From Abditibacteriaceae bacterium (GTDB taxonomy: Bacteria; Armatimonadota; Abditibacteriia; Abditibacteriales; Abditibacteriaceae): 40,508 nt of DNA. The position numbers were made by a program, and so were the translations under genes. The notes below the pieces were generated by a model, which was not told where the DNA came from, made no database searches, and saw only the letters and a list, made by a program, of their open reading frames with translations. Each line of letters opens with the position of its first letter. Position 1 is the first letter of the stretch. Location of the stretch: the NCBI GenBank assembly GCA_031372065.1, contig JANMKN010000010.1, positions 1 to 40,508 on the forward strand. The letters run 5' to 3'. This document shows, one piece after another, positions 1 to 40,508 of this stretch.

Positions 1-38
1 TCGCCAATGAGACAATGGCGCAAAGTGGCAATTTAGTT

Positions 39-84
39 CCCTCTCCCCAGCGAAGCGTTCGGGGGAGAGGGTTAGGGTGAGGGG
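39..84. repeat. REP-like palindromic element (CCCTCTCCCC...GGGGAGAGGG-TTAGGGTGAGGGG)
   Basis: Hairpin ccctctcccc/ggggagaggg; a related copy lies in inverted orientation at 40465-40508. Confidence 0.7.
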
Positions 85-174
85 TGCGAGTGACGCAGTC
101 ACTCTTTCCAGCGCCACCCATTAACTCCATGCCATTGGGCGCCAGCCCCGCTCTTTATCTTGCTATTTATATTC

Positions 175-951
175 CTACACGTTGGGTAATATCGTGACGC
201 GGCAACCGCTTTCCAATTTTGCCTGCACGCGCCCGCGAAAAGTGCCTTGGTGCGGGTTGCAATCGCGGAAATCGCGCCCGATGGCGACAGGAAGACAGTC
301 GCTTCCTACTTCTCGATTATGCGTCGGGTCGAAAGCGCGCCATTGATTTTCGATAAGCACTTCACCCCACGCGTGCATTCGTCCTTCGCCGGGCATATAA
401 CCCGAAACATAACGTGCGGGCAGGGCAATGGCGCGACAAAGCGCGATCATTAAATGCGCGTAATCCTGACAAACGCCTGCGCCACGCAAGAGCGACTGTG
501 AAGCTGTAGTTTCAAGGCCGCTCACAGTCGCATCATAGCGCAAGGCATTGTGCGAAAATTCGCAGATTGGCGCGGCGTCTTCTTTTTTGAAGCGCGCCGC
601 GTGTCTTTGAATCTCAGCGCCCAAATCGCAGAGCGCCGAAGGCAATACAAAAGCGCCGAGGCCGGTTTCGGGAAGGTCAAGGGCAGAACCCCCAACCCGC
701 TTGGCAAGGGGATTGGGGGGGGCTGTCATAGCAAGATTCAATTCAAACAAAAACTCGCGCTCGATTCTTGCATGGCGCAATTCCAAAACGCGATTGCCAA
801 ACTCATCGAAAAATTCGCGCGATTCGTCTGGTTGGGGCGAACAATGCCACGTTTCGCTTTGCGTTTCGTGTGGCAAAACGCGCAGGCGCCGGATGCAATT
901 TTGCACCGGCGCCGAATAACTGACGCGCAGTTTTTTCTCGACGACAAACAT
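175..951 (-). CDS. Transglutaminase-like family protein (bacterial N-terminal domain plus Cys-His-Asp core)
   Basis: GVCQDYAH, ARYVSGY, HAW and FDPT motifs; ATG abuts the gltX stop (TAAATG). Confidence 0.92.
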   Translation of the reverse strand: MFVVEKKLRVSYSAPVQNCIRRLRVLPHETQSETWHCSPQPDESREFFDEFGNRVLELRHARIEREFLFELNLAMTAPPNPLAKRVGGSALDLPETGLGAFVLPSALCDLGAEIQRHAARFKKEDAAPICEFSHNALRYDATVSGLETTASQSLLRGAGVCQDYAHLMIALCRAIALPARYVSGYMPGEGRMHAWGEVLIENQWRAFDPTHNREVGSDCLPVAIGRDFRDCNPHQGTFRGRVQAKLESGCRVTILPNV

Positions 952-2454
952 TTATTTCGCCAAACGGCGCAAAACGCGCTCACGTCCGAGGATTTCCAGC
1001 AAATGAAAAATCGAAGGGCCGACGGTGCGGCCTGAAACGGCCATACGCGAGGGGTGGATTAGTTCCGCCGGTTTGATGCCCAGTTCTTCGGCCAAACCGC
1101 GCAAAGTGCCTTCGATGGCTTCGACTGTCCAATCGGGCAAGGCTTCCAATCGCGCGGCGAATTGCGCCAAACGCGGGCGTGAAACATCGGTTAAGTGCTT
1201 GGCCCCAGCTTCGTCCACGCCATAATCGTCGGTGAAAAAATAGTTGGCGGCGCGTCCGAAATCGGTGTCGAAATGTGCCAGCTTTTGCATTTTGCCGTCG
1301 TCTCCGGTGATTTCCTCCCACGAAACGTTGGTGCGCACTCGTTCGCGCGCCGCTTCGATGGCGTTTTTTGCGTAATCGTCCATTTCAAAGGGCGGCAATT
1401 GTGGTTTGACGAGTTCGATAAATTGGTTGAGCGGCATCGCTTTTAAATGTTCGGTGTTGATGTGCGCCAATTTTTCAGGGTCGAAAATTGCCGCTGCTTT
1501 ATTGACGCGTTCGAGCGTGAATTTTTCTTCCAATTCGGCGCGCGAAAAGATTTCCTGCGTGTCGCCTTCACCGGGATTCCAGCCCAAAAGCGCCAAATAA
1601 TTGAACATCGCATCCGGCAAAATGCCTTCGCTCTTGTAATACAAAACATTGATGGCACCGTGCCGCTTCGAGAGCTTTTTGCGGTCGGGGCCGAGCAAAA
1701 ACGGCAGATGCACGAATTGCGGAATCTCGAAGCCGAGCGCCTGATAAATAAGCAGTTGGCGCGGCGTGTTGTTGATGCCGTCTTCGCCGCGCATGACGTG
1801 CGAAATTTGCATCAGCGCGTCGTCAATCACGCAGGCGAAATTGTAAGTGGGCGAGCCGTCGCTTTTCATCAAAACGAAATCGTCCAGTTCGGTGTTTTTC
1901 ACTTTGATGTCGCCATAAGCCACGTCGCTCCAGCCGGTTTCTCCGGCGGGCGTGAGGAAGCGCACCACGGCTTTGCGGCCTTCATTTTCGTAAGCGGCGC
2001 GCTGCTCTTCGGTCAAATTGCGGTGCGCGCCATTGTAGCGCGGCGCTGCTTTGCGCGCAGCTTGTTCGGCTTTCATCGCCGTCAATTCATCGCCGGTTTC
2101 GTAGGCTTTGTAGGCCTTGCCGGACGCGATGAGTTCATCGGCGTATTTCTGGTAAATCTCGAAGCGTTCGCTTTGCCGATAAGGGCCAAATTCGCCGCCC
2201 TGATGCGGGCCTTCATCCACCGAAAGGCCCAGCCACGCCATACCGTCGTAAATGACTTGCTCATAATCGGCATTGCTGCGCTGCAAATCGGTGTCTTCGA
2301 TGCGCAGCACCAATTTGCCGCCGGGTGCCCTCTGGGCAGAATGTTTGGCAAAAAGATAATTAAAAAGCGCGGTGCGCGCCGTGCCGACATGAAAAAAGCC
2401 GGTTGGCGAAGGCGCCATGCGCACGCGAATGGGTTTGTTATTGTTGGAATTCAT
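952..2454 (-). CDS. gltX: Glutamate--tRNA ligase
   Basis: RMAPSPTGFFHVG (HIGH), LRIEDTD, KLSKR (KMSKS) and C-terminal anticodon domain; ATG 2454 preferred to GTG 2463. Confidence 0.97.
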   Translation of the reverse strand: MNSNNNKPIRVRMAPSPTGFFHVGTARTALFNYLFAKHSAQRAPGGKLVLRIEDTDLQRSNADYEQVIYDGMAWLGLSVDEGPHQGGEFGPYRQSERFEIYQKYADELIASGKAYKAYETGDELTAMKAEQAARKAAPRYNGAHRNLTEEQRAAYENEGRKAVVRFLTPAGETGWSDVAYGDIKVKNTELDDFVLMKSDGSPTYNFACVIDDALMQISHVMRGEDGINNTPRQLLIYQALGFEIPQFVHLPFLLGPDRKKLSKRHGAINVLYYKSEGILPDAMFNYLALLGWNPGEGDTQEIFSRAELEEKFTLERVNKAAAIFDPEKLAHINTEHLKAMPLNQFIELVKPQLPPFEMDDYAKNAIEAARERVRTNVSWEEITGDDGKMQKLAHFDTDFGRAANYFFTDDYGVDEAGAKHLTDVSRPRLAQFAARLEALPDWTVEAIEGTLRGLAEELGIKPAELIHPSRMAVSGRTVGPSIFHLLEILGRERVLRRLAK

Positions 2455-2546
2455 TGCGCGCACAGTTTATCTAAATTAGGCGTCGTATTATGTTTCGAAG
2501 CAGGCCCGCGTGCTATGCTTTTCTGCGAACTCACATTTTAACGCAC

Positions 2547-3653
2547 ATGAATTCCAAAATTGTCTCTGCTTTGCGGCCCTGGCTGGTGTTGGTCTTGGTT
2601 TGCGGCGCTTTTTCGCTGCATCCAGGCTTTTTGCACACCTTTTGGACGCGCGATTATTTGCCGACCATCGCGCAGCAGGCGGCGACCAATGTCATTTTAG
2701 CAGTTGGCCTGACTTTTGTGATTTTAACGGGCGGCATTGATTTATCGGTTGGTTCGGTTTTGGCCTTGTGCGGCGTGGCTTTGGGGCTTTCGCTCAAAGG
2801 CGGCGTGCCGCCGTTTTTGGCGATGCTCATGGCGCTACCGCTTGGCGTAGGCGTTGCTTTTTTCGTCTCGAAATTAACAATGCGCGATCATCGCGACAAC
2901 AAAATCTCGACGGTAATAAGCGGCGCTTGCGGCTTGATAATCACGGCAGTTTGCGGTTTTCTCTTCGCTCGTTCCTTAGCGAGCGGACAAAGTTTAATTA
3001 TCGCGCTCGGTGCGACGGTTTTAGTCGGCATCGCCTGCGGTTTTATCAATGGCGCGGTGATTGCGTGGGCAAATGTGCCGCCCTTTGTGGTGACTTTGGG
3101 AATGTTCACCGCCGCGCGCGGTCTGACGGTTTACGCCACAGATGGACAAAGCGTTTCTGAATTGCCGCCGCAACTGGGACAGTTCGGACAAGGCACGGGG
3201 CTGGTTTCGATTGCGCTGTTTGTCATCGTGTGCGGCGCGATTCTGCAAATGAAAACCGTCGCAGGCCGCTATATTCAGGCGCTTGGCTCGAATGAACAAG
3301 CGGCGCGTTTGTCGGGCGTGAATGTCGAAAGATATAAAGCGTTGGCCTATGTTTTATCGGGCCTGACCGCCGCGATTGCCGCCATTGTTTTGACAGCGAA
3401 GTTTGGAGTCGCCGATACCGGTGCGGGCACGGGCGCCGAATTAAATGCCATCGCCGCTGTAGTGATTGGCGGCACCAGTTTAAGCGGCGGGCGCGGCAGC
3501 GTTGTGGGCAGTTTGGTCGGCGCTTTAACCATTGCCGTGCTTAATTCGGGTCTGGTTTTGGTGCAGGTGCCCGACACCTTGCAAGGCGTTATTATCGGCG
3601 TTGTAATTGTCGTTATTGTGGTCGTGGATCAATTGCAAAAAGGAAAATCATGA
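2547..3653 (+). CDS. Sugar ABC transporter permease (RbsC-like)
   Basis: TGGIDLSVGS, PPFVVTLG, GSNEQAARLSG, ELNAIAAVVIGGTSLSGG. Confidence 0.93.
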   Translation: MNSKIVSALRPWLVLVLVCGAFSLHPGFLHTFWTRDYLPTIAQQAATNVILAVGLTFVILTGGIDLSVGSVLALCGVALGLSLKGGVPPFLAMLMALPLGVGVAFFVSKLTMRDHRDNKISTVISGACGLIITAVCGFLFARSLASGQSLIIALGATVLVGIACGFINGAVIAWANVPPFVVTLGMFTAARGLTVYATDGQSVSELPPQLGQFGQGTGLVSIALFVIVCGAILQMKTVAGRYIQALGSNEQAARLSGVNVERYKALAYVLSGLTAAIAAIVLTAKFGVADTGAGTGAELNAIAAVVIGGTSLSGGRGSVVGSLVGALTIAVLNSGLVLVQVPDTLQGVIIGVVIVVIVVVDQLQKGKS

Positions 3654-4678
3654 AACGAATTTTGGTGTGCGGCGCGTTGGCTTTAAGCCTTGCCGGTTGC
3701 AACAGTGGAACGGAAAAAACAGAAGTCAGCAGCGCTCCATCACCTTCGAGTGCGCCTTCAAGTGCGCCGCCTGTGGCAGTGCAAAGCACCAGCGTCACCA
3801 CAGCGGAACTGGACAAAATCGTCAAGCCCAAAGAGGTTTATAAATTGGCGCTTGTGGTGAAAACGCGCAACAATCCCTTTTTCTCGCCGATGATTAAAGA
3901 GGCCGAAAGCGAAGCCAAAAAACTGGGCATGATTCTCGAAGTTCAAGCGCCCGCGCAGGAAACCGACAAAGAAAAACAGTTCGCCATCGTGCAAGATTTA
4001 ACGGCGCGCAAAGTGGACGCGATTCTTATCGCGCCCGCCGATTCCAAAGCTATCGTGCCCGCCTTGAAAAAAGCCGAAGACGCGGGCATTACGGTGATTA
4101 ACCTCGACAATCGCGTGGACGCTGCCGCCGCTAAAACGGGCGGCTTGAAACCGCTGTCGTATGTCGGCGCCGACAACGAAGCGGGCGGCAAAATCGCGGG
4201 CAAAGCGATGCTCAAAGCCTTGAATAACAAGGGCAAAGTGGCGGTTTTGGAAGGCATTCGCGGCGCCGATAACGCCGAAGCGCGCAAACGCGGTTTTCAA
4301 AGCGCCGTGAAAGATAAATTGGAAATCGTCGCGTCCGAAAGCGCCAACTGGGACACGCAGCAGGCTTACAATAAAACGCAGTCCATTTTAGCCGCTCATT
4401 CGGATGTGCAAGGCCTCTTTTGCGCCAATGATAAAATGGCGCTCGGCGCCATGAAAGCCATCGCCGAAGCGGGCAAAAAGGGAAAGGTCGTCGTGATTGG
4501 CTACGATAACATTCCCGATGTGAAACCGTATCTGCAAAGCGGCGAAATGAAAGCGACGATTGACCAGCATCCCGATTCGATGGGCGGCTACGGCGTCAAA
4601 ATGGCCGTCGGCGCACTCACCAAAACCGCGCCTGCAGGCCGCGAATTATTGGTGCCGCTGCAAGTAATCACGAAATAG
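3650..4678 (+). CDS. Sugar ABC transporter substrate-binding lipoprotein (RbsB-like)
   Basis: Lipobox LAGC, NNPFF, VGADN, ANDKMALGA; ATGA overlap with the permease. Confidence 0.93.
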   Translation: MKRILVCGALALSLAGCNSGTEKTEVSSAPSPSSAPSSAPPVAVQSTSVTTAELDKIVKPKEVYKLALVVKTRNNPFFSPMIKEAESEAKKLGMILEVQAPAQETDKEKQFAIVQDLTARKVDAILIAPADSKAIVPALKKAEDAGITVINLDNRVDAAAAKTGGLKPLSYVGADNEAGGKIAGKAMLKALNNKGKVAVLEGIRGADNAEARKRGFQSAVKDKLEIVASESANWDTQQAYNKTQSILAAHSDVQGLFCANDKMALGAMKAIAEAGKKGKVVVIGYDNIPDVKPYLQSGEMKATIDQHPDSMGGYGVKMAVGALTKTAPAGRELLVPLQVITK

Positions 4679-4713
4679 CGAGCGATAAACCCGCTTTTCC
4701 CGTTTCACGCACC

Positions 4714-4748
4714 AAAAAGCGCGCCTCTCACTTGAGAAGCGCGCTTTT
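4714..4748. terminator. Bidirectional intrinsic terminator
   Basis: aaaaagcgcgcctctca-ct-tgagaagcgcgctttt between convergent genes; near-identical inverted copy at 20991-21026. Confidence 0.8.
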
Positions 4749-4823
4749 CGCTGTATCAGTCGCCACACAAATTGGTAAAAAGAGAACCCTTGATAACATA
4801 GTCTGTTGTTGGGCTGCGTGTTA

Positions 4824-5321
4824 TCACGCTCGTGCTTCTATGCTTTGGATGAACTCTGTTTTAGCTGCGGCATAATCATTCACATCCTTCCATTCTTGTT
4901 CAGCCAACTTGCGTTTGAGCATGGCATATTCCGCCGCGACGTTTGGATGTGCTTTGAGGTAATCTCGAAACGAAAGGTGCCTGTTCCAGAACTCACTGTT
5001 GAGTGCAACCATGTGGATTTGGTGAGTGCGGACGCCTGCGTTCTCCTTCCTAAAGAAGCGTCTGAATGGCATGTCCACTTCAAACTGCGAACAATACTCG
5101 TAGCCTAAGGACTGAACGTGCAACACCAAGCCATCAGCCTGAGTGAAATCTGTTAACCCCACCATGATGTCAATGATTGGCTTTGCTGCCAAATCGGGAA
5201 CTGAAGTGCTTCCAATGTGTTCAACCATTGCTGAAGAAGGCAAGATTTGTTGGAGCCGCGTCTTTTCCTCCTCGAACATCTGCGACCAAGCAGACGAGTA
5301 TTCGACTATAGTGACTTTCAT
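4824..5321 (-). CDS. GrpB family protein (nucleotidyltransferase-like)
   Basis: EHIGSTSVPDLAAKPIIDI, FRDYL, YAMLKRKLA, YAAAKTEFI. Confidence 0.93.
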   Translation of the reverse strand: MKVTIVEYSSAWSQMFEEEKTRLQQILPSSAMVEHIGSTSVPDLAAKPIIDIMVGLTDFTQADGLVLHVQSLGYEYCSQFEVDMPFRRFFRKENAGVRTHQIHMVALNSEFWNRHLSFRDYLKAHPNVAAEYAMLKRKLAEQEWKDVNDYAAAKTEFIQSIEARA

Positions 5322-5438
5322 ACTTCAACTTTTAGCACGCAGCCAAGCCGCGCGCAACCGCCCAACTCTGAATTAAACCGCAGTTTTGCGGTGCCGATTA
5401 TATAGTCCCGCGCAGAAAAACCCTCGTGCCCTACGCCG

Positions 5439-5669
5439 GGGGGACGCTAATTTGTTCTGGGGGAGTGTTCCCCTTTTGTAGGGGAGTGTTCCCCTTTCGT
5501 GGGGGAGTGCTCCCCTTTTGTAGGGGAAGGCTCCCCTTTTGCGGGGGAGTGCTCCCCTTTTGCAGGGGAGTGTTCCCCTTTTGTAGGGGAACACTGCCCT
5601 TTTGTAGGGGAAGGCTCCCCTTTTCAAGGGGAACGCTAATTTTCGGCAGGGGAAGCGGTTTTTTTCAAA
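5439..5669. repeat. 21-bp tandem array A (consensus GGGGAGTGYTCCCCTTTTGYA); 8 core units plus ~3 degenerate edge units
   Basis: Core units start at 5460, 5481, 5502, 5523, 5544, 5565, 5586, 5607; each is a GGGGA-N4-TCCCC hairpin followed by a T-tract. Confidence 0.97.
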
Positions 5670-5746
5670 ATTTGGCGAAATTTTGAAAAAATTGGTGATT
5701 TTTTTCAAAAAAAGGCGGTTTTTTTGTCATTTTGGGCCTGAAAAAT

Positions 5747-5774
5747 TTGACTTTTCAAAAAAGTGATTTACAAT
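5747..5774 (+). promoter_or_regulatory. Putative sigma70 promoter of the 236-aa orphan gene
   Basis: TTGACT-N16-TACAAT; AGGAGG RBS at 5807-5812. Confidence 0.6.
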
Positions 5775-5824
5775 AGAGAGTCTCTTCCAAAAAAGAGACC
5801 ATTTTCAGGAGGTTTGTTTATTTT

Positions 5825-6535
5825 ATGCCCAAGACTGTGACTTACGATTACCTTCCCAGTGAAGAAGGGCTACGCGCAGCGTGGCTGAACACCTTCGCCG
5901 AGCGTCTGGCCGCGTATGCGACGACGCTGGGCGTCAGCAGTGCGGACGTGAATTATTTGGTCGCCATAGCCGCCGCTTACAGCTATGCGGTCTACAGCCT
6001 GACCAGCGCATTGCGCAATCTGTCCAGAGCGGTCACTCTTTTCAAAGACAACTTTGAAGGAGATCGCACACCCGACCCGTTGGCGTTTCCGGTGCTGACT
6101 TTGCCCCAACCGCCCATCGCGCCCGTCGGCGTGAATTTGCAAACCGGCGTGTTCATCTGGATTAACGATTTGGTGAACAAGATTCGCAAATCGCCCAATT
6201 ACACCGAGGCTATCGGCATTGATTTGGGCATTGTAGCATCGCCCAAGCCGCCGATTGCGCTCAAAGGCCGCATCACCAAACTCGAAGCGTTTCCCGGCAG
6301 CGAAGTGGACATTTCGTTTGTGCGTCATGGTGCCAAGATGGCTATCATCGAAAGCAAACGCGGCAACGGCGATTGGGAAGTTCTGGATAAAATCGCCGCC
6401 AGTTCGTATGAAGATAATCGCCCGCCTCTGGTCGCCGGACAACCCGAAGTGCGCATTTATCGGATTCGCCTGAGCGACGGCAAAAACGCCTTCGGTGACT
6501 ACTCCGACGAAATGAGTATCAGCACCAAGGTGTAA
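5825..6535 (+). CDS. Array-associated hypothetical protein 1 (predicted helical N-domain, Pro-rich linker, FN3/Ig-like C-domain); paralogue of 28801-29526
   Basis: Strong RBS and terminator; shared motifs DYLPS..G.RA.WLN.F, L.TG.F, NYT..IG..L.I, R.Y..R.SDG.N..G..SD. Confidence 0.88.
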   Translation: MPKTVTYDYLPSEEGLRAAWLNTFAERLAAYATTLGVSSADVNYLVAIAAAYSYAVYSLTSALRNLSRAVTLFKDNFEGDRTPDPLAFPVLTLPQPPIAPVGVNLQTGVFIWINDLVNKIRKSPNYTEAIGIDLGIVASPKPPIALKGRITKLEAFPGSEVDISFVRHGAKMAIIESKRGNGDWEVLDKIAASSYEDNRPPLVAGQPEVRIYRIRLSDGKNAFGDYSDEMSISTKV

Positions 6536-6547
6536 GGTGTAAAACAT

Positions 6548-6586
6548 AAAAAAGTCCGTCCCGAAATTTTCGGGACGGACTTTTTT
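6548..6586. terminator. Intrinsic terminator
   Basis: aaaaaagtccgtcccgaaa-t-tttcgggacggactttttt. Confidence 0.88.
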
Positions 6587-6620
6587 GTTGCGCTTTGTTC
6601 TTTGGTAGGAGACTAAAGGA

Positions 6621-6700
6621 GCGGGGCTAACGCCCTCTTCCAAACGAGTTGATCCCTCTTAGTCTGCGACTGCCCGTTTGGAAGAGGGCGTTAGCCCCGC
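6621..6700. repeat. 26-bp perfect inverted repeat (REP doublet-like)
   Basis: gcggggctaacgccctcttccaaacg (6621-6646) and its reverse complement (6675-6700). Confidence 0.9.
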
Positions 6701-6722
6701 AAATAGTTTGCGCCTCAATAAT

Positions 6723-7994
6723 TTACTTTTTCACATCGTAGCACCAAAGCGTGCCCAGTTCGCGGATGAACAAGCGGCCATTGGCGACTACGGGATAAGC
6801 CCACGCTTTGCTGCGGCCCCGTTCGGGCGGGTTGGGCGAGGCGAAACGGCCTTTTTCTTGATAACTTTCGGGCGTGGCGGCCACTAAAGCGACTTCGCCG
6901 TTTTCGCCGTGCAAATAAAGGCGATTATCGGCGTAGCAAAGCGAAGCGGCACCAACGGCTGGGTTTTCCCATTTAATCTCGCCGTTTTTAAAGTTCACGC
7001 ACAACAGCGCCGAATTGGTGGTGCCATACAGGTAATCCCCGACCAAAACCGCGCCGCCCATAGCGACAGGCATTTTGCGCGCGAAGTATTTTTCTTCGGT
7101 GGAAAATGTTTCTGGCCCACCTTTAATTTGCGCCAAGCCGCCGCCGGTTAAACCTGTCGCCGAATAAACCATATCGCCGCTCACAACCGGCGTTTGAATG
7201 CTGCCGCCGATGCGCTTATCGGCGGTTCTATCGTAAAGCCAGAGCCTTTTTCCGGTTTTGGCTTCGACGCCAACCACGCCTTTTTGCAGGAACTGAATAT
7301 ATTGCTTTACGCCGCCCATTTGCGCGATGACAATGGAAGAATAATTGGCCTCGCCCGCTTCGGGCATCGCTGATTTCCAGATTGTCTCGCCGGTTTTTTT
7401 GTTTAACGCGATCATCGTTGATTCCGCGCCGCCGGGCGTGACAATTAAAGCATCGCCATCAACCAAAGGCGATTCGGAATAAGCCCAAACGCCAACTTTG
7501 CCGCCGAAATCGGTGCGCACGTTTTTCTGCCAAATCACTTTGCCCGTTGCGTTTTCGAGGCAAGCCAAATCGCCATCCGAACCCAGCACATAAACGAAAT
7601 CGCCGTCAATGGTTGGCGTCGAACGCGCACCGGGATAGTTGGGATTCTGCTGCGGGTTGCCGACTTTGCCGATGCGCGTTGACCACACGATTTTGCCATC
7701 GGCGACATTATAAGCACGGGCGAATTCGCTGTCGTTGCCTTCGTTGCTCATCAAATAAAGTCGCGGGCCGCTGACGGCGGGGGTGCTGAAACCATAGCCA
7801 ATATCGCTACTTTGCCACAACAATTTCGGCCCGGCAGCGGGCCATTCTTGCAATAGGCCGGTTTCCTGCGAAATGCCATCGCGGTTTGGCCCGCGCCATT
7901 GCGCCCAATCATTGGCGTGAACGAGGGGCGCAAAAAACGGGGCGCCGAGCAGGGAAATTAAAACAAGAGTCTTGTGGCGATAAATGGTTTTCAT
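6723..7994 (-). CDS. Secreted PQQ-binding-like beta-propeller protein
   Basis: Signal peptide, DWAQWRGPNRDG, repeated TGK.IW motifs, WAYPVVANGRLFIR. Confidence 0.9.
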   Translation of the reverse strand: MKTIYRHKTLVLISLLGAPFFAPLVHANDWAQWRGPNRDGISQETGLLQEWPAAGPKLLWQSSDIGYGFSTPAVSGPRLYLMSNEGNDSEFARAYNVADGKIVWSTRIGKVGNPQQNPNYPGARSTPTIDGDFVYVLGSDGDLACLENATGKVIWQKNVRTDFGGKVGVWAYSESPLVDGDALIVTPGGAESTMIALNKKTGETIWKSAMPEAGEANYSSIVIAQMGGVKQYIQFLQKGVVGVEAKTGKRLWLYDRTADKRIGGSIQTPVVSGDMVYSATGLTGGGLAQIKGGPETFSTEEKYFARKMPVAMGGAVLVGDYLYGTTNSALLCVNFKNGEIKWENPAVGAASLCYADNRLYLHGENGEVALVAATPESYQEKGRFASPNPPERGRSKAWAYPVVANGRLFIRELGTLWCYDVKK

Positions 7995-8005
7995 GGTTGA
8001 AATTT

Positions 8006-9766
8006 CTATTCGGTTGCTAAAACGTGTTGGCCTGATTTTACATCGTCCACGATAATCGCAGTTGCGCCATCGGCTAATGTGAGATTGGCGCCGTCGAAAA
8101 GCGCTTTTTTCGCGTTACCGCGCGGCCATTCGAGGCGCGCTGAGGTGCCAGCCGGAATCGTAAATTCAATTTTGCCGGTGGCGCCTTTGAAATAGCTGAT
8201 GTTGACCGACCCTTTGGCGGTTGGCACTTGGCCGCGCACGCTATGCAAAGTGCCCGCTTGCGGCGCGATGAGGATTTTTTCGTAGCCCGGACTGAGCGGG
8301 CGCACACCCAAAACATAGCGAGAAATGATGTTGGCCGGTGCGCTGCCCCACGCGTGATTCCATGTTAAATTGGGCTTGTATTTGCCGTCCCACGCTTCGA
8401 GTGTCATGGTCGAACCCAGTTCCATCATGTGCCACCAACTGCGATCATGGCGAGCGGTTAGCAGTTGCAGCGCGTCTCTGTCGCGGCCCGCTTTGAACAA
8501 GGCTTCGAGCAGATATTGCGCGCCATAAACGCTGCACTCCATGCCTTTTCCGGCCACAAACGCGGCCACTTTGTCTTTTTTAGCCTCCGGCACTAAATCA
8601 AAAGCCAGCGCGAACATATTGGCGTGCAACGACGAATGATTGCTGCCTTCGCCATCGGTGTAAAGCCCGCTGGCTTCGTTGAAAAACACTTGATTAAACG
8701 CGCCGTAAACAGTTTGTGCTTTCAGGGCGAATTGATGCGCCTCATCGTCTTTGCCCGTCGCGCGTGCCAAGGTTTCCATGCTCTGCAAAGCGTGATAATA
8801 AAACGCGTTGGCGACGGTATTAATTTCCGGCCCGACTTGCTGCTTTTGATTGGGGTCGGCTTTGCCTGCGTTATAGCCATCGCGTTCTCCCGTCGGCCAA
8901 TCCACAATGGCGCCCGCTTTTATCAGGCCATCTTCGCGCGCTTTGTCCATCAGCAACTTCTTTTTCAAGGCCTCGTAATGCTGCCGCGCTAAAACGGCAT
9001 CGCCTGTTGCTTGATAGTCGGCATAAGCCATCATCGGCATATGCAAACTCCACTCTGTCGGCCATGTCGGATGCGCTAAAAGATGGCCGACGGTGTAGCG
9101 CGCCACGCGCGGGTCGAGGTCAACGGCGTAATGCGAAAGTTGGTTGATATAAGCGTCGGCTTCATAAGGAATGCGTTCGCGCTCGCCGTCAATATAAACG
9201 CCAAACGCCGTGGTCGATTTCATGGTGTGCTTGCATAAATTCCACACGGCAGTCAAAACCGTATCGTCGCATTCAAACGACGCGGCGTTATCGTTAAACG
9301 GCGCGTGAACCCAAAGCTGGCGCAGGTTGTCTTTGGACAGTTCGACGGGACAGTTTTCGATTTCGGCATAGCGAAACGGCGCGATTTCGCCGATTTCGGG
9401 CGGCGTGTGAACCGCTGCGGGATTTTTGTGGCGCTCTTTGGTGGGAATTTGCAATTGATAAAGGCGCGTGCCCGGCTGCAAAGATAATTTCACTTCGCGA
9501 TAGCTCACGCTGCCCGGCGGCTTGCGGTCAATTTGACCATCGGCCAGTTTTTCGCCTAAACGAATTGTTAAATCGGCGGCGGGCACATCATTGGCAAATT
9601 TGATTTGCAAGTTGCCATAAGCCGCTTTGCCAAAATCCGCAAAATAATAAGCGCCGCGCCTTTCAAGAAGCATCGGCGCCACGGGCGTGGTTTCCAGCGG
9701 CGGCAAATTTTCAGCAAAAACGGGCAGAGCAGACAACAAAATGAGAGGAAGAAAAACGTTTTTCAT
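8006..9766 (-). CDS. Alpha-L-rhamnosidase-like glycoside hydrolase (GH78)
   Basis: Signal peptide, DFGKAAYG, DGERERIPYEAD, EAWD, NHAWGSAP. Confidence 0.85.
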   Translation of the reverse strand: MKNVFLPLILLSALPVFAENLPPLETTPVAPMLLERRGAYYFADFGKAAYGNLQIKFANDVPAADLTIRLGEKLADGQIDRKPPGSVSYREVKLSLQPGTRLYQLQIPTKERHKNPAAVHTPPEIGEIAPFRYAEIENCPVELSKDNLRQLWVHAPFNDNAASFECDDTVLTAVWNLCKHTMKSTTAFGVYIDGERERIPYEADAYINQLSHYAVDLDPRVARYTVGHLLAHPTWPTEWSLHMPMMAYADYQATGDAVLARQHYEALKKKLLMDKAREDGLIKAGAIVDWPTGERDGYNAGKADPNQKQQVGPEINTVANAFYYHALQSMETLARATGKDDEAHQFALKAQTVYGAFNQVFFNEASGLYTDGEGSNHSSLHANMFALAFDLVPEAKKDKVAAFVAGKGMECSVYGAQYLLEALFKAGRDRDALQLLTARHDRSWWHMMELGSTMTLEAWDGKYKPNLTWNHAWGSAPANIISRYVLGVRPLSPGYEKILIAPQAGTLHSVRGQVPTAKGSVNISYFKGATGKIEFTIPAGTSARLEWPRGNAKKALFDGANLTLADGATAIIVDDVKSGQHVLATE

Positions 9767-9799
9767 GGATGTGAAATCAAGCACGCGGCACTTTATAGA

Positions 9800-10741
9800 T
9801 TATGACTGAACTGCCTTTTGGGAGTCGCGCCAGTGCAGGCGGAGTCGCTCGAAACTCCACAAGGCAGGAGTCAACAACACGGGCACTAATTCGTTGTGAA
9901 TGCGCGCTTGACCGAAATCGCCGACTAACATCATGCCCAACAAAAACGGCGGCGCGATGCAGAGCAAGCGTTTTAAGTCCGCTGGCAAAACGCGCCATGA
10001 AAGCATTGTGAGAATGATCATCCAGCCGAAAGTCAAGAGAATCCAATCTATCGAATCTTGCGGATGGCGCAAAATGCCCGTTATAAAGTTGATATTTGCC
10101 GCCAGATGTTTTTCAAAAATCTTCGCGCCGGGATTATGCTGAAAAAGTCGCGTCAGGGCCGCTTTTACGCTTAACCACAACACCAATTGCAAAAGCCCAT
10201 TGAAAATAATCCAGCGCGTCGGTTGGCGTTTCCAAGTGAGCAAAACGAATGCGAAAATCAAAAAGCAACTGGTTTCCCGATTGAGGCAAGCCAAGAAAAA
10301 CGTAAGGTAATAAAGACGCCATTGGTCGCGTTGAATGAAGGCAACGCCCAGCACGAAAAAGAAAATCGCTGGCACATCCCACGGATAACGGATGCCGCTG
10401 ACGAAAACATAGTTCCACAGCAAAGGGTAAAGCAGCACCAGTGCGTAAAAATCGGCCTTGTCGTGCAGATATTTTTGCAAATAAGCACGCCAAGCCAGCA
10501 GCAAACCGAGCGTGAAGCCAAAAGTTAGCAGCGCATAAAGGAAGGGCAGCGAAAACGGAGCAATACTGGAAAGTCCGCGTGCCAGAAGCGGCATCAATAC
10601 GCGATATTGATAAGGTGTTGCGACGCGAAATGCGGTTAAATCGGCCAGCGAAATGCCGGGTGAATTGAAAGGCGGCTGCCAGTAGAGAAGCGTGAAAAGC
10701 GCCGCGCCGAAACCGTAGAATGGCAAGGCGAAGCGACTCAT
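9800..10741 (-). CDS. Multi-pass membrane protein (possibly GT-C-like)
   Basis: Many hydrophobic segments; PYQYRVL, YPWD, LNRET motifs. Confidence 0.7.
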   Translation of the reverse strand: MSRFALPFYGFGAALFTLLYWQPPFNSPGISLADLTAFRVATPYQYRVLMPLLARGLSSIAPFSLPFLYALLTFGFTLGLLLAWRAYLQKYLHDKADFYALVLLYPLLWNYVFVSGIRYPWDVPAIFFFVLGVAFIQRDQWRLYYLTFFLACLNRETSCFLIFAFVLLTWKRQPTRWIIFNGLLQLVLWLSVKAALTRLFQHNPGAKIFEKHLAANINFITGILRHPQDSIDWILLTFGWMIILTMLSWRVLPADLKRLLCIAPPFLLGMMLVGDFGQARIHNELVPVLLTPALWSFERLRLHWRDSQKAVQS

Positions 10742-10758
10742 GATTTTAGAGTGCGAAT

Positions 10759-11781
10759 TTAATCTTCGCCCCACGGATAAAGCAAAACTTTGCCGCAGTT
10801 GCCGGTCATTTGCAGTTCCCATGCGTCGCGCACTTGCGAGAGGGCAAAGCGATGCGTGATGAATTTATCAATGGCGGCGCTTTGTTCTTTGATGACTTGC
10901 CAGATGCGCGGCGTGTCGCGCAGATTCCAGTGCCACGAGCCGTGCAATGTCAGGCCTTTGCGCAGCATATGATTGCTGACGTTTAACGTCAAATCGCCGC
11001 CTTCGCCCACAAAGGCCACTTCACCGCGTCGCCGCACGCTTTCGATGAGCAAAAGCTGTGCGGGAGCCACGCCCGTGCAATCAATCGCTTTATCGGCGCC
11101 GATGCCGCCCGTTAAAGCGTGAATTTGTTTGAGTGCATCGGGATCGTTAGGATTAATGACGGCGCGCGCGCCCAACTCATGCGCTAATTTAGCGCGATAC
11201 GGCTGCGATTCAACAGCGATAACCCGCGCGCCGCGATGCACACCGTTAATCACGCCACCTAAACCAACTGGCCCCATGCCGGTGATAACAACCGTGTCGA
11301 ATGCATCCACGCGCAAGCGCTGCATGGCGCCAAAAGTGGGGCCAAGGCCGCAACAAGCCATGCTGGCGTGTTCAAAAGAAATATCCGGCGGAATGTGCAA
11401 AAGCAACCAATCGGGCTTCAAAAGATACTGCGCGTAAGTGGCCGTGCCGCATTCGCTTTTAGTTTCGTGTTGCAGATTGCGCCCGTGCTGGCAATGAATA
11501 TAATCGCCCGTCACGCACAATTCGCAATAACCGCAGGCGAACTGGGGCATAACGACCACACGATCACCAATTTTGACGTTGGTCGCCTTGTCCACAAAAG
11601 CGACTTCGCCCGCCGCCTCGTGGCCGAGCGATTCGGTTTTGTGGCCCGGTGCATACATTTTGTATTCGGTGCAAGCGGGCGCGACCAAAATTTTTACCAC
11701 GACAATATCGCCGTGTGGTTGCGGATCGGGTTTTTCGATGAGTTCGACTTGTTTTTCGCCAGTGATGGCCGCGATTTTCAT
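10759..11781 (-). CDS. Zinc-dependent medium-chain dehydrogenase
   Basis: GHEAAG, CGYCELC..G...HC structural Zn site, GMGPVG. Confidence 0.93.
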   Translation of the reverse strand: MKIAAITGEKQVELIEKPDPQPHGDIVVVKILVAPACTEYKMYAPGHKTESLGHEAAGEVAFVDKATNVKIGDRVVVMPQFACGYCELCVTGDYIHCQHGRNLQHETKSECGTATYAQYLLKPDWLLLHIPPDISFEHASMACCGLGPTFGAMQRLRVDAFDTVVITGMGPVGLGGVINGVHRGARVIAVESQPYRAKLAHELGARAVINPNDPDALKQIHALTGGIGADKAIDCTGVAPAQLLLIESVRRRGEVAFVGEGGDLTLNVSNHMLRKGLTLHGSWHWNLRDTPRIWQVIKEQSAAIDKFITHRFALSQVRDAWELQMTGNCGKVLLYPWGED

Positions 11782-11887
11782 GTAACTGCACGCGCCTTTG
11801 TTTTCTATTCCCGCTGTGAGCCTGTTGGAGTGCGTTCAACGTTTTTTCAACGGGAAGGTTCTGGATTTAACGCATTTTAAATGCGTT

Positions 11888-13945
11888 TTAAACAGGAAGT
11901 AAGCAATGTCCTTGCCTTCCTTGCCAGCCGTCAATAATCAACCAGAAAAGCATCATAAAAACGTCGCCTAAAATCAACCCCAAAAATAGTGGCATCACTT
12001 GTCGGTAAACGCTGCTGCCGCCAAAACGCGTGATGAGAACTTTGCAAAGCCAGCCCAGAAAAATCGAAAACCAAAAGGTGAACATCGGATGCGTCAGGCA
12101 CAGCATCAATCCAATCGGATGCAGCGGAAACCACAAAAAGCGGCTGCGCATCCAAAATAAACCCCACGTTTCAAGGCCGCCAAGCCCCATCCACAGCCAG
12201 TTTGTCCAACTGCGCCCCGGCACTTCGCGCGCCAGTTCTTTGGAAACATTGCCCGCCAATTGCGGCAAACCTTGCGCATAAGTCGGATGCAACTGCAAAC
12301 CGCCCTCGCTGTAGCCCAAGCGCACGCCCTGCCACACGCCCAGCGAATAAGTAATGACGATGCACGCCGCGATTAAAGCTAACAAAGGCCGCAAAGCGAT
12401 GCCGCGTTCGCGCGCCAATTTAAAACCGTGCAAGAAACTCGGCAGAATGTTGGCGCGCAAATCAATAATCAGCGAAGACTGAATAATGCCCGCCGGAGCC
12501 AAAGCCGAAGACGACAGCCATTTATCCGGCCCCGAACCAAACAATTGCGCATAAGTGCCCAGCGGCGTGAAACCTTGTTGCACATAAAGCATTCCCGATT
12601 CGATGACTACGCGCGCCAGCACAATGACGCACATCACATAAAAGCTCCAAATCGCAAAGGCAATATCGGCGCGAATGCCCGCCGCTATGCTCCACAAAAT
12701 CAGAAACAGAAAGCATCCCAGCGCGCCCCAAAACGCAATGGGGTAGGGCAACGCTTCGTCTTTTTCGGCGGGCGTTGCGGGCGTTTTGCCAAAGGCACGC
12801 CGCGCGATGTGACCAAAATGTTCGCGGCCCGTCCAAAAAATAATCGCGGTGTAAATCACATAAGCGCCCAGTTGTTGATACGCCGTAAACGTCTTGGCCG
12901 GAATGCCAGCCCAGCCGATGGTATTGGGCAACGTATTCGGCATGAAACCCAAATAATAGGCCGCGATATATTGCACTTTGAACAGCAAATAGAAAAACCA
13001 CAGTGAAAACGAAACTTCCGATGTCAGTAAATACGCCACGCCCACGCCAATTGGGTAAATGACAATCGGAAACCAGCCCAATTGATTCCACGGCGCTTCA
13101 GTAAACAGCGGCCCTGTATCAATGGCCAGCGGAAACGACGGAATCTCGGAAGCGTAATAATTGGCGCCGTTCATAAACTGCGCGAGAGCAGCGAGGGAAA
13201 AGCCAATCCACATCAGCGAATTTTTAAAGAAAGACGGCGCATTTTTGGCCTTCGATGAAGAATCCAATTCTTCCGTCATTTCGAGCGGCAATTTCAAAAG
13301 CGGAAACGCAAGGGCTTCGCGCTGTGCCCATTGGCCGCGCAAGATAACGGCGAGGCACGCCCACAAAAAATAGGTCGCGAAAATCAGGCTCGTCCATGCC
13401 AAAATCGGCACCATCCACGCGGCCCACGGAACAACACCGGCGCCGTTATACCAACCGTTGACGAGGTCGCGTCCGGCGCCATTGTAAGCGCCGCCGCCTG
13501 CCCATAGTGCGGGCGAAAACCATGCTTTCAAATTCGGCGCGATGGCACCGAGCCAGCCATTTTCCGGCGTCGCAAAATAAAAAGGGCCGAGCGTGGAACC
13601 GACGAAATAATTTTCCGCGCCGTGTCCCGGAATGAGGCACGAAAACAAGCACGTTATGTAAATCGTGAGAACTTCGTTGCGCGAAAATGCGAATTTTTCG
13701 CCGAGCCATTTCAGTAGCGGATTAACAATAAGAAGCAGCGCCAAAAGCGCGCCGACGGCGCCGACGGGCAAAGGCTGCGCGCCAAGGTAAGTGTTTTTCA
13801 ACTTCACGTCAATAATCGGCATGACGTAGCCGAAAAACAGCGCCAGCGCCAAGCTAAAACCTACCACGCGCCGTGTCACGCCACGCGAAGTGGAAATGCT
13901 TTCGTTGGTTGCTTCAAGTGAGGGGTGCGCGGGCGGAGCAAGCAT
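11888..13945 (-). CDS. Large integral membrane protein (DUF6785/DUF6784-like)
   Basis: Many TM segments; QW...E.L.FPL, WFPLHPIG, FLGLILGD motifs recalled for this family. Confidence 0.7.
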   Translation of the reverse strand: MLAPPAHPSLEATNESISTSRGVTRRVVGFSLALALFFGYVMPIIDVKLKNTYLGAQPLPVGAVGALLALLLIVNPLLKWLGEKFAFSRNEVLTIYITCLFSCLIPGHGAENYFVGSTLGPFYFATPENGWLGAIAPNLKAWFSPALWAGGGAYNGAGRDLVNGWYNGAGVVPWAAWMVPILAWTSLIFATYFLWACLAVILRGQWAQREALAFPLLKLPLEMTEELDSSSKAKNAPSFFKNSLMWIGFSLAALAQFMNGANYYASEIPSFPLAIDTGPLFTEAPWNQLGWFPIVIYPIGVGVAYLLTSEVSFSLWFFYLLFKVQYIAAYYLGFMPNTLPNTIGWAGIPAKTFTAYQQLGAYVIYTAIIFWTGREHFGHIARRAFGKTPATPAEKDEALPYPIAFWGALGCFLFLILWSIAAGIRADIAFAIWSFYVMCVIVLARVVIESGMLYVQQGFTPLGTYAQLFGSGPDKWLSSSALAPAGIIQSSLIIDLRANILPSFLHGFKLARERGIALRPLLALIAACIVITYSLGVWQGVRLGYSEGGLQLHPTYAQGLPQLAGNVSKELAREVPGRSWTNWLWMGLGGLETWGLFWMRSRFLWFPLHPIGLMLCLTHPMFTFWFSIFLGWLCKVLITRFGGSSVYRQVMPLFLGLILGDVFMMLFWLIIDGWQGRQGHCLLPV

Positions 13946-13998
13946 GGGTTAAATCATATAATAGTCAATGAATAGGAGATTGACGGCGAGGTAAAGCC

Positions 13999-14118
13999 TC
14001 ATCCCAACGTCGCGGCGTCGTTCCATTCTGCTTTGCAGGACTTGCCGTCTCGCAAAGCGCGAAATTGTTTGGTGTTTTCGTTCCACTGAGCCGTGGCTAT
14101 TGGGGACAAGTGAATCCG
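13999..14118 (-). pseudogene. Possible remnant of the C-terminus of an array-associated gene
   Basis: Start-less frame ending KQFRALRDGKSCKAEWNDAATLG* resembles the C-termini of the two paralogues; lies downstream of array B. Confidence 0.3.
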
Positions 14119-14193
14119 TGACCGTTAGAATCAACTATTTGGCTTCCTTTTTTGGTAATTGGGCGAGCATTTTAAAACGCCTTGCCTTATGCA

Positions 14194-14487
14194 AAAAACA
14201 GCTTCAACCGACCCAAAAACAAGTCCGACTGGTCTAAAAACAAGTCCGACCAGCCTAAAAACAGCTTCGACCAATTCAAAAACAACTCCGACTGATCCAA
14301 AAACAACTTCGACCAATTGAAAAACAGGTTCGACCGGACGAAAAACAAGACTTCCCAGACGCAAAACAGGTTTTACCGACTGAAAAACAGGTTCGACCAG
14401 TTCAAAAACAAACTTTACCGCTCGAAAAACAGCCGGTGAGACGGCGAAAACAACGCGTGAGACGCAAAAAACAGCCATTTTAGGTCT
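14194..14487. repeat. 21-bp tandem array B (AAAAACA-N5-GAC-N6), ~14 units
   Basis: AAAACA recurs every 21 bp from 14194 to 14467 with no indel. Confidence 0.96.
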
Positions 14488-14496
14488 TTTGCGCAG

Positions 14497-15720
14497 TTAA
14501 TGCGGTGCAATATGGCTTGTCGTCTGGCGAATCGCTGCGAGAATCGGCGCGCTGTCTTTGATGCTTTCCCAGTTGTAAAGGCACACAAAACGGCAGCGCG
14601 GGTCGGAAATCGTGTTACTCAGCGCGTTTTTCCACGGCGCGGTTTCGCGCGGGCCAAAAAACATCCATTCGACAGCAGCCCACGCGGGCGCATCGGACTT
14701 TGCCAGCGCGTTTTGCACGCCGCTGTCTTCGCGCGGATTATTGGCGTGCTGATAAAAACTCCAACCGGGACAGCTATATGGATTCAGCGCGGCTCGATAA
14801 AGCAGTTCGTCTTTTTTCCAACCTCCGGCGTGTGTGAAAAGTTTTTCACGCGGCACGCCGATTTTGGCGGCTTGACGGCATAAATCAGCTAAATGGCGGC
14901 GCACAACTTCGGCTTGATCGGCTTCGGTAATTTCGCCTTGCGCCCGCATTCGCGCCGATTTCACTGCCGCGTAGCCGATGGTTTGCACACCGCGCGAAGG
15001 TAAAATATCGGCTTTCGTTCCACTTTGCGGGTCGTCTTTTTCGGGCTTGTCCAACAGCGCATTGCCATTGGGATAATGAAACGAATTCACGCCGATGCTG
15101 GATTCCCAACCGAGTTTGATGCCGACGAATAAATCGCGTTTTTCGGTTGGCAGCACGCGTGCCCAATCCAGAATAACGGGAATTAGTTGCGCTTGCATTT
15201 TGTGACATTCTTTGCGATAGCGTTTGCTCATTAAATTCGGCGGCGGCAAGACGCGAATTTGCCGTCCCCAATTGCGCCACGCGATTTTAATGGCATCGTC
15301 CGGCGTCCAACCCGTCCATTCGACATTGAAACGATTATCGGGATTGTAGCCGGGCCTCGTTTTGTCCCACCAATTCCACAAATCGGGCCGCGCGCCCCAC
15401 CAATTTTCGCCGTCCAAAACCACCAAAACCGGCGTTTCGGTTTCCTGTGACAATTGCAAAAAGTGGCGCAGAGATTTTTGAATCGTTTCCGGGTCGCTGT
15501 GAAAATACGAAAAAATAAAACTGATGCCGCCGCGCACGTTATGCGCTTTGTCATCGCCAAGCGCGGCTTTTATCGCTTCAAAATCTTCTCGCTTGAATGA
15601 ATCAGGATTATTTTGATTCCAGCCATTGCCCGGCGCGCGATTTACCAAAATATATTGCGGTTCGGCGGCGACAAACGGCGAAAAAACGCACAAAAGCAAA
15701 AGCAAACACAGGAATTTCAT
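14497..15720 (-). CDS. Secreted hypothetical protein, possibly glycoside-hydrolase-like
   Basis: Signal peptide MKFLCLLLLLC; Trp-rich; ATGA-coupled to the sulfatase. Confidence 0.65.
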   Translation of the reverse strand: MKFLCLLLLLCVFSPFVAAEPQYILVNRAPGNGWNQNNPDSFKREDFEAIKAALGDDKAHNVRGGISFIFSYFHSDPETIQKSLRHFLQLSQETETPVLVVLDGENWWGARPDLWNWWDKTRPGYNPDNRFNVEWTGWTPDDAIKIAWRNWGRQIRVLPPPNLMSKRYRKECHKMQAQLIPVILDWARVLPTEKRDLFVGIKLGWESSIGVNSFHYPNGNALLDKPEKDDPQSGTKADILPSRGVQTIGYAAVKSARMRAQGEITEADQAEVVRRHLADLCRQAAKIGVPREKLFTHAGGWKKDELLYRAALNPYSCPGWSFYQHANNPREDSGVQNALAKSDAPAWAAVEWMFFGPRETAPWKNALSNTISDPRCRFVCLYNWESIKDSAPILAAIRQTTSHIAPH

Positions 15721-17084
15721 GCCGTCAAAAAGCGCCCGTTGGCGCCGAACATTTCCTGTTCGCGCGCGTTCCACAGCGAAACCAAATCCAACGTTTGCAA
15801 CGTTTCTTGCCAACTCAAACTTTGGTCGCCAGTGCGTTTTAATTGCAGGCTCAGAAGTTCATCCAATTCGTTTTGCAAGCAAGAAAAAGCGGGCTGGCCG
15901 ACGAGATTATTTAATTGCAATGGATCGGCGATGTTATCAAAAAGCAGCCACGCTTTGCCATCCCAAAAACGCGCATAAGTGTGTGTTTTGGTGCGCAGGC
16001 CGCGCCACGGCTGCACGTTTTGGCGCAAGCCTTCGTCGGTTGTGACAAGTTCCTGCAACAGCACGCAAGCGGGCGCTTGGCAAGGCTGGCTGCGCATCGC
16101 AGAAGATAAATCGACGCCATCGAAAAGCGTGTTTGTTTCCACATTCATCAAGCCCAAAAGCGACGGCGTGAAATCGCAAATGGAGAGCAATGTTTCGCTT
16201 TGCGTGCCAGCGGAAATTTGCCCCGGCCAGCGAATGACAAACGGCACATTGATCGCTTCGTCGTAGGGCAATTGCTTTTTCATTAGGCCGTGCGACCACA
16301 GCATATCGCCGTGATCGCTGGTGAAAACCACAATGGTATTCTCGGCCAAATTTGCTTCGTCGAGAAAAGCCAACAAGCGCCCCATTTGAAAATCAAGCGC
16401 CGAAATTGCCGCATAATAATTTTTCAAAGTCGCGCGACATTCCAAGCCGCGCGCTAATTCGTTGGGCGTGTTTTCGATGACATTGCTGCGTGGCTGAACT
16501 TCGTTATACAGCGCGCGAAATTCATCCGGCACCAGCGGATACGGATCGTGCGGCGGCCCCCACGACAAGAAAAGTGCGAACGGATTTGCTTGATTTTGAT
16601 GCAAAAATTCAAGGGCCAAATCGGTCTGGATTTGCGGCTCGTAGCCGGGCAATTCGATGAGTTCGTCGGTATCGCGATAATATTTCGGATGCGCGTAATC
16701 GTGGCTGCAATTATAAGCCGCCCAAAAATCGAAACCATGACGGCGTGGCCCCGGCGGTGTGAATTTGCCGCGCGGCACGCCATCGAGATGCCATTTGCCG
16801 GCATAGCCCGTCGCATAGCCAGCCTCTTTGAGAAAATTTCCAATGCTTGGAATTTCTTCCGGCAACGGCAAATCGTTGCCAACCACGCGGTTATGCTGCG
16901 GCAAAAGTCCGGTCAACAAAATCGCGCGACTGGGCGTGCAAACCGGCGCGTTGGCAAAGCAATTTGCGAATCGCGTGCCTTCGGCGGTCAAGCGATCAAG
17001 GTTCGGCGTGTGCAACTTGCCTTCGTGCCAATCGCAAGCGCGCATTTGGTCGGCGAAAACGAAAAGTAAATTCGGACGCGACAT
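15717..17084 (-). CDS. Sulfatase
   Basis: PNLLFVFADQ, CTPSR, GKWHL, TSDHG. Confidence 0.95.
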   Translation of the reverse strand: MSRPNLLFVFADQMRACDWHEGKLHTPNLDRLTAEGTRFANCFANAPVCTPSRAILLTGLLPQHNRVVGNDLPLPEEIPSIGNFLKEAGYATGYAGKWHLDGVPRGKFTPPGPRRHGFDFWAAYNCSHDYAHPKYYRDTDELIELPGYEPQIQTDLALEFLHQNQANPFALFLSWGPPHDPYPLVPDEFRALYNEVQPRSNVIENTPNELARGLECRATLKNYYAAISALDFQMGRLLAFLDEANLAENTIVVFTSDHGDMLWSHGLMKKQLPYDEAINVPFVIRWPGQISAGTQSETLLSICDFTPSLLGLMNVETNTLFDGVDLSSAMRSQPCQAPACVLLQELVTTDEGLRQNVQPWRGLRTKTHTYARFWDGKAWLLFDNIADPLQLNNLVGQPAFSCLQNELDELLSLQLKRTGDQSLSWQETLQTLDLVSLWNAREQEMFGANGRFLTA

Positions 17085-17096
17085 AGAATTTCAGCT

Positions 17097-18575
17097 TCAC
17101 GCGATAGTTAATTCCAGCGTTGCAATGGATGCAGCCGGCAAAGTAACGCTCAGTTTGCTGCCGTTTAATTTGGCTTCGTTGAATTCTTGCGGCGCAACTG
17201 TATTGGGCGCATCGAAAGTGTTGTGCGCTTGCGTTTTGTCGGCGTGCAAGAGGCGCCCGCTGACGCCGGAAATATTGGCGCCGCGCAGTTCGCATTCAAT
17301 GGTGGCTTCGCGCGAATTATCAGTGTGCGCCAGCGAAAGTAGAATCTTGCCGTCTTTCAGCGAAGCCGAGGCGCTAACGGCGGCGATTTTTTGGTCGCCG
17401 CTGCTAAATTCATCGCCTGACAAGTGCAAAGGCAGCGAGGTGGCGTCGTGATGACCTTTGAACATCTCGAAAACGTGATAGGTGGGCGTAAGCGTCATGC
17501 GCGCGCCATCGGTAAGAATCATGGCTTGCAAAACGTTGATGGTTTGCGCGATGTTAGCCATCTGCACACGCTCGGCGTGTTTGTGGAAAATATGGAAATT
17601 CAGGGCGGCGACAAGGGCATCGCGCATGGTGTTTTGCTGATACAAAAAGCCGGGATTGGTGCCCGCTTCGACGTTCCACCATGTGCCCCATTCGTCCACG
17701 ATCAGCGCCACACGCTTTTTGGGGTCGTAGCGATCCATGATGGCGCTGTGACGCGTGATAAGTTCGTCCATCAGTTGCGTGCGCTGTAAAACGTGATGAT
17801 ATTGCGTGTCACTAAATTCCGTGGCGTTACCTTTATCGCCCCAATCGCCGCCGTGGGTGTAATAGTGCAAGCTGAGGCCATTCATATGGCCTGCCGCGCG
17901 CTCCATTAAAACGTCCGTCCATTTATAATCGGCGACGTTCGGGCCGCAGGCGATTTTGAAAACTTTGTTGCCGCTGAGATGGCGCACATAAGTTTGAAAG
18001 CGGCGGTATTCATCAGCGTAATATTCGGGCCGCATAGTGCCGCCGCAGCCCCAGTTTTCGTTGCCGACGCCGAAATATTTTAGCTTCCACGGAGCTTCTC
18101 GTCCGTTTTCCTGTCGCCATTTCGTCATCGGCGATTCGCCATCAAAGGTGCAGTATTCCACCCATTCTTGCATTTCCTGCACGCTGCCACTGCCGACGTT
18201 GCCGCAAATATAAGGCTCAGCGCCCAATTGTTCGCAAAGCTCGAAAAATTCGTGCGTGCCGAAGTGATTATTTTCGACCACGCCGCCCCAATGCGTGTTG
18301 AGAATCGAAGGCCGCCCTTCGCGCGGGCCGATGCCGTCTTTCCAATGATATTCATCGGCGAAACAGCCGCCCGGCCAGCGCAAAACCGGCGGGTTGAGCT
18401 TTTTCATGGCGCCCACAACATCGTTGCGCAGACCTTTGGTGTTGACGATGCTCGAATCTTCGCCAACCCAGAAGCCTTCGTAAATGCAGCGGCCCAAATG
18501 CTCGGCGAAATGGCCGTAAATATTTTTGTTGATGACTGGCCCGGCTTGATCGGCGTTGATGATAAGCGTGTTCAT
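17097..18575 (-). CDS. abfA: Alpha-L-arabinofuranosidase (GH51)
   Basis: [41 protein letters not shown]. Confidence 0.93.
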
Positions 18576-18787
18576 AGTGGATTCTTTCGATGTTTTGAGC
18601 GGCGCTCCCAGTTTGCCCAATTTATGTGAAACTGACCGCGAAATTTTTGTGAACAGGGCGCAAAACCGGGCCGTCAGCGCGTTTCAGTTGACAAAGTTCG
18701 GTTCTTGCAAGAATTTGCGCGCCGAACAGAAATCGCAAAACGGCATTTGATTTGCGATTTTTGAAAAACCATCTGGGAGGAAAACTT

Positions 18788-19114
18788 ATGAAAAACAAGA
18801 ATCGCTTTATCGGACTTTCGGTGGCAACGGCCATCGCCGCCACCTCGCTTGGTTTCGGCGCCGCCAAACCCGCCGAAGCCAGCACCAAAGGCCGTCGCAA
18901 CACGACCGTCGCTTTAGGTGCTGTGACCGCTTATGGCTTGCTCAAGCATAAGAAAAAAGTCGCCATCGTAGGCGGCGTGGGCACTGCGGTTGCCTACAAC
19001 CGCTACAAGCACAAGAAAAACTGGGAAAAGCGCACCTCCGAGCAGCGCCGCCGTGCTTGGTATCAAAACCGTTATGGCCGCAACTGGCGCGACCATTACG
19101 TTCCCGGTTCGTAA
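18788..19114 (+). CDS. Small secreted basic hypothetical protein
   Basis: GGAGG RBS, signal peptide ending AEA, host-like codon usage, downstream terminator. Confidence 0.8.
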   Translation: MKNKNRFIGLSVATAIAATSLGFGAAKPAEASTKGRRNTTVALGAVTAYGLLKHKKKVAIVGGVGTAVAYNRYKHKKNWEKRTSEQRRRAWYQNRYGRNWRDHYVPGS

Positions 19115-19127
19115 GAACTGGAAAAGC

Positions 19128-19160
19128 AAAAAGCCCCTGAAAGATTTTCGGGGGCTTTTT
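19128..19160. terminator. Bidirectional intrinsic terminator
   Basis: aaaaagcccctgaaa-gat-tttcgggggcttttt. Confidence 0.85.
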
Positions 19161-19215
19161 GTTTTGGCAGGCTCCAAGGGGGCGCAAAGTCACATCTTGC
19201 CGATGCCCTATGGTT

Positions 19216-19923
19216 TCACGGTAACTCGGTAACTGGCGTTTGCGCGTCGTCTTTTTTCGGTTCGGGCTCTTTGCGCGGGTCGAAGCCGTAATTATGCAGC
19301 AACGGGTCTTGGTCGCGTTTGGGCAATCCGTAACTCAAATAATGCCAGATGCGGCTGAGAATATCTTCGGCGGCGAGCAGTTTTTGTTTGCGCAACTCTA
19401 CTAAATCGGAGCGCGAACCCACCGAAGACAGCAGTTCGTTGTCGCTCAGGCGCTTTTTGAGGGGAGTAATCTGCGTAATCCAATCGGCGGGCAAAACGGC
19501 AGCGGCGTTGTGATTGGGGTTGTTTACATCGGCAAAATCGGCGCTGGTGGCGATGAATTGCCCCAAAAACCTGCGCACGCGACTTTGATCGAATTCGCCC
19601 AAATTGCCGCTTTCAAAGCCATAGGCCACCAAAAGCGGCAAGCTGTTTCCGGTCAGCGACAAACCTTTAATCCGATTGTAAACGGCGTGAATCATCGTTT
19701 CAGCGACGGGATAATCCACTTTCAACTGGTCGCTGGCGGTGCGCCGATTGCCTTCGCTGAGGGGAATATCTTCGTTGGCGGCGACTAAATCGTCGAAAGT
19801 ATCCTGCACCTCGGCACGAAATTCGGTGGTGAATTTCCATCTTTTGCCGGTTTCGACCTGAAAATCGGCCTCTAAACACTGTTCTAATTGGTCTGTAACC
19901 TCAGAAATACTGCTGTTTGGCAT
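19216..19923 (-). CDS. Array-associated hypothetical protein 2 (235 aa, helical, internally duplicated)
   Basis: ATG 19923 preceded by TTTTCAGGAGG, the same string as before 5825; the two halves end PLLVAYGF and PLLHNYGF. Confidence 0.85.
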   Translation of the reverse strand: MPNSSISEVTDQLEQCLEADFQVETGKRWKFTTEFRAEVQDTFDDLVAANEDIPLSEGNRRTASDQLKVDYPVAETMIHAVYNRIKGLSLTGNSLPLLVAYGFESGNLGEFDQSRVRRFLGQFIATSADFADVNNPNHNAAAVLPADWITQITPLKKRLSDNELLSSVGSRSDLVELRKQKLLAAEDILSRIWHYLSYGLPKRDQDPLLHNYGFDPRKEPEPKKDDAQTPVTELP

Positions 19924-20007
19924 AAGAGCCTCCTGAAAAACAAGAATTACGGCCCAAGACAGGCCGGAAATGGTCAAAGATTGATAAGAAAAATTAATGC
20001 AAGCTCT

Positions 20008-20275
20008 CTCCCCTATAAGGGGAGGTCTCAACCGAAATCGGTTTGCGCCTCCCCGTATAGGGGGAAAGGCTAACCGAAATCGTTTTGCACTTCCCCCTAT
20101 ACGGGGAAGTCTCAACCGAAACTGTTTTGTGCTTCCCCCTATAAGGGGAGGCTTCAACCGATTCCGTTTGGTCTTCCCCTTATAGGGGGAAGCTCTAACC
20201 GAAACTGTTTTGCGCCTCCCCTTATAGGGGGAAGTCTCAACCGGAATCGTTTTGTGCCTGCCCCGACACGGGAAA
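20008..20275. repeat. 42-bp (2x21) tandem array C, ~6.5 units alternating CCCC-N5-GGGG and AACCG-N4-GKTT palindromes
   Basis: AACCG anchor at 20030, 20072, 20114, 20156, 20197, 20239. Confidence 0.96.
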
Positions 20276-20540
20276 CAGTAAAAACACAGCGGCGGGACTT
20301 TCAAAAGCTATTTTAACGCCCTAAAATACGCTTTGGCAAGCCCAAAACCGCAGTTTTTTCACAAAAATTATGAGTGTTCGCAGTTTACGTAGTCGGATAC
20401 GGTTTTCAGGCGTTTATGACGCCTATGTATTTTCGACTATTTTAAGCATGAAAAAGCGGTTTTATGCTGCCCATTTGCGGGTGAATAACGTTGTTTGGGC
20501 TGCGGCGCGAGGCTTGGCTGCGTGTGTCATACTTTCTGAA

Positions 20541-20912
20541 ATGAATGGCACAGTCCGATGGCGTGGCTATGTCCGCGTCAAGAACAAAAATAAGGCACTC
20601 GAACGCTTCAACACGATGCGAAAGCTCATTGGCAAAGAAGCCAACTTGGTTTCATGTGAACAATACTGGAAAACTAAAGAGCTTTATGAAATTGTGTTTA
20701 CTACTGATTGGTCTTGCGATACAGTAGAGAAGGCGGTGTTCGAGGTTTTGATACTCAGCCAAAAGTTACAAATTGATTGGGATCTGAGTGGCCCCCACGT
20801 TTATCAAAATGGTGTCGTTCAAATCGAAGGATTATTCAATAGCAGTGGTCAATCTACAAAAATCCCGAACCTTGAGTGGATGCTGTATCAGCTACACATC
20901 GAAATTGGTTAG
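20541..20912 (+). CDS. Hypothetical 123-aa protein, AT-rich, cassette-like
   Basis: ATG 20541 follows the motif shared with the GrpB upstream region and CATACT-N7; codon usage differs from neighbours. Confidence 0.7.
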   Translation: MNGTVRWRGYVRVKNKNKALERFNTMRKLIGKEANLVSCEQYWKTKELYEIVFTTDWSCDTVEKAVFEVLILSQKLQIDWDLSGPHVYQNGVVQIEGLFNSSGQSTKIPNLEWMLYQLHIEIG

Positions 20913-20990
20913 CGAAAGTTGACCAACCGCGATAGAACAAGAGACTATGTTAGCAGGCAGTCCCTTTAGCGACTATTCTGAGTTTGAAAT

Positions 20991-21026
20991 AAAAAGCGCG
21001 TTTCTCAAGTGAGAAGCGCGCTTTTT
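20991..21026. terminator. Intrinsic terminator, inverted copy of 4714-4748
   Basis: aaaaagcgcgtttctca-ag-tgagaagcgcgcttttt. Confidence 0.8.
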
Positions 21027-21128
21027 GGTGCGGGTTCGACGCGCTTTGCCGTCCAAAAACCATTGGCGCGGTTAAAAAGTGTCGCGATTCCTGCCAAACT
21101 GAGGGCACTCCAAGAGGAAACGGAAACC

Positions 21129-22298
21129 ATGAAAATCACCGGATTGAAAACATTTGTTATCGGGTCGGGCTGGCGCAATTTGATTTTGTTGAAGTTGGAA
21201 ACCGATGAGCCGGGACTTTACGGCATCGGCGAAGCGACGGTGCAGTGGGGCGATGAAGGAATGCTCGGCTACTTGGTTTCGCTGGAAAAACGCTACTTGC
21301 TCGGCCAAGACCCGCGCGATATTGAAGCGCTTTGGGAGCGCGTTTATCGCAACGAATACTGGCGGCGCGATTTCTTTGTCTGCTCGGCTTTGGGCGGTGT
21401 GGAAATGGCGTGCTGGGATATTCTCGGTAAGTCGCTCGGCGTTCCGGTTTGGCGCTTGCTCGGCGGCAAATGCCGCGATAGCGTGCGCGCTTATGCCAAC
21501 GGCTGGTATCAAGTGGAGCGCACACCCGAAAACATTGCTCGGCGCGCGAAAGAGGCCGTCAAAATGGGTTATACCGGCCTCAAGATTGACCCGTTCGGTG
21601 CCGGTTCGTATGAAATGACCGAAGCCGAAAAAGTGCAATCGGTGGATATTATCGCTGCCGTGCGCGAGGCTATCGGGCCGGACGTAGATTTATTCATCGA
21701 AATGCACGGGCGCTTTGCGGCGCACACGGCGATTGATATGTGCCATCGTTTGGCGCCTTATCGGCCCGGCTGGTTTGAAGAACCGGTGCCGCCGGAAAAT
21801 ACGCACGCGCTTTTGGAAGTGCGCCGCGCCGTGGCGCATTTGGGCATTCCGGTTGCGGCAGGCGAGCGACTTTTCACGCGTTATTTATATCTCGATTTAT
21901 TGCGCGAACGCGCCGTGGATATTATTCAGCCGGATGTTTGTCATGCGGGCGGCATTTCGGAAACCAAGAAAATCGCGGCGATGGCCGAAGCGCATTATTT
22001 GCCCGTCGCGCCGCATAATGCCTGTTCTCCGGTTGGCACCATGGCCTCGGTGCATCTGGCGGTTTCAACGCCCAATTTCAAGATTCAAGAAACCTTCGAC
22101 GACATGGTCGAGCCGTGGGTGCGCGAGGCGATTATTGGCCGTCCCGAAGTGAAAAACGGCCATTTTGAAGTGCCGCAAGCGCCCGGTTTGGGCGTGGATT
22201 TGGACGAGGAAGTCATCGCCGCCCATCCGCCGATGGAAGGCTTCATGGATTTCTGGAAAACCGGCTGGGAAAAGCGCGATACCTATCGCAGCGAGTGA
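21129..22298 (+). CDS. Mandelate racemase/muconate lactonizing family enzyme (galactonate dehydratase-like)
   Basis: WDILGK, KID, EMHGR, WFEEP, AGER, IIQPD, APHN; GAGG RBS. Confidence 0.92.
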   Translation: MKITGLKTFVIGSGWRNLILLKLETDEPGLYGIGEATVQWGDEGMLGYLVSLEKRYLLGQDPRDIEALWERVYRNEYWRRDFFVCSALGGVEMACWDILGKSLGVPVWRLLGGKCRDSVRAYANGWYQVERTPENIARRAKEAVKMGYTGLKIDPFGAGSYEMTEAEKVQSVDIIAAVREAIGPDVDLFIEMHGRFAAHTAIDMCHRLAPYRPGWFEEPVPPENTHALLEVRRAVAHLGIPVAAGERLFTRYLYLDLLRERAVDIIQPDVCHAGGISETKKIAAMAEAHYLPVAPHNACSPVGTMASVHLAVSTPNFKIQETFDDMVEPWVREAIIGRPEVKNGHFEVPQAPGLGVDLDEEVIAAHPPMEGFMDFWKTGWEKRDTYRSE

Positions 22299-22313
22299 AG
22301 CACAAGACACAGG

Positions 22314-22514
22314 ATGAGAAATCAAGGGCGCAAAGACAACGGTTTTTCTGACATTGCTTACTTCGTTTGGGGTGGATTCTTTGCAGGATTTATCTCTATG
22401 TTGGCGCTGGTATATTTACGTGTTCCGCATCCGGCGTTTGACATTATCTCAGTCATCGCTTGGTTGCTTGGTGGATTTGCAGGGCACGCTTTGCATTCGA
22501 AGAAGCAATTGTAA
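22314..22514 (+). CDS. Small two-TM hypothetical protein
   Basis: 66-aa ORF with two hydrophobic helices filling the gap. Confidence 0.55.
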   Translation: MRNQGRKDNGFSDIAYFVWGGFFAGFISMLALVYLRVPHPAFDIISVIAWLLGGFAGHALHSKKQL

Positions 22515-22546
22515 TCACAATCTGTGTGCTGTCGAAACAGTGAAAA

Positions 22547-24361
22547 TCACTCGAAATTTCGTGAAACTTTGCCGCCCAGCGCAATGCCGATGGTGGCTGT
22601 GGTGCCGCCGCCGTAAAACTGGCGCAGCGACAGCAAAAGCGTGGCGTTTTTGCTGAGTGGGCGATAAGCCAAAAGTGCTAATTCAGTGGGCGTTCGTCCG
22701 GCCAAACTGGAGGCTTTCAAGTTGGCGTATTCCAGATAAACCTCCCAGTCGGTTTTGTCGTAAAGCCACGGCGAAGTGATGCCGATGGTAGTCAAAGTGC
22801 GCTTTAGCGGGTCGCGTCCGGCTTCGCCGTAAAGTTCCATTTTGCGATTGAGCAGCGAAAGCCCGAAGTCCACTGTAGCGCCCGGTTTGGTGTTGATGCC
22901 GTTGATGTTTTTGATGTAATGCAGCAGGTTGACGCCGATGTTGGCTTTTTCCCGCTGCGTGGAATAGCGCGCGTAAACACCATTTTGCATACCTGCCACG
23001 CGGAACGGCAAATTGCGCGGATAAGCGTCCACTAAATAAGCCAGTTCGATATTTTGATTGGCCGACAAAGGGTGCGAAACGCGCACGGCATCCATCGTAT
23101 TGCGGCCACCAGCGCGCACCATCGAACCGAACAGCGTGGCTTGCACCGGGCCGTTGAGAAAATGCTGGCGCCCGGCTTCGATTTCTTTTTTGCCATCGCG
23201 CCACAACAAAGAAGCGTGCGATATGGCGCTGAAATCTTGCGTGGTGCGCGTCCCCACAGCGTTACGGCTGCTCAGGCGCAGCGGTTGATATTGAACGTCG
23301 GCAAAGAGTTTGTCGCGGGCGCCGAACACGCGAAGGCTGCCGCCATAAGCGATGACGCCGCCATCGCCATAAGCGCCTACCAAGCCGCCTTCGGCCCCCA
23401 ATGCGGTGCCGCCGTGATCTAAGTTGCTGCTATGCAAACGTTGCAAAGCGCGCTCGGCATCTTGCACCGTGCCGCCATTTTCAACGGCCCCGGCGGGCGC
23501 GATTTGCAACGCGGCAAAGCGCGTGTTGCGCAAACCCTTAGATGTCGTAAGAGCGAGAGTGCCGCCGCCGTGTCCCGAATTATCATCGCCAAAGGGGTCA
23601 TCGGCGCCGCCACCTCCGCTGCCGCCGCCGCTGCCACTATTGCTACCAGAGCGATCTTCGTTGCCCAGCGTGTCAAGCGCGGTTTCCAGCACGTCATCGG
23701 CACCGCCGGGGCCGCTATTGCTGCCCCGGTTGCTGCCTTGCCCCTCGGAGCCGGAGTAGGGATGATCTTCCGGCGAAGTGGACAAGCCGCCGCTGCGATC
23801 ACCACTTTGATATTGAAAAGGCGCAGCTTTGCTCAAAGCGGAAAATAGGCCGCCCGCCAAAATACGAATGGATTGGCCCGGTTGCAGCGTAATGCGTTCT
23901 TTCGCGGTAACGACATCCATCGCTCCGGTGTAAAGTGTAAATTCGGAAGTGCCATCATCTTCAACGCGAATTACGCCGACAGTGCCCTTGATTTCCGCCG
24001 CAGCCGTGCCGGTAAGAACACGGCCCGGTTTGAGAAACGAAAACAGCAAGGCGCCGCGTGATAACGTCGCATCACGCGCGCCTGAAATTTCCAAAGACGA
24101 AAGTTGTCCGAGGCGAATCAGCGAGCCGTCGGTAAATAGAATGTCGGCTTTGCTGCGTTTTCCGGTGCGCAGGGCGTCATTTTGCGCCAGCGTCAGCCCT
24201 TTTTTGGCATTTTGCCACGGGTTTTGGCCGCTACGCTTTTCCACACTTCGCTCTGTGACGCCCACACGGGCAATTTGAGCCTGAACTGGCAAGGTGATAA
24301 GCGCAAAGACAGCCATCACTTGTAGGAAACGCCAAGCGTCGAAACGAAGTTTTGTGGGCAT
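22547..24361 (-). CDS. FecR-domain protein with Gly/Ser/Asp linker and beta-rich C-terminal region
   Basis: Signal peptide; D.LRTG..SKA.I.F.DGS.IRL, AEIKGT. Confidence 0.8.
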   Translation of the reverse strand: MPTKLRFDAWRFLQVMAVFALITLPVQAQIARVGVTERSVEKRSGQNPWQNAKKGLTLAQNDALRTGKRSKADILFTDGSLIRLGQLSSLEISGARDATLSRGALLFSFLKPGRVLTGTAAAEIKGTVGVIRVEDDGTSEFTLYTGAMDVVTAKERITLQPGQSIRILAGGLFSALSKAAPFQYQSGDRSGGLSTSPEDHPYSGSEGQGSNRGSNSGPGGADDVLETALDTLGNEDRSGSNSGSGGGSGGGGADDPFGDDNSGHGGGTLALTTSKGLRNTRFAALQIAPAGAVENGGTVQDAERALQRLHSSNLDHGGTALGAEGGLVGAYGDGGVIAYGGSLRVFGARDKLFADVQYQPLRLSSRNAVGTRTTQDFSAISHASLLWRDGKKEIEAGRQHFLNGPVQATLFGSMVRAGGRNTMDAVRVSHPLSANQNIELAYLVDAYPRNLPFRVAGMQNGVYARYSTQREKANIGVNLLHYIKNINGINTKPGATVDFGLSLLNRKMELYGEAGRDPLKRTLTTIGITSPWLYDKTDWEVYLEYANLKASSLAGRTPTELALLAYRPLSKNATLLLSLRQFYGGGTTATIGIALGGKVSRNFE

Positions 24362-24474
24362 TAGTAATACCTTGTTGGTGTAGATTTTTGAAAGAAAAAA
24401 ATGAAAGACGCTTTTATCTTATCAAATCGAGAAGCACCTGAACGATTGGGGTAACCTAAAAATAAGGAGACACC

Positions 24475-25299
24475 ATGAATCCACAATCACCATTTGACAT
24501 GAATCAACCAACGCGCATGACGGGTGGCGCGCCGCCGCAGGCTTCCGGCGGCATTCACATTGACGATGACGGACGCGGGCAGGGCAGCGGCTTTAGTTAT
24601 CAAATCTCGCATGGGCCATCGTTTGCTTTAGCCATTTTTCAATTGGCTGCCGGACAAAGCATTCAAGCCGAAGCGGGCGCGATGGTTTCGATGTCGGGCA
24701 ACATAGATTTGCAATCGCAAATGAAAGGCGGCTTGATGGGCGCCTTGAAGCGCGCTGTCGGCGGCGAAAGCGCGTTTGTGTCCACTTTTACGGCGCAAGG
24801 TGCGCCGGGCGAATTAACGCTGGCTCCCGGCGCTCCCGGCGATATTGCCGCCATCGAAATGCGCAATCAGGCGTTTTTTGTGCAGTCCAGCAGCTATTTG
24901 GCGGGCGATGCCGGTTTGCAAATTGATACGCGCTGGGGCGGCGCGAAATCGTTTTTCGGTGGCGAAGGCTTATTCGTTTTGCAAGTCATGGGCACCGGTT
25001 TATTGATGGTTTCCAGTTTCGGCGCGATTTATCGCAAAAGACTGGAACCCGGCGAGCGTTATGTGGTGGACACCGGCCATTTAGTCGCGTGGGAAGGCTC
25101 AATGCAATATCAATTGCGCAAAGCAGCGCAGGGCTGGTTGCGTTCGATCACATCGGGCGAAGGCATCGTCGCCGATTTCATGGGGCCGGGCGAACTGCTC
25201 ATTCAAACGCGCAATTTAGCCGCGTTTGCGGGCCTGATGAAGCCCTTTTTTCCCAGCCAGAGTTCGGGCGGCAGCGGTTTGAACTTCGGCGGCGATTGA
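24475..25299 (+). CDS. TIGR00266/AIM24 family protein
   Basis: AEAGAMVSMS, GGES.F, GGEGLF, VDTGHLVAW, SGEG, QTRN; AAGGAG RBS. Confidence 0.93.
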   Translation: MNPQSPFDMNQPTRMTGGAPPQASGGIHIDDDGRGQGSGFSYQISHGPSFALAIFQLAAGQSIQAEAGAMVSMSGNIDLQSQMKGGLMGALKRAVGGESAFVSTFTAQGAPGELTLAPGAPGDIAAIEMRNQAFFVQSSSYLAGDAGLQIDTRWGGAKSFFGGEGLFVLQVMGTGLLMVSSFGAIYRKRLEPGERYVVDTGHLVAWEGSMQYQLRKAAQGWLRSITSGEGIVADFMGPGELLIQTRNLAAFAGLMKPFFPSQSSGGSGLNFGGD

Positions 25300-25301
25300 C
25301 T

Positions 25302-26063
25302 TTAAAACTCGACTACCAAGCCGTCGCGTGCCGAAATCGCATTGGGGCAAATTTCGAGCAAATCAGAAAACAAAGAATCGTCTTCGAGAGGTTCGTGTTC
25401 GGTGAGCGGGTTAAAATGCGTCAGCGCGATATTTTTCACTTTGGCTTCACGCACCACTTGAAGCACTTGCTCGGAAGTGCAATGGCCCGACGCGGCGGCA
25501 ATTTCGTGCAAGCTATCGCTGAAATTGCGTTCATGCACTAATAAATCTACGCCGCGCACGAAGTCAATATAACGTCCGTCGCCTGCGGTGTCGGTGACAT
25601 AAGCCAGTGATTTTTCCGGCCAGTCGAAGCGATATGCCAACGAGCCGCCGGGGTGCGTCAGCAAAAAGGATGACACCTGCGCGCCGCAGATAGTAAGCGG
25701 CTTATCCGGTTCGACAGTGACCGTTGGATGCCCGAAGGGGAGCGGAAACAAAGGCGAATCGAATAAATCGTTTTGCACGACATCCAAAGTGGCGGCATCG
25801 GCGTAAAGTGTGACTTTGGTTTGGGTGTTCCAGAGCAGATTTAACAAATAGGTCAGGCCGCTCACATGGTCAAGATGGGCGTGCGAGAGAACAATATGCA
25901 AATGTTTGGGCAAAGGGCGGCCAATCAGTCGAAACAGACCCGTTCCCGCGTCCAACACAATGGCGCAGTCAGGCGCATTGGGAACGGAGGTTACATAGGA
26001 GCAACTGGTATGGCGATGCAAGTTGGGATGATAACCTGCTGTGCCGAGAAATTCGATTTGCAT
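25302..26063 (-). CDS. MBL-fold hydrolase (RNase Z/BN-like)
   Basis: FLGTAG, DAGTG, SHAHLDH, TDT, HE, THF. Confidence 0.9.
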   Translation of the reverse strand: MQIEFLGTAGYHPNLHRHTSCSYVTSVPNAPDCAIVLDAGTGLFRLIGRPLPKHLHIVLSHAHLDHVSGLTYLLNLLWNTQTKVTLYADAATLDVVQNDLFDSPLFPLPFGHPTVTVEPDKPLTICGAQVSSFLLTHPGGSLAYRFDWPEKSLAYVTDTAGDGRYIDFVRGVDLLVHERNFSDSLHEIAAASGHCTSEQVLQVVREAKVKNIALTHFNPLTEHEPLEDDSLFSDLLEICPNAISARDGLVVEF

Positions 26064-26137
26064 AAAGTTGAAACGACGCTAACTTCACGTTTTTGGCCTA
26101 CGACAAAACAAGAACAAATAGAGTTGTGCCCTTCATT

Positions 26138-26959
26138 TTAAGTAACGGCTTCGGCGCGCGCAATCGCCTCATCAATTCCCTCATCGGGTTCGCCTAAATA
26201 AGCGGCGATGACTTGCGGATTGTTTTGCACTTTATGCGGCACATCGTCGGCGATTTTTACGCCGCCATCCAGCACAATGACGCGCTCGCAAATGCCCATC
26301 ACGACGCTCATATGGTGTTCAATTAAAAGCACTGTCAAACCGAACTGCTCACGCACTAAACGAATAGTTTTGGTGACTTCGTTGGTTTCCGAGGGGTTCA
26401 TGCCCGAAGTTGGCTCATCCAGCAGCAATAATTTCGGGTTGGTTGCCATCGCGCGGGCGATTTCCAGTTTGCGTTGCTCGCCATAGGCTAAATTGCGCGC
26501 TAAAGTTTCGCTGCGCCGTTGCAATCCAAAGATTTCTAATAATTGCGCGGTTTCGTCTTTTATCCACGCTTCCTGGCGCGCTTGTTTGGCATCGCGCAAA
26601 AGTGCCGACAGCAAACCATAACCGGCGCGGCCCGCGAACGCGCAACGCACATTGTCTTCGACAGATAAATCGCCAAACAAGCGGATGTTTTGAAAAGTGC
26701 GCGCCACACCGCGCCGCGTTAATTGATGCGGCTTGAGCGATTTTCCCGCGCTGGCGACGCGTTTTTCGTCAATCCAAATTTCACCCGCCGTAGGCGCATA
26801 AACGCCGGTGATTAAGTTGAAAACCGTGGTTTTTCCGGCGCCGTTTGGCCCGATAATGGCCGCCATTTGCCCTTCGGGAAGCGCGAAAGACAGCGGCGAC
26901 ACTGCCGTTAAGCCACCAAAGCGAATTGAGGCTTCTTTGAATTCGAGAACATTGCTCAT
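26138..26959 (-). CDS. livG: Branched-chain amino acid ABC transporter ATP-binding protein
   Basis: FGGLTAV, GPNGAGKTT, RTFQNIRLF, LAYGEQR, LLDEP, IEH, AYLG. Confidence 0.9.
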   Translation of the reverse strand: MSNVLEFKEASIRFGGLTAVSPLSFALPEGQMAAIIGPNGAGKTTVFNLITGVYAPTAGEIWIDEKRVASAGKSLKPHQLTRRGVARTFQNIRLFGDLSVEDNVRCAFAGRAGYGLLSALLRDAKQARQEAWIKDETAQLLEIFGLQRRSETLARNLAYGEQRKLEIARAMATNPKLLLLDEPTSGMNPSETNEVTKTIRLVREQFGLTVLLIEHHMSVVMGICERVIVLDGGVKIADDVPHKVQNNPQVIAAYLGEPDEGIDEAIARAEAVT

Positions 26960-27020
26960 CAGCGCCTTTGATTATAGCAAGGCGCCTGATGTTATCAAAT
27001 TTCACCGGAACAATTCCGAC

Positions 27021-27085
27021 TTTTAAATCTTAGGATTGCCCTATTGCGGCTCCGACACGCAATAGGGCAATCCTAAGATTTAAAA
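27021..27085. repeat. 28-bp perfect inverted repeat overlapping a stop codon
   Basis: ttttaaatcttaggattgccctattgcg, 9-nt loop, exact reverse complement. Confidence 0.92.
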
Positions 27086-28540
27086 CGTCCAGCCTTTACG
27101 ATAATCGCGTTTGAGGTAGTCGTTGATTTTCGCGATGTTCGTGCATTTATTGCCGTCCCATTCGACGGTGTTGCCTTTGCCCGCTTTGATGCCGAGCACG
27201 CCGAGCAAAGTCAGTTCGGTCAGCGGCGCGGCGACTTCGAAATTGGAACAAGGTTTGTGCGACGGGTCGCGCACGCCGCGCAAAAAGTCGTCGGGATGAC
27301 TGCCTTTGATGCGCTCGAACTTTGCTGTGGGCACGGGCGTGGCTTTGAACAATTCTTCGGGCAAAATGCGCACGCCGCCGCCGTAAAAGCCGGTATACAT
27401 CATGCCTTTGTCGCCGACATAAAGTGTGGCGTTGCCCTCGAAGCGGTCGGCGCCATATTTCTTTTCCATCTCCACCAAAATCGGCGGCTTGACGCGCGCG
27501 GCAGGCGAGGCGCTATCGAAAAAAGCGCCCGGTTCATTGCTTTCGACGCCGCGTTTTTTGCCGTCATACCACCAGACTTTTACCGGCGCCAAATCGCCGC
27601 GTTGCGGATAATCCCAGCGAATGACCGAGCTAAAAGGAAAGCGCTCATCGGTGCCGCCATAGTTGTCTTCGAGCGTGATTTTGCACGGCCCGTTTAAATT
27701 CAAAGCCCAATGCGCGCCGTCCATAATGTGGCAACCTCTGTTGCCCAAAGCGCCGCCGCCGTAAGAGTGCCAGCCGTGCCATTCGTGCGGATGCAATTCT
27801 TTCGTCACTACTTTGCCGTCCGGCTTTTTATAAACGTAATCGGGATGATAATCCAGAAACGGCGCCGGGCCAATCCATGCATCCCAATTCAATCCATTGG
27901 GCGGCGGCGTTGCTGCCGGGCGCGGCCCCACGCCGCCGTTGACGGCATCGCACCAGTGATAAACCTCGGTCACGTTGCCGATGGCGCCCGCTTGAATATA
28001 TTCGACCAAACGCCGATAACCTTCGCCCGAATGCCCCTGATTGCCCATTTGCGTGGCGACTTTGTATTTTTTGGCGGCTTCGGCCAGCATTCGCGCTTCG
28101 GCAATATCGTAGGACATCGGTTTTTCGACGTAAATACCCATGCCGTTTTCCATCGCCAGCATGGAAACCAGCGCGTGATGATGATTGGGCGTGGCGGTGA
28201 AAACAGCGTCCACTTGCCCTTTCATGGCCTCGAAAAACTTGCGATAATCCGCGAAAGTCTTGATTTCGTCGGGGTTTTGCCCTTCTTTTTTGGCGCGAGC
28301 CAAGGCGTTTTGCAGATTCTTGGGGTCGGGTTCGACCAGCGCCACGATTTTCTCTTTGGCCGCCGAAGGAATGTGAAAACTTTCTCCGCGCCCGCCGCAG
28401 CCGATAATCGCGCAACGCAGCTTTTTGTCCGGCTCCGCCGCGATGATGTAAGGCGCATTGAAAACCCGCGCGCCCGACAGCGCCGCTGCCCCAAAAGCCG
28501 CGCCTTTAATTAAATGCCGCCGACTGATTTTTTCGTTCAT
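27080..28540 (-). CDS. Tat-exported Gfo/Idh/MocA family oxidoreductase
   Basis: SRRHLIK Tat signal, IGCGGRG, ATPNHHH, YVEKP, TQMGNQ; GGAG RBS. Confidence 0.93.
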   Translation of the reverse strand: MNEKISRRHLIKGAAFGAAALSGARVFNAPYIIAAEPDKKLRCAIIGCGGRGESFHIPSAAKEKIVALVEPDPKNLQNALARAKKEGQNPDEIKTFADYRKFFEAMKGQVDAVFTATPNHHHALVSMLAMENGMGIYVEKPMSYDIAEARMLAEAAKKYKVATQMGNQGHSGEGYRRLVEYIQAGAIGNVTEVYHWCDAVNGGVGPRPAATPPPNGLNWDAWIGPAPFLDYHPDYVYKKPDGKVVTKELHPHEWHGWHSYGGGALGNRGCHIMDGAHWALNLNGPCKITLEDNYGGTDERFPFSSVIRWDYPQRGDLAPVKVWWYDGKKRGVESNEPGAFFDSASPAARVKPPILVEMEKKYGADRFEGNATLYVGDKGMMYTGFYGGGVRILPEELFKATPVPTAKFERIKGSHPDDFLRGVRDPSHKPCSNFEVAAPLTELTLLGVLGIKAGKGNTVEWDGNKCTNIAKINDYLKRDYRKGWTF

Positions 28541-28602
28541 GCTTTCTCCTGAATGCTTTTTGCGATTGTTCTTTGATGCTTCGCGGCGCCATTTGAGGCG
28601 TA

Positions 28603-28641
28603 AAAAAAGCAGATTCAAAGCGAGCCTTGAATCTGCTTTTT
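28603..28641. terminator. Intrinsic terminator
   Basis: aaaaagcagattcaa...ttgaatctgcttttt. Confidence 0.8.
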
Positions 28642-28673
28642 GCGTGAAAGACCTTACTGCCTATCTCGTCCTG

Positions 28674-28787
28674 TCCCGCCCGTAAACAAGCGGGCTGAGG
28701 TAAAAACCCCGTGAACGGGGCTAATTACGCCATTTTTAGACCCGTTTACGGGTCTTTTGCCCTCAGCCCAGCGCTTCAGCGGTGGGT
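28674..28787. repeat. Four-hairpin REP cluster related to the MITE interior but lacking TIRs
   Basis: Same order of four palindromes as in 32855-33017. Confidence 0.8.
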
Positions 28788-28800
28788 ATGGTAAGGCCTT

Positions 28801-29526
28801 CTAAGCCTGTGTCGAAACCGCGAAAATATCGCTCCACTGGCCGATTTCGTTGATGCCGTCGGAGTAGCGGAATTGATATTCGCGCGAATCGGCGCGGCCC
28901 GGATTGGCGTTCGGCGTGGTGTCCGTCCATTTGCTGGTGACGATGGTATACGATTTTTCCCACTCGCTCGCGCCGTTGCGGCGCATATGGCCTACAATCA
29001 AGCGATAGTGACCCATCACCAGCGTAAATGTCACCGCGCCGCCGGGCAACGTCACCGGCGTTTTGCCGCGCGGTTTGGCATCGTCGGGCGGCGGTGGCGG
29101 CGTCGCGGGCACTTCGATTTTCAAGGTGGTGCCGATTTGCTTGGTGTAGTTTTTGTGGCGCTTGATGTCGCCGACCAACTCGACCATATAATTGAAAATG
29201 CCCGTCGAAAGCGGCGAAGCGCCGACGGGTGGCGTGGGCGGCGCGGAGATGGTCGGATAGGACGGATAAACAAACGTGTTAGGCGTGCTATCGGTATCCA
29301 CTTCGTCCACTAACGCCGAGAGATTGTTCCAGTAAATATGCGCCGTCGGCTCGGCGGTGTATACCAGATAATTGCAAACCGCCGCGTAATAAGTCACGGT
29401 CGCGATGGTGTTGCTGGTGAGTTCCAGCGGAGTTTGAAACTGCGGAACGTTGATGGAAAAGTCATTGAGCCAACCGGCTCGTGCCCCGCGTCCGCTGGGC
29501 AAATAATCGGGTCTAATCAAAGACAT
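28801..29526 (-). CDS. Array-associated hypothetical protein 3 (241 aa); paralogue of 5825-6535
   Basis: Collinear motifs with 5825-6535 over the full length; GGGGAGAGG RBS. Confidence 0.88.
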   Translation of the reverse strand: MSLIRPDYLPSGRGARAGWLNDFSINVPQFQTPLELTSNTIATVTYYAAVCNYLVYTAEPTAHIYWNNLSALVDEVDTDSTPNTFVYPSYPTISAPPTPPVGASPLSTGIFNYMVELVGDIKRHKNYTKQIGTTLKIEVPATPPPPPDDAKPRGKTPVTLPGGAVTFTLVMGHYRLIVGHMRRNGASEWEKSYTIVTSKWTDTTPNANPGRADSREYQFRYSDGINEIGQWSDIFAVSTQA

Positions 29527-29579
29527 AGTAAACCTCTCCCCAAATTGTATTTGACGTGCCGAAACACGCCTGCAACAAA

Positions 29580-29607
29580 TATTTATGCATTAAAGATTCT
29601 TTGTCAA
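29580..29607 (-). promoter_or_regulatory. Putative sigma70 promoter
   Basis: TTGACA (29607-29602), 16 nt, then TAAATA; lies between array D and the gene. Confidence 0.45.
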
Positions 29608-29655
29608 GCGTCGCCCGCGCGAAAACCTTGCGCCCGTAAGCGCCGCGCTATGCTT

Positions 29656-29920
29656 CCCGTAGCCGGAGTTTGGGTTAAAACGCGCGGAGTTTTACTCATA
29701 ACGCGCCGTGTTATGGTTAAAACTCGCGGAGTTCTGACTATAACGGGCGGTGTTTTGGTTGTAACGGGCAGTGTTTTAATTAAAACGCGCGGAGTTTTGG
29801 TTAAAACTCCGCGAGTTATGGTTGTAACGCGCAGAGTTTTGATTAGAACGCTGGAAATCCAACCATAACGCGCCGCGTTTCATCCAAAACACCGCCCGCT
29901 ACACCCAAAACGCGCCGCCC
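29656..29920. repeat. 21-bp tandem array D (AAAACGCGCGGAGTTTTGGTT), 8 core units plus degenerate edges
   Basis: Units at 29677, 29698, 29719, 29740, 29761, 29782, 29803, 29824; each has an AAC-N7-GTT palindrome. Confidence 0.96.
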
Positions 29921-29925
29921 CACGC

Positions 29926-31956
29926 CTATTTTTCGCCCCGCGCCGCCATTTCTTCCCGCAAAATCGCCAGATTTTGGCGGCAAGTAACGGTATCTGGATG
30001 CTCCGGCCCCAGTGACTTTTCTCTTATCGCTAAGGCGCGCTCCAACAACGGCTTGGCTTCGCTGAACTTGCCTTGAGCGTAGTAAAGCCCCGCCAAATTG
30101 TTCAGCGCAGTGGCAGTATCTGGATGCTCCGGCCCCAGCGCCTTTTGCAATATCGCTAAAGCCCGCTCATACAATGGCCCGGCTTCACTCAACTTGGCTT
30201 GCGTCTTATAAAGCAGCGCTAAATTGTTCAGCGCGAAGGCAGTTTCGGGATGCTCTGGGCCTAACACCTGCTCAAATATGGTCAGGGAGTGCTGAAACAA
30301 TGGCTCCGCTTCGCTGAGCTTGCCTTGATCTTGGTAAAGTTGCGCCAAATTGTTCAGAGAAATGGCGGTATCGCGATGCTCTTGGCCCAGCACCTTTTCC
30401 CTTATTGCCAAGGAGCGTTTATACAAAAGTTCGGCCTTGCTAAACCTGCCTTGATCGCGGTAAAGCTCTGCCAAATTGTTCAACGAGGTGGCGGTATCGG
30501 GATGCTCTTGGCCCAGCACCTTTTCCCTTATTGCCAAGGAGCGCTTATACAATGGCAAGGCCTCGCTCAACTTGCCTTGCGCCCTATAAAGCTTTGCCAC
30601 ATTGTTCAGTGTGGTGGCCGTATCGGGATGCTCTGCCCCCAATACCTTTTCTCCTATTTCCAAGGCGCGCTCATACAACGGCTCGGCAGTGGCGTATTGG
30701 GCGCGTTGCTTCAGATAATAGCCGACTTGATTGTTTAAGCGGGCGACGTTTTCTGTTTCGATGCCCTGTTGCGCAGCGCGTCCGATAGCTAATAGCGCGT
30801 GCGGCAGAAAGCGTTCGCAGCGCGGCCACTCTTCAAATTCGGCCATGCCGAAAGTCGCGTCCAGCACGTTGACGGCGTGTTCGGCCCATTCGCGCTTTGC
30901 GTCGGCGTTTAAACTCTCGCGTAGCACCAGTTGCACCAGACGATGCAGGGACAGCGAGCGGTCAGCCGCATCGCGGGTCAACAGCGAACGACTGCACACG
31001 GCGCGAATCAGGTTAATGCGCTCCCACTCCGTCGCCAAAGCGCCGCCCAAGGCTGCGGTTAAGTCGCCATATTCATCTTCTAAAATCTCTTCGGGAATGT
31101 TATCGGGCGCGAAGAAGGCACAAAGACGCAGCAGACGCGCCGCCATCGGGTTTTGCTGCTCCAACTGCTCGTAGGCTAAGGTAAACGTGACGGTGACCGG
31201 CTTATGCGATTCGTCGCCCAAATCGCCATGCCGCGCCATCAATTGCAGGGCTTCTTGCTGATAAAGTCGCGTATATTCGCGGATGGTGCGATGATTTTCT
31301 TCGATAAACGCGCCCGCCTGCTCCAACGCCAGCGGCAAGCCGTCCATAGCCTCGCTGAGTGCTTTGGCGTCTTCCCATTGCGGCGAGGTGGCCGGTGTTA
31401 TTTCACCGATGCGCTTCAAGAGAAACTCCGCGCCCTGCTCCGGCGATAGCTCTTCCAACGGGATGCGATTGGCAAAGCGTCCCGTCACCGACGAGCGCGT
31501 GGTGTAAAGCAGATGACCGCGCGCTCCCTGCGGCACAAAGCGGCTCGCCAACTTCAAATCATCAGCGTTATCGAGAATCAGCAGCCATTTATCATGCTCG
31601 GTTAGCCAGCGTTGCACCGCCTGCACCGCTAATTGCTGCTGCGCTGCGTCCTTTTCCGGCAGATTCAAAATCTTTTCTGAGGCCAACGCCGCAAAACCCG
31701 ACACCAATTCGCTTTCGGTTTCGGACGGCACCCACAACACCGCCTCGTATTTGTCGGCGTGAAGATAGGCAAATTCCACCGCCGTCTGCGTCTTGCCGAT
31801 GCCACCCAAACCCGCAATCGCCTGCCCCAACGCCACCGCGCCCTTCGACAACCCGGCTTCCAAGTCGCGCAACGCCTCCTCGCGCCCGGTGAAAAACCGA
31901 TTGCGTTCAAACGGCACATTCCAGATGGTATTTGACGCAGGAACTGTCAGGCCCAC
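29926..31956 (-). CDS. NB-ARC (STAND) ATPase with 42-aa TPR repeats; possibly the C-terminal part of a frameshift fusion
   Basis: RN.FFTGRE, GLGGIGKT, WLLILDNA, TTR, GLPLAL, LHRLVQ; repeated LG.EHPDTA..LNNLA. Confidence 0.92.
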   Translation of the reverse strand: MGLTVPASNTIWNVPFERNRFFTGREEALRDLEAGLSKGAVALGQAIAGLGGIGKTQTAVEFAYLHADKYEAVLWVPSETESELVSGFAALASEKILNLPEKDAAQQQLAVQAVQRWLTEHDKWLLILDNADDLKLASRFVPQGARGHLLYTTRSSVTGRFANRIPLEELSPEQGAEFLLKRIGEITPATSPQWEDAKALSEAMDGLPLALEQAGAFIEENHRTIREYTRLYQQEALQLMARHGDLGDESHKPVTVTFTLAYEQLEQQNPMAARLLRLCAFFAPDNIPEEILEDEYGDLTAALGGALATEWERINLIRAVCSRSLLTRDAADRSLSLHRLVQLVLRESLNADAKREWAEHAVNVLDATFGMAEFEEWPRCERFLPHALLAIGRAAQQGIETENVARLNNQVGYYLKQRAQYATAEPLYERALEIGEKVLGAEHPDTATTLNNVAKLYRAQGKLSEALPLYKRSLAIREKVLGQEHPDTATSLNNLAELYRDQGRFSKAELLYKRSLAIREKVLGQEHRDTAISLNNLAQLYQDQGKLSEAEPLFQHSLTIFEQVLGPEHPETAFALNNLALLYKTQAKLSEAGPLYERALAILQKALGPEHPDTATALNNLAGLYYAQGKFSEAKPLLERALAIREKSLGPEHPDTVTCRQNLAILREEMAARGEK

Positions 31957-31985
31957 CGACTCGCGCCGGGTGTCTTCCGATGAGC

Positions 31986-32843
31986 CTAACTGGGGGACGC
32001 GCCCGTTAAATAGCGCAGAATGTCCAGCAAATCATCCAACTGCTCGTTTTCTTCTGCCCATTCGTGAATTTTGTTGAGGCGCGTTTCAAGGTCCAACGCT
32101 TCCGAAGGCCGCTGCCTAATGGGAATACCGAGCAGGAAAATCAAGCGCGAATATTGGTTTGTCTTGAGAGAATCCAAATGACGAAGGACTTCACGGCGCT
32201 TATCACGGCCAAAGTTGAACGTTGTGGCCCGCGATTCTGCTTCTTCCTGCTTCAATGCGATAAAGTAAGCGGCATCCTGCGGGCCGGACGCGTTGGGCTG
32301 CGTGGGATAGGCGGTAAACGCCTCGTCGCGCTTGCCTTTTACGATTTGCGACTTACCAAAGGCACCTTTAAGTTCGGCAGGCAACGCCGCATAAGTGGCC
32401 TCATCAATCAACACGCCACCGGGCGCGGCTTTGGATTCAAGGCGCACCGCGCGGGCGATAGTGCCGCCCGCGATGTCGAACCCTCCACCTGCTTTCGGCT
32501 CCATCACAATGTCGCCCGTCGCCGCGCCGATGCGAAAAACGCGCTTCGCTAAATCCTGCGAGCGCGGCGCATTATGCGCGGCAGTCGCTTCCTGCACCGC
32601 CACAGCGAAACGATAGGCATCCGCCGCCGCATCGAACACTAAAATCGCGCCATCGCCTGTCGTCGCCATCACCGTTTGGGCGCGCGAGGCACTAACGGCG
32701 GTCAGACCAACATCAACTAAGCCTTGAATTTGCTTGTTAAGTTCGGCCACCGATGTTACATCCAAGCCTTGCTCAAGATTGTCTCCAATGGTGCTGTAGC
32801 CAACGAGGTCAAGTTCGAGAACTGTTTTTATCATTTCCGCCAT
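31986..32843 (-). CDS. Class III nucleotide cyclase-like domain with C-terminal effector-associated (EAD-like) helical domain
   Basis: DLVGYS, TGDG, FRIG..TG, A.RLES.A.PG.VLID, VKGK; C-terminal L..L...QY..LIF.L.IP...R...I..WAE; start may be ATG 32834. Confidence 0.8.
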   Translation of the reverse strand: MAEMIKTVLELDLVGYSTIGDNLEQGLDVTSVAELNKQIQGLVDVGLTAVSASRAQTVMATTGDGAILVFDAAADAYRFAVAVQEATAAHNAPRSQDLAKRVFRIGAATGDIVMEPKAGGGFDIAGGTIARAVRLESKAAPGGVLIDEATYAALPAELKGAFGKSQIVKGKRDEAFTAYPTQPNASGPQDAAYFIALKQEEAESRATTFNFGRDKRREVLRHLDSLKTNQYSRLIFLLGIPIRQRPSEALDLETRLNKIHEWAEENEQLDDLLDILRYLTGASPS

Positions 32844-32854
32844 CCTTTTAGTTA

Positions 32855-33017
32855 ACCCAAGTTGCTACTTATAGCCCCACCCGTGAACGAGTGGGCTGAG
32901 AGCAACCAAAAGCCTCGTAAACGAGGCTGAATTTACAGTTTCCAGCCTCGTTTACGAGGCTTTTGCAGGTTCAGCCCATTGCTTTAGCTATGGGTAGGGA
33001 TAGGTAGCAACTTGGGT
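32855..33017. mobile_element. MITE (163 bp), copy 1
   Basis: TIR ACCCAAGTTGCTAC/GTAGCAACTTGGGT; flanked by direct repeat TAGTTA. Confidence 0.88.
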
Positions 33018-33111
33018 TAGTTACTTAACGCTACGACTCACGATTCCATGTTTACAACATCCGCACCGCGCGTTGCACTAATTGGCGCGCGGACTGATTC
33101 TATTAAACAAT

Positions 33112-33957
33112 TCAAAATCCAACCGGATGATAAATCACGTTGTTGGCTTTGCACCAATCTTTGAGCGGCTTGGTGATGGCGCCGGGGATGAAACGGCCTT
33201 CGGGGTCTTGCAGGCCGCCCAAAAGTTGCTGGCCGATGGCGTCGGTTTTTTCGAGGAGCGCCGCGTCTTGCACGCGATAATCCATCGGCGCCATCCAGTT
33301 GAAACCGTAGCCCATCATCACCGCTTTGGTAGTGCGGCCCAGCAAATTGGCGGCGCCCGCGTGGTAGGTGCGGTTTTCAAAAAAGACGGCATCGCCGGGT
33401 TGTAAAGAAGGCTCCACCGCGCCGATTGGGTCTTTTTCGCCTGCGGGAATGTTTAATTGTTCTTTGAGATGATTGCTGCCCGGCGCGAACATCGTCACGG
33501 CGGAACACGGCTCGCTTGTATCGGTGAGATAATAAGCGCATTTCATTTCGATGCGCGGGATTTGGGCGTGCCCCAAATCGTGCGGCGTGTCGGCTACATC
33601 GCGATGCCAGCCGGGTTGACGAAAATTGCGCGGCGTGCCTTTTTCATTCGGGTGCTTGTAAATCAAATGGCTCGTCACCAAATGGATATTCGGCCCGAAC
33701 AATTGCACGATGAGCGGCACGGTGGTTTGGTGCATCAGCAAATCGAAAAACGCCTCGTCCATGCTGATGCAATTGCGAAAACTGTCGTAATTGCCGCTCA
33801 TCGTCTGGCGATTGCGCGTTTCATCCGAACCAATCAAACGGTCACCCGCTTCAATCAAACGCGCGATAAAATCGGCGTCCAACGCCTTGCGCACGATCAA
33901 ATAACCGTCGTCATCAAACTGCTGGCGCTGCTCTGGCGTGAGAAGTGTGAATTGCAT
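33112..33957 (-). CDS. Phytanoyl-CoA dioxygenase (PhyH) family protein
   Basis: F..DGYLIV, WHRD, PGSNH, GDAVFF...TYH; AAGGA RBS. Confidence 0.92.
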   Translation of the reverse strand: MQFTLLTPEQRQQFDDDGYLIVRKALDADFIARLIEAGDRLIGSDETRNRQTMSGNYDSFRNCISMDEAFFDLLMHQTTVPLIVQLFGPNIHLVTSHLIYKHPNEKGTPRNFRQPGWHRDVADTPHDLGHAQIPRIEMKCAYYLTDTSEPCSAVTMFAPGSNHLKEQLNIPAGEKDPIGAVEPSLQPGDAVFFENRTYHAGAANLLGRTTKAVMMGYGFNWMAPMDYRVQDAALLEKTDAIGQQLLGGLQDPEGRFIPGAITKPLKDWCKANNVIYHPVGF

Positions 33958-33966
33958 GGAGTCCTT

Positions 33967-36117
33967 TTAAGGCACGACGTTGATGGCAACTTTGCCGATG
34001 GTGCCGTTGAAGCGGAAAGGCGCTTTGTAGTTGCCGACGGCATCGTTGATGTCGTAGCCAACGGAAAGCGCATCGCCGGGCGTTTCGTGCAAGGGCGCGG
34101 TTTTTGTTGTCACTACAGGCGCGTCGTCGCTGAGTTGCAATTCCATCACGCCGCTTTTGCTGAGTGTGACCTTGATATTTAACGGGTCGCCGGGCGGCAA
34201 AGTCGCGGTCAGCGTGGCTAATTTGCCGTCCACGCGCACCACGAAATGCACTTCGTCGTTGCGCAGAAAGAGCGCGTAGCCGTGAACCATTCCGCCTTGC
34301 GCCAGCAAAACGCCGTTGCCGCGTCTCTGAACTTCGATATTGATTTTCAAAGCGGCACTGCCGACATCAGGCGCGTCGTCGCGCAGCAGCACATCGCCGG
34401 TTTTCAATTCGAAATTTTGCGCTTGCCGTTCGGCTCCGTATGACGGTTTCCAAATCCACGGCAACACATCGTTGGTTCTGGCCCATTGACCCCATTGCGC
34501 GGCCATTTCGCTCACCAGTTCGGGATGTGTGGCCGCTAAATCATTTGTTTCAGCGCGGTCTTTGGACATATCATACAGTTCCCATTTGCCCATTGGCCCT
34601 TTGGCGACAAGTTTCCACTTTCCTTCTCGCACCGCGCGGTTGCCTTCGTGTTCCCAGAACAGCGGATAAGAAATTGGTGTTGATTTATCGTCGAACAAAG
34701 GCTGCAAACTGTGGCCGGGCAAAGGATAAATTTTTTCGCCGTTTAATTCTGGTGGATAGTCGGCCTTTGCCACGTCCACGCAAGTCGCCATAATGTCGGG
34801 CAATTGGCCGGGATGATTTTCAATGGCGCCGCGTTTTGCCATACCTTGCGGCCAATGCACAATCAACGGCGTGGCGATGCCGCCTTCGTGAACCCAATGC
34901 TTATATTCGCGAAACGGCGTATTGGAAACGTTCGCCCAATCGCGCCCATAGCCGATATAAGTGTCTTCGGCGCCAGCCATAATCGTCGGGCCGCTGCGCA
35001 CTGGGCGGCCATCGCGCGTTTGCATCGGCGGCCAAATTTGCGGCTGCAAATCGTCGGGGCCAAACGGCTTGATGTTGTCGGGAATTTTGCTGGCTTCGCG
35101 TCCCATGCCTTCGGCGCAACCGCCGTTATCATGCAGATAAAAAATCAAAGTGTTGTCGAATTGGCCTTCTTTTTTCAGTTCCTCCACCAACTTGCCGACG
35201 TTTTGATCCATGCGATCAACCATCGCCGCATAAACTTCCATGTTGCGCGCGTCCCATGCTTTGTGGGGCATCTTGTCCCAGTCGCCGACAGTCGGCGGAA
35301 TCGGCCAAGAAGCGTCAATCACGCCGAGTTCTTTTTCTTTGTTCCAGCGCGCCTGACGAATCGCATCATAACCGGCATCGTAACGGCCTTTATATTTGGC
35401 GATGTCTTCGGGCAACGCTTGCATCGGCCAATGCGCGGCGGTGAACGCGGCATACAGAAAAAACGGCTCGTTGGCGTTTTTCTGCTGATGCTCTTGCAGA
35501 AATTTAATGGCGTTATCGGCGATGGCGTCGGTGTAATAAAAACGCGGCGATTTGTATTCGGCATCGTTTTCCGGCGTGATGAAAGTATTATTTCTACACA
35601 AAGTCGTCGGGTCGAAGTAACTGCCCGCGCCGGTGATAGTGCCATAGAATTTGTCGAAGCCGCGCTGTCTCGGCCAGTTGTCTTGCGGGCCATCTTTTCC
35701 GGCGAATTTGGTGACGTGCCATTTGCCAGACATATACGTTTTATAGCCCGCGTCGCGCAAAACTTCGGCAATTGTGGCGCTGTTTTTGTTGAGGTCGCCG
35801 GTGTAGCCCGGCGCTTGTTGCATATCGGTCATGTGCCCGATGCCAGCGCGATGTGGATGCTGCCCTGTCAGCAAAGAAGCGCGCGTCGGACAGCAGCGCG
35901 CTGTGTTGTAAAACTGTGTGAAACGCAGACCATCGGCGGCCAATGCATTCAAATTCGGCGTCGAAATCTCCGCGCCGTAACAGCCAATGTCGGAATAACC
36001 CATATCATCGGTGAGAATCACAATGATGTTGGGTCGTTTCGGATTTTGTTGGGCGTGCAGTGTGTTTGTCATGGTGAAAATTATCAGCAAGAGTGCGAGA
36101 GTTTTGACAAATTTCAT
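33967..36117 (-). CDS. Arylsulfatase with C-terminal LamG-like module
   Basis: DDMGYSD, CCPTR, GKWH, DNG, HEGGI; ATGA overlap with the upstream sulfatase. Confidence 0.94.
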   Translation of the reverse strand: MKFVKTLALLLIIFTMTNTLHAQQNPKRPNIIVILTDDMGYSDIGCYGAEISTPNLNALAADGLRFTQFYNTARCCPTRASLLTGQHPHRAGIGHMTDMQQAPGYTGDLNKNSATIAEVLRDAGYKTYMSGKWHVTKFAGKDGPQDNWPRQRGFDKFYGTITGAGSYFDPTTLCRNNTFITPENDAEYKSPRFYYTDAIADNAIKFLQEHQQKNANEPFFLYAAFTAAHWPMQALPEDIAKYKGRYDAGYDAIRQARWNKEKELGVIDASWPIPPTVGDWDKMPHKAWDARNMEVYAAMVDRMDQNVGKLVEELKKEGQFDNTLIFYLHDNGGCAEGMGREASKIPDNIKPFGPDDLQPQIWPPMQTRDGRPVRSGPTIMAGAEDTYIGYGRDWANVSNTPFREYKHWVHEGGIATPLIVHWPQGMAKRGAIENHPGQLPDIMATCVDVAKADYPPELNGEKIYPLPGHSLQPLFDDKSTPISYPLFWEHEGNRAVREGKWKLVAKGPMGKWELYDMSKDRAETNDLAATHPELVSEMAAQWGQWARTNDVLPWIWKPSYGAERQAQNFELKTGDVLLRDDAPDVGSAALKINIEVQRRGNGVLLAQGGMVHGYALFLRNDEVHFVVRVDGKLATLTATLPPGDPLNIKVTLSKSGVMELQLSDDAPVVTTKTAPLHETPGDALSVGYDINDAVGNYKAPFRFNGTIGKVAINVVP

Positions 36118-37613
36118 TGACCTTTCAACTCCGCCGGACGCCCTCCGCCGCGCCCGCTCGGTTTGGTCGCATCGTATTTTTCGTTGGGCACCGGCATTCG
36201 CGCGCCGACTTGCTTTTGCCATGCGTGCAATTCATTTTGCATCGCGGTGGCGCGCGCTGTTTCTTGCGCCGCGAGGTTGTTTTTCTCACCGCTATCAGTC
36301 GCTAAATTGAAAAGCTCGACGCTGTTATCGTCATACCATTCGATGAGTTTCCAATCGCCCTGCCGAATGGCCGCGCCCGGTGCGCCACCTTGATTGCCGT
36401 AATGCGGGTAATGCCAAAACAACGCGCGCTCTGGCGCTTTGCCAGTTTGAATTATCGGCTTCAAATCTATGCCGTCTAAAGGCTGATTGTGCGGCGGCGC
36501 GCCACTGGCTTTCATAAAAGTGAAAAAGAAATCGGGACTCGAAACCGGCACATCAATTTGCGAAGCGGCTTTAGTCACGCCCGGCCACCGAATGAGAAGC
36601 GGTTCCCGGATGCCGCCTTCATAAAGCCAGCCTTTGCCGCCGCGCAACGGCAAATTGGAAGTCGGCCAGCCTTCGCTGGTGGAAAGCCCGCCATTGTCCG
36701 ATGTAAAAACCACGATGGTATTATCGGCAAGGCCGAGTTCATCTAATTTCGTTAAAACTTTGCCTGCGGCTTTGTCCATCGCTTCGACCATGCCCGCGTA
36801 AACGGGGTGATCTTGCGTTAGGCGCACATCGCGCGTGTCGTCGCGGCCCCATTTGGTTTCGAGTTTTTGTTCCTTGCGACGCGCCTCATATTTGCGCTGC
36901 AAATCGGGCCGCGCCATCAGCGGCGTGTGGACATCATAAAACGCTAAATACGCCAAAAAAGGTTTCTCTTGGTTGGCTTGCATGAACCGGCAAACTTCGC
37001 TCGCCAAGCGGTCTGGCAAGTGTTCACCCGGCGGGCCATCGGGCAAACGCGGATTGTCGTAGGGCGAAAAATATTTGTTGCCGCCATATGGCCCGCCTTT
37101 ATCTATGCCGCCCTTATTCACATCGAAGCCTTGATCTTCGGGCCAGTGACCTTGCGGCCCCAAATGCCATTTGCCGAAGAAGCCCGTCGCGTAGCCTTGC
37201 GGTTTGAGCAGTTCGGCAATCGTCACTTTTTCGAGCGCCAGTTCGGTGTCGTAGGCGGCAGGCAACAGTTTGGTGTTGCGATTCCACTTGTCCGGCTGCT
37301 GCGCGCCGATGTAATCGGTGACGCCGGTGCGTTGCGGATATTGGCCCGTCAAAAGCGAGGCGCGCGTGGGCGAACACACCGGACAAGACGCGTAAGCCTG
37401 CGTGAATTTCGCGCCTTGCGTGGCTAATTTGTCGAGATGGGGCGTGTCGTAAAACGTGCTGCCGTAGCAACCCAAATCGCTCCATCCCAAATCGTCGGCG
37501 AGCAGAAAAACGATATTTGGTTTTTTAGCGGCTTGAGCCGTTGCGGGCGCAATCGGCGAAAGCGAAAAGGCGGTGCCCAAGGCGAGCAGCGGCATGATGG
37601 AACGACGCGACAT
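36114..37613 (-). CDS. Sulfatase
   Basis: Signal peptide, DDLGWSD, CSPTR, GKWHLG, SDNGG, YEGGIR. Confidence 0.95.
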   Translation of the reverse strand: MSRRSIMPLLALGTAFSLSPIAPATAQAAKKPNIVFLLADDLGWSDLGCYGSTFYDTPHLDKLATQGAKFTQAYASCPVCSPTRASLLTGQYPQRTGVTDYIGAQQPDKWNRNTKLLPAAYDTELALEKVTIAELLKPQGYATGFFGKWHLGPQGHWPEDQGFDVNKGGIDKGGPYGGNKYFSPYDNPRLPDGPPGEHLPDRLASEVCRFMQANQEKPFLAYLAFYDVHTPLMARPDLQRKYEARRKEQKLETKWGRDDTRDVRLTQDHPVYAGMVEAMDKAAGKVLTKLDELGLADNTIVVFTSDNGGLSTSEGWPTSNLPLRGGKGWLYEGGIREPLLIRWPGVTKAASQIDVPVSSPDFFFTFMKASGAPPHNQPLDGIDLKPIIQTGKAPERALFWHYPHYGNQGGAPGAAIRQGDWKLIEWYDDNSVELFNLATDSGEKNNLAAQETARATAMQNELHAWQKQVGARMPVPNEKYDATKPSGRGGGRPAELKGQ

Positions 37614-37740
37614 GATGATTCTCCCCGAAAAACAATTTAGTCTTTGACAGCCCTTCACAACTTTTCGGCGCTGACGGCTTCCAAGTTTTTGCACAATTTT
37701 GCCGATGAGAAACGCGGCGTCCATACCGTAAACTGAGACC

Positions 37741-38952
37741 ATGAAAAGCCCTTTTACCCTTGTCGTTTGCCTAAGTTTCACCCTTTTTTCGCTTTTGACC
37801 GCCCAAGAGGCACCGAAAACGCCTTTGCCCAACGAACCAACTCCGGTCAAATGGAAAAAGACCGTGCTTGACACCAAGTTCCGCTCTGAAGGCTCGACAG
37901 TGGCGGACGTGAATCACGACGGCAAAAACGACGTTTTAGTCGGCGATTTCTGGTATGAAGCGCCCAATTGGGCGCCGCACGAAATCCGCAAGCCCGGTGA
38001 TTTCGGCGATGGTGCGCATTCTTACAGTGAAGCCTTCATGTGCTGGTCGGACGATTATAACGCCGATGGCTGGAGCGACCTTTTAGTGGTGGGTTTTCCC
38101 GGCAAAGCGGTGAAATGGTATGAAAACCCGCAAAATGCAGCGGGTTATTGGAAAGAGCATCTGGCGTGGGCGAGTAGTTGCAACGAAGTGCCGATTTATG
38201 CCGATCTTTTCGGCGACGGCAAGCGCCAATTGGTGCAGGCGAGTTGCGACGAAGGCCAAATGGCGTGGTTCGCGCCTTCGGCGGATGTCAACGCGCCGTG
38301 GACACTGCATCCGATTAGCGGCAGTCAAAAAGCGGGCGCGCAAGTGTGGGGCGTCAATCAATTCGATCACGGCCTTGGCGCGGGCGACATGAACGGCGAT
38401 GGCCGCGCCGATGTTTTGGTGCGTCAAGGTTGGTGGGAGCAGCCCGCCGATGCCAAAACGCGCACCACGCCGTGGGAATTTCACGTCGCCAATATGGGCG
38501 ACGATTGCTCGAATATCATCGCGATTGATGCCGATGAAGACGGCAACACCGACGTGATTACCAGTTCGGCGCACAAGCGCGGCATCTGGTTTCACAAGCG
38601 AATGCCCGAACGTCCGGCAGGCTTTGCGCGCACCACGATTTTCGAGGCCTTCACCCAAACACACGCCCTGAATTACGAAGACGTAAACGGCGACGGCGTC
38701 AAAGACTTAATCACAGGCAAACGCTGGTGGGCGCACGGCCCCGAAGGTGACGTTGACCCGATGGCGCCCGCCGTGTTGTATTGGTTTGAAATCAAGAGGA
38801 CCAAAGGCGAAACCCCCAAACTCATTCCGCATTTAATTGACGACAACAGCGGCATCGCCACGCAATTTTGGACGGGCGACTTCAACGACGATAAGAAACT
38901 TGATGTCGTCGTCAGCAACAAAAAAGGCGTTTTTCTGTTTGAACAGATGTAA
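37741..38952 (+). CDS. Secreted FG-GAP/VCBS repeat protein
   Basis: Repeated D.N.DG..D motifs; signal peptide. Confidence 0.92.
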   Translation: MKSPFTLVVCLSFTLFSLLTAQEAPKTPLPNEPTPVKWKKTVLDTKFRSEGSTVADVNHDGKNDVLVGDFWYEAPNWAPHEIRKPGDFGDGAHSYSEAFMCWSDDYNADGWSDLLVVGFPGKAVKWYENPQNAAGYWKEHLAWASSCNEVPIYADLFGDGKRQLVQASCDEGQMAWFAPSADVNAPWTLHPISGSQKAGAQVWGVNQFDHGLGAGDMNGDGRADVLVRQGWWEQPADAKTRTTPWEFHVANMGDDCSNIIAIDADEDGNTDVITSSAHKRGIWFHKRMPERPAGFARTTIFEAFTQTHALNYEDVNGDGVKDLITGKRWWAHGPEGDVDPMAPAVLYWFEIKRTKGETPKLIPHLIDDNSGIATQFWTGDFNDDKKLDVVVSNKKGVFLFEQM

Positions 38953-39120
38953 ATTCGCTTTTGTGGCATCGCCTTACTTTAGATAGGGTGGCGGCGCGGA
39001 CACAAATCCATTTTGCAAGCCGACTTGGAAGACGCTTTCGCCACGCGCTTTAGTGACAAGACGCTGGGCGTTTTTTAAAAGACACGCCGCACCTTTCATA
39101 TCTCAATTAGACTGCACGGC

Positions 39121-39690
39121 ATGGTTCTTTCTGATGTGGATTTGCAAGCAGCGTTGGCGAGTGGAAAAATTGGAGTGACACCAGAGCCGGATTTGGCCTC
39201 GCAACTTGGCGCGTGTTCGCTTGATTTACGTTTGGGCAATGAATTTCGCGTTTTCGAGCGCACGCGCAATGCTTTTATTGACCCGCGCGGAGCGATTGAT
39301 TGGGAAAGTTTTACGCGTGTGATTCAGGTGGCGGATGATGAAGCGTTCGTCATGCATCCGCAGGAATTGGTTTTAGCGGCTACTATTGAAGAAATCACCT
39401 TGCCCGCCGATATTTTAGGCCGTTTGGAAGGGCGTAGCTCATTGGGGCGCATTGGCATTATCGTGCATGGCACGGCGCCGCTATTTTATCCGGGATTTTC
39501 GGGGCACGCCGTCATGGAATTGGGCAATATCGGCCCGATGCCGGTGGCGCTTTATCCCGGAATGCGCATCTGCTCATTTACCTTCGAGCGCTTGACTTCG
39601 CCGTCCAGCCGTCCTTATAAAGGCAAGTATTCGGGGCAAAGTGGGCCTGTCGGCTCGAAACTGCAAGGCGACTCGGAAATGAAAAGTTGA
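39121..39690 (+). CDS. dcd: dCTP deaminase
   Basis: LSD, SLDLRLG, GRSSLGR.G, PGF.G...ELGN, YPGMRI, Y.GKY.GQ. Confidence 0.95.
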   Translation: MVLSDVDLQAALASGKIGVTPEPDLASQLGACSLDLRLGNEFRVFERTRNAFIDPRGAIDWESFTRVIQVADDEAFVMHPQELVLAATIEEITLPADILGRLEGRSSLGRIGIIVHGTAPLFYPGFSGHAVMELGNIGPMPVALYPGMRICSFTFERLTSPSSRPYKGKYSGQSGPVGSKLQGDSEMKS

Positions 39691-39788
39691 TTTCGCCATG
39701 AGCCGCGAAGCGGCTCTCTCCTCCCTTACCTCCATTTCATTGGGCGCAAGCCCTGTTTGTCGTAGATTTCACTGCTTTATCCTTACTA

Positions 39789-39950
39789 ACCCAAGTTGCC
39801 ACCTATTGCAGCCCACCGCTAAAGCAATGGGCTGACCTTTCAAAAGCCTCGAAAACGAGGCTAAAGATGGCAAGTCCAGCCTCGTTCAAGAGGCTTTTGA
39901 TTCCTTTCAGCCCACTCGTTTACGGGTGGGTTATAGGTAGCAACTTGGGT
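39789..39950. mobile_element. MITE (162 bp), copy 2, inverted relative to copy 1
   Basis: Same TIRs and internal hairpins; flanked by direct repeat TACTA. Confidence 0.88.
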
Positions 39951-40186
39951 TACTATTTCTTCTCTTGTAGCGCGTCTGATCCCTTTTTTCTACCGCCGTA
40001 TTCCCTTTTAAGCTGCACTTTTCCACCTGAAAGCAGGAAATTGCCTCATTTTTCGTGGATTCCGACGTTTTACCGCTACTATTTCTGCTTTTGCACCTTC
40101 TGTAACACGAAAACTTCTTCTTTAGCGCAACATTTTCTCTAATTGTAAAGATAGAAACGTCACTATATGACCTCTCATCATGCTGA

Positions 40187-40400
40187 TTAAGCCTCTGCGA
40201 GCGATAATTAAAGCTCTCCAAGTGCCGACAAAGCCTCTCTGTGCGCCTACAAAGCCTCTCTGAGTGCCTGCAAAGCCTCTCCGAGCGCCTGCAAAGCCTC
40301 TTTGAGTGCCTGCAAAGCCTCTCCGAGCGCCGACAAAGCCTCTCCGAGTGCCGATAATGGCTTTCTTAGTGCCGACAAGAGCTTTCTGGGTGCCGACAAG
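40187..40400. repeat. 21-bp tandem array E (CAAAGCCTCTCYGAGYGCCKR), ~10 units
   Basis: Units at 40229, 40250, 40271, 40292, 40313, 40334 plus degenerate edges. Confidence 0.96.
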
Positions 40401-40464
40401 TTATATACTCTTGTTACGTAGTGCGCTCATGGTAGGCACTGGAAAGAGCAGCAAAGCTGCTCGT

Positions 40465-40508
40465 CCCCTCACCCGGCCTCTCCCCCATTCGCTTCGCTGG
40501 GGAGAGGA
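40465..40508. repeat. REP-like palindromic element, inverted relative of 39-84
   Basis: cccctcaccc...ctctcccc...cgcttcgctggggagagg. Confidence 0.7.

Follow-up and report, generated by a model that had tools for sequence, protein, structure and literature searches.

A sedentary chromosomal integron comprises intI, attI, Pc and an attC array. Tetu and Holmes in 2008 and Post and Hall in 2009 are reportedly the sources for the IS1111-attC group of insertion sequences. This group includes ISKpn4, ISPst6 and ISPa25, and the account in PMC11187229 places the long noncoding region downstream of the transposase in IS1111 and upstream of it in the IS110 group. Clusters of attC sites (CALIN) and single attC sites (SALIN) without an integrase, as treated in PMC4889954 and 10.1101/2022.09.11.507474, are proposed there to originate either from cassette insertion into secondary sites or from intI having been lost.

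Two loci in the window (the whole stretch of 40,508 nucleotides analysed here, from contig JANMKN010000010.1) recall each of these systems. Each locus is probably a mini-integron without an integrase, consisting of a copy of attI, one cassette, and an attC split by an IS110 element that has decayed to its right end. The individual parts are of known kinds; the genome-wide combination of solo attI, cassette and IS110 scar was not found in the literature searched. The genome under study (G000, with C-numbers for its contigs) contains approximately 20 such attI-cassette-scar units.

The integrons of the genus itself have the attI sequence, the G|TT crossover, the cassette ends and the attC type seen here; however, the window units have no adjacent intI, exist as about 20 scattered copies, usually hold one cassette, and often have an array module in the place of intI. 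As in CALINs and SALINs, the cassettes are distant from intI and the genome encodes IntI elsewhere, but the window cassettes follow a recognisable attI copy rather than an attG-type site. In addition, CALINs and SALINs have at least one full attC hairpin, whereas both window loci retain only R'' plus 3 nt, and an attC-based search would therefore miss them. The element behind the scar shares with the IS1111-attC group a DEDD transposase, insertion at one set position and in one orientation within attC, and putative guidance by a noncoding RNA, but its long noncoding region lies upstream, as in the IS110 group. The IS621 described in PMC11208160 resembles it in the CT core, in a left-end RNA (predicted for the element here) and in having four guide-like segments, which run from left and right target to left and right donor; IS621 targets REP sequences rather than attC, and the window keeps only a dead right end of 100 nt.

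Matching flanks of the two loci

The initial annotation described unrelated genes (a GrpB gene and a 123-aa orphan) between matching flanks in two inverted loci. All three matches were recovered at the same coordinates, with 19/20 identical positions upstream (5336-5355 vs 20505-20524), 18/20 downstream (4791-4810 vs 20936-20955) and 39/41 in a hairpin (4708-4748 vs 20992-21032). The longest exact word common to both 2.2-kb regions was 17 nt; 2 out of 500 random pairs had a word at least that long, and the downstream motif had 17 matches genome-wide compared to 0 for a reversed control. The flank matches between the loci are not due to chance. The motifs also co-occurred around unrelated small genes at the 18 loci examined, and the orthologous loci of the sister genome G001 are empty sites without either 2-kb block, in line with two checks that the annotation had proposed. 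Among the genomes compared, none of them a close strain, no swap of cargo was seen at a single orthologous locus.

The features of both units are collected in Table 1. Each locus has its own array and protein, as had been proposed, with the two arrays mutually unrelated and the two orphan proteins likewise. Both arrays had been called as 21-bp repeats, which is correct for array 1, but array 2 repeats every 42 bp, with two 21-bp halves in alternation. The proposed start of unit 2 at ~19128 also needed revision: the terminator at ~19127-19161 is shared with G001 and G002 and is the host gene's own, so the unit begins past it.

Table 1. Features of the two units (coordinates refer to the window)
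Unit	Feature	Position	Strand	Evidence
1	IS110-family right-end remnant, attC-targeting	4708..4804	- (cassette strand; IS reads +)	76%/106 nt to L075 right end, E 6e-18
1	Hairpin with A and T tracts, likely bidirectional terminator	4714..4748	.	fold -32.9 kcal/mol with flanks
1	Cassette 1 R'' box GCCCAAC (4814-4808), one base, 2-nt IS core AC	4805..4814	-	sequence; junction as in complete IS insertions in attC
1	GrpB-family gene, cassette 1 cargo	4824..5321	-	PF04229, E 3e-52
1	Cassette 1 5' end, comprising the R' core GTTGGGC (5366-5360), a conserved leader and, 7 nt ahead of ATG, a -10-like hexamer	5322..5366	-	
1	Solo attI, head 1, crossover G|TT 5366/5365	5364..5411	-	22/24 to intI-adjacent attI of G003
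1	21-bp tandem array, palindromic units, core 5460-5632	5439..5660	.	
1	Sigma-70-like predicted promoter of orphan gene 1, between array and gene	5747..5774	+	10/12 consensus match
1	Orphan gene 1, protein of 236 aa with predicted helical hairpin and C-terminal fibronectin-III-like domain	5825..6535	+	
1	Terminator-like hairpin behind orphan gene 1	6548..6586	.	
2	Orphan gene 2, protein of 235 aa, all-helical by low-confidence prediction	19216..19923	-	model pLDDT 38
2	Tandem array with 42-bp repeats, each of two 21-bp halves	20009..20277	.	homology to attI-less paralog C34 stops at array
2	Solo attI, head 2, crossover G|TT 20493/20494	20437..20495	+	40/55 to intI-adjacent attI of G001
2	Cassette 2 5' end and leader, -10-like hexamer 7 nt before ATG	20493..20540	+	
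2	123-aa gene, cassette 2 cargo	20541..20912	+	no Pfam match
2	Cassette 2 R'' box ATAGAAC, one base, AG core of IS junction	20932..20941	+	
2	IS110 right-end remnant, hairpin ~20990-21025	20942..21032	+	72.5%/102 nt to L083 right end

attI copies and cassettes

Both window heads carry the GTT core and upstream L box of attI. A profile built independently, from 11 intI-adjacent attI sites of other genomes only, placed 13 heads (12 seeds and C43) among its top 15 matches in G000; heads 1 and 2 ranked 15 and 7. The E values of the two window heads were weak, at 0.076 and 1.2, and the known heads on C317, C271, C168 and C211 were missing from the top 45 matches. The sole intact intI of G000 lies on C351 (419 bits, over the cut-off), with an attI and an attC array. 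The heads are closer to the attI of other genomes than to this resident attI, and the resident IntI may therefore not use them.

The two genes have the ends of integron cassettes, with a GTT core in R' and an AAC core in R''. The ends of the GrpB cassette are complementary at 4/4 variable positions (5/7 overall), and a G011 homolog 71% identical to this GrpB shares its leader and likewise lies between complementary cassette ends, at a different locus. The leader of cassette 1 also occurs behind full attC sites on C351, C2 and C109; full attC sites in G000 were found on C2, C109, C211, C351 and C365. The 5' end of cassette 2 pairs with its own R'' at only 2/7 positions, and this cassette is therefore chimeric. 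Intermediate arrangements survive on C402 (head, cassette and an attC-like end without IS) and C365 (head, cassette, full attC, cassette and tail), and complete integrons in G003 and G002 terminate in the same tail.

The -10-like hexamer ahead of GrpB reads as a putative promoter, and each cassette probably brings its own -10 promoter and yields a leaderless message. The hexamer is spaced 5-8 nt in 10/21 cassettes, a count for which the motifs were drawn from the same sequences and which has no control. A sigma-70 scan called neither the cassette promoters nor the hairpin. A loose regular expression for the leader was discarded, its 198 matches being mostly chance.

The IS110 scar

In the shared downstream flank, the R'' box of the cassette adjoins a tail that comes from the right end of an IS110-family element; complete copies of this element in relatives sit inside attC. 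Complete elements with both ends within attC were found at L075, L076 and L087, with L098 as a further case, and these copies, together with left ends in L102, L107, L108 and L109, occupy a fixed position in attC. The L076 protein contains both DEDD_Tnp_IS110 (PF01548, E 1e-25) and Transposase_20 (PF02371, E 5e-29). The transposase of the complete elements is flanked by ~190-240 noncoding nt upstream and ~65-80 nt downstream, and all three elements examined have a CT core at both junctions. All three also have four guide-like segments upstream of the transposase, in canonical order, that match the attC target and the donor; these segments were sought as motifs first noticed by eye, and folding gave no confirmation of their loop structure. 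In L087, a change in the right end is accompanied by a corresponding change in the donor guide. Inspection of the IS ends by eye revealed no clear sub-terminal inverted repeats.

Only the last codons of the transposase are retained in the window scars. The unit 1 hairpin overlaps these codons and the stop, and its plus strand reads APKSAPLT-stop, resembling the C-terminus of the transposase of L075, the complete copy used as reference for this remnant; the unit 2 remnant reads APKSALLT-stop on the IS strand. The IS core at the unit 1 junction is AC, where AG is usual. A longer remnant of 209 nt is present on C364, but no complete IS or bridge RNA of the tail's type was found in the G000 assembly (94% complete), and the IS left end and remaining attC are absent from every type-1 scar in G000, an absence that decay explains only loosely. 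A left-end pattern matched 10 places in 151 genomes of the phylum (6 true left ends, 4 chance matches in ORFs, 0 in G000). Scanning metagenomes for the tail gave 7 matches, of which 3 adjoin the tail's transposase and 4 lie within unrelated ORFs. Two other readings of the tail, as an internally deleted attC (prompted by C211) or as an inverted attI-like site, were rejected since in relatives the tail is followed by the transposase and the remainder of attC. The 41-bp hairpin was probably retained as a terminator, and the right-end scar is likely to have persisted because of this role.

Array modules and orphan genes

Orphan gene 1 has no Pfam match but belongs to a set of 26 homologs counting itself; an 87% paralog lies on C271, and its own structure model (pLDDT 89.8) gave FnIII folds as matches. 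Orphan gene 2 also has no Pfam match, its nearest Atlas proteins are hypothetical, and its predicted fold was discarded as unusable at the pLDDT given in Table 1. Paralogs of orphan gene 2 occur on C404 (89%) and C34 (78%), and a scan of genome contigs returned two weak, uninformative loci only. The 123-aa protein has one weak match only among 30 other genomes of the class, and its Atlas neighbours are hypothetical. Rfam gave 8 sub-threshold matches over the window, none meaningful.

The array had been described as part of the composite locus, but the 21/42-bp arrays with orphan genes form a separate and mostly independent family of ~300, only 9 of which (~3%) adjoin a detected attI head, and the module 2 paralog on C34 is without attI. 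Module 2 is 84.6% identical to its counterpart on C404 over 1288 bp, with unrelated cargo.

Origin of the loci

There are several potential explanations for these loci. According to the favoured reading, in which each is an integrase-less mini-integron, IntI would load cassettes in trans at solo attI sites, and IS insertion would destroy attC, as a proposed result of which the last cassette would be locked in place. The attI would be duplicated along with the adjoining array module, and later attI insertions followed by deletions between repeated cassette ends could generate paralogous platforms that carry different single genes, often with mismatched ends. With such a layout, an integrase encoded elsewhere can probably load genes at scattered positions, and we infer that the units have spread and their cargo has been swapped.

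Alternatively, the loci could be pure relics, that is, many whole integrons of three lineages, acquired or duplicated, from which intI and most cassettes have been deleted, with arrays and heads adjacent because they share variable intergenic spots. Three head types do match three distinct intI-linked attI lineages, the low proportion of arrays with heads speaks for this reading, and there is a truncated intI ahead of attI, cassette and IS scar in G009 (L085) and an intI pseudogene on C218 of G000. However, no intI match was found within 3 kb upstream of 21 heads, head and module were duplicated jointly over 1.3 kb, and the order array, head, cassette, tail is found again in G003 and G001, where the arrays are unrelated. 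Arrays are also enriched near heads (7/16 vs 161/2106 gene starts, where paralogs are not independent). We consider this explanation unlikely.

Somewhat less likely still is a platform served by two recombinases, where IntI would add a cassette at the solo attI. Recombination of the new attC with the old IS junction, either by an IS110 bridge recombinase supplied in trans or by IntI working on the top strand of attC, would then excise the old cassette, leaving the tail and a reusable one-gene slot. Such a slot would account for the tails that group with their own platform in groups A and B1 while cargo is unrelated (bootstrap values of 94 and 83 back co-inheritance of tail and platform in two groups), for tail identities (82-87%) close to module identities (80-88%), and for an altered core base common to two group-A paralogs. 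It also fits the chimeric cassette ends of G000, which match their own partner at 3.3/7 positions vs 5.2/7 in relatives (p 0.002). Against it, the assembly lacks the required element and RNA, donor-guide mismatches are poorly tolerated in IS621 as described in PMC11208160, and clean exchange predicts complementary ends, whereas most ends are non-complementary. Overall tail/head congruence was non-significant (Mantel p 0.28; within vs between groups p 0.07), and neither the 5' nor the 3' cassette ends follow the platform groups (p 0.14 and 0.24). No RNA run was listed among the public runs that contain the sequence. Four DNA runs (one study, as contigs) contained no empty or excised form; the depth and positions of two skipping joints are what the paralogs C317 and C271 would produce. 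As a possible source of the window itself, the best run gives no independent support.

It is very improbable, and the idea had already been weakened, that the heads are host promoters which imitate attI through a GCGG-N-TAAT box and serve as attG hot spots, and that the loci are SALINs into which an IS later inserted. The L box of these attI sites resembles a -10 hexamer, and cassette insertion by IntI at genomic GWT sites is reported in 10.1101/2022.09.11.507474. However, most heads share 50-120 bp with true attI, including the upstream inverted repeat, G001 lacks the whole block with the head included, and attG sites are described in 10.1101/2022.09.11.507474 as unlike attI. Finally, a novel transposable element, non-autonomous, defined by terminal motifs of its own and carrying swappable passengers, as suggested by conserved flanks around variable genes and by the insertion relative to G001, is refuted as stated and hardly credible, given that the leader belongs to the cassette end and moves together with the gene, the tail stems from one end of another element, and neither a common outer boundary nor a target duplication was found. 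The dispersed platform for exchangeable cassettes envisaged by the initial annotation survives in outline, as paralogous platforms with different cargo; each flank was traced to a known part (integron attI and leader, and an IS110 scar in attC) instead of to the ends of a new kind of element.

Implications

The mini-integron reading describes a route by which integron cassettes would escape from the array and turn into terminated genes that look like any others on the chromosome, with a guided IS110 element destroying attC and leaving its own end behind. Cassette-derived genes are probably undercounted in genomes because they are invisible to attC-based tools. Natural test parts are also available, namely the three attI types of a single genome, its resident IntI and, from a sister genome, an intact bridge recombinase aimed at attC, with which both the use of solo attI in trans and the action of the bridge recombinase on a half-element junction could be examined. 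It is doubtful, but conceivable, that the genome houses a distributed integron of ~20 solo attI slots on array modules, loaded by a single IntI in trans and emptied via RNA-guided IS110 recombination on a domesticated scar, each slot holding one self-promoted, terminated gene; if true, this would be a natural two-enzyme cassette exchange.

Flank matches across the genome

The initial annotation had described three flank matches between two window loci, those of the GrpB gene (unit 1) and of the 123-aa gene (unit 2), and their positions and identities were confirmed on the window sequence. In the 6.14 Mb assembly of this genome (G000; 410 contigs, with the window as C277), 56 matches were obtained with a profile built from the downstream flank. 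In many of these the hairpin merely matched itself in reverse, and the 28 matches starting within the first 30 model positions were retained. The junction motif is present in 25 of these, the hairpin in 19 and both in 17. The cargo genes preceding the flanks are short and unrelated, and a BLAST comparison of 17 cargo proteins linked only two ankyrin-like proteins.

Integron cassettes and attI heads

Judged from its sequence, the upstream flank is the start of an integron cassette. Contig C351 of G000 encodes an intact integron integrase (419 bits against a cut-off of 265), and an attC array and a divergent attI lie with it. Complete attC sites are found on C2, C109, C211 and C365 as well, with both halves present in 18 of 20 matches. 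The cassettes behind these sites start with GTT and the leader GCGCGCGGCTTGG, which the window genes also have, and a GrpB homolog from another genus (L113, 71% identical) has the same leader as far as the ATG, along with complementary ends. Because these cassettes and the homolog have the leader in common, the 19/20 upstream match belongs to the cassette and moves together with its gene. The terms R', R'' and L box and recombination of the attC top strand belong to general integron knowledge.

The sequence preceding the GTT can be assigned to attI by comparison with true attI sites, which were read from the region that precedes intI in relatives (of 27 family genomes, 13 have an intI scoring above the cut-off). 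Head 1, the attI-like site of unit 1, is identical to the attI of sister genome G003 at 22 of 24 positions and head 2 to that of G001 at 40 of 55, while a third head type in G000 matches the attI of G002. To guard against circularity, an independent profile was built from 11 intI-adjacent sites in other genomes only; its top 15 matches in G000 comprised 12 heads picked by eye, C43 (also with a scar behind it), C236 and one apparent chance match. The two window heads were placed 7th and 15th, both with weak E-values, and this search of G000 missed several known heads. Among heads whose best alignment extends to the crossover, most are homologous to true attI over approximately 25-130 bp, and the 3 kb upstream of each of 21 heads contained no intI remnant.

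Several further features of these cassettes were observed. Genome-wide, a -10-like hexamer lies 5-8 nt before the ATG in 10 of 21 cassette leaders (a count without a control set), and the shared leader with this hexamer suggests self-promoted, leaderless cassettes as opposed to the usual promoterless ones. At L074, L077 and L084 and in the window (C277), an upstream ATG opens a frame reading through attI into the first cassette gene; several integrons have such a frame, as do C277 and its paralog C404. In the integron arrays at L075 and L090 (G002), a single short non-coding cassette is repeated many times in tandem, and within this cassette lies an inverted repeat of the cassette's own end.

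An IS110 scar downstream

The downstream flank is the scar of an IS110 element. Its 20-nt pattern is present in 10 of 27 family genomes. Behind the pattern at L075 (G002), L076 (G003) and L087 (G006) come an opposite-strand transposase and, 1.26-1.41 kb beyond the pattern, the remainder of an attC. Only L076 among these three retains an intact transposase reading frame, and its product is an IS110-family transposase. Both IS junctions have the same core, CT when read on the IS strand. Upstream of the transposase gene lies a long non-coding end, the layout that passages of PMC11187229 give for the IS110 group, with segments matching first the target (left, then right) and then the donor (left, then right), as reported for IS621 (PMC11208160); at L087, donor guide and right end are altered together. 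The window tails align with such right ends over approximately 100 nt at 72-76%, and the hairpin overlaps the last codons and stop of the transposase. The remnants in G000 are 26 to 209 nt long, the majority ending just beyond the hairpin, and mirror remnants (left end plus downstream cassette) occur in G011 and G003. A search of G000 for a left end or complete transposase of this IS110 element found neither.

A second IS110 type targets the L' side of attC at L086 (G006:C4), where approximately 1.3 kb of it ends 640 nt before the tail, and G000 has an internally deleted copy (C109:2040-2580). At C211:2798 of G000, a first-type right end sits at the second-type attC position, suggesting that the guide was re-aimed or that the two elements cross-talk. 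In a metagenome contig (L098), a complete copy of the first-type IS and attC lie directly behind an apparent sigma/anti-sigma gene pair.

Paralogous platforms and cargo change

Module 2, the array and orphan gene diverging from unit 2, is 84.6% identical to C404 along 1288 bp, a stretch that extends from the orphan gene through the leader; beyond the leader the cargo is unlike, and the tails match again. Module 1 shows the same pattern against C271 and C317, and C34 has the orphan and array of module 2 without attI. In a tree of 25 tails, the three tails of platform group A (bootstrap 94) and the two of group B1 (83) cluster as the platforms do, with group B3 weak (47) and group C scattered; overall tests of tail/platform congruence in G000 were not significant.

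Cassettes between intact attC sites have complementary ends: 20 of 27, a few rows of which are mis-parsed, pair without mismatch at all four variable bases. The same holds for one of 17 tail-ended units in G000, which is no better than random pairing. Each cassette end taken separately matches a known cassette end at approximately 6/7, versus 4/7 for random 7-mers, and ends pairing at 5/7 or better were found in 8 of 11 tail-ended cassettes of relatives but only 4 of 17 in G000. Since the ends are mismatched, each is of a known type and those of relatives pair well, many G000 units, window unit 2 included, are recombinant, joining parts of different cassettes. A short array that lost the stretch between two copies of the leader, or between two copies of a 3' end, would explain such units.

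The host genes on either side of each block are direct neighbors in G001, approximately 57 and 50 bp apart, at an identity (approximately 80%) too low to fix the exact block junctions. Other neighbor genes occupy these places in G002 and G003, which leaves a single genome to indicate the direction of change.

Arrays, orphan genes and other window features

G000 contains approximately 300 arrays with a period of 20-22 bp or multiples thereof, 11 of them inside long ORFs, and some precede families of helical orphan genes. A 120-kb sample of G001-G003 DNA, not chosen with arrays in view, showed none; two tail loci of these sister genomes do carry an array (L079 and L081). Arrays appear to be expanded in number in G000 relative to the sister genomes. 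An array lies within 450 bp of 9 of 22 heads, and among heads with enough contig the proportion is 7 of 16 versus 161 of 2106 gene starts, a comparison inflated by paralogy. L079 (G003:C63) has the window layout in a sister genome, with orphan gene, array, attI head, two genes (by impression a methylase-nuclease pair) and IS scar. At C220:5388 (-) of G000, an array runs straight into an attI-like head with which its units have a short motif in common, as if it had grown from attI-proximal sequence. The NB-ARC/TPR and cyclase-like genes of the window are possibly a signalling or defence pair.

Features of the window
Feature	Position	Strand	Remarks
GrpB gene (unit 1)	4824-5321	-	
Cassette leader, unit 1	5322-5359		
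Orphan gene 1	5825-6535	+	236 aa; predicted helical hairpin and FnIII-like domain
REP-like palindrome	6621-6700		26-bp perfect arms; many copies in G000 and relatives
21-bp array	14194-14476		
Orphan gene 2	19216-19923	-	235 aa
attI read-through frame	20370-20912		
Cassette leader, unit 2	20496-20540		
123-aa gene (unit 2)	20541-20912	+	
Palindromic element	28701-28790		many copies in relatives
Orphan gene	28801-29526	-	241 aa; 31% identical to orphan 1; preceded by the array at 29664
21-bp array	29664-29851		
NB-ARC plus TPR-repeat gene	29926-32843		adjoins adenylate/guanylate-cyclase-like gene
Palindromic element	32876-33021		146-nt inverted repeat pair with 39785-39930; many copies in relatives
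Palindromic element	39785-39930		pair of 32876-33021
21-bp array	40189-40399		

Comparison with known systems

The window units would work like SALINs and CALINs served in trans, as portrayed in sections of PMC4889954 and 10.1101/2022.09.11.507474. They fall outside the SALIN/CALIN definition because attC is no longer present, and outside that of an integron because they are without intI. Sections of PMC4792948 report that attI recombines with attI and with secondary sites, a possible route by which attI could move. Targeting of attC has been published for IS1111-group elements, and our literature search found no paper on attC-targeting by IS110-group elements. Nor did this search, which covered mainly open-access papers and the main texts of preprints, bring up a description of numerous attI sites scattered through a genome and closed off by IS scars. 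The loci are a real and well-explained variant, new but assembled from known parts, and the question they pose, that of cargo turnover, is testable.

What the first reader, a model, noticed from the sequence alone, without database searches (positions are those of the whole stretch)
5439..29920. Recurrent module: 21-bp-period array upstream of a ~240-aa orphan gene (three intact loci)
Seen: three loci share one layout of tandem array, a ~85-160 bp gap, a strong RBS, a 235-241 aa gene and a terminator or hairpin. They are array A + 5825-6535 (+), array C + 19923-19216 (-) and array D + 29526-28801 (-). Promoter-like boxes are visible in the gap at A and D. Proteins at A and D are full-length paralogues (DYLPS..G.RA.WLN.F; NYT..IG..L.I; R.Y..R.SDG.N..G..SD), yet their array units are unrelated (GGGGAGTGTTCCCCTTTTGTA vs AAAACGCGCGGAGTTTTGGTT). 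Genes at A and C share TTTTCAGGAGG at the RBS. Period, palindromic units and position are conserved; unit sequence is not. Inference: an array-plus-protein system that I cannot match to a described one. The array could be a phased binding platform for its cognate protein, a source of hairpin RNAs, or a cis-regulator.
Basis: partly seen in the sequence, partly recalled or inferred. Interest (0 to 1): 0.9.

Follow-up and report, generated by a model that had tools for sequence, protein, structure and literature searches.

The report
Phased DNA arrays matching partner proteins
This bacterium carries about 300 short DNA arrays repeating every two (or four) helical turns, 64 of them beside small uncharacterised helical-protein genes and the rest as gene-less copies, and the symmetry of each array tracks the architecture of its neighbouring protein, so each protein likely coats its own array in a DNA-binding system that appears to be undescribed.

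Summary
The window has five arrays: A, C, D with a gene, B and E without. The genome has 305 non-coding arrays of period 20-21 or 41-42 bp; 64 sit beside genes of an orphan helical(+Fn3) superfamily (80 genes), 241 are gene-less. They are not coding and show no RNA-hairpin signal. New here: (1) a symmetry rule. One-module proteins (A, D; predicted antiparallel homodimer) go with palindromic 21-bp units; two-module proteins go with non-palindromic 21-bp or palindromic 42-bp units (C). The palindromy contrast repeats in other genomes. (2) 40 of 64 gene-linked arrays have gene-less sisters that mostly stop at the array edge, are not promoter-biased, and are missing at 4 of 4 orthologous sites in a congener. 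Best reading: each protein binds its cognate double-stranded array, two modules per 21 bp, and the array spreads on its own. Binding is inferred, not shown; the proteins are neutral to acidic and many relatives lack a detectable array. The scan noted the array-plus-gene layout before in other phyla; ten paper searches found no description.

The parts
5439..5650 (+). Array A: ten 21-bp units, palindromic core GGGGA-N4-TCCCC; four gene-less sister arrays elsewhere in the genome
   Evidence: (palindromy z 4.6)
5655..5725 (+). Phased A/T-tract block between array A and the promoter
   Evidence: (period 20, 3.5 copies)
5747..5774 (+). sigma70-like boxes TTGACT / TACAAT of gene A (by eye)
   Evidence: sequence; conserved in paralogue C271
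5825..6535 (+). Gene A (P0001, 236 aa): one helical module (1-140) plus Fn3 domain (143-236); predicted homodimer
6548..6586 (.). Bidirectional terminator-like hairpin after gene A
   Evidence: sequence
14194..14476 (.). Array B: gene-less, about 13 non-palindromic 21-bp units
   Evidence: z -0.1
19128..19160 (.). Terminator-like hairpin shared by gene C and the convergent gene
   Evidence: sequence
19216..19923 (-). Gene C (P0002, 235 aa): all-helical, two tandem ~105-aa modules, no Fn3
   Evidence: halves 80.7%; 95.0%, E 4e-8
20009..20264 (-). Array C: six 41/42-bp units, two alternating palindromes; unit shared with arrays of the two closest paralogues (C34, C404)
   Evidence: z 6.4
28801..29526 (-). 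Gene D (P0003, 241 aa): paralogue of gene A
29580..29607 (-). Promoter-like boxes of gene D (TTGACA clear, -10 weaker; by eye)
   Evidence: sequence
29664..29851 (-). Array D: nine to ten palindromic 21-bp units; one gene-less sister (C230)
   Evidence: z 3.0
40189..40399 (-). Array E: gene-less, ten non-palindromic 21-bp units, related to the array of a two-module+Fn3 gene on contig C46
   Evidence: E 2e-10; z 0.7

Best explanation
Each array is non-coding DNA with a two-turn period that likely serves as a docking strip for the protein encoded next to it, which is predicted to lay two helical modules on every 21 bp, and the array has been copied alone to many other sites. SHOWN: the arrays are real, non-coding and tied to the gene families; period class and palindromy follow protein architecture; gene-less sisters exist, mostly stop at the array edge and are lineage-specific. 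PREDICTED: the one-module protein A is an antiparallel homodimer through its long helix. INFERRED: a homodimer reads a palindromic 21-mer; a fused two-module protein (pseudo-dimer) reads an asymmetric 21-mer head-to-tail, or pairs up on a palindromic 42-mer; successive units sit on one DNA face and form a cooperative lattice about 200 bp long; the lattice beside the -35 box tunes the gene's own expression and gene-less copies titrate the protein. I take the whole to be a semi-selfish, fast-diversifying array-protein element that bloomed in this lineage, moved by host or unlinked enzymes because the protein shows no catalytic fold.
For: Association: 8 of 8 testable P0001-family genes; 30 of 47 homologue loci elsewhere upstream, 0 of 52 downstream. 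Architecture: P0002 halves align (95%); F310, F325, F322, F234 halves 95.5/97.3/96.7/85.6%, F242 92.7%; F310 = F210 plus one module (98.9%), and F210 arrays are 21-bp (6 of 6) while F310 arrays are 41/42-bp (9 of 9). Symmetry in G000: palindromy z>2 in 18 of 26 one-module arrays, 4 of 21 two-module 21-bp arrays, 15 of 16 two-module 42-bp arrays (p 2e-4); per family 7 versus 8, p 0.002, and 7 versus 5 confirmed two-module families, p 0.018. Other genomes: 13 of 28 versus 1 of 12 (medians 1.9 versus -0.3, p 6.5e-4); all 3 arrays found at P0002 relatives are 42-bp. Homodimer score 0.76, best of 3 controls 0.08, runs agree in at least 73% of contacts, pLDDT at least 85; the mark was reached by 20 of 30 solved homodimers and 1 of 23 single chains; contacts 55-74, 59-70, 63-63 mean antiparallel helices, about 75 A by my arithmetic versus 71 A for 21 bp. 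Conserved K/R on the helices. Sisters: 237 array pairs share 6 or more 11-mers versus 0-1 in permutations; 3 of 241 gene-less arrays have a gene remnant; empty sites in G003 at 4 of 4 informative loci. Density 52 per Mb versus 0-5.5 in five sampled relatives. Genes are under purifying selection (dN<dS in 8 of 8 pairs).
Against: No binding was shown and no protein-DNA model could be run. Proteins are neutral to acidic (P0001 family -1 to -5, P0002 family mostly -8 to -11, F310 to -19). Exceptions to the rule: 4 of 30 arrays at one-module P0001 homologues are true 42-bp; 2 of 4 F325 arrays are palindromic 21-mers; 2 of 4 external 42-bp arrays at P0002/F232 relatives are not palindromic. The two-module call for F238, F232, F221 and S241 rests on length; the repeat was not detected. 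Many relatives lack an array at my threshold: 6 of 9 (P0002 family), 11 of 16 (F242), 10 of 18 (F322/325, after dropping one poly-A artefact), 4 of 5 (F158). The 87%-identical paralogue C271 has an array sharing 0 11-mers with A, so specificity would have to shift fast (helical part differs at 27 of 142 residues, Fn3 at 4 of 94, but this bias holds only in the three P0001-family pairs of 8). 168 of 241 gene-less arrays have no gene-linked sister in the assembly. Shared ancestry of array and gene could produce part of the symmetry correlation; kin are not independent.
Confidence: 0.6

Rival explanations
1. The arrays are upstream platforms (enhancer/operator strips or bent DNA) for a host or unlinked regulator that controls these genes; the encoded proteins do something else, and gene-less arrays are regulon sites.
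For: Arrays end close to sigma70-like boxes (strict pattern in 13 of 57 family gaps versus 32 of 1598 controls); a phased A-tract block lies in gap A; the genome has an RpoN; earlier scan notes read similar arrays as sigma54 enhancers.
Against: About 150 unrelated unit families would need as many regulators; unit symmetry follows the neighbouring protein; 5 F158 genes and one P0002 paralogue carry the array just after the stop; gene-less arrays occupy 8.5% of convergent versus 5.0% of divergent gaps (p 0.03) and are randomly oriented. I did not scan for sigma54 boxes systematically.
Confidence: 0.12
2. DNA-antitoxin / sentinel: the array sequesters a growth-inhibitory helical protein, which is freed when the DNA is lost or degraded (for example by a phage); gene-less arrays are orphan immunity sinks. 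This shares the binding step with the best explanation.
For: Patchy, lineage-specific bloom and fast diversification; gene-less sinks outnumber genes; position and orientation appear not to matter.
Against: No PADLOC hit for 13 family proteins; no recognisable effector domain; many relatives carry the gene without a detectable array.
Confidence: 0.12
3. The arrays are transcribed into hairpin or guide-like RNAs that the protein binds.
For: 135 of 305 arrays have palindromic units; arrays after a stop codon would be co-transcribed; a TTGCCA-N18-TAAAAT site at 20339-20310 points into array C; summed |GT-AC| over unoriented arrays is 245 versus 185 +/- 14, though units of one array are not independent.
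Against: Most gene-linked arrays lie upstream of the promoter-like boxes; oriented G-T versus A-C 84 versus 69 upstream (p 0.26) and 10 versus 19 downstream; over half of the arrays are not palindromic; no variable spacers; period equals two B-DNA turns; no Rfam match.
Confidence: 0.08
4. The arrays encode heptad-repeat peptides.
For: Open frames cross several arrays; open frames 2.8 of 6 versus 2.15 in a column-permutation null and best-frame synonymous share 0.48 versus 0.45.
Against: No codon-phase bias of unit differences (0.436 versus null 0.445, n 223); stop triplets 3905 versus 3986 +/- 43 under a dinucleotide null; 49 of 305 arrays have period 20 or 41, and 41 and 42 alternate within one family.
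Confidence: 0.03
5. Functionless minisatellites inside MITE-like elements that happen to travel with these genes.
For: Gene-less copies behave like insertions; BrickBuilt and PgRS of Porphyromonas carry 23- and 41-nt tandem repeats (PMC4596501).
Against: No shared ends: flank homology in 51 of 370 sister pairs, direct repeats of 10 bp or more in 8 of 204 versus 1 of 204 controls; a fixed period across unrelated units and phyla and the symmetry rule imply selection.
Confidence: 0.05

Closest known systems
StbA-stbS of plasmid R388 (NTPase-free segregation; bioRxiv 10.1101/2022.04.29.490116, passages read)
   Same: Helically phased repeat array upstream of the gene; the product binds it cooperatively as one dimer per two 11-bp units (22 bp) on one DNA face; autoregulation; further sites elsewhere; no ATPase partner.
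   Different: StbA uses an HTH, is plasmid-borne and has one unit sequence; here no HTH-type match, chromosomal, about 80 paralogues with unrelated units, arrays up- or downstream, hundreds of gene-less copies.
ParABS / ParMRC centromere-binding systems (PMC11127044, first part read; ParR-parC as mentioned)
   Same: Tandem sites bound by a protein encoded next door.
   Different: No NTPase gene beside A, C or D; no ParB/RHH Pfam or fold match; no match in plasmid records.
BrickBuilt and PgRS/464 minisatellite MITEs of Porphyromonas gingivalis (PMC4596501, abstract and section 7 part 1 read)
   Same: Intergenic, multi-copy tandem arrays (23 and 41 nt) without spacers.
   Different: Those have leader/tail segments and IS5-type terminal inverted repeats and one unit per family; here copies end at the array edge, about 150 unit families exist and each is tied to a protein type.
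REP/REPIN with RAYT transposase (recalled, no call)
   Same: A gene with cognate flanking repeats plus many gene-less copies between genes, often convergent ones.
   Different: RAYT is a HUH nuclease; these proteins show no catalytic fold; REPs are hairpins, not two-turn phased tandem arrays.
CRISPR and TIGR arrays (recalled, no call)
   Same: Repeat array next to a protein gene.
   Different: No unique spacers, no nuclease or Nop domain, no RNA signature.

Membership tests
Plasmid-type partition system (ParABS/ParMRC) | Tandem centromere-like array beside the binding-protein gene | tested here: met
Plasmid-type partition system (ParABS/ParMRC) | Adjacent NTPase gene | tested here: not met
   genes A, C, D are single, each with its own RBS and terminator-like hairpin; neighbours are unrelated
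StbA-type single-protein segregation | HTH DNA-binding domain | tested here: inconclusive
   no Pfam hit; fold searches give Fn3 for P0001 143-236 and only generic bundles (best Z 8.0, rmsd 2.8, 90 aligned) for P0002; the P0001 helical part was not searched alone
StbA-type single-protein segregation | Plasmid location | tested here: not met
   40.5-kb contig with gltX, dcd and metabolic genes; no tblastn match in 72,556 plasmid records
StbA-type single-protein segregation | Cooperative binding of the product to the array; stabilisation of the replicon | not testable with these tools
   needs EMSA and stability assay
MITE with internal minisatellite (BrickBuilt type) | Conserved leader/tail with terminal inverted repeats | tested here: not met
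   homology of 67 sisters mostly ends at the array edge, ragged otherwise
MITE with internal minisatellite (BrickBuilt type) | Target-site duplication | tested here: inconclusive
   direct repeats of 10 bp or more in 8 of 204 flanks versus 1 of 204 controls; short duplications were not tested
MITE with internal minisatellite (BrickBuilt type) | Empty orthologous sites | tested here: met
   4 of 4 informative sites in G003 lack the array; 2 further sites were not syntenic
CRISPR/TIGR-like RNA-guided array | Constant repeats with unique spacers | tested here: not met
   units are degenerate copies over their whole length; no Rfam match
CRISPR/TIGR-like RNA-guided array | Array transcribed and processed | not testable with these tools
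   no RNA run available
Fn3 (PF00041) fold, C-terminal domain of P0001 | Seven-strand Fn3 sandwich | tested here: met
   seven strands in 149-233; Z 12.1, rmsd 2.1, 87 aligned to 6rpx_A; PF00041 over cut-off in related F210 member, not in P0001 itself
DUF6261 (PF19775) | Pfam match | tested here: not met
   no hit in 19 family proteins; only a 0.88 Atlas neighbour with 41% of members carrying it, a lead
Known anti-phage systems (PADLOC 2.0) | Match to a defence-protein model | tested here: not met
   0 of 13 family proteins at E 0.001

The most novel reading that the evidence does not exclude
A new class of DNA-protein element: a superfamily of long-helix modules reads DNA in 21-bp steps with freely evolving specificity, each member polymerising on its own array; the coated array is the unit that is protected and re-inserted around the chromosome, so arrays spread selfishly and link distant loci or titrate their protein. 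One genome holds about 80 such readers and about 150 unit families, a natural code book for an undescribed, modular DNA-recognition fold.
Probability: 0.35. Interest if true: 0.92.

Novelty: categorically new. Interest (0 to 1): 0.8.

Why it matters
Arrays plus genes make up roughly 2% of this genome and the P0001 profile alone finds 2168 cluster representatives at E 1e-10 (some are Fn3-only matches), with loci in Verrucomicrobiota, Armatimonadota, Acidobacteriota, Myxococcota-type and Ignavibacteria records, yet no family name or paper was found. If the proteins read their arrays, this is a new sequence-specific DNA-binding fold with dozens of natural protein-site pairs in a single genome, directly testable by cognate/non-cognate binding matrices and potentially useful as orthogonal DNA-labelling or scaffolding parts. 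It would also explain a widespread, strictly two-turn-phased class of bacterial minisatellites and how they spread.

Tried and rejected
Coding (heptad peptide) and RNA-hairpin readings: tested and rejected as main explanation. Whole-module duplication followed by gene decay as the origin of gene-less arrays: disfavoured (3 of 241 with remnants; sisters closer to A than the array of the 87%-identical paralogue) but not excluded. Regulon reading: disfavoured. Pfam, PADLOC, Rfam, plasmid and phage searches gave nothing; no relative in viral contigs. Fold searches found no specific match for the P0002 model; that absence does not show a new fold. Ku was not found in the genome (93.9% complete), so Ku-type end joining is not an obvious insertion route. 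Sequencing runs: no RNA holder listed; four DNA contig sets from one study gave no informative excision or copy-number signal. Internal repeats were not detected in F238, F232, F221, S241 (shallow alignments). F310 and F238 had no relative in 200 sampled genomes of the phylum and the F310 homologue search returned only 3 proteins. Two of six empty-site tests were uninformative. Rows dropped before counts: array C188:897 (a REP-like repeat), locus L178 (poly-A), L248 (same match as L247), 16 arrays inside strong genes. Paper searches returned nothing; others returned nothing relevant (listings only). Gene calls are from my own hexamer-model script, which missed at least the ORF at 4824-5321.

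Full report
OBSERVATION. The three loci are as described, with small corrections. A (5439-5650) and D (29664-29851) are 21-bp arrays before paralogous 236/241-aa genes; C (20009-20264) is a true 41/42-bp array before a 235-aa gene with no pairwise similarity to A. Two more 21-bp arrays in the window, B and E, have no such gene.

GENOME-WIDE PICTURE. Of 426 tandem arrays of 60 bp or more in the 6.14-Mb assembly, 354 have a period of 20-22, 41-43, 62-64 or 84; after filtering and merging 321 remain (median 171 bp), 305 outside strong genes. Best periods are 21 (129), 42 (125, many harmonics of 21), 41 (33), 20 (16), other (2); 61 are true 42-type. Clustering neighbours and iterating in the genome gave 80 orphan genes in 17 groups; 63 of 80 have a periodic signal on one side, 57 of 74 testable upstream, against 188 of 4053 other genes. 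The groups were partly picked by adjacency, so the clean figures are the homology-defined P0001 family (8 of 8 testable) and P0002 family (4 of 6 upstream, 1 downstream). 64 arrays are gene-linked and 241 gene-less. In the 158-aa family (5 of 7) and one P0002 paralogue the array starts 5-115 bp after the stop codon. Upstream arrays end before the promoter-like boxes (strict pattern 13 of 57 versus 32 of 1598 controls).

NOT CODING, NOT EVIDENTLY RNA. Differences between units show no codon-phase bias (0.436 versus 0.445); a small excess of best-frame synonymy (0.48 versus 0.45) and open frames (2.8 versus 2.15) appeared against a crude null, but stop triplets are barely depleted under a dinucleotide null (3905 versus 3986 +/- 43) and 49 arrays have periods 20 or 41. 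Stem mismatches oriented to the gene are not biased to G-U (84 versus 69, p 0.26). No Rfam match.

PROTEINS. P0001 folds with pLDDT 91 into helices 14-35, 39-79, 109-122, 128-134 and an Fn3 domain. P0002 (pLDDT 81.5) is all-helical and its halves are homologous (80.7%; 95.0% with 18 sequences). Halves also align in F310, F325, F322, F234 and F242; F310 is F210 plus one extra module. That one-module families (P0001, F210, S220, F158, F126, F121, S122) and two-module families use the same module is inferred from helix pattern and partial profile links, not shown for all. P0001 is predicted to be a homodimer (0.76, best control 0.08; agreement at least 73%, pLDDT at least 85; mark reached by 20 of 30 solved dimers and 1 of 23 single chains; own alignment used, so counts hold roughly) with antiparallel long helices centred near residue 64; about 50 residues x 1.5 A gives about 75 A, near the 71 A of 21 bp (my arithmetic). 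K/R positions are conserved on the helices, including equivalent arginines in both P0002 modules (R60/R171), but net charges are neutral to acidic. Paralogue pairs have dN<dS in 8 of 8; the helical part diverges faster than Fn3 in the three P0001-family pairs only. No signal of known families.

SYMMETRY RULE. I predicted, before computing it, that a homodimer should go with palindromic 21-mers and a fused pseudo-dimer with asymmetric 21-mers or palindromic 42-mers. In G000: none of 26 one-module arrays is true-42 and 18 are palindromic (z>2); of 37 two-module arrays 21 are 20/21-type (4 palindromic) and 16 are 41/42-type (15 palindromic). Family medians separate (p 0.002; confirmed families only p 0.018). 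Outside G000 (analysed in 99, 104): 21-type arrays are palindromic in 13 of 28 one-module versus 1 of 12 two-module cases (p 6.5e-4); P0002 relatives with an array have period 42 in 3 of 3. Against: 4 of 30 P0001-homologue arrays are true-42, 2 F325 arrays are palindromic, many relatives have no array at my threshold (6 of 9, 11 of 16, 10 of 18, 4 of 5), many external loci are close kin, and four families were classed by length.

GENE-LESS SISTERS. Arrays fall in 149 unit clusters; 40 of 64 gene-linked arrays have a gene-less sister and 73 of 241 gene-less arrays cluster with a gene-linked one (237 links versus 0-1 by chance). A has four sisters, D one, and E relates to a C46 module. For 67 alignable sisters, homology mostly ends at or near the array edge and reaches the gene in 2; 3 of 241 have a gene remnant within 800 bp; orientation to neighbours is mixed (++18, --16, +-13, -+7). 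They occupy 42 of 492 convergent, 25 of 496 divergent and 121 of 2934 co-directional gaps. In the congener G003, 4 of 4 informative orthologous sites lack the array; at one, a 21-bp gap is 264 bp in G000 and nearly all the extra DNA is array; gain in G000 is the simpler reading but direction is not proven with two genomes. No general flanking duplication. Density is 52 per Mb here versus 5.5 (G003, 362 kb sampled), 5.0 (G012, 200 kb) and 0 (G046, G145, 200 kb each; G084, 103 kb), and the gene families are patchy (P0001 family in 14 of 151 genomes): a joint lineage-specific bloom.

MECHANISM. The simplest account of a fixed two-turn period across unrelated units, of symmetry tracking protein architecture, and of indifference to side and orientation is direct binding of double-stranded arrays by their partner proteins, two modules per 21 bp, in a cooperative strip (0.6). 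Autoregulation and titration by sisters follow by position (inferred). How arrays move is open; one testable idea is that the coated strip is the nuclease-protected piece that gets re-inserted, which would explain edges at the array boundary. A sequestered-toxin/sentinel role shares the binding step (0.12).

COMPARISON AND NOVELTY. It works most like StbA-stbS of R388 (one dimer per 22 bp, autoregulation; passages read) but fails membership (chromosomal, no HTH match, diversified). It resembles BrickBuilt MITEs only in being intergenic tandem arrays (abstract and section 7 part 1 read). Ten paper searches found no description; subscription journals and supplements were not seen. REP/RAYT, CRISPR and TIGR comparisons are recalled.

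VERDICT. Real, genome-scale, apparently undescribed; categorically new as far as I could search; interest 0.8, limited by the lack of binding or expression data.

Noticed in passing
window 29926-32843 (-): Gene pair directly upstream of array D: a 285-aa nucleotidyl-cyclase-like ORF (motif read by eye) and a 676-aa P-loop NTPase with 42-aa TPR repeats (126-bp period); looks like a conflict/defence-type pair. PADLOC gives only TPR and a weak PDC-M71B hit.
   Followed up: partly
window 20304-19216 (-): An open frame runs from a TTG at 20304 through array C in frame into gene C, behind a TTGCCA-N18-TAAAAT site at 20339-20310; the paralogue C404 also has a long upstream open frame (363 aa stop to stop). 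Probably chance, but a longer isoform or a transcribed array C is not excluded.
   Followed up: no
window 6615-6700, 36-121, 39900-40000, 40450-40508, 32853-33019: Several families of REP-like palindromic intergenic repeats with tens of copies in this genome and in G003; often beside modules and arrays.
   Followed up: no
L274 (G003:C207:40290-40945): At the site where G000 has an A-type gene-less array, G003 has a small inserted ORF bracketed by a direct repeat of about 54 bp that duplicates the upstream gene's 3' end; similar to the direct-repeat-bracketed cassette noted earlier in this genome.
   Followed up: partly
L266 (G000:C230:6150-6920): The gene-less sister of array D is bracketed by a 19-bp direct repeat and sits inside remnants of another 21-bp-period array, suggesting nested insertion.
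   Followed up: partly
proteins P0008, P0011, P0013, P0014, P0025: Some P0001 homologues carry a 35-45-aa N-terminal extension with a (W/F/Y)D..G..(W/Y)D..G..(W/Y)D motif.
   Followed up: no
window 39860-40190: A/T-rich stretch between dcd and array E with a 96-aa ORF of unclear status; no family-gene remnant found by tblastn.
   Followed up: partly
G000:C34:5948-6742, C351:49953-50659: Two family genes appear frameshifted near the 3' end or middle.
   Followed up: no
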